Shown piece after piece: positions 1 through 64,000 of a stretch of 64,000 nt of DNA. Both the position numbers and the translations under genes were made by a program. The notes beneath the pieces are model-generated. The model was not told where the DNA came from. It ran no database searches and saw only the letters and a list, made by a program, of their open reading frames with translations. The stretch's first letter is position 1. Each line of letters begins with the position of its first letter. Source of the DNA: Malacoraja senta (Eukaryota); assembly GCA_038087875.1 (NCBI GenBank), contig CM075992.1:498001-562000 (forward strand), given 5' to 3'.

Positions 1-2704
1 GGCAGAAGCCAAAGAGAAATCGAGAAGCCAGGAGTCAGTGGAGGGGTCGACACCACAAGGTCACTTTTGAGAGCAACTCATCGAATGCAGAGCGGAAGCC
101 ATGGCAAGTCCTTAGTACAGCTGTGTGCCTCGTACAACTTGCACTGCTCACCTGACGGTTGGCATTAAGCACAGGTTGTCGAACTGAGAATAATTATTGT
201 GCAACGGACAATCCTATTACCTCGAGTTCAACAGGGCGTGATATTGAATTGATTTTGTTGATCCTGCTCTTTTGTGGGCTAGGATCAGATGGAAGGACTT
301 GGGAGGCAGTCGGAACATTACGAAAAGCACGGTGGCTGCGGGAAAAGGAGCTGTTCTCAGAGCTGGCATCGACTCAATGGGCCGAATGGCGGCACCCTAT
401 GTTGGAAAGAAAGAACAAGTTAATATAACATTTGCTATAACAGTTTGCAATTGGGATTTTTATTTTCCTTTATGTTCCCATCAGCACATCAAGATAATTT
501 CTTGCACCAGTTCTTAATATAAAGATATTTTGCAGATCCAGGAAACTCAATGCCAAATGCATGGCTTTGTATTAATTATCCTGGGCAAGTAAGTCATGTG
601 TGTGTTGTGGACAGCACTCGCGTGGTGCCTGTGGTGGGGCTATATCACTCGAGCTGACATTCTTACTCTACATGCCTATTAATGCATAAAAGCAAGATAA
701 ATATATAATGTACAATAATTTATTTTTTTATATAGTATTCTCTGCCTCAGAGGGCGGTGGAGGCCGGTTCTCTGGATACTTTCAAGAGAGAGCTAGATAG
801 GCTCTTAAAGATAGCGGAGTTAGGGGATATGGGGAGAAGGCAGGAACGGGGTACTGATTGGGGATGATCAGCCATGATCACATTGAATGGCGGTGCTGGC
901 TCGAAGGGCCGAATGGCTTACTCCTATTGTCTATTGCCTAAGCGACTTTGAGTCCTGAAAAGCGCTATATAAATAAAATCTATTATTATTATTATTAATA
1001 CATCAATAACAATAATACTAGGTAATAATAGTGCTAAACCCAAGTCTATAGTGCAACCAAAGACACTGTCCATAGAAGATCATAGTTGCTGAGGTTAGTG
1101 TTGTGTAGTGTTCAAGAGCCTAATGATTGTTGGGAAGAAGCTGTTCTTGAACCAGGAATGAGTAGGTTAACCTACGATGGTTTTGAAGCAATAACATTAT
1201 TGGGACATAAAAATGTAATTTGTGTCACAAGAGCAGTTTGAGTCTGAAGCAGGGTCTCGACCCGAAACGTCACCCATTCCTTCTCTCCAGAGATGCTGCC
1301 TGTCCCGCTGAGTTACTCCAGCATTTCGTGTCTATCTGCCCCTTATGGCAGCAACAGAAGCAGCTGAACGCCAGCGGGTGAAGCAAGGATGTCAGCTGTC
1401 AACGTTAAAGTAGCATCTGACCAATTCAGGCAGCAAGCAGTCTTGGTAGACTGGGGCAGAGGGGAAGGCATTTGAATGACTGGTGTCAGACTTTGTACAG
1501 TGGATGATGACTGACTGGTGGAGGTTGGTCTGGGTCCCAGCACACTGCTGCCCTTCCTCAGGATAGTCTGGACATAGCCATCTTCAGCTGTTTCATCAAC
1601 AACCTTCCTTTCTCCATAGAGTCAGAAGTAGTTACGTTGGCTTATGATATGATTCACCATTCCTCAGCAAATAAACCACTCTGTGCCTGCGTGCAGCAAG
1701 ACCCAGGCAACATTCTGGCTTGGACTGATTCACGTCACAAACGTGCCAGGCAGTAACCATCTCTAACAAGAGAGCATCTAATTACCTATCCCTGGCATGT
1801 TCATTGTCATACTGAGACACAAGGAACTGCAGATGCTGAACTCTTGAGCAGAACACAAAGTGCTGGAGAGACTCGGCATCAGGTGCTGTTTCAGGTCAGG
1901 ACCCTTCTTCATTGCCAGTTTCCTGACTGACAATATCCACATAGTCTCCACTGCCTGGGGCCACGTGTACACTATGACTAACAGAGGCAAAACATGCCAT
2001 GGTTTAGAGATACATCTGAGTTTTGAAAGCAGGGAGGGGAAGCGAAATACAGGGAGGATTCTGCAATTTGTGGTATGTAGGACGTCGGCAACCACTGACC
2101 CAATTATTCTTCTAAAAATAATGTTCTTATACCTATGATCTCACCAATTGTATGTCAGAACACGTGGGTGAGATCGGGCTTAATGCCGTAACTAAGTACA
2201 GCCTCTCTGACCCCTGAACTGTGAAGAGAAGCTGGAGGATTACATGAGTGAGGCCACGTGCAGCCCACCCGTAAAGACGCCTGTGTACCCTGTATGGAAA
2301 CTGATCCACCGCGCTAATGTTAGATCTCAAAGTGAACTTGTCTAAAAGCTGACGGTAGACAAAAATGCTGGAGAAACTCAGCGGGTGAGGCAGCATCTAT
2401 GGAGCGAAGGAATAGGTGACGTTTTGGGTCGAGACCCTTCTTCAGACTGCTACAAGCCGTTTCTGATGATATTTTCCATTGCTTGGACCACTCTTGGTCT
2501 GAATCCTTCCACATGCCTGTGATGGACAGTTCTAATGAAATAACATCAGCCAGAGAGTTTGTGTTGTCTTGATCATAATAAGGGCTCACTACTGGCACCA
2601 TTCATCTCAATCTATTTTCCTTTCCTCCTTGTGTCCTCTATATTCCTTCTAGAATATGCAAGCTAAAATTGTGTTCAGTATTCCGTGTCCATTACGTATC
2701 TGAA

Positions 2705-2815
2705 AGAGTTAATCAGGCGCTTATCAAATGTGCGTCAGAGTTAAGCTTCTTGTCTGGTTAATCTCATTGGGTGTTTACCAAGAATTCCTCGGGCTTCTTG
2801 TGTGGATATAAGCTA
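2705..2815 (+). promoter_or_regulatory. Putative PCP2 proximal promoter: cluster of K50 homeodomain-type sites plus TATA-like element
   Basis: TTAATCA 2709-2715, TTAAGCT 2741-2747, TTAATCT 2758-2764, TATAAG ~2807; ~280 bp upstream of ATG 3087. Confidence 0.4.
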
Positions 2816-3086
2816 TGGGCTGAACTGAAGGGACTGTAAGGTTTGGAACCTTGCACAGTGACCTGTGGGTTGAGCTGAGAATGCAGGTTGAGGGATCTGC
2901 CCACATCCACATGTGTTCCTGATCCAAGGGCTCGGGTGGAGTGGGCTGTACCGGGTCATCAGGTTCCTTGAAACACCATGATGGAGATCTACTGAGCGGA
3001 GGAGAATCGGTGAGGATTTTCAACGCAAACTCCGGACGCTCCTGAGAAACCACCGACAGTGAGCAGTGGACAGTTGTTTCCCAGCA

Positions 3087-3203
3087 ATGAGCAACAAGGA
3101 AACCGACGAAGATGTCAATAGCCTGGGCAGTGTTGTGTCTGATGAGGAGCAATTGGTTGAGGAACTACCAAGTGCTATAGATGATGACTGCAGATCAAAC
3201 GCG
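3087..3203 (+). CDS. PCP2: PCP2 putative coding exon 1 (MSNKETDEDVNSLGSVVSDEEQLVEELPSAIDDDCRSNA)
   Basis: ATG at 3087, acidic ORF, consensus donor GCG|GTAAGT at 3204; phase 0 matches the phase-0 acceptor at 6679. Confidence 0.65.
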
Positions 3204-6200
3204 GTAAGTATTGCAGTCAACAAACTTTCTTTATTCACTGTCGCGGAACTTGTGTGATTTATGTATAACTTGTGTATAATTTGTCTTAGTCTGTGTGCCT
3301 GTGATGCTGCTGGAAGCAAGGTTTGCATTGGACCTATAACTCACCATACTTGTGCAATTGCAAATAAACTCAACTTGACTTGAAGTCCATTGTGAGTCTA
3401 CTGGGGCAGGTGGATACTAAAGTGTGCTTCAGTCCATCGCTGTCCTCACCATTCTTGCACAGATGATGACCAACACCACTTGTCCTATCCTCTTCCTTTG
3501 TTTCTCACTGATATCTACCTCAGTGGGCTGATTTATCCCACGTTTGGACCGAGTTTTGCATGGTCACCAACACTCCTGTCTCTGGGCTATCTGCCTTTCC
3601 TTTCAGCCTGTCCCTGATTCTCTGTTCTCCATCTGTTCATCCTCCCAGAGTACTCAGTGTCCATCCTCCATTGGACCACCCCTGGGTTCTTCAACTTTCC
3701 TAGTTAACAACCTTTCCAAATTACCACTGCTAATAGGGAGGGCGGTCAGGGTGGCGCAGCGGTAGAGTTGCTGCCTTACAGCGAATGCAGTGCCGGAGAC
3801 CCGGGATCGATCCTGACTGTGGCTGCTGTCTGTACAGAGTTTGTACGTTCTCCCCGTGACCTGCTTGGGTTAGAGAGATAATGGAACAACAGAGAGAAAG
3901 ATGCAAAAAAGTAACGATGATAAAGGAAGCAGGCCATTGTTAGCTGTTTGCTAGGTGTGAATGGGAACCTGGTGTGACTTGGGTGGGGGAGGGATGGAGA
4001 GAGAGGGAATGCAGGGGTTACTGGAAGTTAGAGAAATCAATAGTCGTACCACTGGGTTGTAAGCTGGCCAAGCGAAATATGAGATGCTGTTCCTCCAATT
4101 TGCGATTAGCCTCACTCTGACAACGGAGGAGACCTAGGACAGAAAGATCCACCTGTCACTTGCCAGGCTTTGTGCTGCCCCCACTTCTCTTTTCCAGCTC
4201 CCCCCCCCCACTCCCATCAGTCTGAAGAAGGGTCCCTACCTGAAACGTTGCCTGTCCATTTGCTCTGCGGATGCTGCCAATACTACCCCTCACTTGTCTA
4301 TCGATCCTGCAACTGAACTGTGAGTTTGCAAAGTTGATCCTGCACTTGAGTCAAAGCTGTGACTCATTGCAGTAAAAGACTTGGGGAAAATCTCAAGTTG
4401 TTAAAATGCTTAAAGTAAGCTCCACTCCAGTTGACTTTCCCACAACATGCTCACCTTCCTGTGTGTGTTTTTCATTAATATCTGTGATCCTCATCGTCAA
4501 AGTGACAGTAATGTGTGGTAATATCTCTACTAAGTCGATACAGGTCTTTTGTGGGGTCACAAGGCATTTGGTAAATGTATGAATGCGAAACAGATTCTCT
4601 GCCGTGTTAGGTTGTACAGTGACCTCATTGTATAGGATTTGTTTTAATCAAGATTAATACAGCTCACAAAATGTAATCGCTCTGTGTGTTTCAGTGGGAG
4701 ATATTGTTTTGCACCACCTTTTGCGGTTAGATTCACTGCCTATCGCATCCCGATAATAACTGTTACATTCAGCCTACTTCTGTATGTTTCATTTATAGTT
4801 TAAAAACTGCAGAAGCTGGAAATGTGAACAATGAAAATCTGTAAACATGCAGGAATCAGACCAGTCTGTCTCTCTCACCACATAGGCAGGCTGAGCTGCT
4901 GAGTTTTCCCTGAGTTTTTATTTTTGTTGGTGTCCTTTGCATTCAATAATTCTGCCAGCGCACTTTCCAGCTCGCTTTCACTTCCATCGGACTGACCAGA
5001 CATTATGGCTCATGATGTGAGGAGCTGAAGAATCGCGAGCAAAAAACAAAAAAGAGCTGGAGGAACTCTGCGGGTCAGGCAGCATTTACGGAGGGAATGG
5101 ACAGATGACGTTCCATGTTGGGGCCCCTCTTCAGACTGATTGAAGTGTATCTGTGTATTGGGGGGGAGACCAAAATGATTAGGGAATGTCGGGTTTAGCA
5201 TGGACGGGTGTATCTGCCAGTAAATCCAAGACTCTTGATAATCGGTTTAGTTTATTGTCACGTGTAGCGAGGTACAGTGAAAAGCTATTGTGTGCTAACC
5301 AGTCAGTGGTAAGACAATACACTGTAAATGGCTCGATTGTTATCATGTATGTGATAAGGGAATAGTGTTTAGTGCAAGGTAAAGCCGGTAAAGTCTGATC
5401 AAGGATAGTCCAAGGGTCACCAACGAGGTAGATAGTGGTTCAGGACCGATCTCTAGTTGCGGTAGAATGATTCAGTTTCCTGATAACAGCTGAGAAGAAA
5501 CTGTCCCTGAATCACAACTGTCTCAAAATGCATCGCAAAATAAATGGTACAAGAAGACCGAATGGGAGAGGAAGGACGACAAAAGACAGCTTGTATTTTT
5601 AGACTCGATCATGAACAATCCTCAGGGGCTCAAGAAGAATTACGTGTTGTTATGTAAAGGGTAGAACATCGGGAGGGAATCCGATCGAGTCGGCACGGAG
5701 TTAATTCAATGACACACAATGTCAGAGGGGTCAGGGTGACGTGGACAGTGATCAGAGTGGCGACATCTCACGAGGCAAGGAGGAAGAATCACTACTGGAT
5801 GCGAGGGAAGATGAACGAGGAAATGGACTGAGAATTGGCCAAAGACTAGACGAAGAGGAGAAGATGGAATGAATAAAGACTTTATGACAATTCACAGTGA
5901 AATTCCTTGCTTCCATACCCAATGTATGCAAATAGACGCCACATAAAGGGTGCTGACTCAGTTAAAATGATCCATCTCCCCTCCTCACGGTGGCCCCCTC
6001 AGGCCGGGTCCTCCTTTGAGAGAGGTGATGTTTGCAATGTGTTGCAAAGAACACGGTAGAATGACGGACAGAGCAGGCCAGGGGTGACAGAGTACTGAGG
6101 GTGGAAGTCTAGTGCATCATGCTAACAGTGTTCATATTGAAATGTATCATGTGTTACTATGAATCAGAAAGGTCCCCGACATCGGGTCCGGACACTTCTT

Positions 6201-9200
6201 CAGACTCAAAGACCGAAGATTTTTGAGTGTCTGAGTAAGGGTCCCCACCCAAACGTCACCTATCTTTTTTCTCCAGAGTTGCTACCTGACCCGCTGAATT
6301 ACTCCAACACTTTGTGAATATCTTTGTTGTCCAGAGCGGCTGTCAAACTTGTGGTGGGAGCGGATGAGAAGGTTCGATTCCCGTGCTTTTATTTTCAGGA
6401 GTGTTTTATCGTCAAATGTCCTAGATAGAACAATTAAATTCTTACTTGCAACAGCACAACAGAATGTGTAAACATAGTACATATTCAACAGGTACATGGA
6501 TAGGACAGGTTTGGAGGGATATGGGCCAAACTCAGAAAGGTGGGATTAATGTAGCTGGGGCACGTTGTATATCACTCTATGACTAAGTAAGAATTTCATT
6601 GTTCTATCTGTGACATAAGACATTTGTCAGTCCCAGATCCAAGCGATTCATCTTTGGCTTCTGTTCTCCCCACCGCAGGAAAATGAAACAGAAAATGAAG
6701 GATTCTTCAACATGCTGAGTCACGTCCAGAGGAACCGCATGGATGACCAGAGGTGCGACCTCCGTGAGAGCGGGACACCCTCCCATAGATCAACGCTGAT
6801 TGAGGCCTGTGGTGAGTACGGCATAGGTATTGTAGCTACAGGGCGGGCAGGCCACTCCCAGCAACATGGAGACACACGGAACAAAGGCATGTGGGTGGGG
6901 GGGACCATCGTGTGGGAGCTGCGTAGAGGACAATGGACAATAGGGGGGGGTGGGGATAAAGGACAATGGTGACCAGGCGTGGGGGAACCGCTGGGGGGGG
7001 GGGGACAAAAAGTGGAGCCGGCATGCTTTGTAACTTGGTCAGCACCCTAGGTGGCTGTTATTTGTATACATCGCGTATACAAGCAAAGAATCTCACTCCG
7101 CCTTGTCACATGTGACAATATTCCATTCCATTCCACCCTGAGCAAAACACAAAGTGCCAGCAGAACTCGGTAGGTCAGGCAGACGGAATGGGTAGGCAAA
7201 GTTTCAGATCCAGTCTAAAGAAGGGTCCTGACCCAAACCCTCGTCTGTCCACTCCCTCCACAGATGCTGACTGACCCGCTGAGTTCTTCCAGCAATTTGC
7301 ATTCCAATGTCTGAATAAGGGTCTCGACCTGAAACGTCACCTATTCCTTCTCACCAGAGATGCTGCCTGTCCCGCCGAGTTACTCCAGCATGCTGTGCCT
7401 ATCTTCGGTGTAAACCAGCATCTGCAGTTCCTTCCCTCACAATGTCACACGTACAAAACACAGTTATTTTTCAAGTTGCCAAATTTGGCGGCGTTTCCAA
7501 AGTCCGGTCGACACACTGGGTCTTATGGGGTGTGTCGGAATATGCGCCTTGCTACATTTAGTCCCCTATTGACAAAAACAGCAGCAGCTCATGATGCCAA
7601 GGTACGGAGCAGTAGAGTCACAGAGAAAGATTACTTGCAAATTACTCCTTTCAAAATGAATGAATGAATGAATACTTTATTGTCATTATAACATGTAAAC
7701 ATGTACAACGAAATTAGAAATGCCAATCAGTCAGTGCACACATTTTCTTAGAGCAAAAGTCTAAGATAAACAACTAAAATAAATAACATGAAAAAAAAAA
7801 CACATTCTTCTGTCGATTTCCCAGTCCCTTTGGTGTGTAGCACACCTGTACTCATTTGGTGGCTACATTAAGTGTATTTATTGCTGTGGGATAAAAACTG
7901 TTTTTGAGTCTGTTTGTCCTTAAGTGTCCTTAAGTGTCCTAAAAGTAAGTGTTCTTGAGTTTTCTCAAGGGTCAGAGCAACCTGCTCCTTTTTAAAATTC
8001 GTACCATAAGACATTGGAGCAGAATTAGGCCGTTTGGCCCATCGTGTGTACTCCGCCATTCTATCTTGGCTTGCGTGCTGATGTTCAGATGACTCCGTTG
8101 TTATTGGCATTGACCGTGTGAATAAATCCGCTCTTCACCTTCTCTGAAGCAGATAGCAGCTCAGACCGGCCCATCAATGAACTCCTGGACATGCTGGCCG
8201 ACAAGCAAGGGCAGCGGCTGGACGATCAGCGAGTGACCTGTGACAACCTACCCGGTCTGCAGCTGTCCACCTGCTGCCTCCCGTCCACGGACGAAGGTGA
8301 GCAGCTCTCCGCACTACCTCACTCATAAGGGATAGGAGCAGAATTAGGCCATTCGGCCCATTAAGTCTACTCCGCCATTCAATCATGGCTGATCTATGCC
8401 TCATAACCCCATTCTTTTGCCTTCTCCCCATAACCCCTGATGCCCCGTACTAATCCAGAATCTATCCATCACTCTTAAAAATATCCACTCCTCTTCTCTC
8501 AGCTTGGATGAATGATCCCTCTGAACTGTCCTCTTTTTCTTCCTTCACAGCTGCTGCATGACTTGGCTACTTTTTCCAACACTTTTCCTTTGTTAAAATA
8601 TTATATTGACTCATTATAATATTTAGTTTTCCTTATCATAGTCATACAACGCGGAAACAGGCCCTTTGGCCCAACTTGCCCACACCGGCCAACATGCCCC
8701 ATCTACACTAGTCCCACCTGCCCACGTTTGATCCATATCCATGCCAACCTGTCCTATCCATGTACCTGTATAACTGTTTCTTAAACATTGGGGTAGTCCC
8801 TGCCTCACCTCCTCTGGCAACTCGTTCCATACACGCACCACCCTCTGTGAGAAAAATTGTTACTCCTTCAGATTCCTATGAAATCTTTTCCCCTTCACCT
8901 TGAACCTGTGTCCTCAGGTCCTCGATTCCCCTACTCTGGGCAAGAGACTGCATCTGCCCGATCATGATTTTATACACCTCTATAAGATCACCCCACATCC
9001 TCTTATTATAACTCTTGCCTTACCAGACAGGTCCCACCTTACCATCAATACCATATTACTCAGACCCAGAAACTTCATGCGTTGCTGCCATTAAACCATT
9101 TTCAAAACATCCTATCGCAGCCATTCCCACGCTGTATCTTTAACTAAACTCCATTGCTCTGCACACCCCCCAACCTTCCCTCTGACAGCAAATTGAATTG

Positions 9201-10443
9201 CATTTCTCTTTTCCAATTCACAGACTCAGAACATCGACCGTTTCACTTTCCACAGATTCTGCCTGGCCTGCTGACTTTTTCCAGCAGTTTCTATTCTTAT
9301 TTCATCTTTCCAGACTTTGCGGGGTTTTCGTTTTGATATTCAATGTGGTGATTAATTGTCAAACCTATCAATTCCTTCTCTGTCCTTCTGTACATGTGAC
9401 AAAATATACATTGTTCGGGTTGATCACTGCACCCAATTCCTGTCAAAAAATGGTTTGAAGCAAGATTCCTAAAGTAGACAACAGGCACAGAACAGCCATT
9501 CAGCCTCTTGTGCCTGTACTATCTCACAATTGAGCTATTGGAAGAGAAGCCAGTGATCCAGAGGCAACTGGAAATCTAAAACTCTTTAAAATTAATTGTC
9601 CAGTTGTTGACGACTATGAAATACATCACCAGTTCTTTATCATCATAGTGGCACAGCTGGTAGTGCTACTGCCTCACAAACCCGGAGACCTGGGTTCGAT
9701 TCTGACCTTGGGTGCTGTCTGTGTGGAGTTTGCTCATTCTCATTGTGACCAAGTGGGTTTCTCCGGGTGCTCCGGTTTTCTCCCACTTTCCAAAGACATG
9801 TGGGTTTTCAGCCTCTTTGAATTGCCCCTGGTGTAGGGAGTGGGATAATGTAGAATTAGTGCGAACGGGTGATCAATGGTCGTTGTGGATCCAGTGGGCG
9901 AATGTCATGTTTCCGTGCTGTATCTCTAAACTGAACTCAGCATGGGAACTGGGGCCCAGGTGAGTTGGAAAACAGCTGGTGAGGCTGGAGCAAGTCAGAA
10001 AGCAGGGCCCCAGTGAATCAAACGAGAGGACAGCAAACATTCGTGGGGAGCCAAAACATCCAGTTATCTAAATGTTTGGAAAGTGGAAACAGGACCGTGG
10101 TCTCTGGGGGATGGGCAGTTGCCATCACCTCTAGCCTGGCTGTCGATGGCTCAAACGTCTCTCTCACTTGATGACAAACCAGCCTCGAATCCATTCAAGC
10201 AGTGCTCCCAGGTTTAAAAGCCTCCTCCATAGTCAAATTTTGTTCACATTGAAATATTATCCACCCCCTCCCCAGCACCCAGCACCTCTTCAATACGCAC
10301 AAAAACATTTTAGTCTAGTTCGACAGTGCGCAACTTAGCTTGTGCTGTCCTGGACCAAATACACTCCGTTCCTGTTTATGTACCGTCTAACATCTGAAGC
10401 AATTATTTTAATTATTTTCGTTTTAGAGACTGAGATTGAATAG
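3087..10443 (+). CDS. PCP2: Purkinje cell protein 2 (two GoLoco motifs), multi-exon gene model: 3087-3203, 6679-6811, 8150-8296, probable last exon 10427-10443
   Basis: Exons 2 and 3 translate to EGFFNMLSHVQRNRMDDQRCDL and INELLDMLADKQGQRLDDQRVTCDNLPGLQ, matching the two GoLoco motifs of PCP2 as I recall them. Canonical AG/GT sites, consistent phases (0,1,1), and synteny with XAB2/CAMSAP3. First and last exons are inferred from splice signals and phase only. Confidence 0.85.
6679..6811 (+). CDS. PCP2: PCP2 exon, GoLoco motif 1
   Basis: Pyrimidine tract + CAG acceptor; ENETENEGFFNMLSHVQRNRMDDQRCDLRES...; donor G|GTGAGT. Confidence 0.9.
8150..8296 (+). CDS. PCP2: PCP2 exon, GoLoco motif 2
   Basis: ADSSSDRPINELLDMLADKQGQRLDDQRVTCDNLPGLQLSTCCLPSTDE; AAGCAG tandem acceptor; donor AAG|GTGAGC. 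Confidence 0.9.
10427..10443 (+). CDS. PCP2: PCP2 candidate terminal coding exon (ETEIE*)
   Basis: TTTTCGTTTTAG acceptor, phase 1 compatible, stop TAG; AATAAA at 10927-10932 followed by T-rich sequence. Inference only. Confidence 0.4.
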
Positions 10444-11834
10444 GGACGTCCCAGGACAGGATCAGGTTCCTGTTGGGCCTGAAGAATATCCAGATCTGAC
10501 TCACTGTCAAACAGTCAGAGGGAACACCACAGGACCATCGCTGCTTTTACAGTCTGAAGAAAGGTCTCGACCCGAAACGTCGCCCATTCCTTCTCTCCAG
10601 AGATGCTGCCTGTCCCGCTGAGTTACCCCAGCATTTTGTGGCTGCTTTTACATATTAACCTTTGTGAACGTGTCTTCATTGGAGACTAACCTTTCTGCTT
10701 TCTCTCGTGGCTCTGTGACTTGGATAAGTGAGTTGGACATTGGTTTTTGTAGCCCGATCTTCAATGTGAAACATCACCTTCCCAGCGCGTCCAAGTCTCC
10801 TTGAGAATTGCCTCAATGCTCTTAGAACCAGCATATCAGAATTCACTGTAAAACAAAATGCATCGCTTAGACCTTTCCATTTAAAATGGTACAAATATAT
10901 TAATACATGTGTTGATATTAAATATTAATAAATACAGTTAAATGTTAAAATACTTGATTTATTGATCTTTATTTGCACATTTTTCATCTGATAAATTAAT
11001 TTGGGCTCAGTTTCTGATGTTGAATAGATTGTTTAATTAACAGCTGTACTTCAGTTCTAAAGACCCCTCGGCTCCTTGAACATGAATGAATAAGTTTATT
11101 GGCCAAAAATGTACACATACAAGGAATTTGCCTTGGTGCTCCGCTCGCAAGTAACAACACAACATACAGTAAACCATTAAGAATAAAACATAAAATATTA
11201 AAACATTAAGAATAAACATTATAGTTTAAACATGTGAATGAAATCTTCTTCTTGCGTATGGCGTGCACAGCCTAAAGTTGCAGGACAACTTGTTCTAATT
11301 GATCTTATTTGATTGTGCACGCCAGGTTGATTGCATTGGTTGAAACAGGGCGGACCACGTGCAGGTTGCAATCTCCCACCCCTGTGAATGAAATAAAATA
11401 CCTGAACAAAAGGAGGCTAGACTTTTGGTTATTGAGTAGAGCTACTACTCGTGGAAAAAAATCTGTTTTATGTCTTACTGTGGCGGCTTTGTATCACTAT
11501 CACTCTATGATGCTCCTCAGCTTCTTCCCGCAGGTTATAAGACTGATAAACGGACTTTGTCCCCTGCCAAAGTATCGTGCACCAACCACCAACCTGGACA
11601 CACTGCAGCAGAGCCACTGTCGTGCTGCTGCCGATCGGAACGCCTGTTGATGTTTAGTAGAGTAGAGTGTTAATTTGTTCATGATATATGTATTTTTGCT
11701 TCTATTTATTTTTTACTGCACACTGAAATGGACACTGGTTGAGGAACGTTTTTTTGTTTCCTCTGGGTATGCGAATACTCAGGAAATGACAATAAAGATA
11801 TACAATACAATACAATGACACTATAACTGTACAC

Positions 11835-12050
11835 CAGGGGCTCCCAACCTTGTTCGTCCCGTTTATCCCTGGCAACTTTAATAGCACATAACTATGTTAT
11901 TTCACTTATTTATGAACAACTAATGATGAACAGATACTGGTTTACCAGAACCAAACACAGCCAGTCAATAAGAAGACACTAATACAAATCCAGGATCAAC
12001 AACTTTACCCCCTGGGTTGGTGTAAATTTACCCCAGGTTGGGAACCTTTG
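11835..12050. mobile_element. hAT (Charlie-type) MITE
   Basis: TIRs CAGGGGCTCCCAACCT / AGGTTGGGAACCTTTG; degenerate 8-bp TSD CTGTACAC/CTCCACAC. Confidence 0.7.
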
Positions 12051-12139
12051 CTCCACACAATATTAATAATTTTTGTTTGGAGACACAAACTAATAAACGC
12101 CACAAGATTCACACCAATGCCCATGTGTCCCCCCCCCCC

Positions 12140-12269
12140 CCAACACGTCTACGTCAATCAATCAGTGGGAGTGGGAGGAGGAACGGCATGATGTTCTAGA
12201 GAGTGACGTCGGCGTTGGCCAATGGGAGCGGTGCGGGGGCGGGACCGGGACCAACTGGGACGGGGTCAG
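12140..12269. promoter_or_regulatory. Upstream promoter block of XAB2 (CRE-like, CCAAT, GC box)
   Basis: ACGTCA ~12151, GTGACGTC 12203-12210, GGCCAATG ~12217, GGGGCGGG ~12236; CpG-rich. Confidence 0.5.
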
Positions 12270-12822
12270 AGGTACACAAAAATGCTGGAGTAACTCAGCA
12301 GGTGCACCAGCATCTATGGAGCAAAGGAAATAGTCAACGTTTCGGGCCGAAACCCTTCTTCAGACTGATGGGGGGTGGGGAGAAGAAAGGAAAAAAGGAA
12401 AAAGGCGGAGGAGGAGCCCGAGGGCTGGGGGAGGGGAGGAGACAACCAGAGGGCTGATGAAGGGGAGGGGACAGCAAGGGCTAGCAGAATTGGGAGAATT
12501 CAATGTTCATGCCCCCAGGATGTAGACTGCCCAAGCGGAATGTGAGGTGCATTTCCTCCAATTTACGGTGTTGCTCGCTGTGGCCCATGGAGGAGACCCA
12601 GGACAGAGAGGTCAGATACGGAATGGGAGGGGGAGTTGAAGCGCTGAGCCACCGGGAGGTCAGGTTGGTTATTGCGGACCGACCGGAGGTGTTGGGCGAG
12701 ACGATCGCCAAGCCTCCGCTTGGTCTCACCGATGTAGATCAGCTGGCATCTAGAGCAGCGGATGCAATAGATGAGGTTGGAGGAGATGCAGGTGAACCTC
12801 TGTCGCACCTGGAACGACTGCT
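12270..12822 (-). mobile_element. 5'-truncated Penelope-like retroelement (GIY-YIG endonuclease C-terminus + terminal repeat with hammerhead-like motif)
   Basis: FTCISSNLIYCIRCSRCQLIYIGETKRRLGDRLAQH...EEMHLTFRLGSLHPGGMNIEF (one frameshift); flanked by the 14-bp duplication TGGGACGGGGTCAG (12256-12269, 12823-12836). Confidence 0.9.
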
Positions 12823-13672
12823 TGGGACGGGGTCAGGGTGGGGGCGGGGACAGTGTGGGGGCGGGGTCAGTGTGGGGGCGGGGACAGCGTGGGGGCGGGG
12901 TCAGTGTGGGGGCGGGGACAGTGTGGGGGCGGGGTCAGTGTGGGGGCGGGGACAGCGTGGGGGCGGGGTCAGTGTGGGGGCGGGGTCAGTGTGGGGGCGG
13001 GGACAGCGTGGGGGCGGGGACAGTGTGGGGGCGGGGTCAGTGTGGGGGCGGGGACAGCGTGGGGGCGGGGTCAGTGTGGGGGCGGGGCCAGTGTGGGGCG
13101 GGGTCAGCGTGGGGGCGGGGACAGCGTGGGGGCGGGGTCAGTGTGGGGGCGGGGACAGCGTGGGGGCGGGGTCAGTGTGGGGGCGGGGTCAGTGTGGGGG
13201 CGGGGACAGCGTGGGGGCGGGGTCAGTGTGGGGGCGGGGCCAGTGTGGGGGCGGGGTCAGCGCGGGGGCGGGGACAGTGTGGGGGCGGGGACAGCGTGGG
13301 GGCGGGGTCAGTGTGGGGGCGGGGACAGCGTGGGGCGGGGTCAGTGTGGGGCGGGGACAGCGTGGGGGCGGGGTCAGTGTGGGGGTCGGGGCGGGGTCAA
13401 CATGGGGGCGGGGCCAGTTTGGGGCGGGGTCAGCGTGGGGCGGGATCAGCACGGGGGCGGGGTCAGCGCGGGGGCGGGGTCAGCGCGGGGGCGGGGACAG
13501 TGTGGGGGCGGGGCCAGCGCGGGGGTCGGGGCGGGGTCAACATGGGGGGCGGGGCCAGTGTGGGGCGGGGTCAGCGTGGGGCGGGGTCAGCGCGGGGGCG
13601 GGGTCAGCGCGGGGGCGGGGTCAGCGTGGGGCGGGGTCAGTGCGGGGGCGGGGTCAGTGCGGGGCCGGGGAC
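12823..13672 (+). repeat. G-rich minisatellite of GC boxes, ~17-nt unit GGGGGCGGGG(T/A)CAG(T/C)GT
   Basis: Directly visible tandem array; gives the spurious Gly-rich ORFs in all three + frames. Confidence 0.95.
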
Positions 13673-13849
13673 AGAGGGAGAAGAGAGGAAGAGGAAAAAA
13701 GGAAGAGGGGAAGAGTAAGAGAAGAAGTGGAGAGTGGAGAAGAGTAGGGGAAGGAAGAGAGAGAGAGAAAGAAGAGAGAGAAGAGGAGAAGGAGGAGCAG
13801 AGGGAGTGAAGGAGTGAAGGAGAAGAAGGAGGAGGAGGAAGATAAGTCT

Positions 13850-14060
13850 CTGTGACCGGCCGGTGGTGGTGGTGGCGGCCATGCCCGACATGGCGCTGAA
13901 GGCCGACGTGGTGTTTGTGAGTAGCGCGGCCGCGGGTTGGCGCCTCCCCGGCAGCGGCAGCGGCAGCGGCACCGACAGCCCGTGGTCGCGGGTAGGCCGC
14001 GGCTGAAGCCTCGGGCTCGAGTTACCGTCCGGCCGGGTGCTGCCCCCCCGGGGCCGCACA
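13850..14060. promoter_or_regulatory. CpG-rich island over XAB2 exon 1
   Basis: High GC and CpG density around ATG 13881. Confidence 0.7.
13881..13916 (+). CDS. XAB2: XAB2 exon 1 (MPDMALKADVVF)
   Basis: GCGGCCATG in CpG-rich region; donor TTT|GTGAGT; phase 0. Confidence 0.85.
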
Positions 14061-17000
14061 TATCCCCCCAAACCTGTCCTATCCATGTACCTGTCTAATG
14101 TTGGGATAGTCCCAGCCTCAACTACCTCCTCCGGCAGCTTGTTCCGTTCACCCACCACCCTCTGTGTGGAGAAGTTATCCCTTTAAATCTTTTCCCCTTC
14201 ACCTTGAACCTGTGTCCTCTGGTCCTCCATTCCCCTACTCTGGGCAAGAGACTCTGTGCATCTGAAATGTTTAGGAAGGAACTGCAGATGCTGGATTAAG
14301 CCGAAGCTAGACACAAAGTGCTGGAGTAACTCAGCTGGTCAGGCAGCATCTATGGAGAACAGGAATAGGCGATGTTTCAGGTCGAGACCCTTCTTCAGAC
14401 TGATGTCCTGAACTCCTTCAGTCTGAAGAAGGGTCTCGACCCGAAATATCACCTATTCCTTTTCTCCAGAGATGCTGCCTGTCCCGCTGAGTTACTCCAG
14501 CTTTTTGTGTCTTATCTTCTGTGCATCTATCTGATCTATTCCTCTCGTGATTTTATACAACTCTGTACGATCGCCTCTAATCTTCATGCACTCCAAGGAA
14601 TAGTCCCAGCCTACTCAACCTCTCCCTATAGCTCAGACCCTGTCGTCCTGGCAACATCCTTGTAAATCTTCTCTGTACCCTTTCCAGCTTAATAACATCT
14701 TTCCTATAATATGGTGCCCAGAACTGAACACAATACTCTAAAGGCAGAAGCTAGACACAAAGAGCTGAAGTAACTCAGCGGGTCAGGCAGCATCTCTGGA
14801 GAACAGGAATAGGCGATGTTTCAGGTCAAGACCCTTCTTCTCAGCCCAAAACGTCACCTGTTCCTTCTCTCCAGGGTTGCTGTCTGTCCTGCAGTTACTC
14901 CAGCATTTTGTGTCTATTTTCGGTTTAAACCAGCATCTGCAGTTCCTTCCTACACACTAAATGCAGCCTCACCTGTTACGTCTTATACAATTGCAACATG
15001 ACCTCCCAACTTCTATACTCAATCCTCTGACTGATGACATTCACTCACCTGAACCTGTATTCCACAGGAAGAAGATGATCTGCCGTATGAAGAAGAGATT
15101 ATTCGCAACCCTTACTCCGTCAAATGTTGGATCCGTTACATAGAGTTCAAACACACTGCTCCNNNNNNNNNNNNNNNNNNNNNNNNNNNNNNNNNNNNNN
15201 NNNNNNNNNNNNNNNNNNNNNNNNNNNNNNNNNNNNNNNNNNNNNNNNNNNNNNNNNNNNNNNNNNNNNNNNNNNNNNNNNNNNNNNNNNNNNNNNNNNN
15301 NNNNNNNNNNNNNNNNNNNNNNNNNNNNNNNNNNNNNNNNNNNNNNNNNNNNNNNNNNNNNNAGGTCACAGGGAGAACGTACAGACTCCGTACCTACAGC
15401 ACCCGTAGTCAGGATTGAACCCTGGTCTCTGGAACTGTAAGGCAGCAGGTGCGCCACTGTAAAAGTAACTAATCTGAAGAAGGGACCTGACCCGAAACGT
15501 CACTCATCCATGTTCTCCAGAGATGCTGCCTGACCCGCTGAGTTACTCCAGCACTTTGTGTCTTTTTTTGTAAACCACCAATTAAAAAAAATTAAATTTG
15601 CTGCCTGCGGCCGGGGCTTTGGTACTCCGGCCCAGCCGGCAGAACCGTTCCCATGGCCGAATTCTGCCGCCGTCTTTGTGGGACAGTATCTCGGCCCCCC
15701 AGCAGCCTAGGCAGACCGTTCCAGTACCGTTTAGTTTCATTTAGAGATACAGGGCGAAAACAGGCCCTTCAGCCGCACTGACCCACGGTCCCCACACATT
15801 AACAATATCCTACACACACTAGGGACAATTTACATTTATACCAAGCACATTAACCTACAAACCTGTACGTCTTTGAAATGTGGGAGGAAACCGACTATCT
15901 CGGAGAACGTACAATCTCCGTACAGACAGCACCAGTAGTCAGGATTGAACCCGTGTCTCTGGCACTGTAATGCAACAACTCTACCGCTGTGCCACCGAGG
16001 CCACGATTGTGCGGGAAAATCGGTGGTGGACCTGTAGTAATAAACTGCACGATGTTAATTCTGTTTATTCTTTCCCAGTTACAAGCTGTGGTACAATTAC
16101 CTGAAGCAACGACGGAAACAGGTGAAGGGGAAGTGCATCACAGACCCTGGGTATGAGGAGATTAACAACTGTCATGAGCGAGCCCTGGTTTTCATGCACA
16201 AGGTATTTATGTTTGCCTTGCACCAAACAGCAGTACGCTACTATTTTGTGTCGTCAGTTGTTGTTAATAAGTGAAACTAGTGAAGTGATGTGCAGAGAGT
16301 TCCCCAGCTGATGAAATTAATCTGTTGTCCTGCTGCTAGTTGGTCATGTTTGTATCTCTGGAGAGAAGGAATGGGTGACGTTTCGGGTCGAGACCCTTCA
16401 GACTGAAGAGTTACTCCAGCCTTTTGTGTCCATCTTTGGTTTAAACCAGCATCTGCAGTTCCTTCCTTCACAGTTGGTCATGTTTATTAACGCAGCTGAT
16501 CGGCATGTAGAAGGGCGTTCAGAGTGATACAGCTCAGAGACATGCCCTTCACACACCGAGTCTGTGCCCACCATAAAACACCCATCTTATCCCCCCCACA
16601 TTCCCATCAACTCCCCAAGATCCCACCACACACCTGCACACTAGTGGCAATTTACAGTGACCAATTCACTTGCCAAGCATGGGTGGCAACTCTTCAGAAT
16701 GTTATTGGATGCGTTAGCAATCTAGATGTGTTGAGAGAGTCAACACTTAATCAGTTTTTTTGTTTAAATAAAGACACAGAGTGCTGGAGTAACTCAGCGG
16801 GTCAGGCAGCATCTGTGGAGAACATGGATAGGTGACGTTTCACAGAGTGCTGGAGTAACTCAGCGGGTCAGGCAGCATCTGTGGAGAACATGGATAGGTG
16901 ACGTTTCACAGAGTGCTGGAGTAACTCAGCGGGTCAGGCAGCATCTCTGGAGAACGTGGATAGGTGACGTTTGGGATCAGTAATTGATTAGGGGTCGGAC

Positions 17001-20000
17001 TTGATTCAGACTGAAGGGTCCGGATCCGAAACGTCACCTATCCATGTTCTCCACAGATGCTGCCTGACCCGCTGAGTTACTCCAGCACTCTGTGAAACGT
17101 CACCTATCCATGTTCCCCACAGATGCTGCCTGACCCGCTGAGTTACTCCAGTACTTTGTCTCCATTGTTTTGTAAACGAGCACCAGCAGTTCTTTGTTTC
17201 TACAGTTTCTGTGTTTATTTCCTTTCTCTGTCAGATGCCGCGAATTTGGCTGGACTACTGTCAGTTCCAGGTGGACCAGTGCAAGATAACGAGGACACGA
17301 CGTACCTTTGACCGTGCGCTGCGGGCTCTCCCCGTCACTCAGCACTACCGCATCTGGCCCATGTACCTGAAGTTTGTGCGACAGTTCCCCGTGTCCGAGA
17401 CTGCCATCCGCGTCTACAGGCGCTATTTAAAGGTACGTGCATCTGTTGGAGCCTTGTGAGTAGAGAGACATAGAGCCATACTGCATGGAAACAGGCCGTT
17501 CAGCCCACCTTGCCCATGCTGGGGGAGCAGCTTAGTGGTTCCACTCATCAGTTGACCTTGGTTCATTGTTAGCTGAGGGGAAGGTGACAATGAGGCCCGT
17601 GTACGTGTATCGAAGGTACAGTGAAAAGCTTTTTGTTGCGTGCTAGCCAGTCAGCGGAAAGACAATACAGGATTACAACCGAGCCATCCACAGTGTACAG
17701 ATACAGGATAATGTGACTAACAAACGCAGTGAGGATTCATGAATACTGTGATTACTTATAACCAGGAATATCCCTGGTAGGTTGAGACCAATAGGTTAAG
17801 GTGGGATTTAGAAGCAGATTACACTGCTTTGTACTGTGTGTTGGTGTGGGCAGGTTAGGCCATACTCATTTGTCAGTTACAGCCCCTGTAGTCCTTCTGA
17901 TTTTTATAAAGCAACTTCATTGCTTGAATACAATACTAGCAGATGATATAGGTTAGCAGCTTGTTAATCAACACAAAATACTGAAGAAGGGTCTCGACCC
18001 GAAACGTCACCCATTCCTTCTCTCCAGAGATGCTACGTGTCTCGCTGAGTTACTCCAGCATTTTGTGTCTATCTTCGGTGTAAACCAGCATCTGCAGTTC
18101 CTTCCTACACATTAGCAGTCTGTTAGCGAGGTTACAGAATCAATAGTTCCTTCTTTCCTATTTCCCGGGGAAAATTCTATCTTCACATTGTTAAAAAAAC
18201 ATTTAATATTTGCAGCTGTCCCCTGAAAATGCAGAGGAATACATTGAGTACCTGCGCTCCATCGACCGGCTGGACGAGGCTGCTGTCCGGCTTGCTGCCG
18301 TTGTCAACGATGAATTGTTTATCTCCAAGGAAGGGAGATCGAATTATCAAGTAAGTCCATTTCCCATTGGGCTGCTTTTGTTTGAGGAAGGAGCAGACCC
18401 AAGGTCCACTGAGAGTAAACTCTGGAACCTTGTTTCATGATGCACTGATGCCTCGCCTTATTGCACAGCCTTCTTCCTTTTAGAAGTGCTTTGAATATTG
18501 AATGTATAATTTGATTTTGTGTGTTGTCTCAGTTCCTGTGCCTGCAAGCAAGATAGTCAATGTACTCGTGCATCTGACTATAAACTCGACTTGACGAAAA
18601 AAGTCAATATTAGAATCAATTTGCATGTGGGTAGGTTAAAAACTTGTCCAAAATATTCTGTTTCGACACTATCAGCCACTTTCCATGTTTGGTTAAGTCA
18701 GTCCTTGGTGACCACTTTCACAAAAGCATCACCAAACAGGCCTTTTGGCCCAACTTGTCCAGACCGAGCAAGTTGCTTGCTGGGCATGTCCCATGCAAAG
18801 CAGCATAATCTGCTTTAAACTGTCAGCTTTCTCCCCTTACTCCAAACAGTCTGAAGAAGGGTCCCGACCCGAACGTTGCCTGTCCATTCCCTCCCCAGAT
18901 TCTCAGCTGTTTAGGATTGTTTGGGATATGTATTGTCCTTTATTGCAGGTTAATTCTCGGGATGGCGGGACTGACATATGATGAAAGAATGGATCGACTG
19001 GGTTTGTTTTCACTGGAATTTAGAAGGATGAGAGGGAATCTTGGAGAAACATATAAAATTATTAAGGGATTGGACAGGCTAGATGCAGGAAACATGTTCC
19101 CGATGTCGGGGGAGTTCGGAACCAGGGGTCGCAGTTTAAGAATAAGGGCAGGCCATTTAGGACTTAGAGGAAGAAAAAGTTTTTCACCCAGAGAGTTGTG
19201 ATTCTGTGGAATTCTCTGACACAGAAGGCAGTGGAGGCCAATTCACTGGATGTATTCAAGGGAGAGTTAGATTTAGCTCTTAGGGCTAACGGAATCGAGG
19301 GATATGGAGAAAAAAGCAAGAACGGGGTACTGATTTTGGATGATCAACAATGATCATATTGAATGGCGGTGCTGGCTCGAAGGGCCGAATGGCCGAATCC
19401 TGCACCTATTTACTATGTTTCTAATGTGGCCACGTGGAAAGGCTTTGTGGGAGAGCATAGGAAATCTGTTTGCTTCATTGGAGTGAAAAGTGATAAGGCA
19501 TTTGTTTTTCCACAGCTGTGGCACGAACTCTGCCATCTCATCTCAACCAACCCAGACAAGGTGAAGTCCCTGAATGTTGGCGCTATTATCCGTGGCGGCC
19601 TCACACGCTTCACTGACCAACTGGGGAAGCTCTGGTGTTCCTTAGCCGACTACTACATTCGAAGTGGCCATTTCGAGAAGGTACGTGTTCCTTGTTGAGC
19701 AAGATATCATTTTTAAACAGTTAACACATTATAGAACCATCTTCAACAACAATTTCATTTCTTGTGATTTTTTTTTTTTTTTCTTTAAGTTTAATTACAT
19801 AATTTGTGTAATGTCAAGTTGTTCAAGCCTGGCATTATTCCCGAATCGTGAGTTATTTACACAAGCAGGGAATTAACAACCTGATGCAAAGCTTGCCATC
19901 CCAAGATAGCCCGTTGGTTAAACCCTGCAATTAAGAGTTTTTGTCCCTCTTCATAGATCTCAGTTAAGGGCCTGTCCCACTTGGCGATTTTTTTTTTCAG

Positions 20001-23000
20001 CAACTGCCGGCGTCATATCAGTGTTGCCAAAAGATTTTGAACATTTCAAAATCCAGCGGCGACAAAAAAAATGTAGCGACACTTGAAAAAAATACCGCGC
20101 GTCATACGTCATCACGCCGCAATTTTTAAGTGACCTGATACGTCAGTCAATGATGCCGGCAGTCACCGAAAAAAATCGCCAAGTGGGACAGGCCCTTAAT
20201 GCTTCCAATGATCCATTGGACAGCCTGACAACCTGTTAAAGAGTCATACAGTCTGATGAAGGGTCTGGACCCGAAACGTCTCCCATTCCTTCTCTCCAGA
20301 GATGCTGCCTGTCCCGCTGAGTTACTCCAGCATTTTTGTGTCTACCTTCGATTTAAACCAGCGTCTGCAGTTCTTTCCCACACATAGAGTCATACAGCTC
20401 GGAGACGGGCCCTCCGGCCCACCTTGCCCATGCTTCCCAAGATGCCCCATCCACGCTAGTCCCACCTGCTCATGTTTTAGTGTTTGAGTCCTGTGTCTGC
20501 ATTCATACCGGCCCCTCTTTTCAACGCTGGTTGTGTGCACGTGGCCTTATTTCTTGCTCGTCTTTAGAGATGCAGCGCGGAAACAGGCCCTTTGGCCCAC
20601 GGAGTCGGCACCGAGCAACGAACCCTCTGTGCACCAGCACTATCCAACGCACACACTAGGGACAGGTCACAATTTTACCAATGCCAATTCACCTACAAAC
20701 CTGTACGTCTTTGGAGTGTGGGAGGAAACCGGAGCACCAGGAGAAAACCCACGTGGTCACAGGGAGAGCAGACAAACTCTGTACAGACAGCACCCATAGT
20801 CAGCGCCCATGGTCTGAAGAAGGGTTTCGGCCCGAAACGTTGCCTATTTCCTTCGCTCCATAGATGCTGCTGCACCCGTTGAGTTTCTCCAGCACTTTTG
20901 TCTACCTTCGATTTTCCAGCATCTGCAGTTCCTTCTTAAACACCCATAGTCAGGATTGAACCCTGGTCTCTGACACTGTGAGGCACCACTCTACCGCTGT
21001 GCCACCATGCCGCCCTGGCATCATCTTGGTCATGGGCACCTCCATGTCTTTACCTTTATTGCGTTGACTGCAGATAAAATGGAGGTGTTTGTGTTGTCTT
21101 TAGGCCAGAGATGTGTACGAGGAGGCGATTCAGACAGTGATGACAGTCCGCGACTTCACCCAGGTGTTTGACAGCTACGCCCAGTTTGAAGAGAGCATGA
21201 TCGCAGCTAAAATGGAAACGACGGCAGAAATGGGACAAACTCAGGAAGGTGAGGTGGATTCTTGTGTATTTTTCCACATAAGATATTTCTGATATCAAGG
21301 GATATGGGGAGAAAGCAGAAATGGGGTACTGATTTTGGATGACCAGCCATGATCATGTTAAATGGCGGTGCTGGCTCGAAGGGCCGAATGGCCTACTCCT
21401 GCATCTATTTTTCTATGTTTCTGTCTGTTGAGAGTGCATGCAGGCAATGTCATGTGGTAATCCATGCCTCCAGAGTCACCAAGCAGGATATTGATTTCTT
21501 TAATTTACCTTTTATTGAGCTGGAAACTCAAAACAGGAGAATGAATGCTAACTGTGTTTCCTTTCCCTTTTTTAATAGCTCAGGAAATTGAAGCTGTTAG
21601 AGTAATGGGATGAGTTAGTGTCCTTCACTTCACTATGCCTCCATGATAGAGCTGCCCAGTCAATCTCACTCCTTGCTTTTTTCCAGTCAACTGCATTTTT
21701 TTCCCCTTTATAGTTATTTTCAAAACCTCTTTCAGATTGACTTATATGACGCAACGGTGATCGGGCTGATCTCCAATGGCGATGAATCAGCCTACAGAGC
21801 GGAGGTGCAGAACCTGGCGAGCTAGTGCTGAATCTGTGGAATTCATTGCCACAAAAGGCTGTGGAGGCCAAATGAATGGATATTTTTAAGGCAGAGATAG
21901 ACAGATTCTTGATTAGTACGGGTGTTAGAGGTTACGGGGAGAAGGCAGGAGAATGGGGTTAGGAGGGAGAGATGATTGAATGGGGTTAGGAGGGAGAGAT
22001 GATTGAATGGCGGAGTAGACTTGATGGGGCAAAGGACCTAATTCTGGTCAGAGAACTTATGAACAATGAGGTTTTCATAAGATGTGATTCGTATTTCGAC
22101 CTGTGCTTTGGTTCATACAGATGATATCGACCTGGAGTTGAGATTGGCGCGGTTTGAGCAGCTGATAACGAGGCGCCCCCTGCTCTTAAACAGCGTCCTC
22201 CTGCGCCAGAACCCCTACAATGTGCACGAGTGGCACAAGCGGGTGAAACTGTACGAAGGGAAACCACGAGAGGTGAGCAATGCTTCCCACATCACAGTGC
22301 AGACCATGGCGCAGCGGGTAGAGCAGCTGCCTCACCGTGCCAGGTACCCGGGTTCCATCCTGACTACGGGTGCTGTCTGTACGCAGTTTGCACCTTCTCC
22401 CCGTGACCACGTGGGTTTTCTCCGGGTGCTCCGGTTTCCTCCCACACTCCAAAGACGTACAGGTTTGTAGGTTAATTGGCTTTGGTAAAGATTGTAAATT
22501 GTCCGTAGTGTGTAGGACAGTGTTGGTGTACGGGGTGATCGATGGTCGGGTCTATTTCCGTGCTGTATCTTTAAACTAAACTAAATTAAACGTTATCCTG
22601 AAACCAGTGATCTTCAGTACAACATGAAAAACAGCACGTTAAAATATTTCTCCTTTAGACACATGACAAACCCATTACCTTTACCGTTTCCCCAGCTGTT
22701 TCCTTCCATTCTTCTCAATGTTAAACCACTTTACCTGCCTGTATATCTCTCATACCTGATGTTGGTGTGGTATTGTCACCTGTACTGAGATACAATACTA
22801 TCCAGCCATGTCTTGCCCAATACGGGGGCCATAGGTAGTGTAAAAGTGAAAAAGAAACTGTGCAGAATATAGTGTTGTAGCTTTAGCAAAAATGCAATTA
22901 GAAAAAAGTGCTAGAGTGGTAATGGGGCAGATTGGAAGATCAGGAAACCATCCACAGGATATGAAATATTCATTCAGGAGTCTGATACAAGCTGGGATGA

Positions 23001-26000
23001 AGCTGTTCTTGAATATTGTGGTGGGCATGTTCTAGGTTTCATATCTCCAGGAGAGGGGAGAATAAATAATGCCTGGTGTGTGAGTGGTCCTTGATTATGT
23101 TGGCTGCTTTTTCAGAGCTGTGTGTGTGTGGGGGGGGGGGGGGGGTTTGCTATTTAGCGTTCTCAAATCTCTGCATTTTCTTGCATCCTCAGCCAAAGCT
23201 TTTTCCAAACCAAGCTGTGATGCATCTGGATCAGATGCTTTCTATGGCACATCTATAGAAATTGGTAAGAGTTGGTTGGATACCACTGAGGAAGTGGTGG
23301 CACTGGTGTGGTTCCTTGGCCGTTAATGTTATGACATCGTGCTACTGCGCTTTCTGTCTCCATCCTGTTCTCCACCTCGTCATTGTTCCAGATCCAGCCC
23401 TTGTTTTATTTTTTATACATTGTAGATCATAAACACTTACACAGAAGCCGTGCAGACCATCGACCCGCTGAAGGCCACTGGGAAGCCACATTCATTATGG
23501 GTCTCCTTTGCAAAGTTTTACGAAGAAAACGGACAGATTCAGGACGTAAGTCGAAGCTTAGTTGTATCTCAAGTAAACTTTGGAGGAGCTGCATGAAGCT
23601 GTGGTTCAATACTGTCCTTTCATCAATGCTGGGAGATGTGAATAGTATGGGTGGGTGTCCACTGGTTGGCAGCAGTTGGGCCGAATGGCCTGTTTCCATG
23701 CTGAATAAGACGAGGATACCAATTTGTTGGAAGGAACTGCAGATGCTGGTTTACATCGAAGATAGACACAAAATGCTGGAGTAATTCGGCGGGACAGGCA
23801 GCATCTCCGATAAGATGGAATGGGTGACGTTTCGGGTCGAGACCCTTCTTCGGACTGAGAGTCAGGGGAGGGGGAGTCTAGGGACGTAGTCCCAATGAGA
23901 GTGATGGAGTCCTCTGGGCATGGGATACACTGTCAAACTGGCCTGATCCACAGTCTGACAGGGTTCAGCTGCCTGGAGAATGGGAGATGAGGTGGGAGTG
24001 AGGGGTGTGTATCTGAGAATCCTGAGCTGAAACCCTTGTCAGGACAGGGTGGAGAGAGCTTCACCCAACTTGGATGTATCGCCAGGAGCTGAATTGTTAA
24101 ATGGGAAGACTTTTATTTCTCAGCAATAATAAGCTTGTGATGGGCTAGGGTTTAAATGAATGGATGAAATATGGCAGTGGAGATATTCTAGCTTCCTCAG
24201 TTCAGACACGTTCTGTGAAGCTTGAACCATTGGAGTGGACATTTTGTTAGCCGAATATATGTCTGGTCACAGCTAGTAGATAAGGAACTGCAGATGCTGG
24301 TGTACTAAGGAAAGCCACAAAGTGCTGGAGTAACCCAGCAGGACAGGCAGCATCCCAGGATAACAGGGATAGATGATGTTTCAGTTTGGGACTCTTCTTC
24401 AGACCCTCACATTTACACGGATGATGCCTACACCCGCTAGGAGCTCCCATGACAAGAGTGACAACGTTTGTACAGACGGGCATTTTTCATTTTCTGTTTC
24501 AGGCCCGGACTATCTTTGAGAAAGCCACAAAAGTGAATTTCAAGCACGTGGATGAGTTGGCTGGAGTTTGGTGCGAGTACGGAGAAATGGAACTCAGGCA
24601 TGAAAACTACGAGGAGGCGCTCCGATTGCTCAGGGTACGTTCTCCTTTCTGTCTCTCCGTGGTTGTGTCCGATCTCGCTGGGGCTCTGCATGTAGACTCT
24701 GGCATTGCTGGAGCTATCAGGAGCATGACTACTCCAGCGTTGCAGTCACACCTGGCTCTTGCTGTGCTCATTCTGCGGGGCAGAGCGAGCGGTGAGCCAC
24801 AAGCAGCTGCAGGTGGCACAACCTGGCCTTTTGTGATGTCCATCTCACTGCCCAGCCTTGCCAGTGTCACCCCCTATCAGGCTCCTGACATTGTCATGTG
24901 TCCCAGATAGAACAATGACATTCTTACTTGCTGCAGCACAACAGAATATGTAATTATAATAAATAATATAACAAAAACTCAGAACAAAATAACATACAAT
25001 AACAGTGCAATAATAATAGTCTATTGTAGTTCACAGCTTATGAGGTTGTAGTGTTTAATAGCCTGATGGCTGTAGGGAAGAAACTGTTCCTGAACCTGGG
25101 CATTAATATGAACACTGCACACACCAACCTCAGCAACTGGTAGACAAAAATGCTGGAGGAACTCAGCAGGTTTCGGGTCCCGAAACGTCACCTATTCCTT
25201 CGCTCCATAGATGCCTCACCCGCTGAGTTTCTCCAGCATTTTTGTCTACCTTCGATTTTTCCAGCATCTGCAGTTCCTTCTTAAACCTCAGCAACTGTGT
25301 CTTCAGTGGTTTCTTTGTTGTCACGTGTAAAAGGTACAGTGAAATACCTTTTAAAAGGTACAGTGACTATCGCCGTACATAAGCACAATCCCTCTGGTTA
25401 GTACAGAATGGACACCACAGCCCACTGATGTGGCATTTTACAGACCCATTCCCAGATGGCCAGGGAGCCCACCGCAGCCGTCACCTCCATTCCAGGCACC
25501 AGATCGTGTCTCTGGCTGCATTACAGGCTGTTTTTTTTACTGTTATGGTTACCTGGTATTACACTAATTAACTTTTTGCATTTTTGATTATTATATATTT
25601 ATCTCTGTGTTCATACATTTAGGGGCCTGGTAAGCTGCAGCAAGTAGGAATTTAATCGTAATCTTGACTCTTTTCACTGTTTCTTAAACCCTCTTGACAC
25701 TTCCTCTGGCAGCTCGTTCCATATACCCCCCCCCCCCCCCCCCCTCCATGTACAGGGTTACCCCTCAGCTCCCTTTCAAATCTTTCCCCGCTCACCCTAA
25801 ACCTATGCCCTCTCGTGTTGGACTCCTCTACCTTGAGGTACACACTGTGCCGACTCACCTTATCGATGCCCAACATGATATACTATACCGCTGTAAGGTC
25901 ACCTCTTCGCCTCCTACACTCCAAGGGATAAAGCTCCTGTTCTCCAGCCTCTCCTAACTCAACCCCTCCACTCCCAGTAATGTCCTTGTAACACTTATTT

Positions 26001-29000
26001 TCTAGTTGAATGACATGAGAATGATTAAAAACCTCACTACACTCAGACTGAGATGTATCTGCATGTTCATCTCAAGGCAGAAAAGTGGACTCTAGGTGAG
26101 CCATAGTCATGGAAACAGGCCCTTCGGCCCAACTTGCCCGCGCTGACCAACATGCCCCATCTACACTAGTCCCACCTGCCTGTGTTTGGCCCACATCCCT
26201 CTAAACCACATAAGAGATTAGGATACAAACTTAAATCACACGGTATTGGGGGTTCAGTATTGATGTGGATAGAGAACTGGCTGGCAAACAGGAAGCAAAG
26301 AGTAGGAATAAACGGGTCCTTTTCACAATGGCAGGCAGTGACTAGTGGGGTACCGCAAGGCTCAGTGCTGGGACCCCAGCTATTTACAATTTATATTAAT
26401 GATCTGGACGAGGGAATTGAAAGCAACATCTCCAAGTTTGCGGATGACACTAAGCTGGGGGGCAGTGTTAGCTGTGAGGAGGATGCTAGGAGACTGCAAG
26501 GTGACTTGGATAATGTTTGGCAGATGCAGTATAATGTGGATAAATGTGAGGTTATCCACTTTGGTGGCAAAAACGGGAAGAGACTATTATCTAAATGGTG
26601 GCCGATTAGGAAATGGGGAGATGCAGCGAGACCTGGGTGTCATGGTACACCAGTCATTGAAAGTAGGCATGCAGGTGCAGCAGGCAGTGAAGAAAGCGAA
26701 TGGTATGTTGGCCTTCATAGCAAGAGGATTTGAGTATAGGAGCAGGGAGGTTCTACTGCAGTTGTACAGGGTCTTGGTGACACCACACCTGGAGTATTGC
26801 GTACAGTTTTGGTCTCCAAATCTGAGGAAGGACATTATAGCCATAGAGGGAGTGCAAAGAAGGTTCACCAGACTGATTCCTGGGATGTCAGGACTTTCAT
26901 ATGAAGAAAGACTGGATAGACTTGGCTTATACTCGCTAGAATTTAGGAGATTGAGAGGGGATCTTATAGAAACGTACAAAATTCTTATGGGGTTGGACAG
27001 GCTAGATGCAGGAAGATTGTTCCCGATGTTGGGGAAGTCCAGGACAAGGGGTCACAGCTTAAGGATAAGGGGGAAATCCTTTAAGACCGAGATGAGGAAA
27101 AACTTTTTCACACAGAGAGTGGTGAATCTCTGGAACTCTCTGCCACAGAGGGTAGTTGAGGCCAGTTCATTGGCTATATTTAAGAGGGAGTTAGATGTGG
27201 CCCTTGTGGCTAAAGGGATCAGGGGGTATGGAGAGAAGGCAGGTACGGGATACTGAGTTGGATGATCAGCCATGATCATATTGAATGGCGGTGCAGGCTC
27301 GAAGGGCCGAATGGCCTACTCCTGCACCTATTTTCTATGTATCTATCTATGTATCTATGTAACCCATCCTATCCATTTACCTGTCTAAATGTTTCTGCTG
27401 CATGAGCCACCAAGAGTGGTGCAGAGCTTGGCTTTGCAGGTACTGTCACAATGTTTAAGAAACATTTAGACAGGTACATGGATAGGGTAGGTTTAGAGGG
27501 ATGTGGGCCAAACATGGGCAGGTGGGGCTAGTGTAGATGGGACATATTGCTCGGTGTGGGCAAGTTGGGTCGAAGGGCCTGTTTCCACACTCTGACTCTA
27601 GACCCACAGTCAGTTTAGTAGAAGTTACTGTGGGTCTGGTATGTACTTCTGGTTACTGCCAATTGCCAACTTGAGACACATTTGGGATTGGAAATTAGAT
27701 GCTTTATTCCATCCACTCTTCTGCCCCACCCAGTCCTCCCTTCAGGACTTGGATTGTGAGGCCTTCCGCTGGAGCCACCGGGTGGCGATGGTGAGCTGCC
27801 TGGAAAGAGCTCATATCTGTAACATTCCACTGCGTTGAAACTGACCACAGGCGCCAACTTACACCGATTACACCCCTTTGATTTACTCTCCCCAGATTCT
27901 ACTGCACACTCGTATCACACCCAGGGTAATTTACAGTGGCCAGTTAAGCTGCCAACCCACGTGGCTTAGGAATTTAGTCTAGTTTAGAGCACAGTATGGA
28001 AACAGGCCCTTTGGCCCATTGAGCACGTGCCGACCAGCAATCACGCATTCTCACTAGTTCCATCCTACACAACAGAGACAATTTACAGATGCCAGTTAAC
28101 CTACAAAACTGTGAGTCTTTGGAATTTGGGAGGAGACCGGATATAATAAAAAATCATATAATAATAAAATTTAAATTAAATTATTATAATATAAATATAT
28201 TATACATGGGCAGTTACTTGAATTAAAATTCCTCGACAGTTGTGTTGGAATTTGAGCATGAGTGTGGACCAGATGTCCAGGCCCTGTGTTTCTCATCCAG
28301 TAACTTCACCACTCCCCACCTCATACAAAGCTGGTACCTTGCAAGGTTTTCTTCAGATGACATTAACTGCCCTCTTATCCGTAAGACCTGTTTCAAGGGT
28401 GAGCTTTCTACGTTAGCCAAGCTACGAGCTGTATGTCTGGAAGCAGACCGGCTCAGAATATCAAACAGTTTCAGATTAATTTATTGTCATGTGTACCGAG
28501 GTACAGTGAAAAGCTTTTGTTGCCTGCTAACGAGTCAGCGGAAAGACAACACATGATTCTGGTCCATTTGGACATCTGCTTCAAACGGTAATAGCACATA
28601 CTGTGCTCCGAGACTCCAGCGGCAATGAATGAACTGCACCAGCGAGCCCTCCCACCAGTTACCCCAGAATATGCGCCGCTTGCTCTACAGGACAAATACA
28701 TTATAAGTATATGTTTACACCGATGGCCCAGACAGATCATTAGCCATGAAGTATTTGAATGCTCTAACTTCTGCTGTGTTTTGTCAGATCGGGCTGATTG
28801 TTTGCGGCGCCTCCGCCAATATTTACATAGAATTTACATATCATTTACATATCTTTCTATCCATTTCCCCCTTGTATTTTCCTTGACCCCCATCCCCTTT
28901 GATGCCTCGTTTTCACACCTTACCCTTCCTTATCTCTGCGTCTCCCTCTCCCCGACTCTGAGTCTGAAGAAGGGTCTCGACCCGAAACGCCACCCATTCC

Positions 29001-32000
29001 TTATCTCCAGAGATGCTGCCTGTCCCGCTGAGTTACTCCAGATTTTTGTGTCTCTCCTCGTTTGTAATCTAGCTCCACTTTAAGTGTATCTGTTGCCACA
29101 GTTTCTCTGTGCTGTAAGGGTTTTTTATCACTCCCTTGGTAAAGAATTTTCTCCTGAATTCCCACTTTGGTTAATTAATGACTCTGTCTTTGGGCTGAAC
29201 AATAGGTGCAGGAGCACCGCCATTCAATGTGATCATGGCTGATCATCCACCATCAGTACCCAGACAAGTGCAACCATCATGTCTCTGACCTTCCTATCAC
29301 ATCATCATGGCCCCAGTCTAATCATCAGCCTTAATGGCCTCAACCTCAACAATCCCTCTTTGCAAATGATTCCATGTGTCACAGAATTCCTCATGAAGAA
29401 TATTTCTCTTCTTGATGACTTTAACCTGGTCCTTGTTACAAATGTGAAGCAAATGTTACGTTAGGTTCATTCTGCAATCACTTGGTCAACGACTGTCAAA
29501 GGCACTCGGGGGTACAGGGAAGCACGTAAATAGGAGGCCTGGACTTGCAATTGAGACGTCTGGGTTCACATTGCCAATTTTAACTCCATCAATACTCTGT
29601 AATTTGGAGATTCGTTTAGTTTAGTTTAGAGATACAGCGCGGAAACAGGCCCTTCAGCCCACCGCGTCCGTACCGACCAGCAATCCCCGCACACTAACAC
29701 TATTCTACACACGCTAGGGACAATTTACATTTATCCCAAGCCAATTAGCCTACAAACTTGTATGTTTTTGGAGTGTGGGAGGAAACTGAAAATCTGTGAG
29801 AAAACCCATGCAGGTCACGGGGAGAATGTACAAACTCCGTACAGACAGCACCCATAGACGGGATCGTACCCGGATCTCTAGCGCTGCAAGGCAGCAACTC
29901 TACCGCTGTGCCACCTTGTGCCCTTTTGTGGCATGAATGCCCCTGTTTCACAAAGTGGGTCATCTGTGCCGCCCTAACAATAGAAAGCAACTCATCTTAA
30001 TAATGATGTCCTCGTTTAGTCCTGGCTTTATGTGCGTATAAACGTGTGAAGAGCAGCCTTCCTTATTCTGTATTTTAATCTCCGCAGAGAGCTACCGCCG
30101 TACCAGCGAAAAAGGCCGAGTACTTTGATTCGACAGAACCTGTCCAGAACAGGGTGTACAAGTCGCTGAAAGTCTGGTCCATGTTAGCAGATCTGGAGGA
30201 GAGTCTTGGAACTTTCAAGGTGAATAAAGAATAAGTTTGTACTTGGGTGTGGTCTGCTTTTCACACTCATCTGTACTTGAGATGCACAGATTAGTTTTGA
30301 TTGTGCTGTGTACTTTAGTTTTGAACTGCCTCTGATGTTTTTAGTTTTTTTAATGCATAGTATTTGTATTTTTAAATATTATTTTTATTTAGTCTACGAA
30401 GGCCGTGTACGACAGGATTATAGATCTTCGAATTGCCACGCCCCAGATCATCATCAACTACGCAATGTTCCTGACGGAGCACAACTACTTTGAAGAAAGT
30501 TTCAAGGTGAGCTACTGGTTGTTGTTAATCCCACTGGCACTCTTGTACCAAGAGGCACCCAGCGTTTGGTGATGGGTTGAGTTTAGTTTATTGCCACATG
30601 TGTCGAGGTACAGTTGCTATCCTGGCAGCGGAAAGACTATACATGATTAGAATCGAGCCGTCCGCACTGTACAGATACATGATAAAGGGAATAACGTGAT
30701 CTGTGAACGGAGAATAATTCTGTGCATCATTGCATCTTTGAGTATTCAAGCGCTGTCGGTTTTCCAAAGAAAAGGCTGTACATGAATACAATTGAGCCCT
30801 CCGCAGGTCAGAGATAAAGGGTACAACATTGAGTGCAAATATATAACATTGAAGTCCAATAAAGTCTGATTAAAGATAGTTCTAAGGTATCTAATGAAGT
30901 AGACAGGACTGCTCTGCAGCTGATGAGAGGACTGTTTAGTTGTCAGATAACATTGGATTTAGTGGGGGCCAAGGAAAGAGGGTTCACGTCGCGGCCCTGT
31001 TTCCACCAATCTTTCCACCACCACGCACAAGAAGCACAAGACAGACACCATTGTGCTGATGCCGAGAAATGTGTTCAGCTCTGGCTGAACAACTAATCTT
31101 GTGTGTGGACTCGATAAGAAGAAGATTGGATTTAGTACTTCCTATTAAAACACTAATTTTACCTGGTGATTTGTAGTTTACCCCTAAATCCTGTAGCTCT
31201 GATAGTCACCTTTGCCAGGCTGGAGGTGGACGCAGTACCTCCAAATAAATCTGCCCAGTTTCCTATCCACTGTGGGGCGTAGGGAGCAGTAAACATCACT
31301 CATTGCCGATGTACGTCAACTTTCTACAGTGGGACAGGTGGGACTTGTAAGACACTGAATATCCAAATTGCATTTTAAATGTCAATGGATGTAAATTCAG
31401 AAAGGAACAAAAAACATATTTATCTCTTTGTGTCTCTAATACTAAATGTCGCCCCTTTCCCTTGTGAACATTTTTCGTACAATATCTTAGCAACCATATT
31501 TAAATGAAAGCAATAATAGTTTAATGATAGCTAATTCTAGGTTCACGCTAGACAGATTCTTTGCGATTATATTCCCTTGGTGTGTAGTATTTCTGAAAGG
31601 TGGCGGAAAAGGGAGAATTGTACATTGAAATTGCCTGTCCCATGACATATGATGAAAGAATGGGTCGACTGGGCTTATATTCATTGGAATATTGAAGGAT
31701 GAGTGGGGATCTCATAGAAACATATCAAATTCTTAAAGGATTGGACAGGCTAGATGCAGGAAAAAAAATTCCCGATGTTGGGGGAGTCCAGAACCAGGGG
31801 TCACAGTTTAAGAATAAGGGGTAGGCCATTTAGGACTGAGATGAGGAAAAACATTTTCACGTAGAGAGTTGTGAATCTGTGGAATTCTCTGCCACAGAAG
31901 GCAGTGGTGGCCAATTCACTGGATATTTTCAAGAGGGAGTTAGATTTAGCTCTTAGGGCTAAAGGAATCAAGGGATATGAGGATAAAGCAGGAATGGGGT

Positions 32001-35000
32001 ACAGATTTTAGATGATCAGCCATGATCATATCGAATGACAGTGCTGGCTCGAAGGGGCGAATGGCCTACTCCTGCACCTATTTTTCTGTTGAATGTCACA
32101 CCATACAATTGTGTTGCCAATGTTAACAGAGCTAAACATAGAAACATAGGTGCAGGAGTAGGCCATTCGGCCCTTCGAGCCAGCACCGCCATTCAAACCG
32201 AAGATAGAAAGGTCTCGACACGAAACATCACCCATTCCTTCTCTCCAGAGATGCTGCCTGTCCCGCTGAGTTACTCCAGCTTTTTCTGTCTATCTTGGGT
32301 AATTAATATCCTGATGCTCAGTATAGAAACGTGAGTGAAGTGTACATGTTTGGGAACACCACCCTGTCCTGCAATGTGCTTTATGTAACCTGGTGTAGCT
32401 GGGTAACCTAATGAGAGGAAGAACACAGTTGGTGCTGCAGAAACGAGAATACAATGCAGCCCGTTTTACAAGGCAAATCATCTCGGTGGTTTTGGGCCAA
32501 CTAGCTCAACATGCAAACTTTGAGCAGTATCTAAATCTCCCGATTCCCTGAGGTCAGATTACAGTACAGAGGTCACACCCTGCCATTCGATAGCTAGATT
32601 ATATTCTTTAAATGAATGGCTTCTTTCATGGGAAGTTAATTTATGCTTTTGGCTTGTGTTGATGCTGGCACCAGCCACCTTTCCACTCAATTCTCCACAC
32701 TGTTGGTAACATAGACACACGGTATGCAGTTTAATAATAATAATAATAATAATACATTTTATTTATGGGCGCCTTTCACAAAGTCTCAAGGACACCTTAC
32801 AAAGTTTAACAAATAGTGTAGAAACATGTAAGCGGAATGAAATAAATAGCAAAGACATCACCAGTACACAAATTAAAGATAGGATTAAATCCAAAAACAA
32901 AAATCAAAAACACAATATGGAATGCTTAAGGAATGCTTCCAAGGAGAACATTCAAAGCTATTTAGAGAATGGGAGAGTCCAGTGTGTACAATTACATTTA
33001 ACTAGGTCAGTGAAGGGGGATATCAGCAAACAATACTGGGACTCTTGAGCCAAGTCAAGAGTGTTTTATTGTCATATGTGCCAGTTAGGACAATGACATT
33101 CTTGCTTGCTTGGCTGCAGGGAAGAAGCTATTCCTGAACCTGGACTTTACAGTTTTCAGGCTCCTGTACCTTCTTCCTGATGGCAAAGGTGAAATGAGTG
33201 TGTGGCCAGGGTGGTGTGGGTCTTTGGGGGGGGGTTTGAAGAAAGATGATCAGTCTGAAGAAAGGTCTCGACCTGAAACGTCACCCATTCCTTCTCTCCA
33301 TAGATGCTGCCTCACCTGCTGGGTTACTCCAGCATTTTGTGTCTACCTTCGATTTTATCCAGCATCTGCAGTTCTTTCTCACACCAAATAAGTAATACTT
33401 GATAAATCCAAAGAGGCCCAATGTAAACTGGAAGAACAACACCTTAGCTTCCATCTTGGCACTTTAATGAACACTGAATTCTCCGGTTTGAGGGAAACTG
33501 CTCTCTTGTTGATGCCCATTACCATGCGGTGTCCCTTTCTCACTCCGTTTTATTAAACTAGCTCTCTGTTGGTCAGCAGCTTCCTCCCCACCTTGTCCAG
33601 GCTCATCACCACATGACCTTTTGACTTGCACCTCACTCCTCCCCCACCTCTGCTTTGAAAATTGCATACTCTCTAATCAATTCCTCCCTCCCCTTTCCCA
33701 TTGAAAGAGTCATACAGCATGGTAACAGGCCCAACTTGCCCCATCTACTACACCAGCTGCACATGCCTGTGTTTGGCCCATATCCATCTGAACCTTTCCT
33801 ATCCATCTAACTGTCCAAATGTCTTTTCGATGTTGTTTTAATACCTGCCTTTTCCACCTCCTCTGGCAGCTCGATCCACACACCCACCGCCCTTTGTGTA
33901 GAGAAATTGCCCTTTGGGTTCCTATTAAATCTTTCCCCTCTCACCTTAAACCTATGTGGCCTGGTTGTTGATTCCCCTACTCAGGCTAAAGGCACAGTCT
34001 TTTACCCAATCTATTCCCCTAATGATCTAAAACATCTCTCTAGCCTGCTCAACCTCCCCCCACAGCTCAGGCCCTCGGGTCCTGGAAACATCCTCGTAAA
34101 TCGTCTCTGCATTCCTTTGCAGGTTAACAACATCTTTTGTATAAAAGTCTTATATGTTCTCCAGCGATGCTGCTTGACCCACTGAGGTACTCCAGCACTT
34201 TGATTTTTTTTTAAATGTAAACCCGCGTCTGCAGTTCCTTGTGTCTCCAGTCGCACACTGTTCCTCAACTAAGCCAGCAGGTTGAAGGCTTTTGTCTTAT
34301 CTACTTGTGCTCTCTTATTGCAGGCCTACGAGCGAGGGGTTGCCCTGTTTAGGTGGCCCAATGTTTATGATATTTGGAACACTTACCTGACCAAATTCAT
34401 CGATCGGTACGGTGGGAAGAAACTGGAAAGGGCACGGGACCTGTTTGAACAAGCTCTGGATGGATGCCCACCAAAGTTTGCTAAAAGTGAGTGCTTGCAA
34501 TCCTGTTGTTTTAACTCCATTCAAGGTGAAAGTTCATTGCCCATTGAAGCTCTGTCAAGTGAAATAACTCCCATTTGCAATGAATGATGCAAGTCTCCAC
34601 AGAAATGTGTGAAGACATTACACAGAACATAGGGTGGCCACGGTGGTGCAGTGGGAGAGTTGCTGTCTTGCAGCCTCACAGACCTGGGTTCGATCCCGAC
34701 TATGGGTGCTGTCTGTCGTGAGTTTGTACGTTCTCCCCATGACCTATGTGGGTTTTCTCCGAGATCTCCGGTCCACGGAGCGCCTGGAGAAAACCCACGC
34801 ATGTCACGGGGAGAACGTACAAACTCCGTACAGACAGCACTCGTAGTCAGGATCGAACCCGGGTCTCTGGCGCTGTATGGCAGCAACTCTGCCACTGCAC
34901 CACCTTGCCGCCACAATAGCTTGTGTCTTTTTATATTAAATTTATTCATCTGTACTTCCCAACGTGGAATTATAGCTAGTTTTCTCAATAATTACAAACA

Positions 35001-38000
35001 TAAGTCCATTTGGTTGTGGCATGCTGCTACTTATGTGGCTTGTGTCCCTGACAGCGTGAAACATTTCTGTCTGTTTTGCACTCTCTCAGCTGCTGTGCCC
35101 CAGACCATCCCATTTGTCATCTGACAGATCGAGACCAGATCTCCATTCATTGCAACAGCGATTTGCATTTATATGATGTCTTTTTAATGTAGAAACTATC
35201 TTGACATTTTACCAACCAAATTTAAAAGCTATTACAAATCTCTGCATCGTTCGGGAAGAAGGGTTTCTGATTGTAAATGCATGATTTTGTAGTTAAATCT
35301 GCCCAGTGATCAGATGCACCTGTAATTACCCTTGGCTTAAATTGGTGCCAGTGCAAGGACTGCATGTTATCCTTACTTAAGGGATGTGCAATTGTGTCCA
35401 ATCTGCCTATTGAGGTTTGCTAATGTATTCAGTAATCAGTGAGAAATGTGCACCTTGGCCTCTTATCCAATCCTCCCTTTGCTTTCAAACTGGTGGCATC
35501 AATAATGGAATTATTGATGGGAGGTGGAGAACAGAAATGCATTTTCTGAGCCTTTCAAAACAAAAACAAATAATCCAGTAGGATGGAAGTGCAGATGCTG
35601 GCTTAAGTCGAAGATCGACAAGGCTTAAATCAAAGATCTTCAAAATAATCTAGTGTACTTGAAACATTTCAAACATTTTACATTGACGATAAACATGCTT
35701 CTGTTCAAATAAAAATTGCAGCGCCAGAGACCCAGGTTCCATCCTGACCACGGGTGCTGTCTCTACGGAGTTTGAACGTTCTCCCTGTGACCGTGTGGGT
35801 TTTCTCTGTGTGCTCCGGTTTCCTCCCATATTCCAAAGGCGTACAGGTTTATAGATTAATTGGCTTGGGTTAAAATTGTCCCTAGTGTGTAGGATAATGC
35901 TAGTGTACGGGGATCGCTGGTTGGCGTGGACTCCGTGTGCTGTAGGGCCTGTTTCCACACGGTATGTAAAGTTTAAAGTCTAACTCAGTGGTTCTTAACC
36001 TGGGAGTCGTGACCCCCTATGGGGGTCGTTAAGGGATTTGCTGGGGGTCATGAAGGGGACACAAATAACATATCCATTTGTTGAGCCCATGTTTAGGAAC
36101 CTAACAAAGGCACATACCACATACAGTATTTTGCTCACGTATGCACGTACTGGGGCCAAAAAGGTTATGAACCACTGGTCTAACTCTTCAGTGGATGAAG
36201 ACAGAACCACTGAAATATGTCTCAGAAGCGGTATCACTTCTGTGTGACATCCTAACTCCATACTATTTGTACCTTCCTCCTTAAATGCTGTACCTGTCTG
36301 GCTTTTTTAAATTATTGGTGACTTTACAGCATTTACAGTGCCTTCCATAATGTTTGGGACAAAGACCCATCACTTATTTATATGCCTCTGTACTCCACAA
36401 TTTGAGATTTGTAATAGAAAAAATCACATGTGGCTAAAGTGCACATTGTCAGATTTTATTAAAGGGTATTTTTTTAATACATTTTGGATTCACCATGTAG
36501 AAATTACAGCAGTGTTTATACATAGTTCCCCCATTTCAGGGCACCATAATGTTTGGGACACAGCAATGTCATGTAATTGAAAGTAGTCATGTTTAGTATT
36601 TTGTTGCATATCCTTTGCATGCAATGACTGCTTGAAGTCTGCGACTCATGGACATCACCAGTTGTTGGGTGTCTTCTCTGTGATGCTCTGCCAGGCCTGT
36701 ATTGCAGCCATCTTTAGCTTATGCTTGTTTTTGGGGCTAGTCCCCGTCAGCTTTCTCTTCAGCATATAAAAGGTATGCTCAGTTGGGTTCAGATCGGGTG
36801 ATTGACTTGGCCACTCAAGAATTGACCATTTTTTAGCTTTGAAAAACTCCTTTGTTGCTTTAGCAGTATGTTTGGGATCATTGTCTTGCTGTAGAATGAA
36901 CCGCCGGCCAATGAGTTTTGAGGCATTAGTTTGAACTTGAGCAGATAGGATGTGTCTATATATTACAGAATTCATTATGCTACTATCATCAGCAGTTGTA
37001 TCATTAATGAAGATAAATGAGCCAGTACCTTCAGCAGCCATACTTGCCCAGGCCAAACCACCCCCACCACTGTGTTTCACAGATGTGGTGGTATGCTTTG
37101 GATCTTGGGCAGTTCCTTCTGTCCTCCATACTTTGCTCTTGCCATCGCTCTGATATAAGTTAATCTTCATCTGTCCACAAGACTTTTTTCCAGAACTGGG
37201 TGATGGGTCTTTGTCCCAAATATTACATTATGGAGGGCACTGTATTTTGCTAGATCTATTGTGTTAGCTTGCTTGTCTAGGAAGGAACTGCAAATGCTGG
37301 TTTACACCGAAGATAGACACAAAATGCTGGAGTAACTCAGCGGGACAGGCAGCATCTCTTGAGAGGAGGAATGGGTGACATTTCGGGAAGGGTATCGGCC
37401 CGAAATGTCACCCATTCCTTCTCTCCACAGATGCTGCCCATCTCGTTGAGTTACTCCAGCATTCTGTCTCTCTTTGGTGTTAGCTTGCTTGTTTGGTCAG
37501 GAGAGGTGAAATAGCACCAAATGTAAATGATACCACTATTAATCGGTCGCCGTTATTTGGTGGCATCTTCTCCTTGCAGCTCTGTACCTGCTCTACGCCA
37601 AGCTGGAGGAGGACTACGGACTGGCCCGGCACGCCATGGCTGTGTACGAGCGAGCCACCAAGGCAGTGGCGTCGCTGGAACAGTACGAGATGTACAACAT
37701 CTATATTAAACGGGCAGCTGAGATTTACGGAGTCACCCACACCCGGGGCATTTACGAGAAATCAATTGAGGTACGGCATGCGTCCGAGCACGTTTCACCT
37801 GAGGAAGGATGTGCTGGCTCTGGGGAGGGTCCAGAGGAGGTTTACAATAATGATCCCAGGAATGAGTGGGTTAGCATATGATGAGTGTTTGTCTGCACTG
37901 GGCCTGTACTCGCTAGAGTTTAGAAGAATGAATAGGGACCTCATTGAAACTTACAGAATAGTGCAAGGCTTGGATAGAGTGGATGTTGAGAGGATGTTTC

Positions 38001-41000
38001 CACTAGTGGGAAAGTAGGACCAGAGGTCACAGCCTCAGAATTAAAGGGTGTTCTTTTAGGAAGGAGATGAGGGGGAATTTCTTTATTCAGAGGGTGGTAA
38101 ATCTGTGGAATTCATTGCCACAGAAGACTGTGGAGGCCAAGTCAGTGGACATATTTAAGGCAGAGATAGACAGATTCTTGATTAGTACAAGTGTCAGTGG
38201 TTATGGGGAGAAGGCAGGAGAATGGGGTTAGAAGGGATAGATCAGCCATGATTGAATGGCGGAGTAGACTTGATGGGCCTAATGGCCTAATTCTACTCCT
38301 ATTCCTTATGACCTTTATTCAGAGTGTTTGCTGTCCCCTCGTGCTCCCACGACAGTCAGTGCAGACAGATGGACCTCTGGCCTGTGCTTGGTCCTGCTAC
38401 TGAGACCTTGGGTTAAACTGCACACTCATTGAGAAGCTGTGGTATGGTTCCCCATTGGGAGAGGTGTGACAAAGAGTTTGAACTTGCCATTGTCAGGAGT
38501 ATTTGTGAATGTTTATTTTGTTGCAGGTGCTGCCAGACGAACATGCGCGAGACATGTGCCTTCGTTTTGCCGACATGGAGTGTAAGCTGGGAGAGATCGA
38601 CCGGGCTAGATCCATCTACTCCTACTGTTCCCAGCTGTGTGATCCAAGGGTAGGTCCCCCGAGACTGCACCCGCTCTTCCCCGGCTCATTAACAACTTTG
38701 TGTCTCACCCACACTATTTATTTATTTGATCTTGGTCAATTGATAACTTTGCCCCCATCCACACCATCCCCTGACCTAATTGTCTCACCCACTCGTGGAT
38801 AGGACAGGTTAGGAGGAATATGGGCCAAAGGCAGGTAGGTGGGATTAGTGTAGATGGAGCATGTTGGCTGGTGGTGGGCAAGTTGGGCCGAAGGGCCTGT
38901 TTCCATGCTGTATCACTCTACGACCCACATTATATTATTTGATCTAGGTCAATTGATAACTTTGCCCCCATCCACACCATCCCCTGACCTCATTGATAAC
39001 GTTGTATATCCACATTATTTTATCAGATAATCAAGGGACACAGGGTTAGTGCGGTAAAAGACAGCTCTGATAAAAGATTGACGGCGATCTTATTGAAGGG
39101 CAAAGCTGACCCAAGGGGCTGTTCACGACAGACTTGATTCAGACCCCACCCACTCCTTCAGTCAGTCTGAAGAAGAGTCCCGACCCAAAACGCCACCTGT
39201 CCATGTTCTCCAGAGATGCTGTGTGACTCTCTAAACACAGCAGTCAGTGTGTGTGTAAAGTATGTATAATGCAGTAATGACCAGATGCTGCCTTTCAATT
39301 TTGTTTGGAGAATATCGTCCTTCAACTTAGCTCGTTGCCTTGACATCCGTTTGCTACCTGAGAGAGCCTCCAGCCTCCGTTCAGTGTCCCATCCAAAGGT
39401 TGTGACTGGCAATGTAGACCTAGACTCTGGAACAAAACGTTTATGCCCAACCTTGTAAATCATTCCCCTGCCGCCATCCTTTGTGGATCACTGTTATTAC
39501 ATCTGTACGGAGTTTGTACCTTCTCCCCGTGACCTGCGTGGTTTTCTCCAAGATCTTCGGGTTTCNNNNNNNNNNNNNNNNNNNNNNNNNNNNNNNNNNN
39601 NNNNNNNNNNNNNNNNNNNNNNNNNNNNNNNNNNNNNNNNNNNNNNNNNNNNNNNNNNNNNNNNNNNNNNNNNNNNNNNNNNNNNNNNNNNNNNNNNNNN
39701 NNNNNNNNNNNNNNNNNNNNNNNNNNNNNNNNNNNNNNNNNNNNNNNNNNNNNNNNNNNNNNNNNCAACAATTTGTGTCTACCTAGTGTGTAGGGTGTGG
39801 ATGAGAAAGTGGGATCATATACACGATTAGTACTTGATTCTTGAATAGTATGGATGTCAGGGATTATGGGGAGAAGGCAGGGGAATGGGGTTAGGAGTGA
39901 GAGATGGATCTGCCATTATTGAATGGTGGAGTAGACTTGATGGGCCGAATGGCCTAATTCTGCTCCTCGGGGGGGAAAAACCAGGGGTCACAGTTTAAGA
40001 ATAAGGGGTAGGCCATTTAGGACGGAGATGTGGAAAAACCTTTTCACCCAGAGAGTTGTGAATCTGGAATTCTCTGCCACAGAAGGTAGTGGAGGGCCAA
40101 TTCACTGGATGTTTTCAGGAGAGAGTTAGATTTAGCTCTTAGGGCTAACGGAATCAAGGGATATGGGGAGAAAGCCGGAACGGGGTACTGATTTTAGATG
40201 ATCAGCCATGATCATATTGAATGGTGGTGCTGGCTCAAAGGGCTGAATGGCCTACTCTTGCACCTATTTTTCTATGTTTCTATCACTTATGGCGCAGGCA
40301 GGTGGGACTAGTGTAGGGGAATTGAGGACCAGAGGACAGAGGTTTAAGGTGTGGGGGGAAAGATTTAATAAGAATCTGAGGGGTAACTTTTTCACACAAA
40401 GGGTGGTGGGTGTATGGAACAAGCTGCCAGAGGAGGTGGTTAAGGCAGGTCTATCCCAACAGTTAGGCAGTTACATGGATAGGACAGGTTTGAAGGGATA
40501 TGGCGCAGGCAGGTGGGACTAGTGTAGATGAGACATGTTGGCCGGTGTGGGCAAGTTGGGCCGAAGGGCCTGTTTCCACACTGTATCACTCTATGACTCT
40601 TATCAGTAATGCTACACTTGAAGGAAATGTAATAAACCCAGAATTATCTGATGGTCTGGAGTGACAATCCAACAAAGCTGATTATTTATCTTTCATTGAC
40701 TGCAGTGTCTGACCTGGCCCCAGGACAGAGTGGAATGGATGACATGAAGTTACTGGAGCAGAAAGCACAGCAGATCGCTGAGGAGGTTGAAAGGGAAAGA
40801 CCCAAACCCAAAGGCAAAATTCTGTTTGTCAGGTATGTTGTTGAGTCGGGCAGAATGCACATTGGCGTTGATGTTGCTTCACCTGTGGGCCATGCTGGGG
40901 CTGGATGGATCATGTGGGACAGACAGGTCATGGGGGCCGGACGGACAGTGCGTTCAGTTGGGTTGCAGAGTGGCTGAAGTATCTAAAACTGATGGGGTCC

Positions 41001-43177
41001 AACCATTCAGAAATCCTGAAAATCCAGCATCTGACTCACAGGAGATGTCTGTTGACGTTCCTATGCACTTGCTCCCTTGGAAGTTACTGGGTTAAATGAA
41101 ATGTTACTGTACTAACATCTTATAAAATGAAGTGAATTAAAAGCGTTGGATTATTATCTGAGAGCTGGATATTCTGCTAGTTCAGGGCATGCTAGATTAA
41201 AACACACCGATAGCCTCTTAATGGAAGGATATTTACTGATGTCTTCTGTTATAAGTTCTCTGGAACAAGTCACCAGCCACAAGAGCGTCTCCCAAATACA
41301 AAACCAAGCACTTGTCCTTGCCTGATTAGTGAATGGATTTGACATATTGCACCTTTGTTACTTCTGCTGTAAAAATAAATATATTCTGCATGTGTAGGAA
41401 GGAACTGCAGGTGCTGGTTTACACCAATGATAAACACAAAATGGTGGAGTAACTCAGCGGGACAGGCAGCAAAGGAATAGATGACATTTCAGGTCGAGAC
41501 CCTTCTTCAGACTATGAAACGTCACCCATTCCTTCCACCCAGACTATGAAACATCACCCATTCCTTCCACCCAGAGATGCTGCCTGTCCCGCTGAGTTAC
41601 TCCAGCATTTTGTTGCCTATCTTTGGTGTAAAGCAGCGTGTGCAGTTTCCTTCCTACACACGATATATTGTGGATGTTTGGAGCAATGATGTGGTGGGTG
41701 GGATGATCCGTGTGCTGCTCCTTCTCATGTGTACTCTCGTCAGCAGGAGTGACGTGACCCGGGACGAGCTGGCGGAGCTGACCAAGCAGGCCAACCCCGA
41801 CGAGATAGACATCGACGACGACGATGACGGGGAAGAGGAGCCTGACGGTAAGTGGAATGGTCAGCCTCTAGTCCTGGCACAGTGGGGGGTGGGTCCATGT
41901 CTGACATGTCTGTAAAACCTTTAAACCCTGCTGTAGTCTCTCAACCTCTTGCTTTTACCATCTGGCATGTTCCCATTCATGCTTGCTCCAATGTTACCCT
42001 GAGCTTTGTGGGCCATCGTGACATCTCCAGGTTGACAGGGTGATCACGCAGACATTTGGTACATTGCCCGTCCTCGGTCAGGGTTCTGAGAATAGAACTT
42101 GGGATGTGAGGTTACAGTTCTACAGAAAGGTGGCGAGGCCAGATTTGGAATATTGTCTTCAGTTTTGGTCAGCTCTGCCATTCCCCCTGCCTTGTGGTGA
42201 AGAAGGAAGTTTAGAGCTAGTACATCACGTTGGAGTGGCTGTCAAAACAATTTAAGGAAAAAGATTAAAACCGTTTTTTTTTAAAGGATGGATGACTTTC
42301 TCGAGGAGTAAGTAGTTTTAAAATCAGAGTTCAGTTTAGTTTATTGTCACGTGTACTGAGGTACAGTGAAAAGCTTTTGTTGCACGCTATCCAGTCAGCA
42401 GAAAGACAATACATGATTACAATCGAGCCATACACAGTGTAATAGATACATGATAAGGGGATAACGTTTAGTGCAAGGTTAAACCAGCAAAGTCCGAGGG
42501 TCACCAATGAGGTAGATAGGTACTCTGAAGCGACTGGTATGAGGGCAATGTTTCAGTCATGAGGTTTCCTTCCTTGCTACTGTGCCTGAATCCATTTTTG
42601 TACATTCACACAAACTTGTGGGAAATGCTTGTTCTTTACTCTTGTTACTTTCCTAGCAAAGCAAACTAGACTCCAAACGCCAAGCGCTGTTTAAAAAATG
42701 CACATCCAATGACAGAAATGGCATGTCCAATAGCAAGATGGCGCTGCGGTAGAGTTGCTGCCTCACAGCGCCAGAGACCCGGGTTCGTTCCTGACCACGG
42801 GTGCTGTCTGTACGGAGTTTGTACGTGCTCCCCGTGACCGCGTGGGTTTTCTTCGGGATCTTCGGTTTCCAAAGACGTGCAGGTTTGTAGGTTAATCGGC
42901 TTGGTGTAAATGTAAATTGGTGTGTGTAGGATAGTGTTAGCGTACGGGGATCGCTGGTCGGTGTGGACTCAGTGGACCGAAGGGCCTGTTCTCACGCTGT
43001 ATCTCTAAAAAAAATACTTCCACCTTATCACTGTGCATTGGCAATTTGATTTTGTACACTTCGATTTGAATCACGTTCACAATAACTAACTTTGTGTTTT
43101 GGTTGTCTATTTCAGAGGTACCTCTGGAGCAGAAGGCAGTGCCCACGGCCGTGTTTGGTGGTTTGAAGGACGACTAG
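13881..43177 (+). CDS. XAB2: XAB2 / pre-mRNA-splicing factor SYF1 (HAT/TPR repeats), multi-exon gene
   Basis: 18 exons with GT-AG boundaries and consistent phases translate to sequence highly similar to vertebrate XAB2 from start (MPDMALKADVVF/EEDDLPYEEE) to end (EVPLEQKAVPTAVFGGLKDD*). Confidence 0.98.
15068..15162 (+). CDS. XAB2: XAB2 exon 2, partial (runs into N-gap)
   Basis: CCACAG|GAA; EEDDLPYEEEIIRNPYSVKCWIRYIEFKHTA. Confidence 0.92.
15163..15362. other. Assembly gap (200 N)
   Basis: Run of N; interrupts XAB2 exon 2. Confidence 1.
16079..16202 (+). CDS. XAB2: XAB2 exon 3
   Basis: YKLWYNYLKQRRKQVKGKCITDPGYEEINNCHERALVFMHK; AG/GT boundaries. Confidence 0.95.
17235..17432 (+). CDS. XAB2: XAB2 exon 4
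   Basis: MPRIWLDYCQF...IRVYRRYLK; AG/GT boundaries. Confidence 0.95.
17981..18110 (+). mobile_element. Penelope-derived short repeat with hammerhead-like core; representative of ~25 or more copies
   Basis: CTGAAGA-A-GGGT-CTCG-ACCC-GAAACGTC followed by the conserved ...GAGATGCT...GCTGAGTTACTCCAGCA...CCAGCATCTGCAGTTCCTTC; same sequence family as the terminus of the Penelope copy at 12270-12370. Confidence 0.75.
18216..18350 (+). CDS. XAB2: XAB2 exon 5
   Basis: LSPENAEEYIEYL...GRSNYQ; donor GTAAGT. Confidence 0.95.
19516..19680 (+). CDS. XAB2: XAB2 exon 6
   Basis: LWHELCHLIS...YIRSGHFEK. Confidence 0.95.
19968..20195. mobile_element. MITE with TTAA flanks (Kolobok-like termini)
   Basis: Perfect inverted termini GGGCCTGTCCCACTTGGCGATTTTTT / AAAAAATCGCCAAGTGGGACAGGCCC, TTAA on both sides. 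Confidence 0.8.
21104..21248 (+). CDS. XAB2: XAB2 exon 7
   Basis: ARDVYEEAIQTVMTVRDFTQVFDSYAQFEESMIAAKMETTAEMGQTQE. Confidence 0.95.
22121..22272 (+). CDS. XAB2: XAB2 exon 8
   Basis: DDIDLELRLARFEQL...LYEGKPRE. Confidence 0.95.
22307..22587 (+). mobile_element. tRNA-derived V-SINE (HE1-like); representative of 15 or more copies (e.g. 3741, 9648, 20563, 29617, 34636, 35718, 42738, 48399, 51178, 52122, 52812, 62654)
   Basis: A-box/B-box head (TGGCGCAGCGGTAGAG...GGGTTCGATCC in the better copies), conserved core TGGGTTTTCTCCGGGTGCTCCGGTTTCCTCCCACA, CR1-like tail ending in (CTAAA)n. Confidence 0.85.
23426..23545 (+). CDS. XAB2: XAB2 exon 9
   Basis: IINTYTEAVQTIDPLKATGKPHSLWVSFAKFYEENGQIQD. Confidence 0.95.
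24503..24634 (+). CDS. XAB2: XAB2 exon 10
   Basis: ARTIFEKATKVNFK...EEALRLLR. Confidence 0.95.
26210..27360 (+). mobile_element. CR1 LINE 3' fragment (reverse transcriptase C-terminus + 3' tail)
   Basis: [24 protein letters not shown]...[21 protein letters not shown]; short microsatellite tail (CTATGTAT-like); frameshifted. Confidence 0.93.
30088..30219 (+). CDS. XAB2: XAB2 exon 11
   Basis: RATAVPAKKAEYFDSTEPVQNRVYKSLKVWSMLADLEESLGTFK. Confidence 0.95.
30393..30506 (+). CDS. XAB2: XAB2 exon 12
   Basis: STKAVYDRIIDLRIATPQIIINYAMFLTEHNYFEESFK. Confidence 0.95.
34324..34486 (+). CDS. XAB2: XAB2 exon 13
   Basis: AYERGVALFRWPNV...DGCPPKFAK. Confidence 0.95.
35986..36177. mobile_element. hAT (Charlie-type) MITE
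   Basis: TIRs CAGTGGTTCTTAACCT / AGGTTATGAACCACTG; perfect 8-bp TSD GTCTAACT. Confidence 0.88.
36336..37242 (-). mobile_element. Internally deleted Tc1-family (IR/DR type) DNA transposon
   Basis: TA TSD; TIR CAGTGCCTTCCATAATGTTTGGGACAAAGACCCATCA and its complement; catalytic-domain remnant QQDNDPKHT...WPSQSPDLNPTEH on the minus strand 36655-37170. Confidence 0.93.
37580..37770 (+). CDS. XAB2: XAB2 exon 14
   Basis: LYLLYAKLEEDYGLARHAMAVYE...GIYEKSIE. Confidence 0.95.
37790..38312 (+). mobile_element. CR1 LINE 3' fragment (second subfamily; related pieces at ~740-935, 18950-19420, 21826-22060, 31640-32085, 39835-40600, 47645-48015, 60247-60487, 61420-61725, 62017-62320)
   Basis: [29 protein letters not shown] motif and conserved 3' UTR. 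Confidence 0.85.
38527..38649 (+). CDS. XAB2: XAB2 exon 15
   Basis: [41 protein letters not shown]. Confidence 0.95.
39566..39765. other. Assembly gap (200 N)
   Basis: Run of N between XAB2 exons 15 and 17. Confidence 1.
40706..40832 (+). CDS. XAB2: XAB2 exon 17
   Basis: SDLAPGQSGMDDMKLLEQ...GKILFVR. Confidence 0.93.
41747..41847 (+). CDS. XAB2: XAB2 exon 18
   Basis: SDVTRDELAELTKQANPDEIDIDDDDDGEEEPD; CAGCAG acceptor; donor GTAAGT. Confidence 0.92.
43116..43177 (+). CDS. XAB2: XAB2 exon 19 (terminal coding)
   Basis: CTAAC branch-like site, TTTCAG acceptor; EVPLEQKAVPTAVFGGLKDD*. Confidence 0.93.
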
Positions 43178-43395
43178 GATGTGATACCATGCTCAGTCCT
43201 TGTCTGGTCTTCCAATGCCTTCGATAGCTGGAAAGGATGCACAGTTCCCTTGGCCCTGTGTTTCTTCAGGTACCAACTTGAACTGCTCCAAAGGCTCGCT
43301 GCTTCCACAGCACCAGTTTCAGTCACTCTGCTTTGTCACACACCATCTTCCCTGCCGTTGAAATGTACGTCTACAGCTAGATTCTAAATGATTTA

Positions 43396-43401
43396 AATAA
43401 A
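43396..43401 (+). terminator. XAB2 polyadenylation signal AATAAA
   Basis: First AATAAA ~220 nt after the stop, with GT-rich sequence downstream. Confidence 0.6.
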
Positions 43402-44007
43402 GGTCAAGTCTTAAATGCATAACAGTCAAAGGCGTATGTTGTCTGGTTAGACTAAATTATCAATGTCACTCACGTTTTCTAGAAACAAGGAGCTGCAGAT
43501 GCTGGTTTACCAAGGAAAGACACCGACTAAGCGCTGAAGTAACTCAGTGGGCCAGGCAGCATCTCTGGAGAACGTGGATAGGTGACGTTTTGGGTCGGGA
43601 CCCTTCTTCAGACTCTTCTTCAGGGATGCTGCCTGAACTGTTGAGTTAATCCAGCATTGTGTGCCTTTCGTACTCAGTTTAAACTCCGCCTGTATGCCTT
43701 TTGTGTTGTACACTTATTGTCAGCTAAATATCAATATACCCATCAATGAGGACTCATAGTTCACAGGGCAGAATAACCACAGTCTGACCTCAGATAATGA
43801 TCGCCAAAGTTGTATACAACATATAAAGATAGACACAAAATATTGTAGTAACTCAGCGAGACAGGCAGCATCTCTGAAGAGAAAGAATGGGTGACGTTTC
43901 AGGTCGAGACCCTTCTTCAGACTGAGGAAGTATGCAACATTCAATGTTTTGTTCTCTCTGACTTAGAACAGAATTCAGGCAAAAACAATCTGCATTTATG
44001 TAAATTG

Positions 44008-44013
44008 TTTATT
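44008..44013 (-). terminator. Putative CAMSAP3 polyadenylation signal (AATAAA on minus strand)
   Basis: TTTATT on the + strand at the end of a ~3 kb, largely repeat-poor stretch following the CAMSAP3 stop. Confidence 0.5.
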
Positions 44014-47000
44014 AAATTCAAGATATTTTTGTCATGTTATTCCTTCTAGTAATACAGATCCCAAGCTGTGGACATGTACGCCTGAGCCCACATCTCGTGT
44101 GTGGTACCATCCACGTGCAATGTACCTTTTAAAACTTGGTTTGGCTCAATACCCAATAAATGTTAAAGGTCCAACGTTCAGCCCAGGCTTATTTGTGTGT
44201 CCCCAAAGGGACCAGTTCTCACCTCACTGTTTCCAGCATTGCCAGTACAGAATCTGCCTGATTGTTTACATAGTTTACAAGAAATCTGTGGAAAATAAAG
44301 CAGGTCCTGCCAGCTAATCCTAGGTAAACATCTACTTTCTCATCTGCAAAATCGACAGAGAACCAACCTATGAGGCACTCCATCAACCCAATCTGCCCTG
44401 ATCCATCAGCCATGGATCCTGCAGCAATCCACCCTCTATGCTCACGACTGCTTGTCTCTGGGGCAGGTATCCTGATAATAGTAACCACCGAAAACGGAAT
44501 CCACAGTGAAAGTACAATGGCAGTGGGCAAAACCAAAAAACAAAAAGGATGCATTCACTAATCTGTACCGATGGCGTGTGTAGTAGGAAGGAACTGCAGA
44601 TGCTGGTTTACATTGAAGATAGACACGAAATGCTGGAGTAACTCAGCGGGACAGGCAGCATCTCTGGAGAGAAGGAATGGGTGACGTTTCGGGTTGAGAC
44701 CCTTCTTCAGACCGATGACGTCAAGATTCCACAGTGCAAACGCTCTCATGTTTGTTTAGACCCGTCAGCTCTACTCCTATCCATGTAACACACACCCAGC
44801 CAACTATTCTAACCCGTTGGCAGGTTGTGTTTAGGCAGTGATGAAAGGGGCAAGATTACCAGCAGCCTCTGACTCTTGTTCAAAACTCAGATACATCAGT
44901 CGCCCAACTGGTCCACAATTCACTTCACTGCTACCCTGAACAGAACTGTGCACGGCATAGAATTAACAATCATGTAGGAATTTGTTTTAACAAAAGATAC
45001 AAACCTTCCATCTGATGGAATGTTACCAAGATTCAAATATTTGGTTGGAGATGTGAAAAAAAAATGCCAACACAGAACTAAAAGCTAATTGTTCACAATG
45101 CAATTCCTACAGAGTCCAGTTCACCTTTTTAAGGAAATTTATGCCAAAATAGAAACTTTAAATAAAATAAAAGTGCATGATTAGTTCAGGAATTCATGAT
45201 TCTCATAAACATAAGTGTACAAACTCTAGCCCCTCGCATTGATCCAGCAAACCTCAGTCCCCTTCATCTGATACACCAAACCACCCAGTCAGTCCATGAT
45301 GTCTCCACAAGACAGTTCTCCATAATGACAGACAAATCATCCATCAAAAAGTAGCCCTTTCAACTAATCTTCTGCTGGACACTGGAGTTGACAAGTTTTG
45401 GCAAGGTTTCAGCAAAATGCTGCAAAAATAAAAGAGCACAAATTATTTTTTTCTTTGGTGGGGAGGGGGAGAAGGTGGGGGAGACGAGGGATATAAAAGT
45501 CCCAAACAAGTTTGCTTGCAAACACATGTGCAAAGTGCTGTGACGTTGTAATGACCAAGGCAGCTCAGATACCTGCTTGCTCATGTTGGACAGAGAGAAA
45601 CTGCTGCACATTACCTAACTCTGCAATTTATACACATATCCACAGGGAAGAAAACCAACTTTGACAGAATTCTAAAGAAATAAATAACATTTAAAAAATT
45701 GGAGATGTGGATTTTCTACATTTATGTGCTGAAAAACAAGACAGAACATCCATCATTAATTAAACCGCAGACCCCTTGCAAACCTGAGCGTTTTGCATGG
45801 AATACTCATCAGATCCAGGATTTCCAAGTGGTGCCAAGACAACGTTGGCATAGATACCTGGAATCATCTGTTGTTCCAGAACAAAGTAGGCCTGGATGTG
45901 AACTTAGTCAATCCATTGGGAAAGACTACATTGTAACATTGGCAGGTCAACCAGAAGATCCTTTCTCCGACAGCAAAACAACATAGCTAACATCTGAGCA
46001 ACCAACATCCATCCTGAAGACATCCTTAGAGAGTCAGAAGAAGACCCTTCTGAAGGGCAGCTTGCTAGGATTGAACACCATGGCCTCCACTTGAACTTGT
46101 TTCAACAGCTCAGGACCGCATGTTTAATGCTAACTCAATGCACACCGAGGATCGAAGATTCTTGTCTGCCTTCTGGAAACTCAATCCAGCCATTTTAACG
46201 TTCATCCCAGCCTTGGACCATGCTGGAGAAAGGCAACCATTAATTGAACAACATTACTTCCACAACTGAGCTGCAACTTTAACCAGGGGGCCACCCTGAC
46301 ATTCACCATTGCCTCTTGAGATAGTTTAGGTCTGAGAACATACAGCTTATCAAGTTAGCGAGTAAAGATAATTATTCATTCTTCCGACAAAGCAGGCAGG
46401 TAGGATTGGTTCCATCGACCACTTGGATAATAGAACCTCAACAGCACGTTGTTTTATACACCAAATACTGGAACAAGTTATGTACAGTAACTTGCAAACC
46501 TATTTTCAACACCCAACCATTCTTTCCAAGAAGCAGAAACTTAAATATTTAATCTATACAAACAGCTAAATCATTTAAATAGCTCTAATATATTTACAGA
46601 CAATATTTCGGTCATCAGTAGTAATCATCGGGAATCAAGCTTCAAAAACAAAATTATACATCTAGTTTGTTTTAAAAAAACATTTTGACCTTGTTACCAA
46701 ATCTTTAGTGCTTATAGTTTTGGACAGTATTGTCTAGTGCTCCCACCTCCACTCATGTGTGAATCCTTTGGGATGATATGTCCAGGTGTGACGTCAGGCC
46801 TGTAGCCCCCTTAGTCCACGGGACACAGGCATCGCCCGGCTTGCTTCAATGTTGGCGGTGAATGGAAACTGCATGCAGAAATGTGAGAGGACAACACCTC
46901 AACAATCCGTGAGAACCAGTAGAAAAGGGGGTGAGGGGAGGGGAAGAAGAAACAAGATGGCAAGTTGGGACCTCAAGGATTTGACTTGTCCGTCTGTACA

Positions 47001-47034
47001 GAGATGAGGAGGGATGGGGAGGAAGAAGAGTCCA

Positions 47035-47331
47035 TCATTTGGATGGCTTCTTGGGTGTAACCGGCCTCTTGGTCTGCCACAAGTGGCCTTGGATGGTGAC
47101 TGCATCAACGCCAGCAGAGAGGGTCTTGCTGGGGATCTGGGTGAATTGCTTCCGGTCTGAGTTGTACTTGAAGATGGTCTCGATCATGTTTTTAGTGATG
47201 ACCCTGGGTCCGACACCAGCCACGCGATGCATATCCTCCGACTCCGGGGGGAAGGTGTACACAGCACGGAACTGACAACTGTTGTCCCGAAACAGGATCA
47301 GGTAGTGATTCGATTTGCTTTTGTCGATCTC
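47035..47331 (-). CDS. CAMSAP3: CAMSAP3 terminal coding exon (CKK domain)
   Basis: [16 protein letters not shown]...[13 protein letters not shown]...TIQGHLWQ...*. Confidence 0.95.
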   Translation of the reverse strand, partial: EIDKSKSNHYLILFRDNSCQFRAVYTFPPESEDMHRVAGVGPRVITKNMIETIFKYNSDRKQFTQIPSKTLSAGVDAVTIQGHLWQTKRPVTPKKPSK

Positions 47332-50300
47332 CTGCAAGGAAGCAGAAGGTGGTAAATGACGGATCTGTTTGCAACACCCCAGTCAGAATGTGCCGTCAAG
47401 TTTAGTTTGGTACGGTACGGTACTTTATTTGTCACTTGTACCGAGGTACGGTGAAATACATTTTGTATTCAGTTCAGTACAAGTATCACTGTACATAGAT
47501 ACATCTTAGATAAGCTTCTCAGATACAGTACCAAGTGTATAACACTAGTACACTGTGACAGTATACACAGTCGCCACGGGATAGTTTATAGATACAGTGA
47601 CGAACAACCATCCCCGTACACAAGCACTATCCTAGATATTGGACATAAGTGATAGGAGCAGAATTAGGCCATTCGGCCCATCAAGCCTACTACACCCTTT
47701 CAATAATGGCTGATCTATCTCTCCCTCCTCACCCCATTCTCCTGCCTTCTCCCCTTAACCTCAGAGACCCATACTAATCAAGAATCTATCTATCTCTGCC
47801 TTAAAAATATCCATTGACTTGGCCTCCACAGCCTTCTGTGGCAAAGAATTCCACAGATTCACCACCCTCTGGCGAAAGAAATTCCTCCTCATCTTCTTCC
47901 TAAAGGAACGTCCTTTGATTCTGAGGCTGTGGCCTCTGGTCCTAGACTCTCCCACTAGTGGAAACATCCTCTCCACATCCATTCTATCCAGGCTTTTCAC
48001 TATTCGGTAAGTTTCAGTGTGGTCCCCCCCCCCCCCCTCATTGTTCTAAACTCCAGCGAGTAAACGCCTCCCACTGGTGTGACCAAAGAACAATCAATCT
48101 CACCTCCAATATCTTATTCTTCTGGGGCTCGTTCACCTTGCCTGCCAGGCAGCAGCGAGCGATCGCGTTCTGTATTATGTACTTATTCGACTTGGCACTG
48201 GGTTCCTTGTAGAGTTTTGGACCTGTGGGAGGGAAAGATAATGTATTTGTGTGATTGTTTTTTTACGTTCAGTGGAACTGGGCATTAATACATTAAGGGC
48301 TCCAGTTAGCCTTCCCAAAGCAGCATCCGGGGAGAGAAACTAACAAGTATTGAGTATTGTATTCTACTCTAAATTATCTTCTGGCCCCAACTGGAGAGAG
48401 GCACGGTGGCGCAGCAGTAGAGTTGCAGCCTCACAGCGCCAGAGACCCAGGTTCGATCCCAACTACAGGTGCTGACTGTACAGAGTATGTACGTTCTCCC
48501 TGTGACCGAGTGGGTTTTCTCCAGGTGCTCCGGTTTCCTCCCACACTCCAAAGACGTGCAAGTTAATTAGAGATACAGCGCAGAAACAGGCCCATCGGCC
48601 CACCGAGTCCGCACCGACCAGCGATCCCCACACATTAACACTATCCTACACACACTAGTGACAATTTACACTTACACCAAGCCAATTAACCTACAAACCC
48701 GTACGCCTTTGGAGTGTGGGAGGAAACCGAAGATCTCGGATAAAACCCACGCAGGTCACGGGGAGAACGTACAAACTCCGTACAGACAGCACCCGCAGTC
48801 AGGATCGAACCCGGTTCTCTGGAGCTGTGAGGCAGCAACTCTACCACTGCACCACCGTGCCGCCCACGTTGTACCTCTCTGTGGGAGAGGTCTCTGCCCA
48901 GTCTCCACTCATAGATCACTCACCTGTATACTCTGGGATGGAGGCAGGTGAGGAGGCTGTCGAAGCATTCTCCCAGTCCTTCTCCCCATTGTGGTTCCCC
49001 AGTCGGTTCGGAGACTGGAGCCCTGTGGGGGAATTCATCCTGTGGGTGTGGGGGTGGGGGGTGGGGGGGGGGGGCAAAAACATGACAAATCTGATTAATA
49101 AAATAGAAACGAGTCAGCAGGAACAAAATCAAGAGTTCTTGGCATCTATGTGACAATTTTAACCAGCACAACCTGCAAAGGATAACAGATATATTGTTAT
49201 ATAACAGTTATATAGAATGCCCTGGAAAACTCACTGAGGGAAAGTGACAGTTGCTCATGCATGCTAGATTGTCCCACATATCCGTGAACAATGCACAATG
49301 TAAATATGTATAAAACGCAGAGAATCTTCAGATGCTGGAATCTTGTAAAATTTATGGACAGTCAAACATAAAGTGCTGGAAAAACTCAGTGGGTCGGGGT
49401 GTCTCAGAGTCTGTAGAAGGGTCTCAACCCGAAACGTCATCTGTCCATTCCCTCCACTGATGCTGCCTGACCCGCTGAGTTCCTCCGGCACTCAGTTTTG
49501 TACAGAATATAAAATACAGCCTGATTTTTACGGGGAATTAAATCATGACTGACAGGTGCAATGAGGTAGCTACAACGGACTAAACTACACAACAAGGATC
49601 TTGCACTAAGGACATTCATTCATGGGTGAAGAAAAGCAAAGCATGGAAGAACCACTGATGTTTACAGCATTAAGCAACTTCTGTTCCAGCCTCAGTCTTT
49701 CATGAAGCAAACAGCGGCGACTTAAAGCCCTGTAAACAGCAGGATTTATTCCATTGGTTCTTAAATATACCTATTCAGTCCAATGTTTCCTGCGCTGCAA
49801 GAGAAGCAATAGGAAGTATTAGACATGCAGTATTGCCTGGGTTAAACACCTTAATGACTCATTATTTTCACACACAAAAAATCGGTGTAAACCAACAAGC
49901 ATCCTTTCTGATAATTTAATTTAATTCTCCCTCCAGAGTTACCCCTCAGATTCCTATTACATTTTCCCCTCTTCACCCTTAGCCCACAATATGTCCTCTG
50001 GTCCTCGATTCCCCTACTCTGGGCAAGAGACTCTGTGCATCTACCCAATCTATTCCTCTCATGATTTTATGCACCTCTATAAGATCATCCCTCAACCTCC
50101 TGCGCTCCAAGGAATAGATTCTCAGTCTACTCGACCTCTCCCTGTAACTCACACCCTCTAGTCCTGGGAACCTCCTCATACCATCCTGGCAACATCATGC
50201 CTAAGTCCTTAAAGTTTAGACAGTCATGTTTCATCACCTCAGGTTGCTCCCTTCACAGTCCATGGAGTAATGCTGGAAATGTGGTCCCCACGCACAACAC

Positions 50301-53300
50301 AAAAAGAGGCCCCATAAACCACAATCTGGCAATGATTAGATAAATCACTCCCACATACTGCGGATGTCCATCTCCCCACTGAACCCCCACCCCCAACCCC
50401 AACTCCACCTCCACCCCCACCTCCACCCCCACCCCCAACTCCACCCCCACCTCCACCCCTAACTCCCACCCCACCCCTAACTTCACTCCACCACCAACTC
50501 CATCCCCACCCCCAACTCCACCCCCACCCCAACTCCATCCCCACTCCCACCTCCAACTCCAACCCCAACTTCACCCCCAACTCCACCCCCACCCCCAACT
50601 CCATCCCCACCCCCAACTCCACCCCCACCCCCAACTCCATCCCCAACCCCAACCCCCACCCCCAACTCCATCCCCACCCCCAACTCCACCTCCACCCCCA
50701 ACCCCAACTCCACCTCCATCCCCAACTCCACCCCCACCGCCAACCACCCCCAACTCCATCCCTACTACCACCCCCATCCCCACTTCCACCCCCATCCCCA
50801 TCCCCATCCCCACCTCCACCCTGTGCATGAGCCGGAACATCAGCAGAGAGTTGCTACCTTGGGCTTTTCTTGACGGACAGACTGTTGGAGTCATTGACCA
50901 TGGTGGAGAGCGAGAGTGTGGAGCGCGAGTAGACTTTGTTCAGTCTGGAGCCTGGAAGTAAAAGCAGAACGGCAGGCGATCAATGCTGGAAAGCAATACA
51001 AAACTAGAAATAAAAGTTTAGAGATACAGCGCGGATACAGGCCCTTCGGCCCACGGAGTCCGTGGCGGGCAGCGATCCCCGCATGCTAACACGTACACAC
51101 TAGGGACAATTTACAATGTTATCAAGCCAATTAACCTGCAAACCTGTACATCTTTGGAGTGTGAGGGGAAACCAAAGATGGCACGATGGTGCAGCAGGTA
51201 GAGCTGCTGTCTCACAGAGCCAGAGTCCCGGGTTCGATCCTGACTACAGGCGCTGTCTGTACGGAGTTTGTACGTTCTCCCCGTGACATGCGTGGGTTTT
51301 CTCCGGGTGCTCCGGTTTCCTCCCACACTCCAAAGACGTACAGGTTTGTAGGTTAATTGGCTTTGGTAAAAAATTGTAAATTGTCCCTAGTTCCTCCCCT
51401 GTGGGGCAGAGAGAGGTCAGAACCACTCCTCGCCCCAACCTCCCCTCTCCCCTCAGAACCACTCGCTTGCTGTACCCCCCCCGCGTACCCTGTAGCCATG
51501 TGTTAGTGAGCGGCAATCGCTGGTCGGCACGGACTCAGTGGGCCGAAGGGCCTGTTTCCGTGCTGTATATCTAAACTAAACTAACAGAGGCCACCTGCCC
51601 CACAGTTGTAGTTGAGGGGTTCTGCCACTGGAGGGAGCGTTGAGAACCTATCATGACACTGTAGGTAGACAAAATTGCTGGAGAAACTCAGCGGGTGCAG
51701 CAGCATCTATGGAGCGAAGGAAATAGGCAACGTTTTGGGCCGAAACCCTTCTTCAGACTTCAACACTGTAGTGTTGGCATCATTGAAACATTCATGGGCG
51801 CTGCAATGATGCAGGAACAGGGCATCTACACAGGAAGATCCCGTTAATAGGGATAGGAAAACAACCAGACTATCACTTTCACCGCCGTTTAGAATGGGCG
51901 ATCGATGGTTGGCGTGGACTGGGTGGGCCGAAGGGCCTGTTTCCGCGCTGAATCTCACGAATCAAGAGTGTTTTACTGTCAATAGACACAAGAAGCTGGA
52001 CTCACGCAGAATGACTCAGCGGGACAGGCAGCATCTCTGGACAGATGGAATGGGTCGAGACGCAGAAATCTGTGCCTCAGGTCATCTGCAAGATGATTGA
52101 TTGGCTGCCATTTGGAGGATAGGTGGCACAGCGGTAGAGCTGCTGCCTTATAACGCCAGAGACCCGGGTTCGATCCTGACCACGGGTGCTGTCTGTGCGG
52201 AGTTTGTACGTTCTCCCCGTGACCTGCGTGAGTTATCTCCGGGTGCTCCGGTTTCCACCCACATTCCAGGTTTGTAGGTTAATTGGTTTCGGTAAAAATT
52301 GTAAATTGTCCCTAGTGTGTGTAGGATAGTGTTAGTGTGTAGGGATCGCTGGTTGGTGCGGTCAGAGAAGGCAGGGGAATGGGGTTAGGAGGGAGAGATA
52401 GATCAACCATGATTGAATGGCAGAGTGGACTTGATGGGCCGAATGGCCTAATTCTACTCCTATTCCTTATGACCTTATGGACTGCGTGGGCCAAAGAGCC
52501 TGTTTCCGCGTTGTATCTCTACACTAAAGTGCAACCCACCTAGAAGCCCCTTGACGGGACTGCGGGTCAGGACAGAGTCATCCCGAAAGACGGAGGATTT
52601 GGGACGGGGCTTCCTCCCTTGGTTTGCGGGAGACTTTGCTCTCAGGACCTTGCCCAGGTCGTCCATCACCTTCAGCTGCTGCCGCCGCAGGTACTCCTCT
52701 TTGATGAAGTTCTTCTCTGGTCGCTCCTCCACCTGTTGCCTGAAATCAAACAGCTCAGCAATTAAAACCCAAACATCTCCGTACATTTTACACTCCACCC
52801 CCACTCTCACAGTGGAGCAGCGGTAGAGTTGCTGCCTCACAGCGCCAGAGACCCGGGTTCCATCCTGACAACGGGTGCTGTCTGTACGGAGTTTGTACCT
52901 TCTCCCCATGACCTGCGTGGGTTTTCTCCGGGTGCCCCGGTTTCCTCCCACACTCCAAGGACGAGCAGGTTTGAAGGTTAATTGGCTTCTGAACATTGTC
53001 GCTAGTGTGTAGGATAGGACTTGTGTATGGGGCGATCATGGTTAGCATGGATTCAGTGGGCCGAAGGGCCTGTTTCTGCAGTGTATCTCTAAATCAAACT
53101 AAACTAATCTAAAGCCTTGTCTACAGTGTTGTCAGGGACTTGCTCCAAAGTAATACAAGGCAGGATTGTGCAGGAAGGAACTGCAGATGCTGGTTTAAAC
53201 TGAAGATAGGCACAAAGTGCTGGAGTAACTCAGTATCTCTGGAAGAAAGGAATTGGTGACGTTTCAGGTTGAGACCCTTGTTCTGTCTGAGAGTCGGAGA

Positions 53301-56300
53301 AAGGGAACGAGAGATATAGACGGTGACGTAGAGAGCTCTAGACGGTGACGTAGAGAGGTCTAGACGGTGATGTAGAGAGGTCTAGACGGTGACGTAGAGA
53401 GGGACCGCATTATAATCCCTCACCTGGTCTGCTCTTTCTCCGCATCCAACCACAGTCGCCTCTTCCTGAACTCCTCCGTACGTTTCTGCTGCTTCTCCAT
53501 CAGAGCGGCTCTCTTCAAAGCCATCTCCTCTTCCGCCTTGGCCTCATCCTGTTGCAAGTTGGCACAGAATTACAAAACATCTCAGAAATAGTCCTGTTGT
53601 AGCCTTTGGCTTCAATTTAAAAGCAGCTGGTGGATCAACCTTAGGTCGAGTGTGTGGGGACCAGTTCCAATAACCCGAGCGTGAATGTTTTAGAAACAAC
53701 GAGGTTATTGTCAACGCTCAGCAGGTCAGGCAGCATTTGTGGAGAGAGGAACTGCCTCAGTGTTTCAATCAGCTCCATCCAAGACTGCAAGAAACTGCAG
53801 CATATGGTAGACGCAGCCCAGACCATCGCACAAACCAACCTCCCTCCCATTGACTCCATCTACACCTCACACTGCCTCGGCAAGGCCAGCAGCCCAGACC
53901 ATCGCACAAACCAACCTCCCTCCCATTGACTCCATCTACACATCACGCTGCCTCGGCAAGGCCAGCAGCAGCATCAAGGACGAGTCGCACCCTGGCCACT
54001 CCCCCTTCTCCTCTGTCCTATCGGGCAAAAGGTACAGAAGTGTGAAAACGCACACCTCCAGATTCAGGGACAGTTTCTTCCCAGCTTTTATCAGTCAACT
54101 GAACCATCCTACCACAACTAGAGAGCGGTCCTGAACTACTATCTACCTCATTCGTGACCCTCGGACTATCCTTGATCGGACTTTGCTGGCTTTACCTTGC
54201 ACTAAATGTTATTCCCTTATCATGTATCTGTACACTGTGGACGGCTCGATTGTAATCATGTGTTGGTCTTTCCGCTGACTGGTTAGCACACAACAAATGC
54301 TTTTCACTGTACCTCGGTCCACGTGACAATAAACTAAACTGAAACTGATCAATGGCTTTACAAATGTGGACCAGTAATATGTTGGACACAGCCCACCTGG
54401 AAGAAATGGGACTCCTCCTAATAGACAAACAAGACCAATTCTTAACGAGTTGATCTCCATTTATTGATTTTTTGGATTCACGTGGTGCAACAGTATCGTA
54501 AAAATTAAAAGTTTCAGGTATGGGTGAAAGATGATCAAGAATCTAAAAACGCTTGTGGCGAGTGGATAATCTCCCTCCTGCTTCACTTTCCTACTTATTT
54601 CTTTTCTTTACTAGCTCTTTTTCTCTCCTTTTTTTTCCTTCTCCCCCACACACACCAGACTTTCCTCTATTCTTTACTATCTCTTTCTTTCTTATCTCTC
54701 TCTCTTAAAAAAAAAAGGAAGTTGTACAGAGAATGTATTATGGTAACATAATTTTGGGAACCTGTAAAAGGCACCACTGTATTGTACTTACTTCTAATAA
54801 ATAAAATGTTTCAAAAATAATAATTTAAAAATGGCTTTACACGAGAAAGCCAAATGATTCCAATGTTAAGCGTTGACTCTCCACGGATGGTGCCCGACCT
54901 GCTGTGTATTCCTGCTTTGAATTTTAGCATCAATAATCGATTATAATTATTGCTTTCCAATAATCGCTATTTTTCTATATGACTTGGCCATTGATTAAAT
55001 CGATTATATGTGTCTACATAGGTCCCTTTATTCAATAAAGGAGGCACTGTCATGGGAGACAACCCAGACAAGTTCCACCAAGTAATTCCTGGAATGTTGG
55101 TGTTGTTCCATTGCAAGTGACCACGAAAGTTACAGAAGCAAGGAACTGCAGATGCTGGTTTACAAAAAAACGACACAAAGTGCTGGAGTAACTCAGCAGG
55201 TCTGCGGAGAACATGGACACGTGATGTTTTGGGTCAGGATCCCTTGATCAGGCAATGAGACTAAAGAAGGGTTTCGATCCAACACCTCACCCATTCATGT
55301 TTTCCGGAGATGTTGCCTGACCCGCCGAGTTACTCCAGCACTTTGTGTCTTTTTTTGTTGTAAACCAACACCTGCAGTTCCTTGTTTCCAGCCAAAGTTA
55401 ATGTTTACATTCAGTTCCGACAGGATTCTGGTCATTCTGGTCTGACGAGGAGTAATTTAAATAAAAACACCAGCGCGGGCCACTCAGTGGTGACTATTTT
55501 TGTAGCAATCTTTTGTGGTGGTGGCAACGAAGGCGGCCTTACCCCTTGTACCGGCCTTACCCCGTGTACCGACCTTACAGTGGGCTGTACGGATCCGTAC
55601 CGGCACCATTCACTGCTACCATCACTTCCTAATGACACTACAATCACCCTGTGCCTCGGCTCATTGCCGTCTACTGGAGTCAACTGTGAATTCACCAATA
55701 CTTAGACAACTTGCTAATTTTGTTCTTCTCGTTTTACCCACCATCCCTCTTTCCCTTCTCCAACATTCCTGTCTCCCTCGACGTGATCCCACCACCAGTC
55801 ACGTCTTCCCATCCCACCTCGTTCTGCCTTCTGCAGAGACCACTGCCTCTGCAACCCCTTCCAACCAAACCAAGCGCTTTCACCTGCAACCTGCTGGAGA
55901 TGCAACACCTGTCCCGATACCACCTGTGTGTAGGATAGTGTTAGAGTGCGGGGATCGCTGGTCGGCACGGACCCGGTGGGCCGAAGGGCCTGTTTCCGCG
56001 CAGTATATCTAAACTAAACAAACTGTGCCAGAGGAGGGAGTTCTGTGGACAGGCGACCAATAGCTTGACTGGGTGTTTGAAGCGGTTCTTAAAAAGAGCA
56101 AAGAGGGTCCTAACCCTATATCTAACCAAAGGACACACATTAAAAAACACGCCCAGTCAGTGCCCACATTGCCCAGTGTGTGCGGAAGGTAATGCAGCAA
56201 GGAACAGAACCAAGGGCTACCAACCTTGAAGAAGAAGCCCACGGACTTGGTTTCCGAGTCCACTTGTTCGCTTGTAGAGTCTTCAGTTCCCTCTAGCTCA

Positions 56301-59300
56301 TCGTCACCATCTTCCAGCCCTTTCAAGGAAGACAGCGGTATCTCGATTAAACTAGTCCTTTTGGCAGAGGAAGGGTTGTCCTTCTTTTCCACGTCGGGCT
56401 GCCCGTCCACTTGCTCGCTGGACTTTTGAGGTACAATTGGCCCGACCGGCCTGAGGTTGCCCACGTTCTCCAGGTCATTGCCTCGGCTGTTGACCTTAGC
56501 CACTGGGCCAACCGGCCTCACCTTTGACCTGGCGTCAATATCAGGGTCCTGGACATCTCCGAAGCAGATGGAAGACTTGGTCTGGACGGTCACTTGACTC
56601 GGGGAGAATTTGCGGAGGTGGGGCAGCGAGTCCACGTGCTGGGGTGGGGTGAGGACGCGGGTCAAGTGCGGGATTTTCAGCTCCACGGGTCTGTTGTGGC
56701 GCGGACTCTTTGGAGGGGTGGGGTGGGCCTTCTGTGCTGCCTGAGGGGAGCGGGTGGCAGAGGAGGCGGGCTTGCGGGAGGGCGAGGGGGAAGGGGCGGG
56801 AAAATCGGCGGAGCGGGGGGGCTGGAAGTCGCGGGGCGCCCGCTGACCGGAGGACTTGGGGGCGGGGATGACCCAAGCATGGGAGTTCTTCGGCTCCATC
56901 AGGGTGTCCTGTTGCTGCTGCAACCTCTGCATGTCCATCTGGAGAGAGGACAAGGCTGAGTTCAGCTTGGCCACCGCGTTGTTGTACTCCCCTACGTCCG
57001 CCTCCGTCTCGGGCTCCCGTGGCGGGTCCAAGACCTTCAGCTTCACGTGTTTGGCCTCTGGGTTCTTGCTCGGGCTCTCCGCGGTTGTGCCGGCCGGAGT
57101 AGGTGGACTGTCCACTTCCTCCTCATCCTCGATCTTCGACAGCCTTTCCTCCAGCGACAGTTTCCTCTCGCCACTCTCGGCCGAGATGCTGCTCTCCGTC
57201 GCCTCGACGCCCTCCTCTTTCTTCTTCAGCTGCAGGAAGGCGCTCTTCCCCAGCCTCTGCCGGTGCTTGGCGAAGATGGCCTCAATCCTCTTCTTCTGCG
57301 CCTCGATAGCCCGCCGTTTCTCCTCCAGGCGGATGCCCAGCTGGTTCATCTCGGTGGCCAGCGCCTGGTTCCGGCTTGGACTCTCGTCGGACCTCTGGAC
57401 CCAGCTGGCCATGGCCTGGTCGTTCAGGTCCACGCTGTCCGGAGTGGTCTTCTGCGAGACAGTGGACCTGCCCTCTGCCGGACTGACCTTCCTCATCTTC
57501 CTCTCCGCAAAGCTGGTCATCTTCACGCCGGAGCCCGACGAGCCCACGCTCTCCGCCTGCGAGCTGAGCGAGCTGAGGCACGACGTGCACTCGTCTTTGC
57601 TCGTCCCGTCCTTCTCCAGGGCCGGCCTGGAAGAGTCGTCCGCGTCCGAGTCCAGGCTGTTGTCTCTCAGGACCGAGTCATCGTCCCGGGAGCAGATCCC
57701 ATCTTCTGACGGGAGGTCCCCACTGTTGGCCTGGCAACCGCCTGTGGCTGGGATTCCCGAATCCTTCCCCGAGTTGGAGGACTTGCAGGAACCCTCCTGG
57801 TCAAACCTGGTATCGTTGGGTTTGGGAAAGCCTTCAGCCAGGTTGGGCCCGTGAAGGAAGAACCCGTCCGGTGCTCCCTCGGGTCGAAGCCTGGGCTCCA
57901 GTTTATCTGCGTTGTGAATGATCTTCAACGCCTCTTCAATGGTGGGCAACTCAATGTGGTCATCGGACACCCCGTTTTCAACCGGCCTCTGGAGCCCTGG
58001 ATGGTCCTTGGCCACTGGCGGACGTTTCCTTGACACCATTGGAGACATGACCAGCCCGTTCTCGTTGCCCAGGGCATCATCCTTGACCGGCTCCTGGCCA
58101 CAGCCGTAGGGTGCTCCTGGTAGAACACCGTGCGATCGGTAGGTATTGGCGGTCAGACTGTCGGAGCTGACGGACCTCTTTAATCCGATGGGATTGCCCA
58201 TGACCACGTCCACATCGCTGTCCAGCCCGAAGGGAATGCTGAAGGAGATGGCCTCCGAGAGCGGTCTGCTGAACAGAAGAGTCAAAGGTCATAAGTCATA
58301 GGAGCAGAATCAGGCCATTCAGCCCATCAAGGTCTACTCTGCCATTTCAATCATGGCTGATCTATTTTTCTCTCTCAACCCCAATTTGCTAATTTCTCTA
58401 AGTAATTCCACGTTGCTTGATTCTTTAAGACTTAAGAACAGCATCAGGCCATTCAGCCCATCAAGTCTATTCCGCCATTCAATCATGGCTGATCTATCTT
58501 TCCCTCTCAACCCCATTCTCTTGCCTTCTCCCCATAACCCCTGACACCCGCACTAATTAAGAATCTATCAATCTATCCACTGACGGCCTCTGCAGCAATT
58601 AATTCAACAGATGTGGTGTGTGGTTCGGTTCAGTTCAGTGGAGTGGAGTGGAGTGGGGTGGAGTGGAGTGGAGTGGGGTGGAGAGGAGTGGGGTGGAGTG
58701 GAGTGGAGTGGAGTGGAGAGGAGTGGAGAGGAGTGGGGTGCAGTGGAGTGGAGTGGAGTGGAGTGGGGTGGGGTGGAGTGGAGTGCAGTGCAGTGGAGTG
58801 GGGTGGGGTGGAGTGGAGTGGAGTGGAGAGGAGTGGAGTGGAGTGGAGAGGAATGGAGTGGGGTGGAGTGGAGTGGAGTGGAGTGTAGTGCAGTGGAGTG
58901 GGGTGGGGTGGAGTGGAGTGGAGAGAAGTGGAGTGGGGTGGAGTGGAGTGCAGTGCAGTGGAGGGGGTGGGGTGGAGTGGAGTGGAGTGGAGTGGGGTGG
59001 AGTGGAGTGGAGAGGAGTGGAGTGGGGTGGAGTGGAGTGCAGTGCAGTGGAGGGGGGTGGGGTGGAGTGGAGTGTAGTGGGGTGGAGTGGAGTGGAGAGG
59101 AGTGGAGTGGGGTGGAGTGGAGAGGAGTGGGGTGGAGTGGAGTGGAGTGGGGTGGAGTGGGGTGGAGTGGAGTGGAGAGGAGTGTAGTGGAGTGTAGTGT
59201 AGTGTAGTGTAGTGCAGTGGAGTGGAGTGGAGTGTAGTGGAGTGGAGTGGAGTGGGGTGGAGTGTGGTGGAGTGGAGTGGAGTGTAGTGTAGTGGGGTGG

Positions 59301-62300
59301 AGTGGAGTGGAGTGGGGTGGAGTGGAGAGGAGTGGGGTGGAGTGGAGTGGAGTGGAGTGGGGTGGAGTGGGGTGGAGTGGGGTGGGGTGGAGTGGAGTGG
59401 GGTGGGGTGGAGTGGGGTGGGGTGGAGTGGAGTGGAGTGGAGTGGAGTGGAGTGGAGTGGAGTGGGGTGGGGTGGAGTGGAGTAAACACTGCGGAGGTGC
59501 AGCGTTGCTTGATCTCAAGGGAAACAGGCAGGATACTGTCCCTCTCGCTGGCTCACACTCAAACAGCTCCTCCACCAAGCCCACAGTCTGGTAGAGCCCA
59601 CACTCCCCTCCTGTCTGACGATGGGTGTCGGCCCGAAACGTTGCCTATTCCTTCTCCATAGATGCTGCTCCATAGATGCTGCCTCACCCGCTGAGTTTCT
59701 CCAGCACTTTTGTCTACCTCCCCTCCTGGGATAAATAAAGTGTTATTGTACACTACACTACGCCAAACTACAATGAACTAATGAAAACTAAACTTATAAC
59801 CCCCCCCCCCCCCCACCCGGCTACATTCACCACGATGTAATTACCTCATCAGCTGTTTCTTGGTCCAGGCTTTCCCAAAGGAATCGACTTGTGACATTGA
59901 AGTGGAGTGATGCAGCGGCCCTGGGAAGACAGGGAGAGATCGGCAATGTTTGCGTTTAAACAGATTAACAAATGGTCAGAGATTCACCTCGGCCGTTGTT
60001 TTGATTCTGCATTATATTTCATCTTTATTATTTATTGATCTATTTTTTGTATATTTATTATATTTTCTACAGAGAACTGGGTTTACAGATTTGTTGTGGA
60101 AGGAACTGCAGATGCTGGTTTAAACCGAAGATAGACACAGAGTGCTGGAGTAACTCAGCGGGACAGGCAGCATCTCTGGAGAGAAGGAATGGGTAACGTT
60201 TCAGGTCGAGACCCTTCTTCAGACACATGTTTACATATCTGTTTGCTCTCAACCCCATTCTCATTCCTTCTCCCCATAACCCCTGACACCTGCACTAATC
60301 AATAATCTATCTATCTCTGACTTGGCCTCCACAGCCTTCTGTGGCAATGAATTCCACAGGTTCACCACCCTCTGACTAGAAATCTCCTTCCTAAAGGTAC
60401 ATCCTTTTATTCTAAGGCTATGACCTCTGGTCCTAGACTCTCCCACTAGTGGAAACATCCTCTCCACATCCACTCTATCCAGGCCTTTGATAAAGATGTG
60501 ACAATTGACACATTCTCACAGCCTTTTTTGTCCTTTCCATCTCTGGCTTTTACCCAATTTTCTGCCTATCAACTCTCTCGCCTACATCCACCTATCACTT
60601 GCCTAGCTTTGTCCTGCCCCCACCTCTCCACCAGATTTCTTTCATCTACTAAAATCAGTCCGAAGAAGGATGATAACTGGTCAGTGTGGAGTCGGTGGGC
60701 CAGAGGATTTGTTCATAGCAAAAGGATTTGAGTATAAGAGCAGGGAGGTTCTACTGCAGTTGTACAGGGTCTTGGTGAGACCACACCTGGAGTATTGCGT
60801 ACAGCTTTGGTCTCCCTAATCTGAGGAAAGACATTCTTGCCATAGAGGGAGTACAGAGAAGGTTCACCAGACTGATTCCTGGGATGTCAGGACTTTCATA
60901 TGAAGAAAGACTGGATAGACTCGGCTTGTACTCGCTAAAACTTAGAAGATTGAGGGAGGATCTTATAGAAACTTACAAAATTCTTAAGGGGTTGGACAGG
61001 CTAGATGCAGGAAGATTGTTCCCGATGTTGGGGAAGTCCAGAACAAGGGGTCACAGTTTAAAGATTAAGGGGAAATCCTTTAGGACCGAGATGAGAAAAA
61101 CATTTTTCACACAGAGAGTGGTGAATCTCTGGAATTCTCTGCCACAGAGGGTAGTTGAGGCCAGTTCATTGGCTATATTTAAGAGGGAGTTAGATGTGGC
61201 CCTTGTGGCTAAAGGGATCAGGGGGTATGGAGAGAAGGCAGGTACAGGATACTGAGTTGGATGATCAGCCATGATCATATTGAATGGCGGTGCAGGCTCG
61301 AAGGGCCGAATGGCCTCCTCCTGCACCTATTTTCTATGTTTCCTGACCCGAAGAGTCACCTATCCATCTTCTCCACAGATGCTGCCCGACCCGCTGGGTT
61401 ACTTCTGCATTGTGTCACAGAGTGATACAGCGTGGAAACAGGCCCTTCGGCCCAACTTGCCCACACCGGCCAACATGTCCCAGCTACACTAGTCCCACCT
61501 CCCTGTGCTTGGCCCATATCCCTCCAAACCTGTCCTATCCATGTGCCTGTCTAACTGTTTCTTAAATGTTGGGATAGTCCCCGCCTCAACTACCTCCTCT
61601 GGCAGCTTGTTCATTACACCCACCCTCTGTGTGAAAAAGTTACCCCTCAGATTCCTATTAAATCTTTCCCCTATGACCTGATACCCATGTCCTCTGGTCC
61701 TCGATTCACCGATTCTGGGCAAGAGCATTGTGTCCTTTAATGATTTACACGGCCAACATTCCCCACTGAGTTTCACTCCGGCACCTTTGTTATTGTTTCT
61801 GGGTGGGACTATGGAGCAAATCAGAAGTTTCAGCCATGCAGAAAAACACACTGTAATCCTCAGTGGGTTTTATTAAACTGCCACAGGTAAACAAACCACT
61901 GTTGTAAACCACTGGAAAACAAATATCCAAACTGAGAAGATATCATTAGCCTTCAGCCAGCTCACAGAGTGAGTCAATTTGATACCGAATAGTGATGTTT
62001 CCGAATGGTGGATACATCCACTAGTGGGAGAGTCTAGGACCAGAGGTCTCAGTCTCAGAATTAAAGGACCTTCCTTTAGGAAGATGAGGAGGTGTTTCTT
62101 TCATCAGAGGGTGGTGAATCTGCGGAATTCATCGCCACAGAAGGCTTTGGAGGTCGTCATTAGGTATTTTCTAAAGAGGAGATAGATAGATTCTTGATTA
62201 GTACGGGTGTCAGGGGTTATGGGGAGAAGGCAGGAGAATGGGGTTGAGAGGGAAAGATAATTGCATGGCGGAGTAGACTTGATGGGCCGAATGGCCTAAT

Positions 62301-63724
62301 TCTGCTCCTATCACTTATGGCCTTATGATCTAATGCTAAATCCCAGACATTTGGATAAATCCAAGGGGATTGCATGTTTGAATGTTGGGCCAAATCCCCG
62401 TGGGGAAGGCGCAGGTGAGGGAGTTGGCCTTACCTGAGCTGGGTCTTCCTGGGGAGGTTTGCTGCACAACAGGCAGGAATGGCTGCTTGAGGAGGAAGGC
62501 AGGAAAATGGCTGAAATAAACAGAGTTTACAATCAATCCGAGTGATTACCATCTGTCACCTGGAGCGGGCAAGCTGGGGAGAGAGAGAGAGAGAGAGAGA
62601 GAGATGGACATGATGGGAGCGCGCTCGCTCTGTGTCTGGGCCAGGGACACAGGTTTAGAGATACAGCGCGGAAACGGCCCTTCGGCCCACCGAGTCCGTG
62701 CCGACCAGCGATCCCCGCACACCAACACTATCCTACACACACTAGGGACAATTTACAAATATACCAAAGCCAATTAACCAACAAAACTGCACGTCTTTGG
62801 AATGTGGGAGGAAACTGGAGCACCCGGAGAAAACCCACGCAGGTCACGGGGAGAACGTACAGACTCCACACAGACAGCGCCCGTGGTCAGGATCGAACCC
62901 CGGGTCTCCGGCGCTGAGAGGCTGCAACTCTACCGCTGCTGGTTTAGAGTTATAGCCACATGCAGACAGAGGAGATCAGTTTAAGTGGGCATCATGTACC
63001 ACACAGTGGGCCGAAGGGCCTCTTCCTGTTCTGCTTATTCCATGTTCTATTTTTACAATTCACAAAGAAAGACTCTGATCTGGTTCCAAGGCAGGCATTG
63101 TACATAGTTCCAGGTTCAAGACGTCAGAATCAAACTTACACGCAATGTTGAGCTCCGCTCAGTAACGCAGGAACGGGGGTGGTGGGGGGGGGGGGTAAGG
63201 GGGCATGTGGGGTGACGGGCTGTGTCTGTCTCAGTGACGAGGCTCTCCACAGCCCCCCATCTACTGTACAACTCCTCACACAGCTGCGTCCACAATAACA
63301 TTGACACAAGGTGTGGACGGGGCCCAGGGAACCCTTAGGAATTTCCCAAAACCAAACATGCTGGCAGAACGAGGACAAGAACTCCCCTCCCCCTCCCCTC
63401 CCCCACACACCACCGTATCTTCCCCTCCCCTCACCTTCACAACACCCCCCCCCCCCCCTCTCCCTCCCCACACCCCACCGCTCCTCTCCCCATCCCCCTC
63501 CCTACAAACCTCTCCTCTCCCTTCCCCCTCATCCTCCCTCTCCCGCCACCCCTCCCCACACCCCTCCCCAGTCAACAACATCTGCGCCCTCTCCCCGGGA
63601 AGCATCCCAGCAGAATTCCCTGCATGTCGGGCCACAACTCAACTCCACTCAAGAACCCAGCGACTGAAGGCTCACCTGCTGCTCTCAGCACCGGTGGGAG
63701 TGTTAGGTCCACTTCCTGGTAGAT
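47035..63724 (-). CDS. CAMSAP3: CAMSAP3 (calmodulin-regulated spectrin-associated protein 3), 3' ten coding exons; 5' part lies beyond the window
   Basis: Large central exon with CAMSAP coiled coils ([34 protein letters not shown]) and a C-terminal CKK domain; motifs [12 protein letters not shown] and [17 protein letters not shown] plus tail-to-tail synteny with XAB2 favour CAMSAP3 over CAMSAP1/2. Confidence 0.93.
48104..48222 (-). CDS. CAMSAP3: CAMSAP3 exon (CKK domain start)
   Basis: [44 protein letters not shown] on minus strand. Confidence 0.95.
48924..49039 (-). CDS. CAMSAP3: CAMSAP3 exon
   Basis: [38 protein letters not shown]. Confidence 0.92.
50383..50821 (+). repeat. C-rich hexamer-like microsatellite (CCCCCA/CCAACT/CCTCCA)n
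   Basis: Directly visible; G-rich on the CAMSAP3 sense strand, just downstream of an exon donor. Confidence 0.9.
50858..50951 (-). CDS. CAMSAP3: CAMSAP3 exon
   Basis: [32 protein letters not shown]; phases consistent. Confidence 0.9.
52540..52739 (-). CDS. CAMSAP3: CAMSAP3 exon
   Basis: [33 protein letters not shown]...SPVKGLLG. Confidence 0.9.
53317..53402 (+). repeat. 22-bp minisatellite x~4 (TAGACGGTGACGTAGAGAGGTC)
   Basis: Directly visible. Confidence 0.85.
53424..53548 (-). CDS. CAMSAP3: CAMSAP3 exon (coiled coil 3)
   Basis: [42 protein letters not shown]. Confidence 0.92.
53770..54345 (+). mobile_element. Rex1/Babar-type LINE 3' end with internal ~80-bp duplication
   Basis: [33 protein letters not shown]...HPGH...[21 protein letters not shown]; tail ending ACGTGACAATAAACTAAAC, which recurs at 5245-5510, 28490, 42335 etc. 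Confidence 0.75.
56225..58265 (-). CDS. CAMSAP3: CAMSAP3 large central exon (~2 kb)
   Basis: Core of the 758-aa ORF 56009-58285, from [15 protein letters not shown] to SVGFFFK; CAGCAG acceptor, AAG|GTTGGT donor. Confidence 0.95.
58637..59483 (+). repeat. (GGAGT)n pentanucleotide microsatellite with GGGGT/GCAGT/GTAGT/GGAGA variants
   Basis: Directly visible, ~850 bp; source of the spurious STPLH/WSGVE ORFs. Confidence 0.95.
59845..59920 (-). CDS. CAMSAP3: CAMSAP3 exon
   Basis: [26 protein letters not shown]; donor GTAATT. Confidence 0.88.
60706..61342 (+). mobile_element. CR1 LINE 3' fragment, same subfamily as 26210-27360
   Basis: Near-identical sequence to 26715-27340 by eye. Confidence 0.9.
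62434..62510 (-). CDS. CAMSAP3: CAMSAP3 exon
   Basis: [32 protein letters not shown] acceptor, CAG|GTAAGG donor; phase fits neighbours. Confidence 0.8.
63676..63724 (-). CDS. CAMSAP3: CAMSAP3 small exon
   Basis: [24 protein letters not shown] acceptor, CAG|GTGAGC donor; phase fits. Confidence 0.7.
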
Positions 63725-64000
63725 CTGTGAAGGGAGACAAAGAAAATAGACACAGAGTGCTGGAGTAACTCAGCAGGGTCAGGCAGCATCTGTGGAGAAC
63801 ATGGATAGGTGACGTTTCACAGAGTGCTGGAGTAACTCAGCGGGTCAGGCAGCATCTGTGGAGAACATGGATAGGTGACGTTTCACAGAGTGCTGGAGTA
63901 ACTCAGCGGGTCAGGCAGCATCTGTGGAGAACATGGATAGGCGACGTTTCAGGTCTGGATAGAGTGGATGTGGAGAGGATGTTTCTACTAGTGGGAGAGT

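Follow-up and report, generated by a model that had tools for sequence, protein, structure and literature searches.

The presence of minimal type I hammerhead motifs in the repeats of Penelope-like elements (PLEs) was previously established (Cervera and de la Pena 2014, PMC4209133), and PLE-derived retrozymes of a non-LTR kind, found in one cartilaginous fish, are described in a preprint (bioRxiv 10.64898/2026.07.22.740005). The window analysed here (64,000 nucleotides of contig CM075992.1 of Malacoraja senta) harbours a repeat whose core fits, at the sequence level, the published PLE motif. This repeat is the terminal repeat, together with a tail of about 30 bp, of a young, high-copy PLE of Neptune type (a clade assigned by motifs only), and its copies are for the most part short, damaged inserts that likely arose from copying that ran off the start of the element RNA. 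With a probability of about 0.8, we consider that a PLE terminal repeat and tail carrying a minimal type I hammerhead motif gave rise to the short copies mostly as likely run-off cDNAs of its uncleaved 5' leader.

The repeat measured about 135 bp, of which the 28-nt hammerhead core is only a part. An earlier note on this DNA had reported at least 25 copies on both strands; the abundance was real (60 profile matches on both strands, 5,779 bp in total, 38 of them with the hammerhead part), yet the unit extended well beyond the core. The copies it quoted were found in place (17981-18008; 20253, with CTGATGA; 59615, with CTGACGA; 33255, with AGGT/ACCT; 20814, with GGGT/GCCC). When 200 kb of neighbouring DNA were added (264 kb), 246 matches were recorded against none in three block shuffles, and an exact intact-core pattern matched 35,949 times genome-wide against zero for its reversed control. 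A search for more divergent families with N7=Y yielded mutated copies of the same family among the 100 of 165 matches listed.

A clear relationship was observed between the repeat and reverse transcriptase (RT)/GIY-YIG ORFs, bearing out the Penelope origin proposed earlier. At 15 of 16 GIY-YIG loci (19 junctions), the repeat followed the GIY-YIG end on the same strand, at a distance of 90-207 bp; at the sixteenth, an interruption occurred within a few bases of the repeat start. All 20 long-ORF copies ended in the repeat, and five also displayed a whole repeat directly before an ORF of 1,224-1,302 aa or its start; at loci L078-L081 and L091, the repeat flanked the ORF or its start on both sides (pseudo-LTR or partial tandem). 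The RT-endonuclease ORFs of 1,224 aa were about 99% identical, flanked by the repeat, and carried YIDD and DKG motifs. Their GIY-YIG domain scored 24.7 bits (cut-off 22.6) and was preceded by a Cys-rich linker, CxxxxCxxC, which is a Neptune feature; Pfam RVT_1 gave no match to the ORF fragment tested. The repeat is adjoined by a single ORF with RT and C-terminal GIY-YIG, as in EN+ PLEs. The minimal type I hammerhead architecture of PLEs (PMC4209133), recognised in the earlier note, was likewise supported.

Majority sequences of all subfamilies displayed the CUGANGA...GAAA...UH core, the extra base after A9, the G10.1-C11.1 pair and a palindromic stem III. Stem I, formerly given as 2-3 bp, comprised 2 bp only, the third position being mismatched. 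By ungapped scoring, 16 of the 38 window copies kept the core boxes, in line with the core mutations already cautioned about, and 13 of these also kept the 4-bp stem II. Three were fully intact (20814, 44710 and 59615), with the G10.1-C11.1 pair, both base pairs of stem I and the palindrome preserved as well; they belong to a full young-type copy with a 13-nt duplication (20810..20940, +), a full copy (44583..44715, -) and a copy whose 11-nt duplication ended 1 nt before the core (59612..59720, +). The former lead example, a full copy with tail (17979..18109, +; core 17981-18008), had no stem I, the 5' strand of which was missing. Other full copies displayed a tail and a 12-nt target-site duplication whose end lay 1 nt upstream of the core (20249..20382, +), A-U in place of G10.1-C11.1 (33250..33383, +), C11.1 to T (60097..60226, -), or a mutated U4 with 3'UTR upstream (23725..23857, -). 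G8 was mutated at 1240..1360 (+) and in a copy with tail at 7307..7436 (+), G12 at 2346..2449 (-, to A by CpG decay) and in a young-type copy at 51654..51760 (-), and U16.1 at 28960..29073 (+, 3'UTR upstream). Further copies were decayed (1821..1911, -; 6227..6334, +; 24282..24406, -; 39163..39250, +), of an old subfamily (5051..5139, -) or a weak old fragment (9224..9290, +).

Variation among copies gave no support to the structural selection suggested earlier. The second allele at N7, supposedly a variable position, reached only 4% in 170 copies. The compensatory pairing of stem II read earlier was not borne out, stem changes within the family being one-sided wobbles only and double changes occurring at chance level: six were seen against 3.7 expected for pair 10.1-11.1, where C11.1 is a CpG site and the cited pair matches CpG decay, and 2 against 1.8, 2 against 1.0 and 1 against 1.8 for the other three pairs. 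Core sites and other invariant sites were kept alike (0.95 versus 0.94, p=0.29), indicating decay at the background rate. At the level of lineages, none of 10 core positions varied against 15 of 54 elsewhere (p=0.054), and variants sat on loop 2, wobble partners and H17; among the matches listed from contigs, which a 90% filter restricts, only H17 and 1.1 varied inside the motif. Rfam covariance models, whose use the earlier note had advised, detected no hammerhead in the window at E<=1, a test that is insensitive since the canonical motif of a telomeric hammerhead locus was missed as well. The hammerhead fold was not the predicted minimum, with pair probabilities of about 0 in the full unit; together with the 2-bp stem I, this counts against the favoured explanation.

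It is possible, if somewhat doubtful, that the motif is catalytically vestigial in this lineage and that its conservation reflects a role as internal promoter or as a site of protein binding. The short stem I and non-hammerhead predicted folds would suit this, as would the ACGT palindrome, which at about +28 relative to the inferred start is comparable in position to the downstream promoter element of Penelope; in D. virilis, Penelope has an internal Inr/DPE promoter (PMC2377424). Intact sense-strand cores also occurred within introns of an XAB2/SYF1-like gene (one intronic copy lies at 15472..15579, +), other repeat blocks were as invariant as the core, and eight of nine Xenopus dimers failed to cleave according to bioRxiv 2026.07.22.740005. 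Yet, lineage changes inside the motif were all ribozyme-compatible, the core recurs unchanged in a sister PLE whose stem II is different but pairs throughout, and cleavage in the presence of its protein is reported for an Anolis motif that is just as minimal (PMC11167929).

The 3' ends of the copies fell into two classes, at model 90-111 (119/246) and 128-135 (85/246), the tail being optional (ends at about +92-95 and +128-131), while none of the 246 copies ended at the cleavage site (model 30-40). The 5' ends piled up 1-8 nt before the core; 123/246 copies started at model 2-9 and six at model 34-36, and 5' junctions were flat over +24..+32, both by eye and by script. Because copy ends show no pile-up at the cleavage site, the inserted RNA was probably mostly uncleaved. 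Solos with a duplication of at least 10 nt ending no more than 30 nt from the core numbered 13 of 56 (swapped control: 0.05 within 8 nt, 1.7 further out), as exemplified by a 12-nt target-site duplication abutting the 5' edge at 10550..10647 (+), and about 12 of 20 long copies displayed 8-17-nt flanking matches, taken as target-site duplications. Partial copies comprised a short one (18846..18903, +), a 5'-clipped one (32206..32300, +), one without tail (43826..43924, -), a 3' fragment (34157..34240, +), a tail fragment (35578..35620, -), two further fragments (53717..53754, -, small; 61343..61416, +) and a fragment whose start adjoined the cleavage site (51975..52055, -).

The self-cleaving, retrozyme-like RNA family envisaged in the earlier note was not supported, the copies being pieces of the autonomous element's own end. 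A rival explanation is an independent non-autonomous retrozyme that would spread as self-cleaved circular RNA by means of Penelope proteins. PLE-derived retrozymes are described (see above), and the genome contains six tandem arrays (units of about 220-384 bp) with at least two units each bearing a complete hammerhead, as well as two arrays lacking it (138 and 165 bp) whose first base directly follows the cleavage site, with an ambiguity of 1 nt in one of them. Since two of eight arrays start there, cleaved RNA may sometimes be used. This explanation is nevertheless highly improbable for the present family: its copies open with the complete core rather than beginning past the cleavage site, their 5' junctions are flat across it, and young solos are 94-99% identical to the end of the autonomous element. 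Apart from those two arrays, unit ends gave no sign of being set by self-cleavage, and tandem units in the window (66 bp each) lacked half of the core, namely the CTGAAGA half within an inverted pair at 16769..17195 and the first half at 63738..63956 (-).

Head-to-head pairs were another hallmark (49 observed, 7 expected by chance), matching the inverted 5'-truncated partner of EN+ PLEs. In the window they occurred at 7141..7299, 14270..14523 (both cores present), 14745..14954, 37276..37484, 43487..43684 and 55139..55383, and inverted pairs were also recorded at 16352..16468 (fragments), 25139..25285 (within one flanking duplication of about 12 nt), 41393..41658 (32-bp internal duplication) and 49323..49496.

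The sharp 5' edge recurred among young copies (n=33), of which 13 started at -8..-1, one at -13 and 19 beyond -137, and among tail/ORF-junction loci, where 13 of 45 started at -8..+1. At nine of the latter, a piece ending at +219..+858 was joined to a unit starting at -7..-1, three with A-runs. A G replaced the templated base at -4 in 27 of 37 repeat-to-repeat junctions (counted by eye; 23 of 32 when repeats are excluded, p=3e-7) and in 38 of 100 genome-wide (p=0.02). Together, the pile-up, the untemplated G and the jumps to RNA 3' ends point to a capped start and run-off cDNA. An edge created otherwise, by RT stalling, endonuclease resolution of an intermediate or a 5' exonuclease stopped at a protein-bound hammerhead/tail domain, appears unlikely. 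In favour of it, the edge falls at the last base paired in stem I, the predicted young-unit fold pairs the core with the tail end, and a C-rich tract lies just upstream; but such routes would not predict an additional G at the two A's at -3 and -6, and a real RNA 5' end better explains why the edge is joined to A-tailed internal pieces. The extra G could also be an untemplated RT addition instead of a cap copy, its genome-wide excess being modest.

Upstream sequence was present in some copies, one short with C-rich 3'UTR (4217..4280, +), one young-type and reaching into it (12269..12368, -) and one with 3'UTR at 53170..53289 (-). Five of six near-full-length copies reaching the upstream repeat continued past the edge, so that a second route (tandem or circular template, with seamless transfer) is needed. 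Two other sources were rejected. Splicing of the templates, in which the polypyrimidine-CAG preceding the core would serve as 3' splice site, does not account for solos: duplications abut the edge without an exon, and an endonuclease end joined to the core had one genome match only, for the donor contexts that a single pattern covers. Transduction of long 5' stretches of host transcripts was likewise dismissed, the three distant matches among non-extended solos being other repeat copies.

Under the run-off model, RNA polymerase II would begin transcription on an initiator-like A located 3 or 6 nt upstream of the core, the element protein would nick DNA and prime internally at either tail end, and RT would run about 100-135 nt to the capped RNA 5' end. 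The resulting cDNA may insert as a solo, fold back or meet a second cDNA to give a head-to-head pair, or jump to an RNA 3' end, yielding tandems and pseudo-LTR forms. Master lineages would retain the hammerhead as a weak cutter that depends on dimerisation or on protein; these inserts could be made without it, and after insertion it would decay neutrally. A broader proposal, by which this genome would record missing steps of Penelope replication, is offered tentatively, at somewhat less than even odds: the capped transcript would start 3-6 nt before the hammerhead, its leader-primed, strong-stop-like cDNA would have to jump from cap to RNA 3' end to copy the ORF, and failed jumps would have left several hundred thousand hammerhead-bearing stubs, while the sister endonuclease-bearing PLE would set its RNA 3' end by a canonical hammerhead and stack in arrays at vertebrate telomeres. 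This telomeric sister displayed a canonical hammerhead and truncated units joined exactly at the cleavage site. Three ribozyme-bearing retroelements of this genome differ: an HDV-like SINE starts, and the telomeric PLE ends, at its own cut site, whereas the present family mostly ignores its own, a contrast that argues against its intronic copies being active self-cleaving RNAs. A young family whose ORFs are intact and whose clean junctions number in the tens of thousands makes the formation of pseudo-LTRs and inversions, as well as the role of the hammerhead, testable.

Compared with the PLE hammerheads of PMC4209133, the present motif shares the core boxes, the extra base between 9 and 10.1, G10.1-C11.1, the palindromic 15.2-16.2 and the massive occurrence of solo copies, only some lying within full PLEs. 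Stem II is 4 bp and stem I 2 bp here, the latter being 4-5 bp in Schistosoma and 2 bp in D. virilis, and copy number far exceeds the 4,000-9,000 of coelacanth and Xenopus; two supplement files of that study contained no shark or skate terms. Non-LTR retrozymes, as described in the preprint, share a PLE terminal-repeat origin and hammerhead-bearing tandem arrays such as those found elsewhere in this genome, whereas the window displayed monomers and inverted pairs and no tandem units with complete hammerheads. PAc, a Poseidon element of Anolis carolinensis (Frangieh et al. 2024, PMC11167929), is alike in the two internal sites of RT initiation that delimit the tail, its minimal hammerhead upstream of the tail and the use of uncleaved RNA as main insertion substrate. 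Its ORF starts within the hammerhead, in contrast to a first Met about 40 nt after the tail here, and the parts of the article covered held no description of a fixed 5' edge with extra G such as the present one. Neptune-clade PLEs (Craig et al. 2021, PMC8557442) differ by the long low-complexity N-terminal region found here (ORF of about 1,210 aa from the first Met), yet they share the single ORF with RT, DKG motif, Cys linker and C-terminal GIY-YIG, together with partial tandems, an inverted 5' copy and a 30-40-bp tail.

The hammerhead cores quoted in the earlier note were found in the window, where they form the head of a repeat of about 135 bp with 60 matches. Across 264 kb, 246 matches made up 8.3% of bases (0 in three shuffles), and an exact intact-core pattern occurred 35,949 times in this genome of 1.94 Gb (control 0). 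Scaled by the local ratio of 10 exact patterns per 246 matches, this gives a rough estimate of about 0.9 million repeat fragments. Exons were seen for a SYF1/XAB2-like gene (window 15053-41915, forward strand), whose introns contain intact cores on the sense strand, and for a CAMSAP-like gene (47035-58288, reverse strand). The types of repeat present suggest that the host is a cartilaginous fish. The window also displays G- or C-rich tandem arrays of 17 bp (12824-13674), 6/18 bp (50383-50821) and 5 bp (58637-59483), LINE reverse transcriptase (RT) frame fragments that we take to be CR1-like (26170-27256 and 60712-61725), a reverse-strand frame presumably resembling a Tc1-type transposase fragment (36655-37227) and, by self-comparison, further repeat families.

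The repeat is the own end of a Penelope-like element (PLE), as established by its ORF linkage, the protein motifs, the 3' end classes, the head-to-head pairs and the target-site duplications. A GIY-YIG search of the genome recovered two PLE types, for one of which 16 dispersed loci were fetched. In 15 of them (19 junctions) a C-rich 3'UTR follows the endonuclease and leads, after 90-207 bp, into the repeat in the same orientation; in the sixteenth, another insertion interrupts the repeat a few bases in. A protein search scored at least 100 copies at 96-100% identity. All 20 long copies fetched terminate in the repeat, and five carry a second whole repeat immediately upstream of the ORF start. 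These copies are about 99% alike, with frames of up to 1,224-1,302 aa and DKG, YIDD, CxxxxCxxC linker and GIY-YIG motifs. The 3' ends fall into two classes about 35 nt apart, head-to-head pairs numbered 49 (7 by chance), and target-site duplications were found at copies.

The minimal hammerhead core proposed earlier was present in every subfamily majority, with CUGAAGA, an extra A, G10.1-C11.1, a 4-bp stem II, GAAA, an ACGU or AACGUU palindrome, C or U at H17 and a stem I of 2 bp, as short as the earlier note had cautioned. By its sequence, the motif is the minimal PLE hammerhead described in the available text of PMC4209133. Among 170 distinct copies, non-CpG core sites were conserved at 0.95. 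Downstream sites reached 0.88 (p=0.015 against the core), and 0.94 (p=0.29) once those with lineage variants were set aside. Such variants affected 0/10 core sites and 15/54 others (p=0.054). Constraint therefore appears to act on master elements and not on inserted copies, since the core decays like invariant sites yet lineage variants avoid it. Within the motif they occurred in loop 2 and at 11.4, H17 and 1.1, all compatible with pairing. N7 is not variable, and double changes in stem II, previously read as compensatory, did not exceed chance level. All features were kept in 30/131 ungapped copies and in only 3/38 window copies, and the hammerhead fold is not the predicted minimum within the full unit. 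Published cleavage tests of such motifs, in the parts accessible, are mixed: low activity as dimers (PMC4209133), one active dimer out of nine (bioRxiv 2026.07.22.740005), and protein-assisted cleavage with insertion independent of it (PMC11167929).

Cleavage does not set copy ends. With C3 of the core as 0, H17 is +27. Among the 246 matches, 123 started at the model's first positions and 6 at the cleavage site, where none ended. Direct repeat-to-repeat joins showed a broad end range of about +25 to +38 (by eye, first 100 of 684), and 5' junctions were flat over +24 to +32 (by eye, first 100 of 1,161, and by script). Eight tandem arrays of 138-384-bp units, composed of repeat and ORF start, were examined at loci L181, L193, L219, L221, L222, L234, L237 and L241; six contain the full hammerhead and are retrozyme-like. 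Two of the eight have +28, directly after the cleavage point, as their first base (ambiguous by 1 nt in one of them), which weakly suggests that cleavage happens now and then. The 684 joins (loci L242-L271) connect a short core-only piece directly to a new unit; among the joins listed, these pieces mostly end at +25 to +38 and rarely beyond, and could be short capped transcripts or products of RT resetting.

Two other elements of this genome exemplify cleavage-defined ends, which the window family lacks. The second PLE, whose protein is 34% identical to that of the window family, carries a canonical, monomeric type I hammerhead with 8-, 4- and 5-bp stems. This motif is matched exactly at 87 sites, which are concentrated close to the ends of scaffolds or lie on small contigs. 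At each of the nine distinct truncated-unit junctions seen, the switch comes directly after H17; eight map within the unit, one of these with 1-nt ambiguity. Its frames are a 597-aa ORF, with a weak GDSL-like match below cut-off, and a 759-aa RT and GIY-YIG frame. It forms head-to-tail arrays with runs of telomere hexamer (L023:2285-2350, L046-L048, L304, C14:18.24-18.41 Mb, C15:13.71 Mb, C17:2-7.5 kb and unplaced contigs), and contig C17 starts with telomere repeats followed by this element. These features suggest a telomere-associated vertebrate PLE that bears an endonuclease; the literature searched contained no report of such an element. The other element is a SINE-like repeat of about 165 bp (window 30965-~31130, forward strand; also L098-L101), with at least 40 copies and duplications of about 10-12 nt. 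It begins at G1 of an HDV-like ribozyme of the CPEB3 type and closes with (AAG)n. Rfam CPEB3 scores were 29 bits for the window copy, which has a P3 mismatch, and 33.3 in L098, both below the cut-off of 35.

The window family has a fixed 5' edge. Similarity continues into the 3'UTR in 21 of 115 anchored copies and breaks off within about 5 nt of the core in the other 94. Young copies on contig C1 (33 of the first 34 listed) started at -8 to -1 (13), at -13 (one) or beyond -137 (19), and target-site duplications adjoin the edge. The tail/ORF junction is contained in 47 loci, 45 of them mapped, and 13/45 start at -8 to +1. At nine such loci an internal piece ending at +219 to +858 is joined to a unit starting at -7 to -1, with A-runs at the join in three. 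Where the templated C at -4 was missing, G was in excess of the expected ~28%: 27/37 among the repeat-to-repeat joins listed, 10/16 in fetched loci and 38/100 genome-wide. Likewise, A at -6 was preceded by G in 9/19. In other retroelements, the cap can be copied as an extra G. From these sequence patterns we infer capped transcripts starting at -3 and -6; cDNA would run off at the capped 5' end and its end would then jump to another template. The extra G may instead be an untemplated addition rather than a cap copy. Counting against capped starts, 5/6 near-full-length copies pass the edge. Among related elements, in the sections available, an internal promoter of initiator type is described for D. 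virilis Penelope (PMC2377424), and Inr-like motifs are noted in rotifer pLTRs (PMC3846280). The proposed capped edge is a mechanistic lead open to testing.

PLE hammerheads, solo copies and PLE-derived retrozymes were already published; the accessible parts of two reports include one cartilaginous fish (bioRxiv 2026.07.22.740005) and an intronic PLE expansion in whale shark (10.1101/443036). In the literature searched, neither the window's repeat family nor a capped edge combined with template jumps was described. The protein of this family has the same set of DKG, YIDD, CxxxxCxxC linker and GIY-YIG as given for Neptune in the available text of PMC8557442, and its two 3' end classes match the tail and two internal RT start sites in that of PMC11167929.
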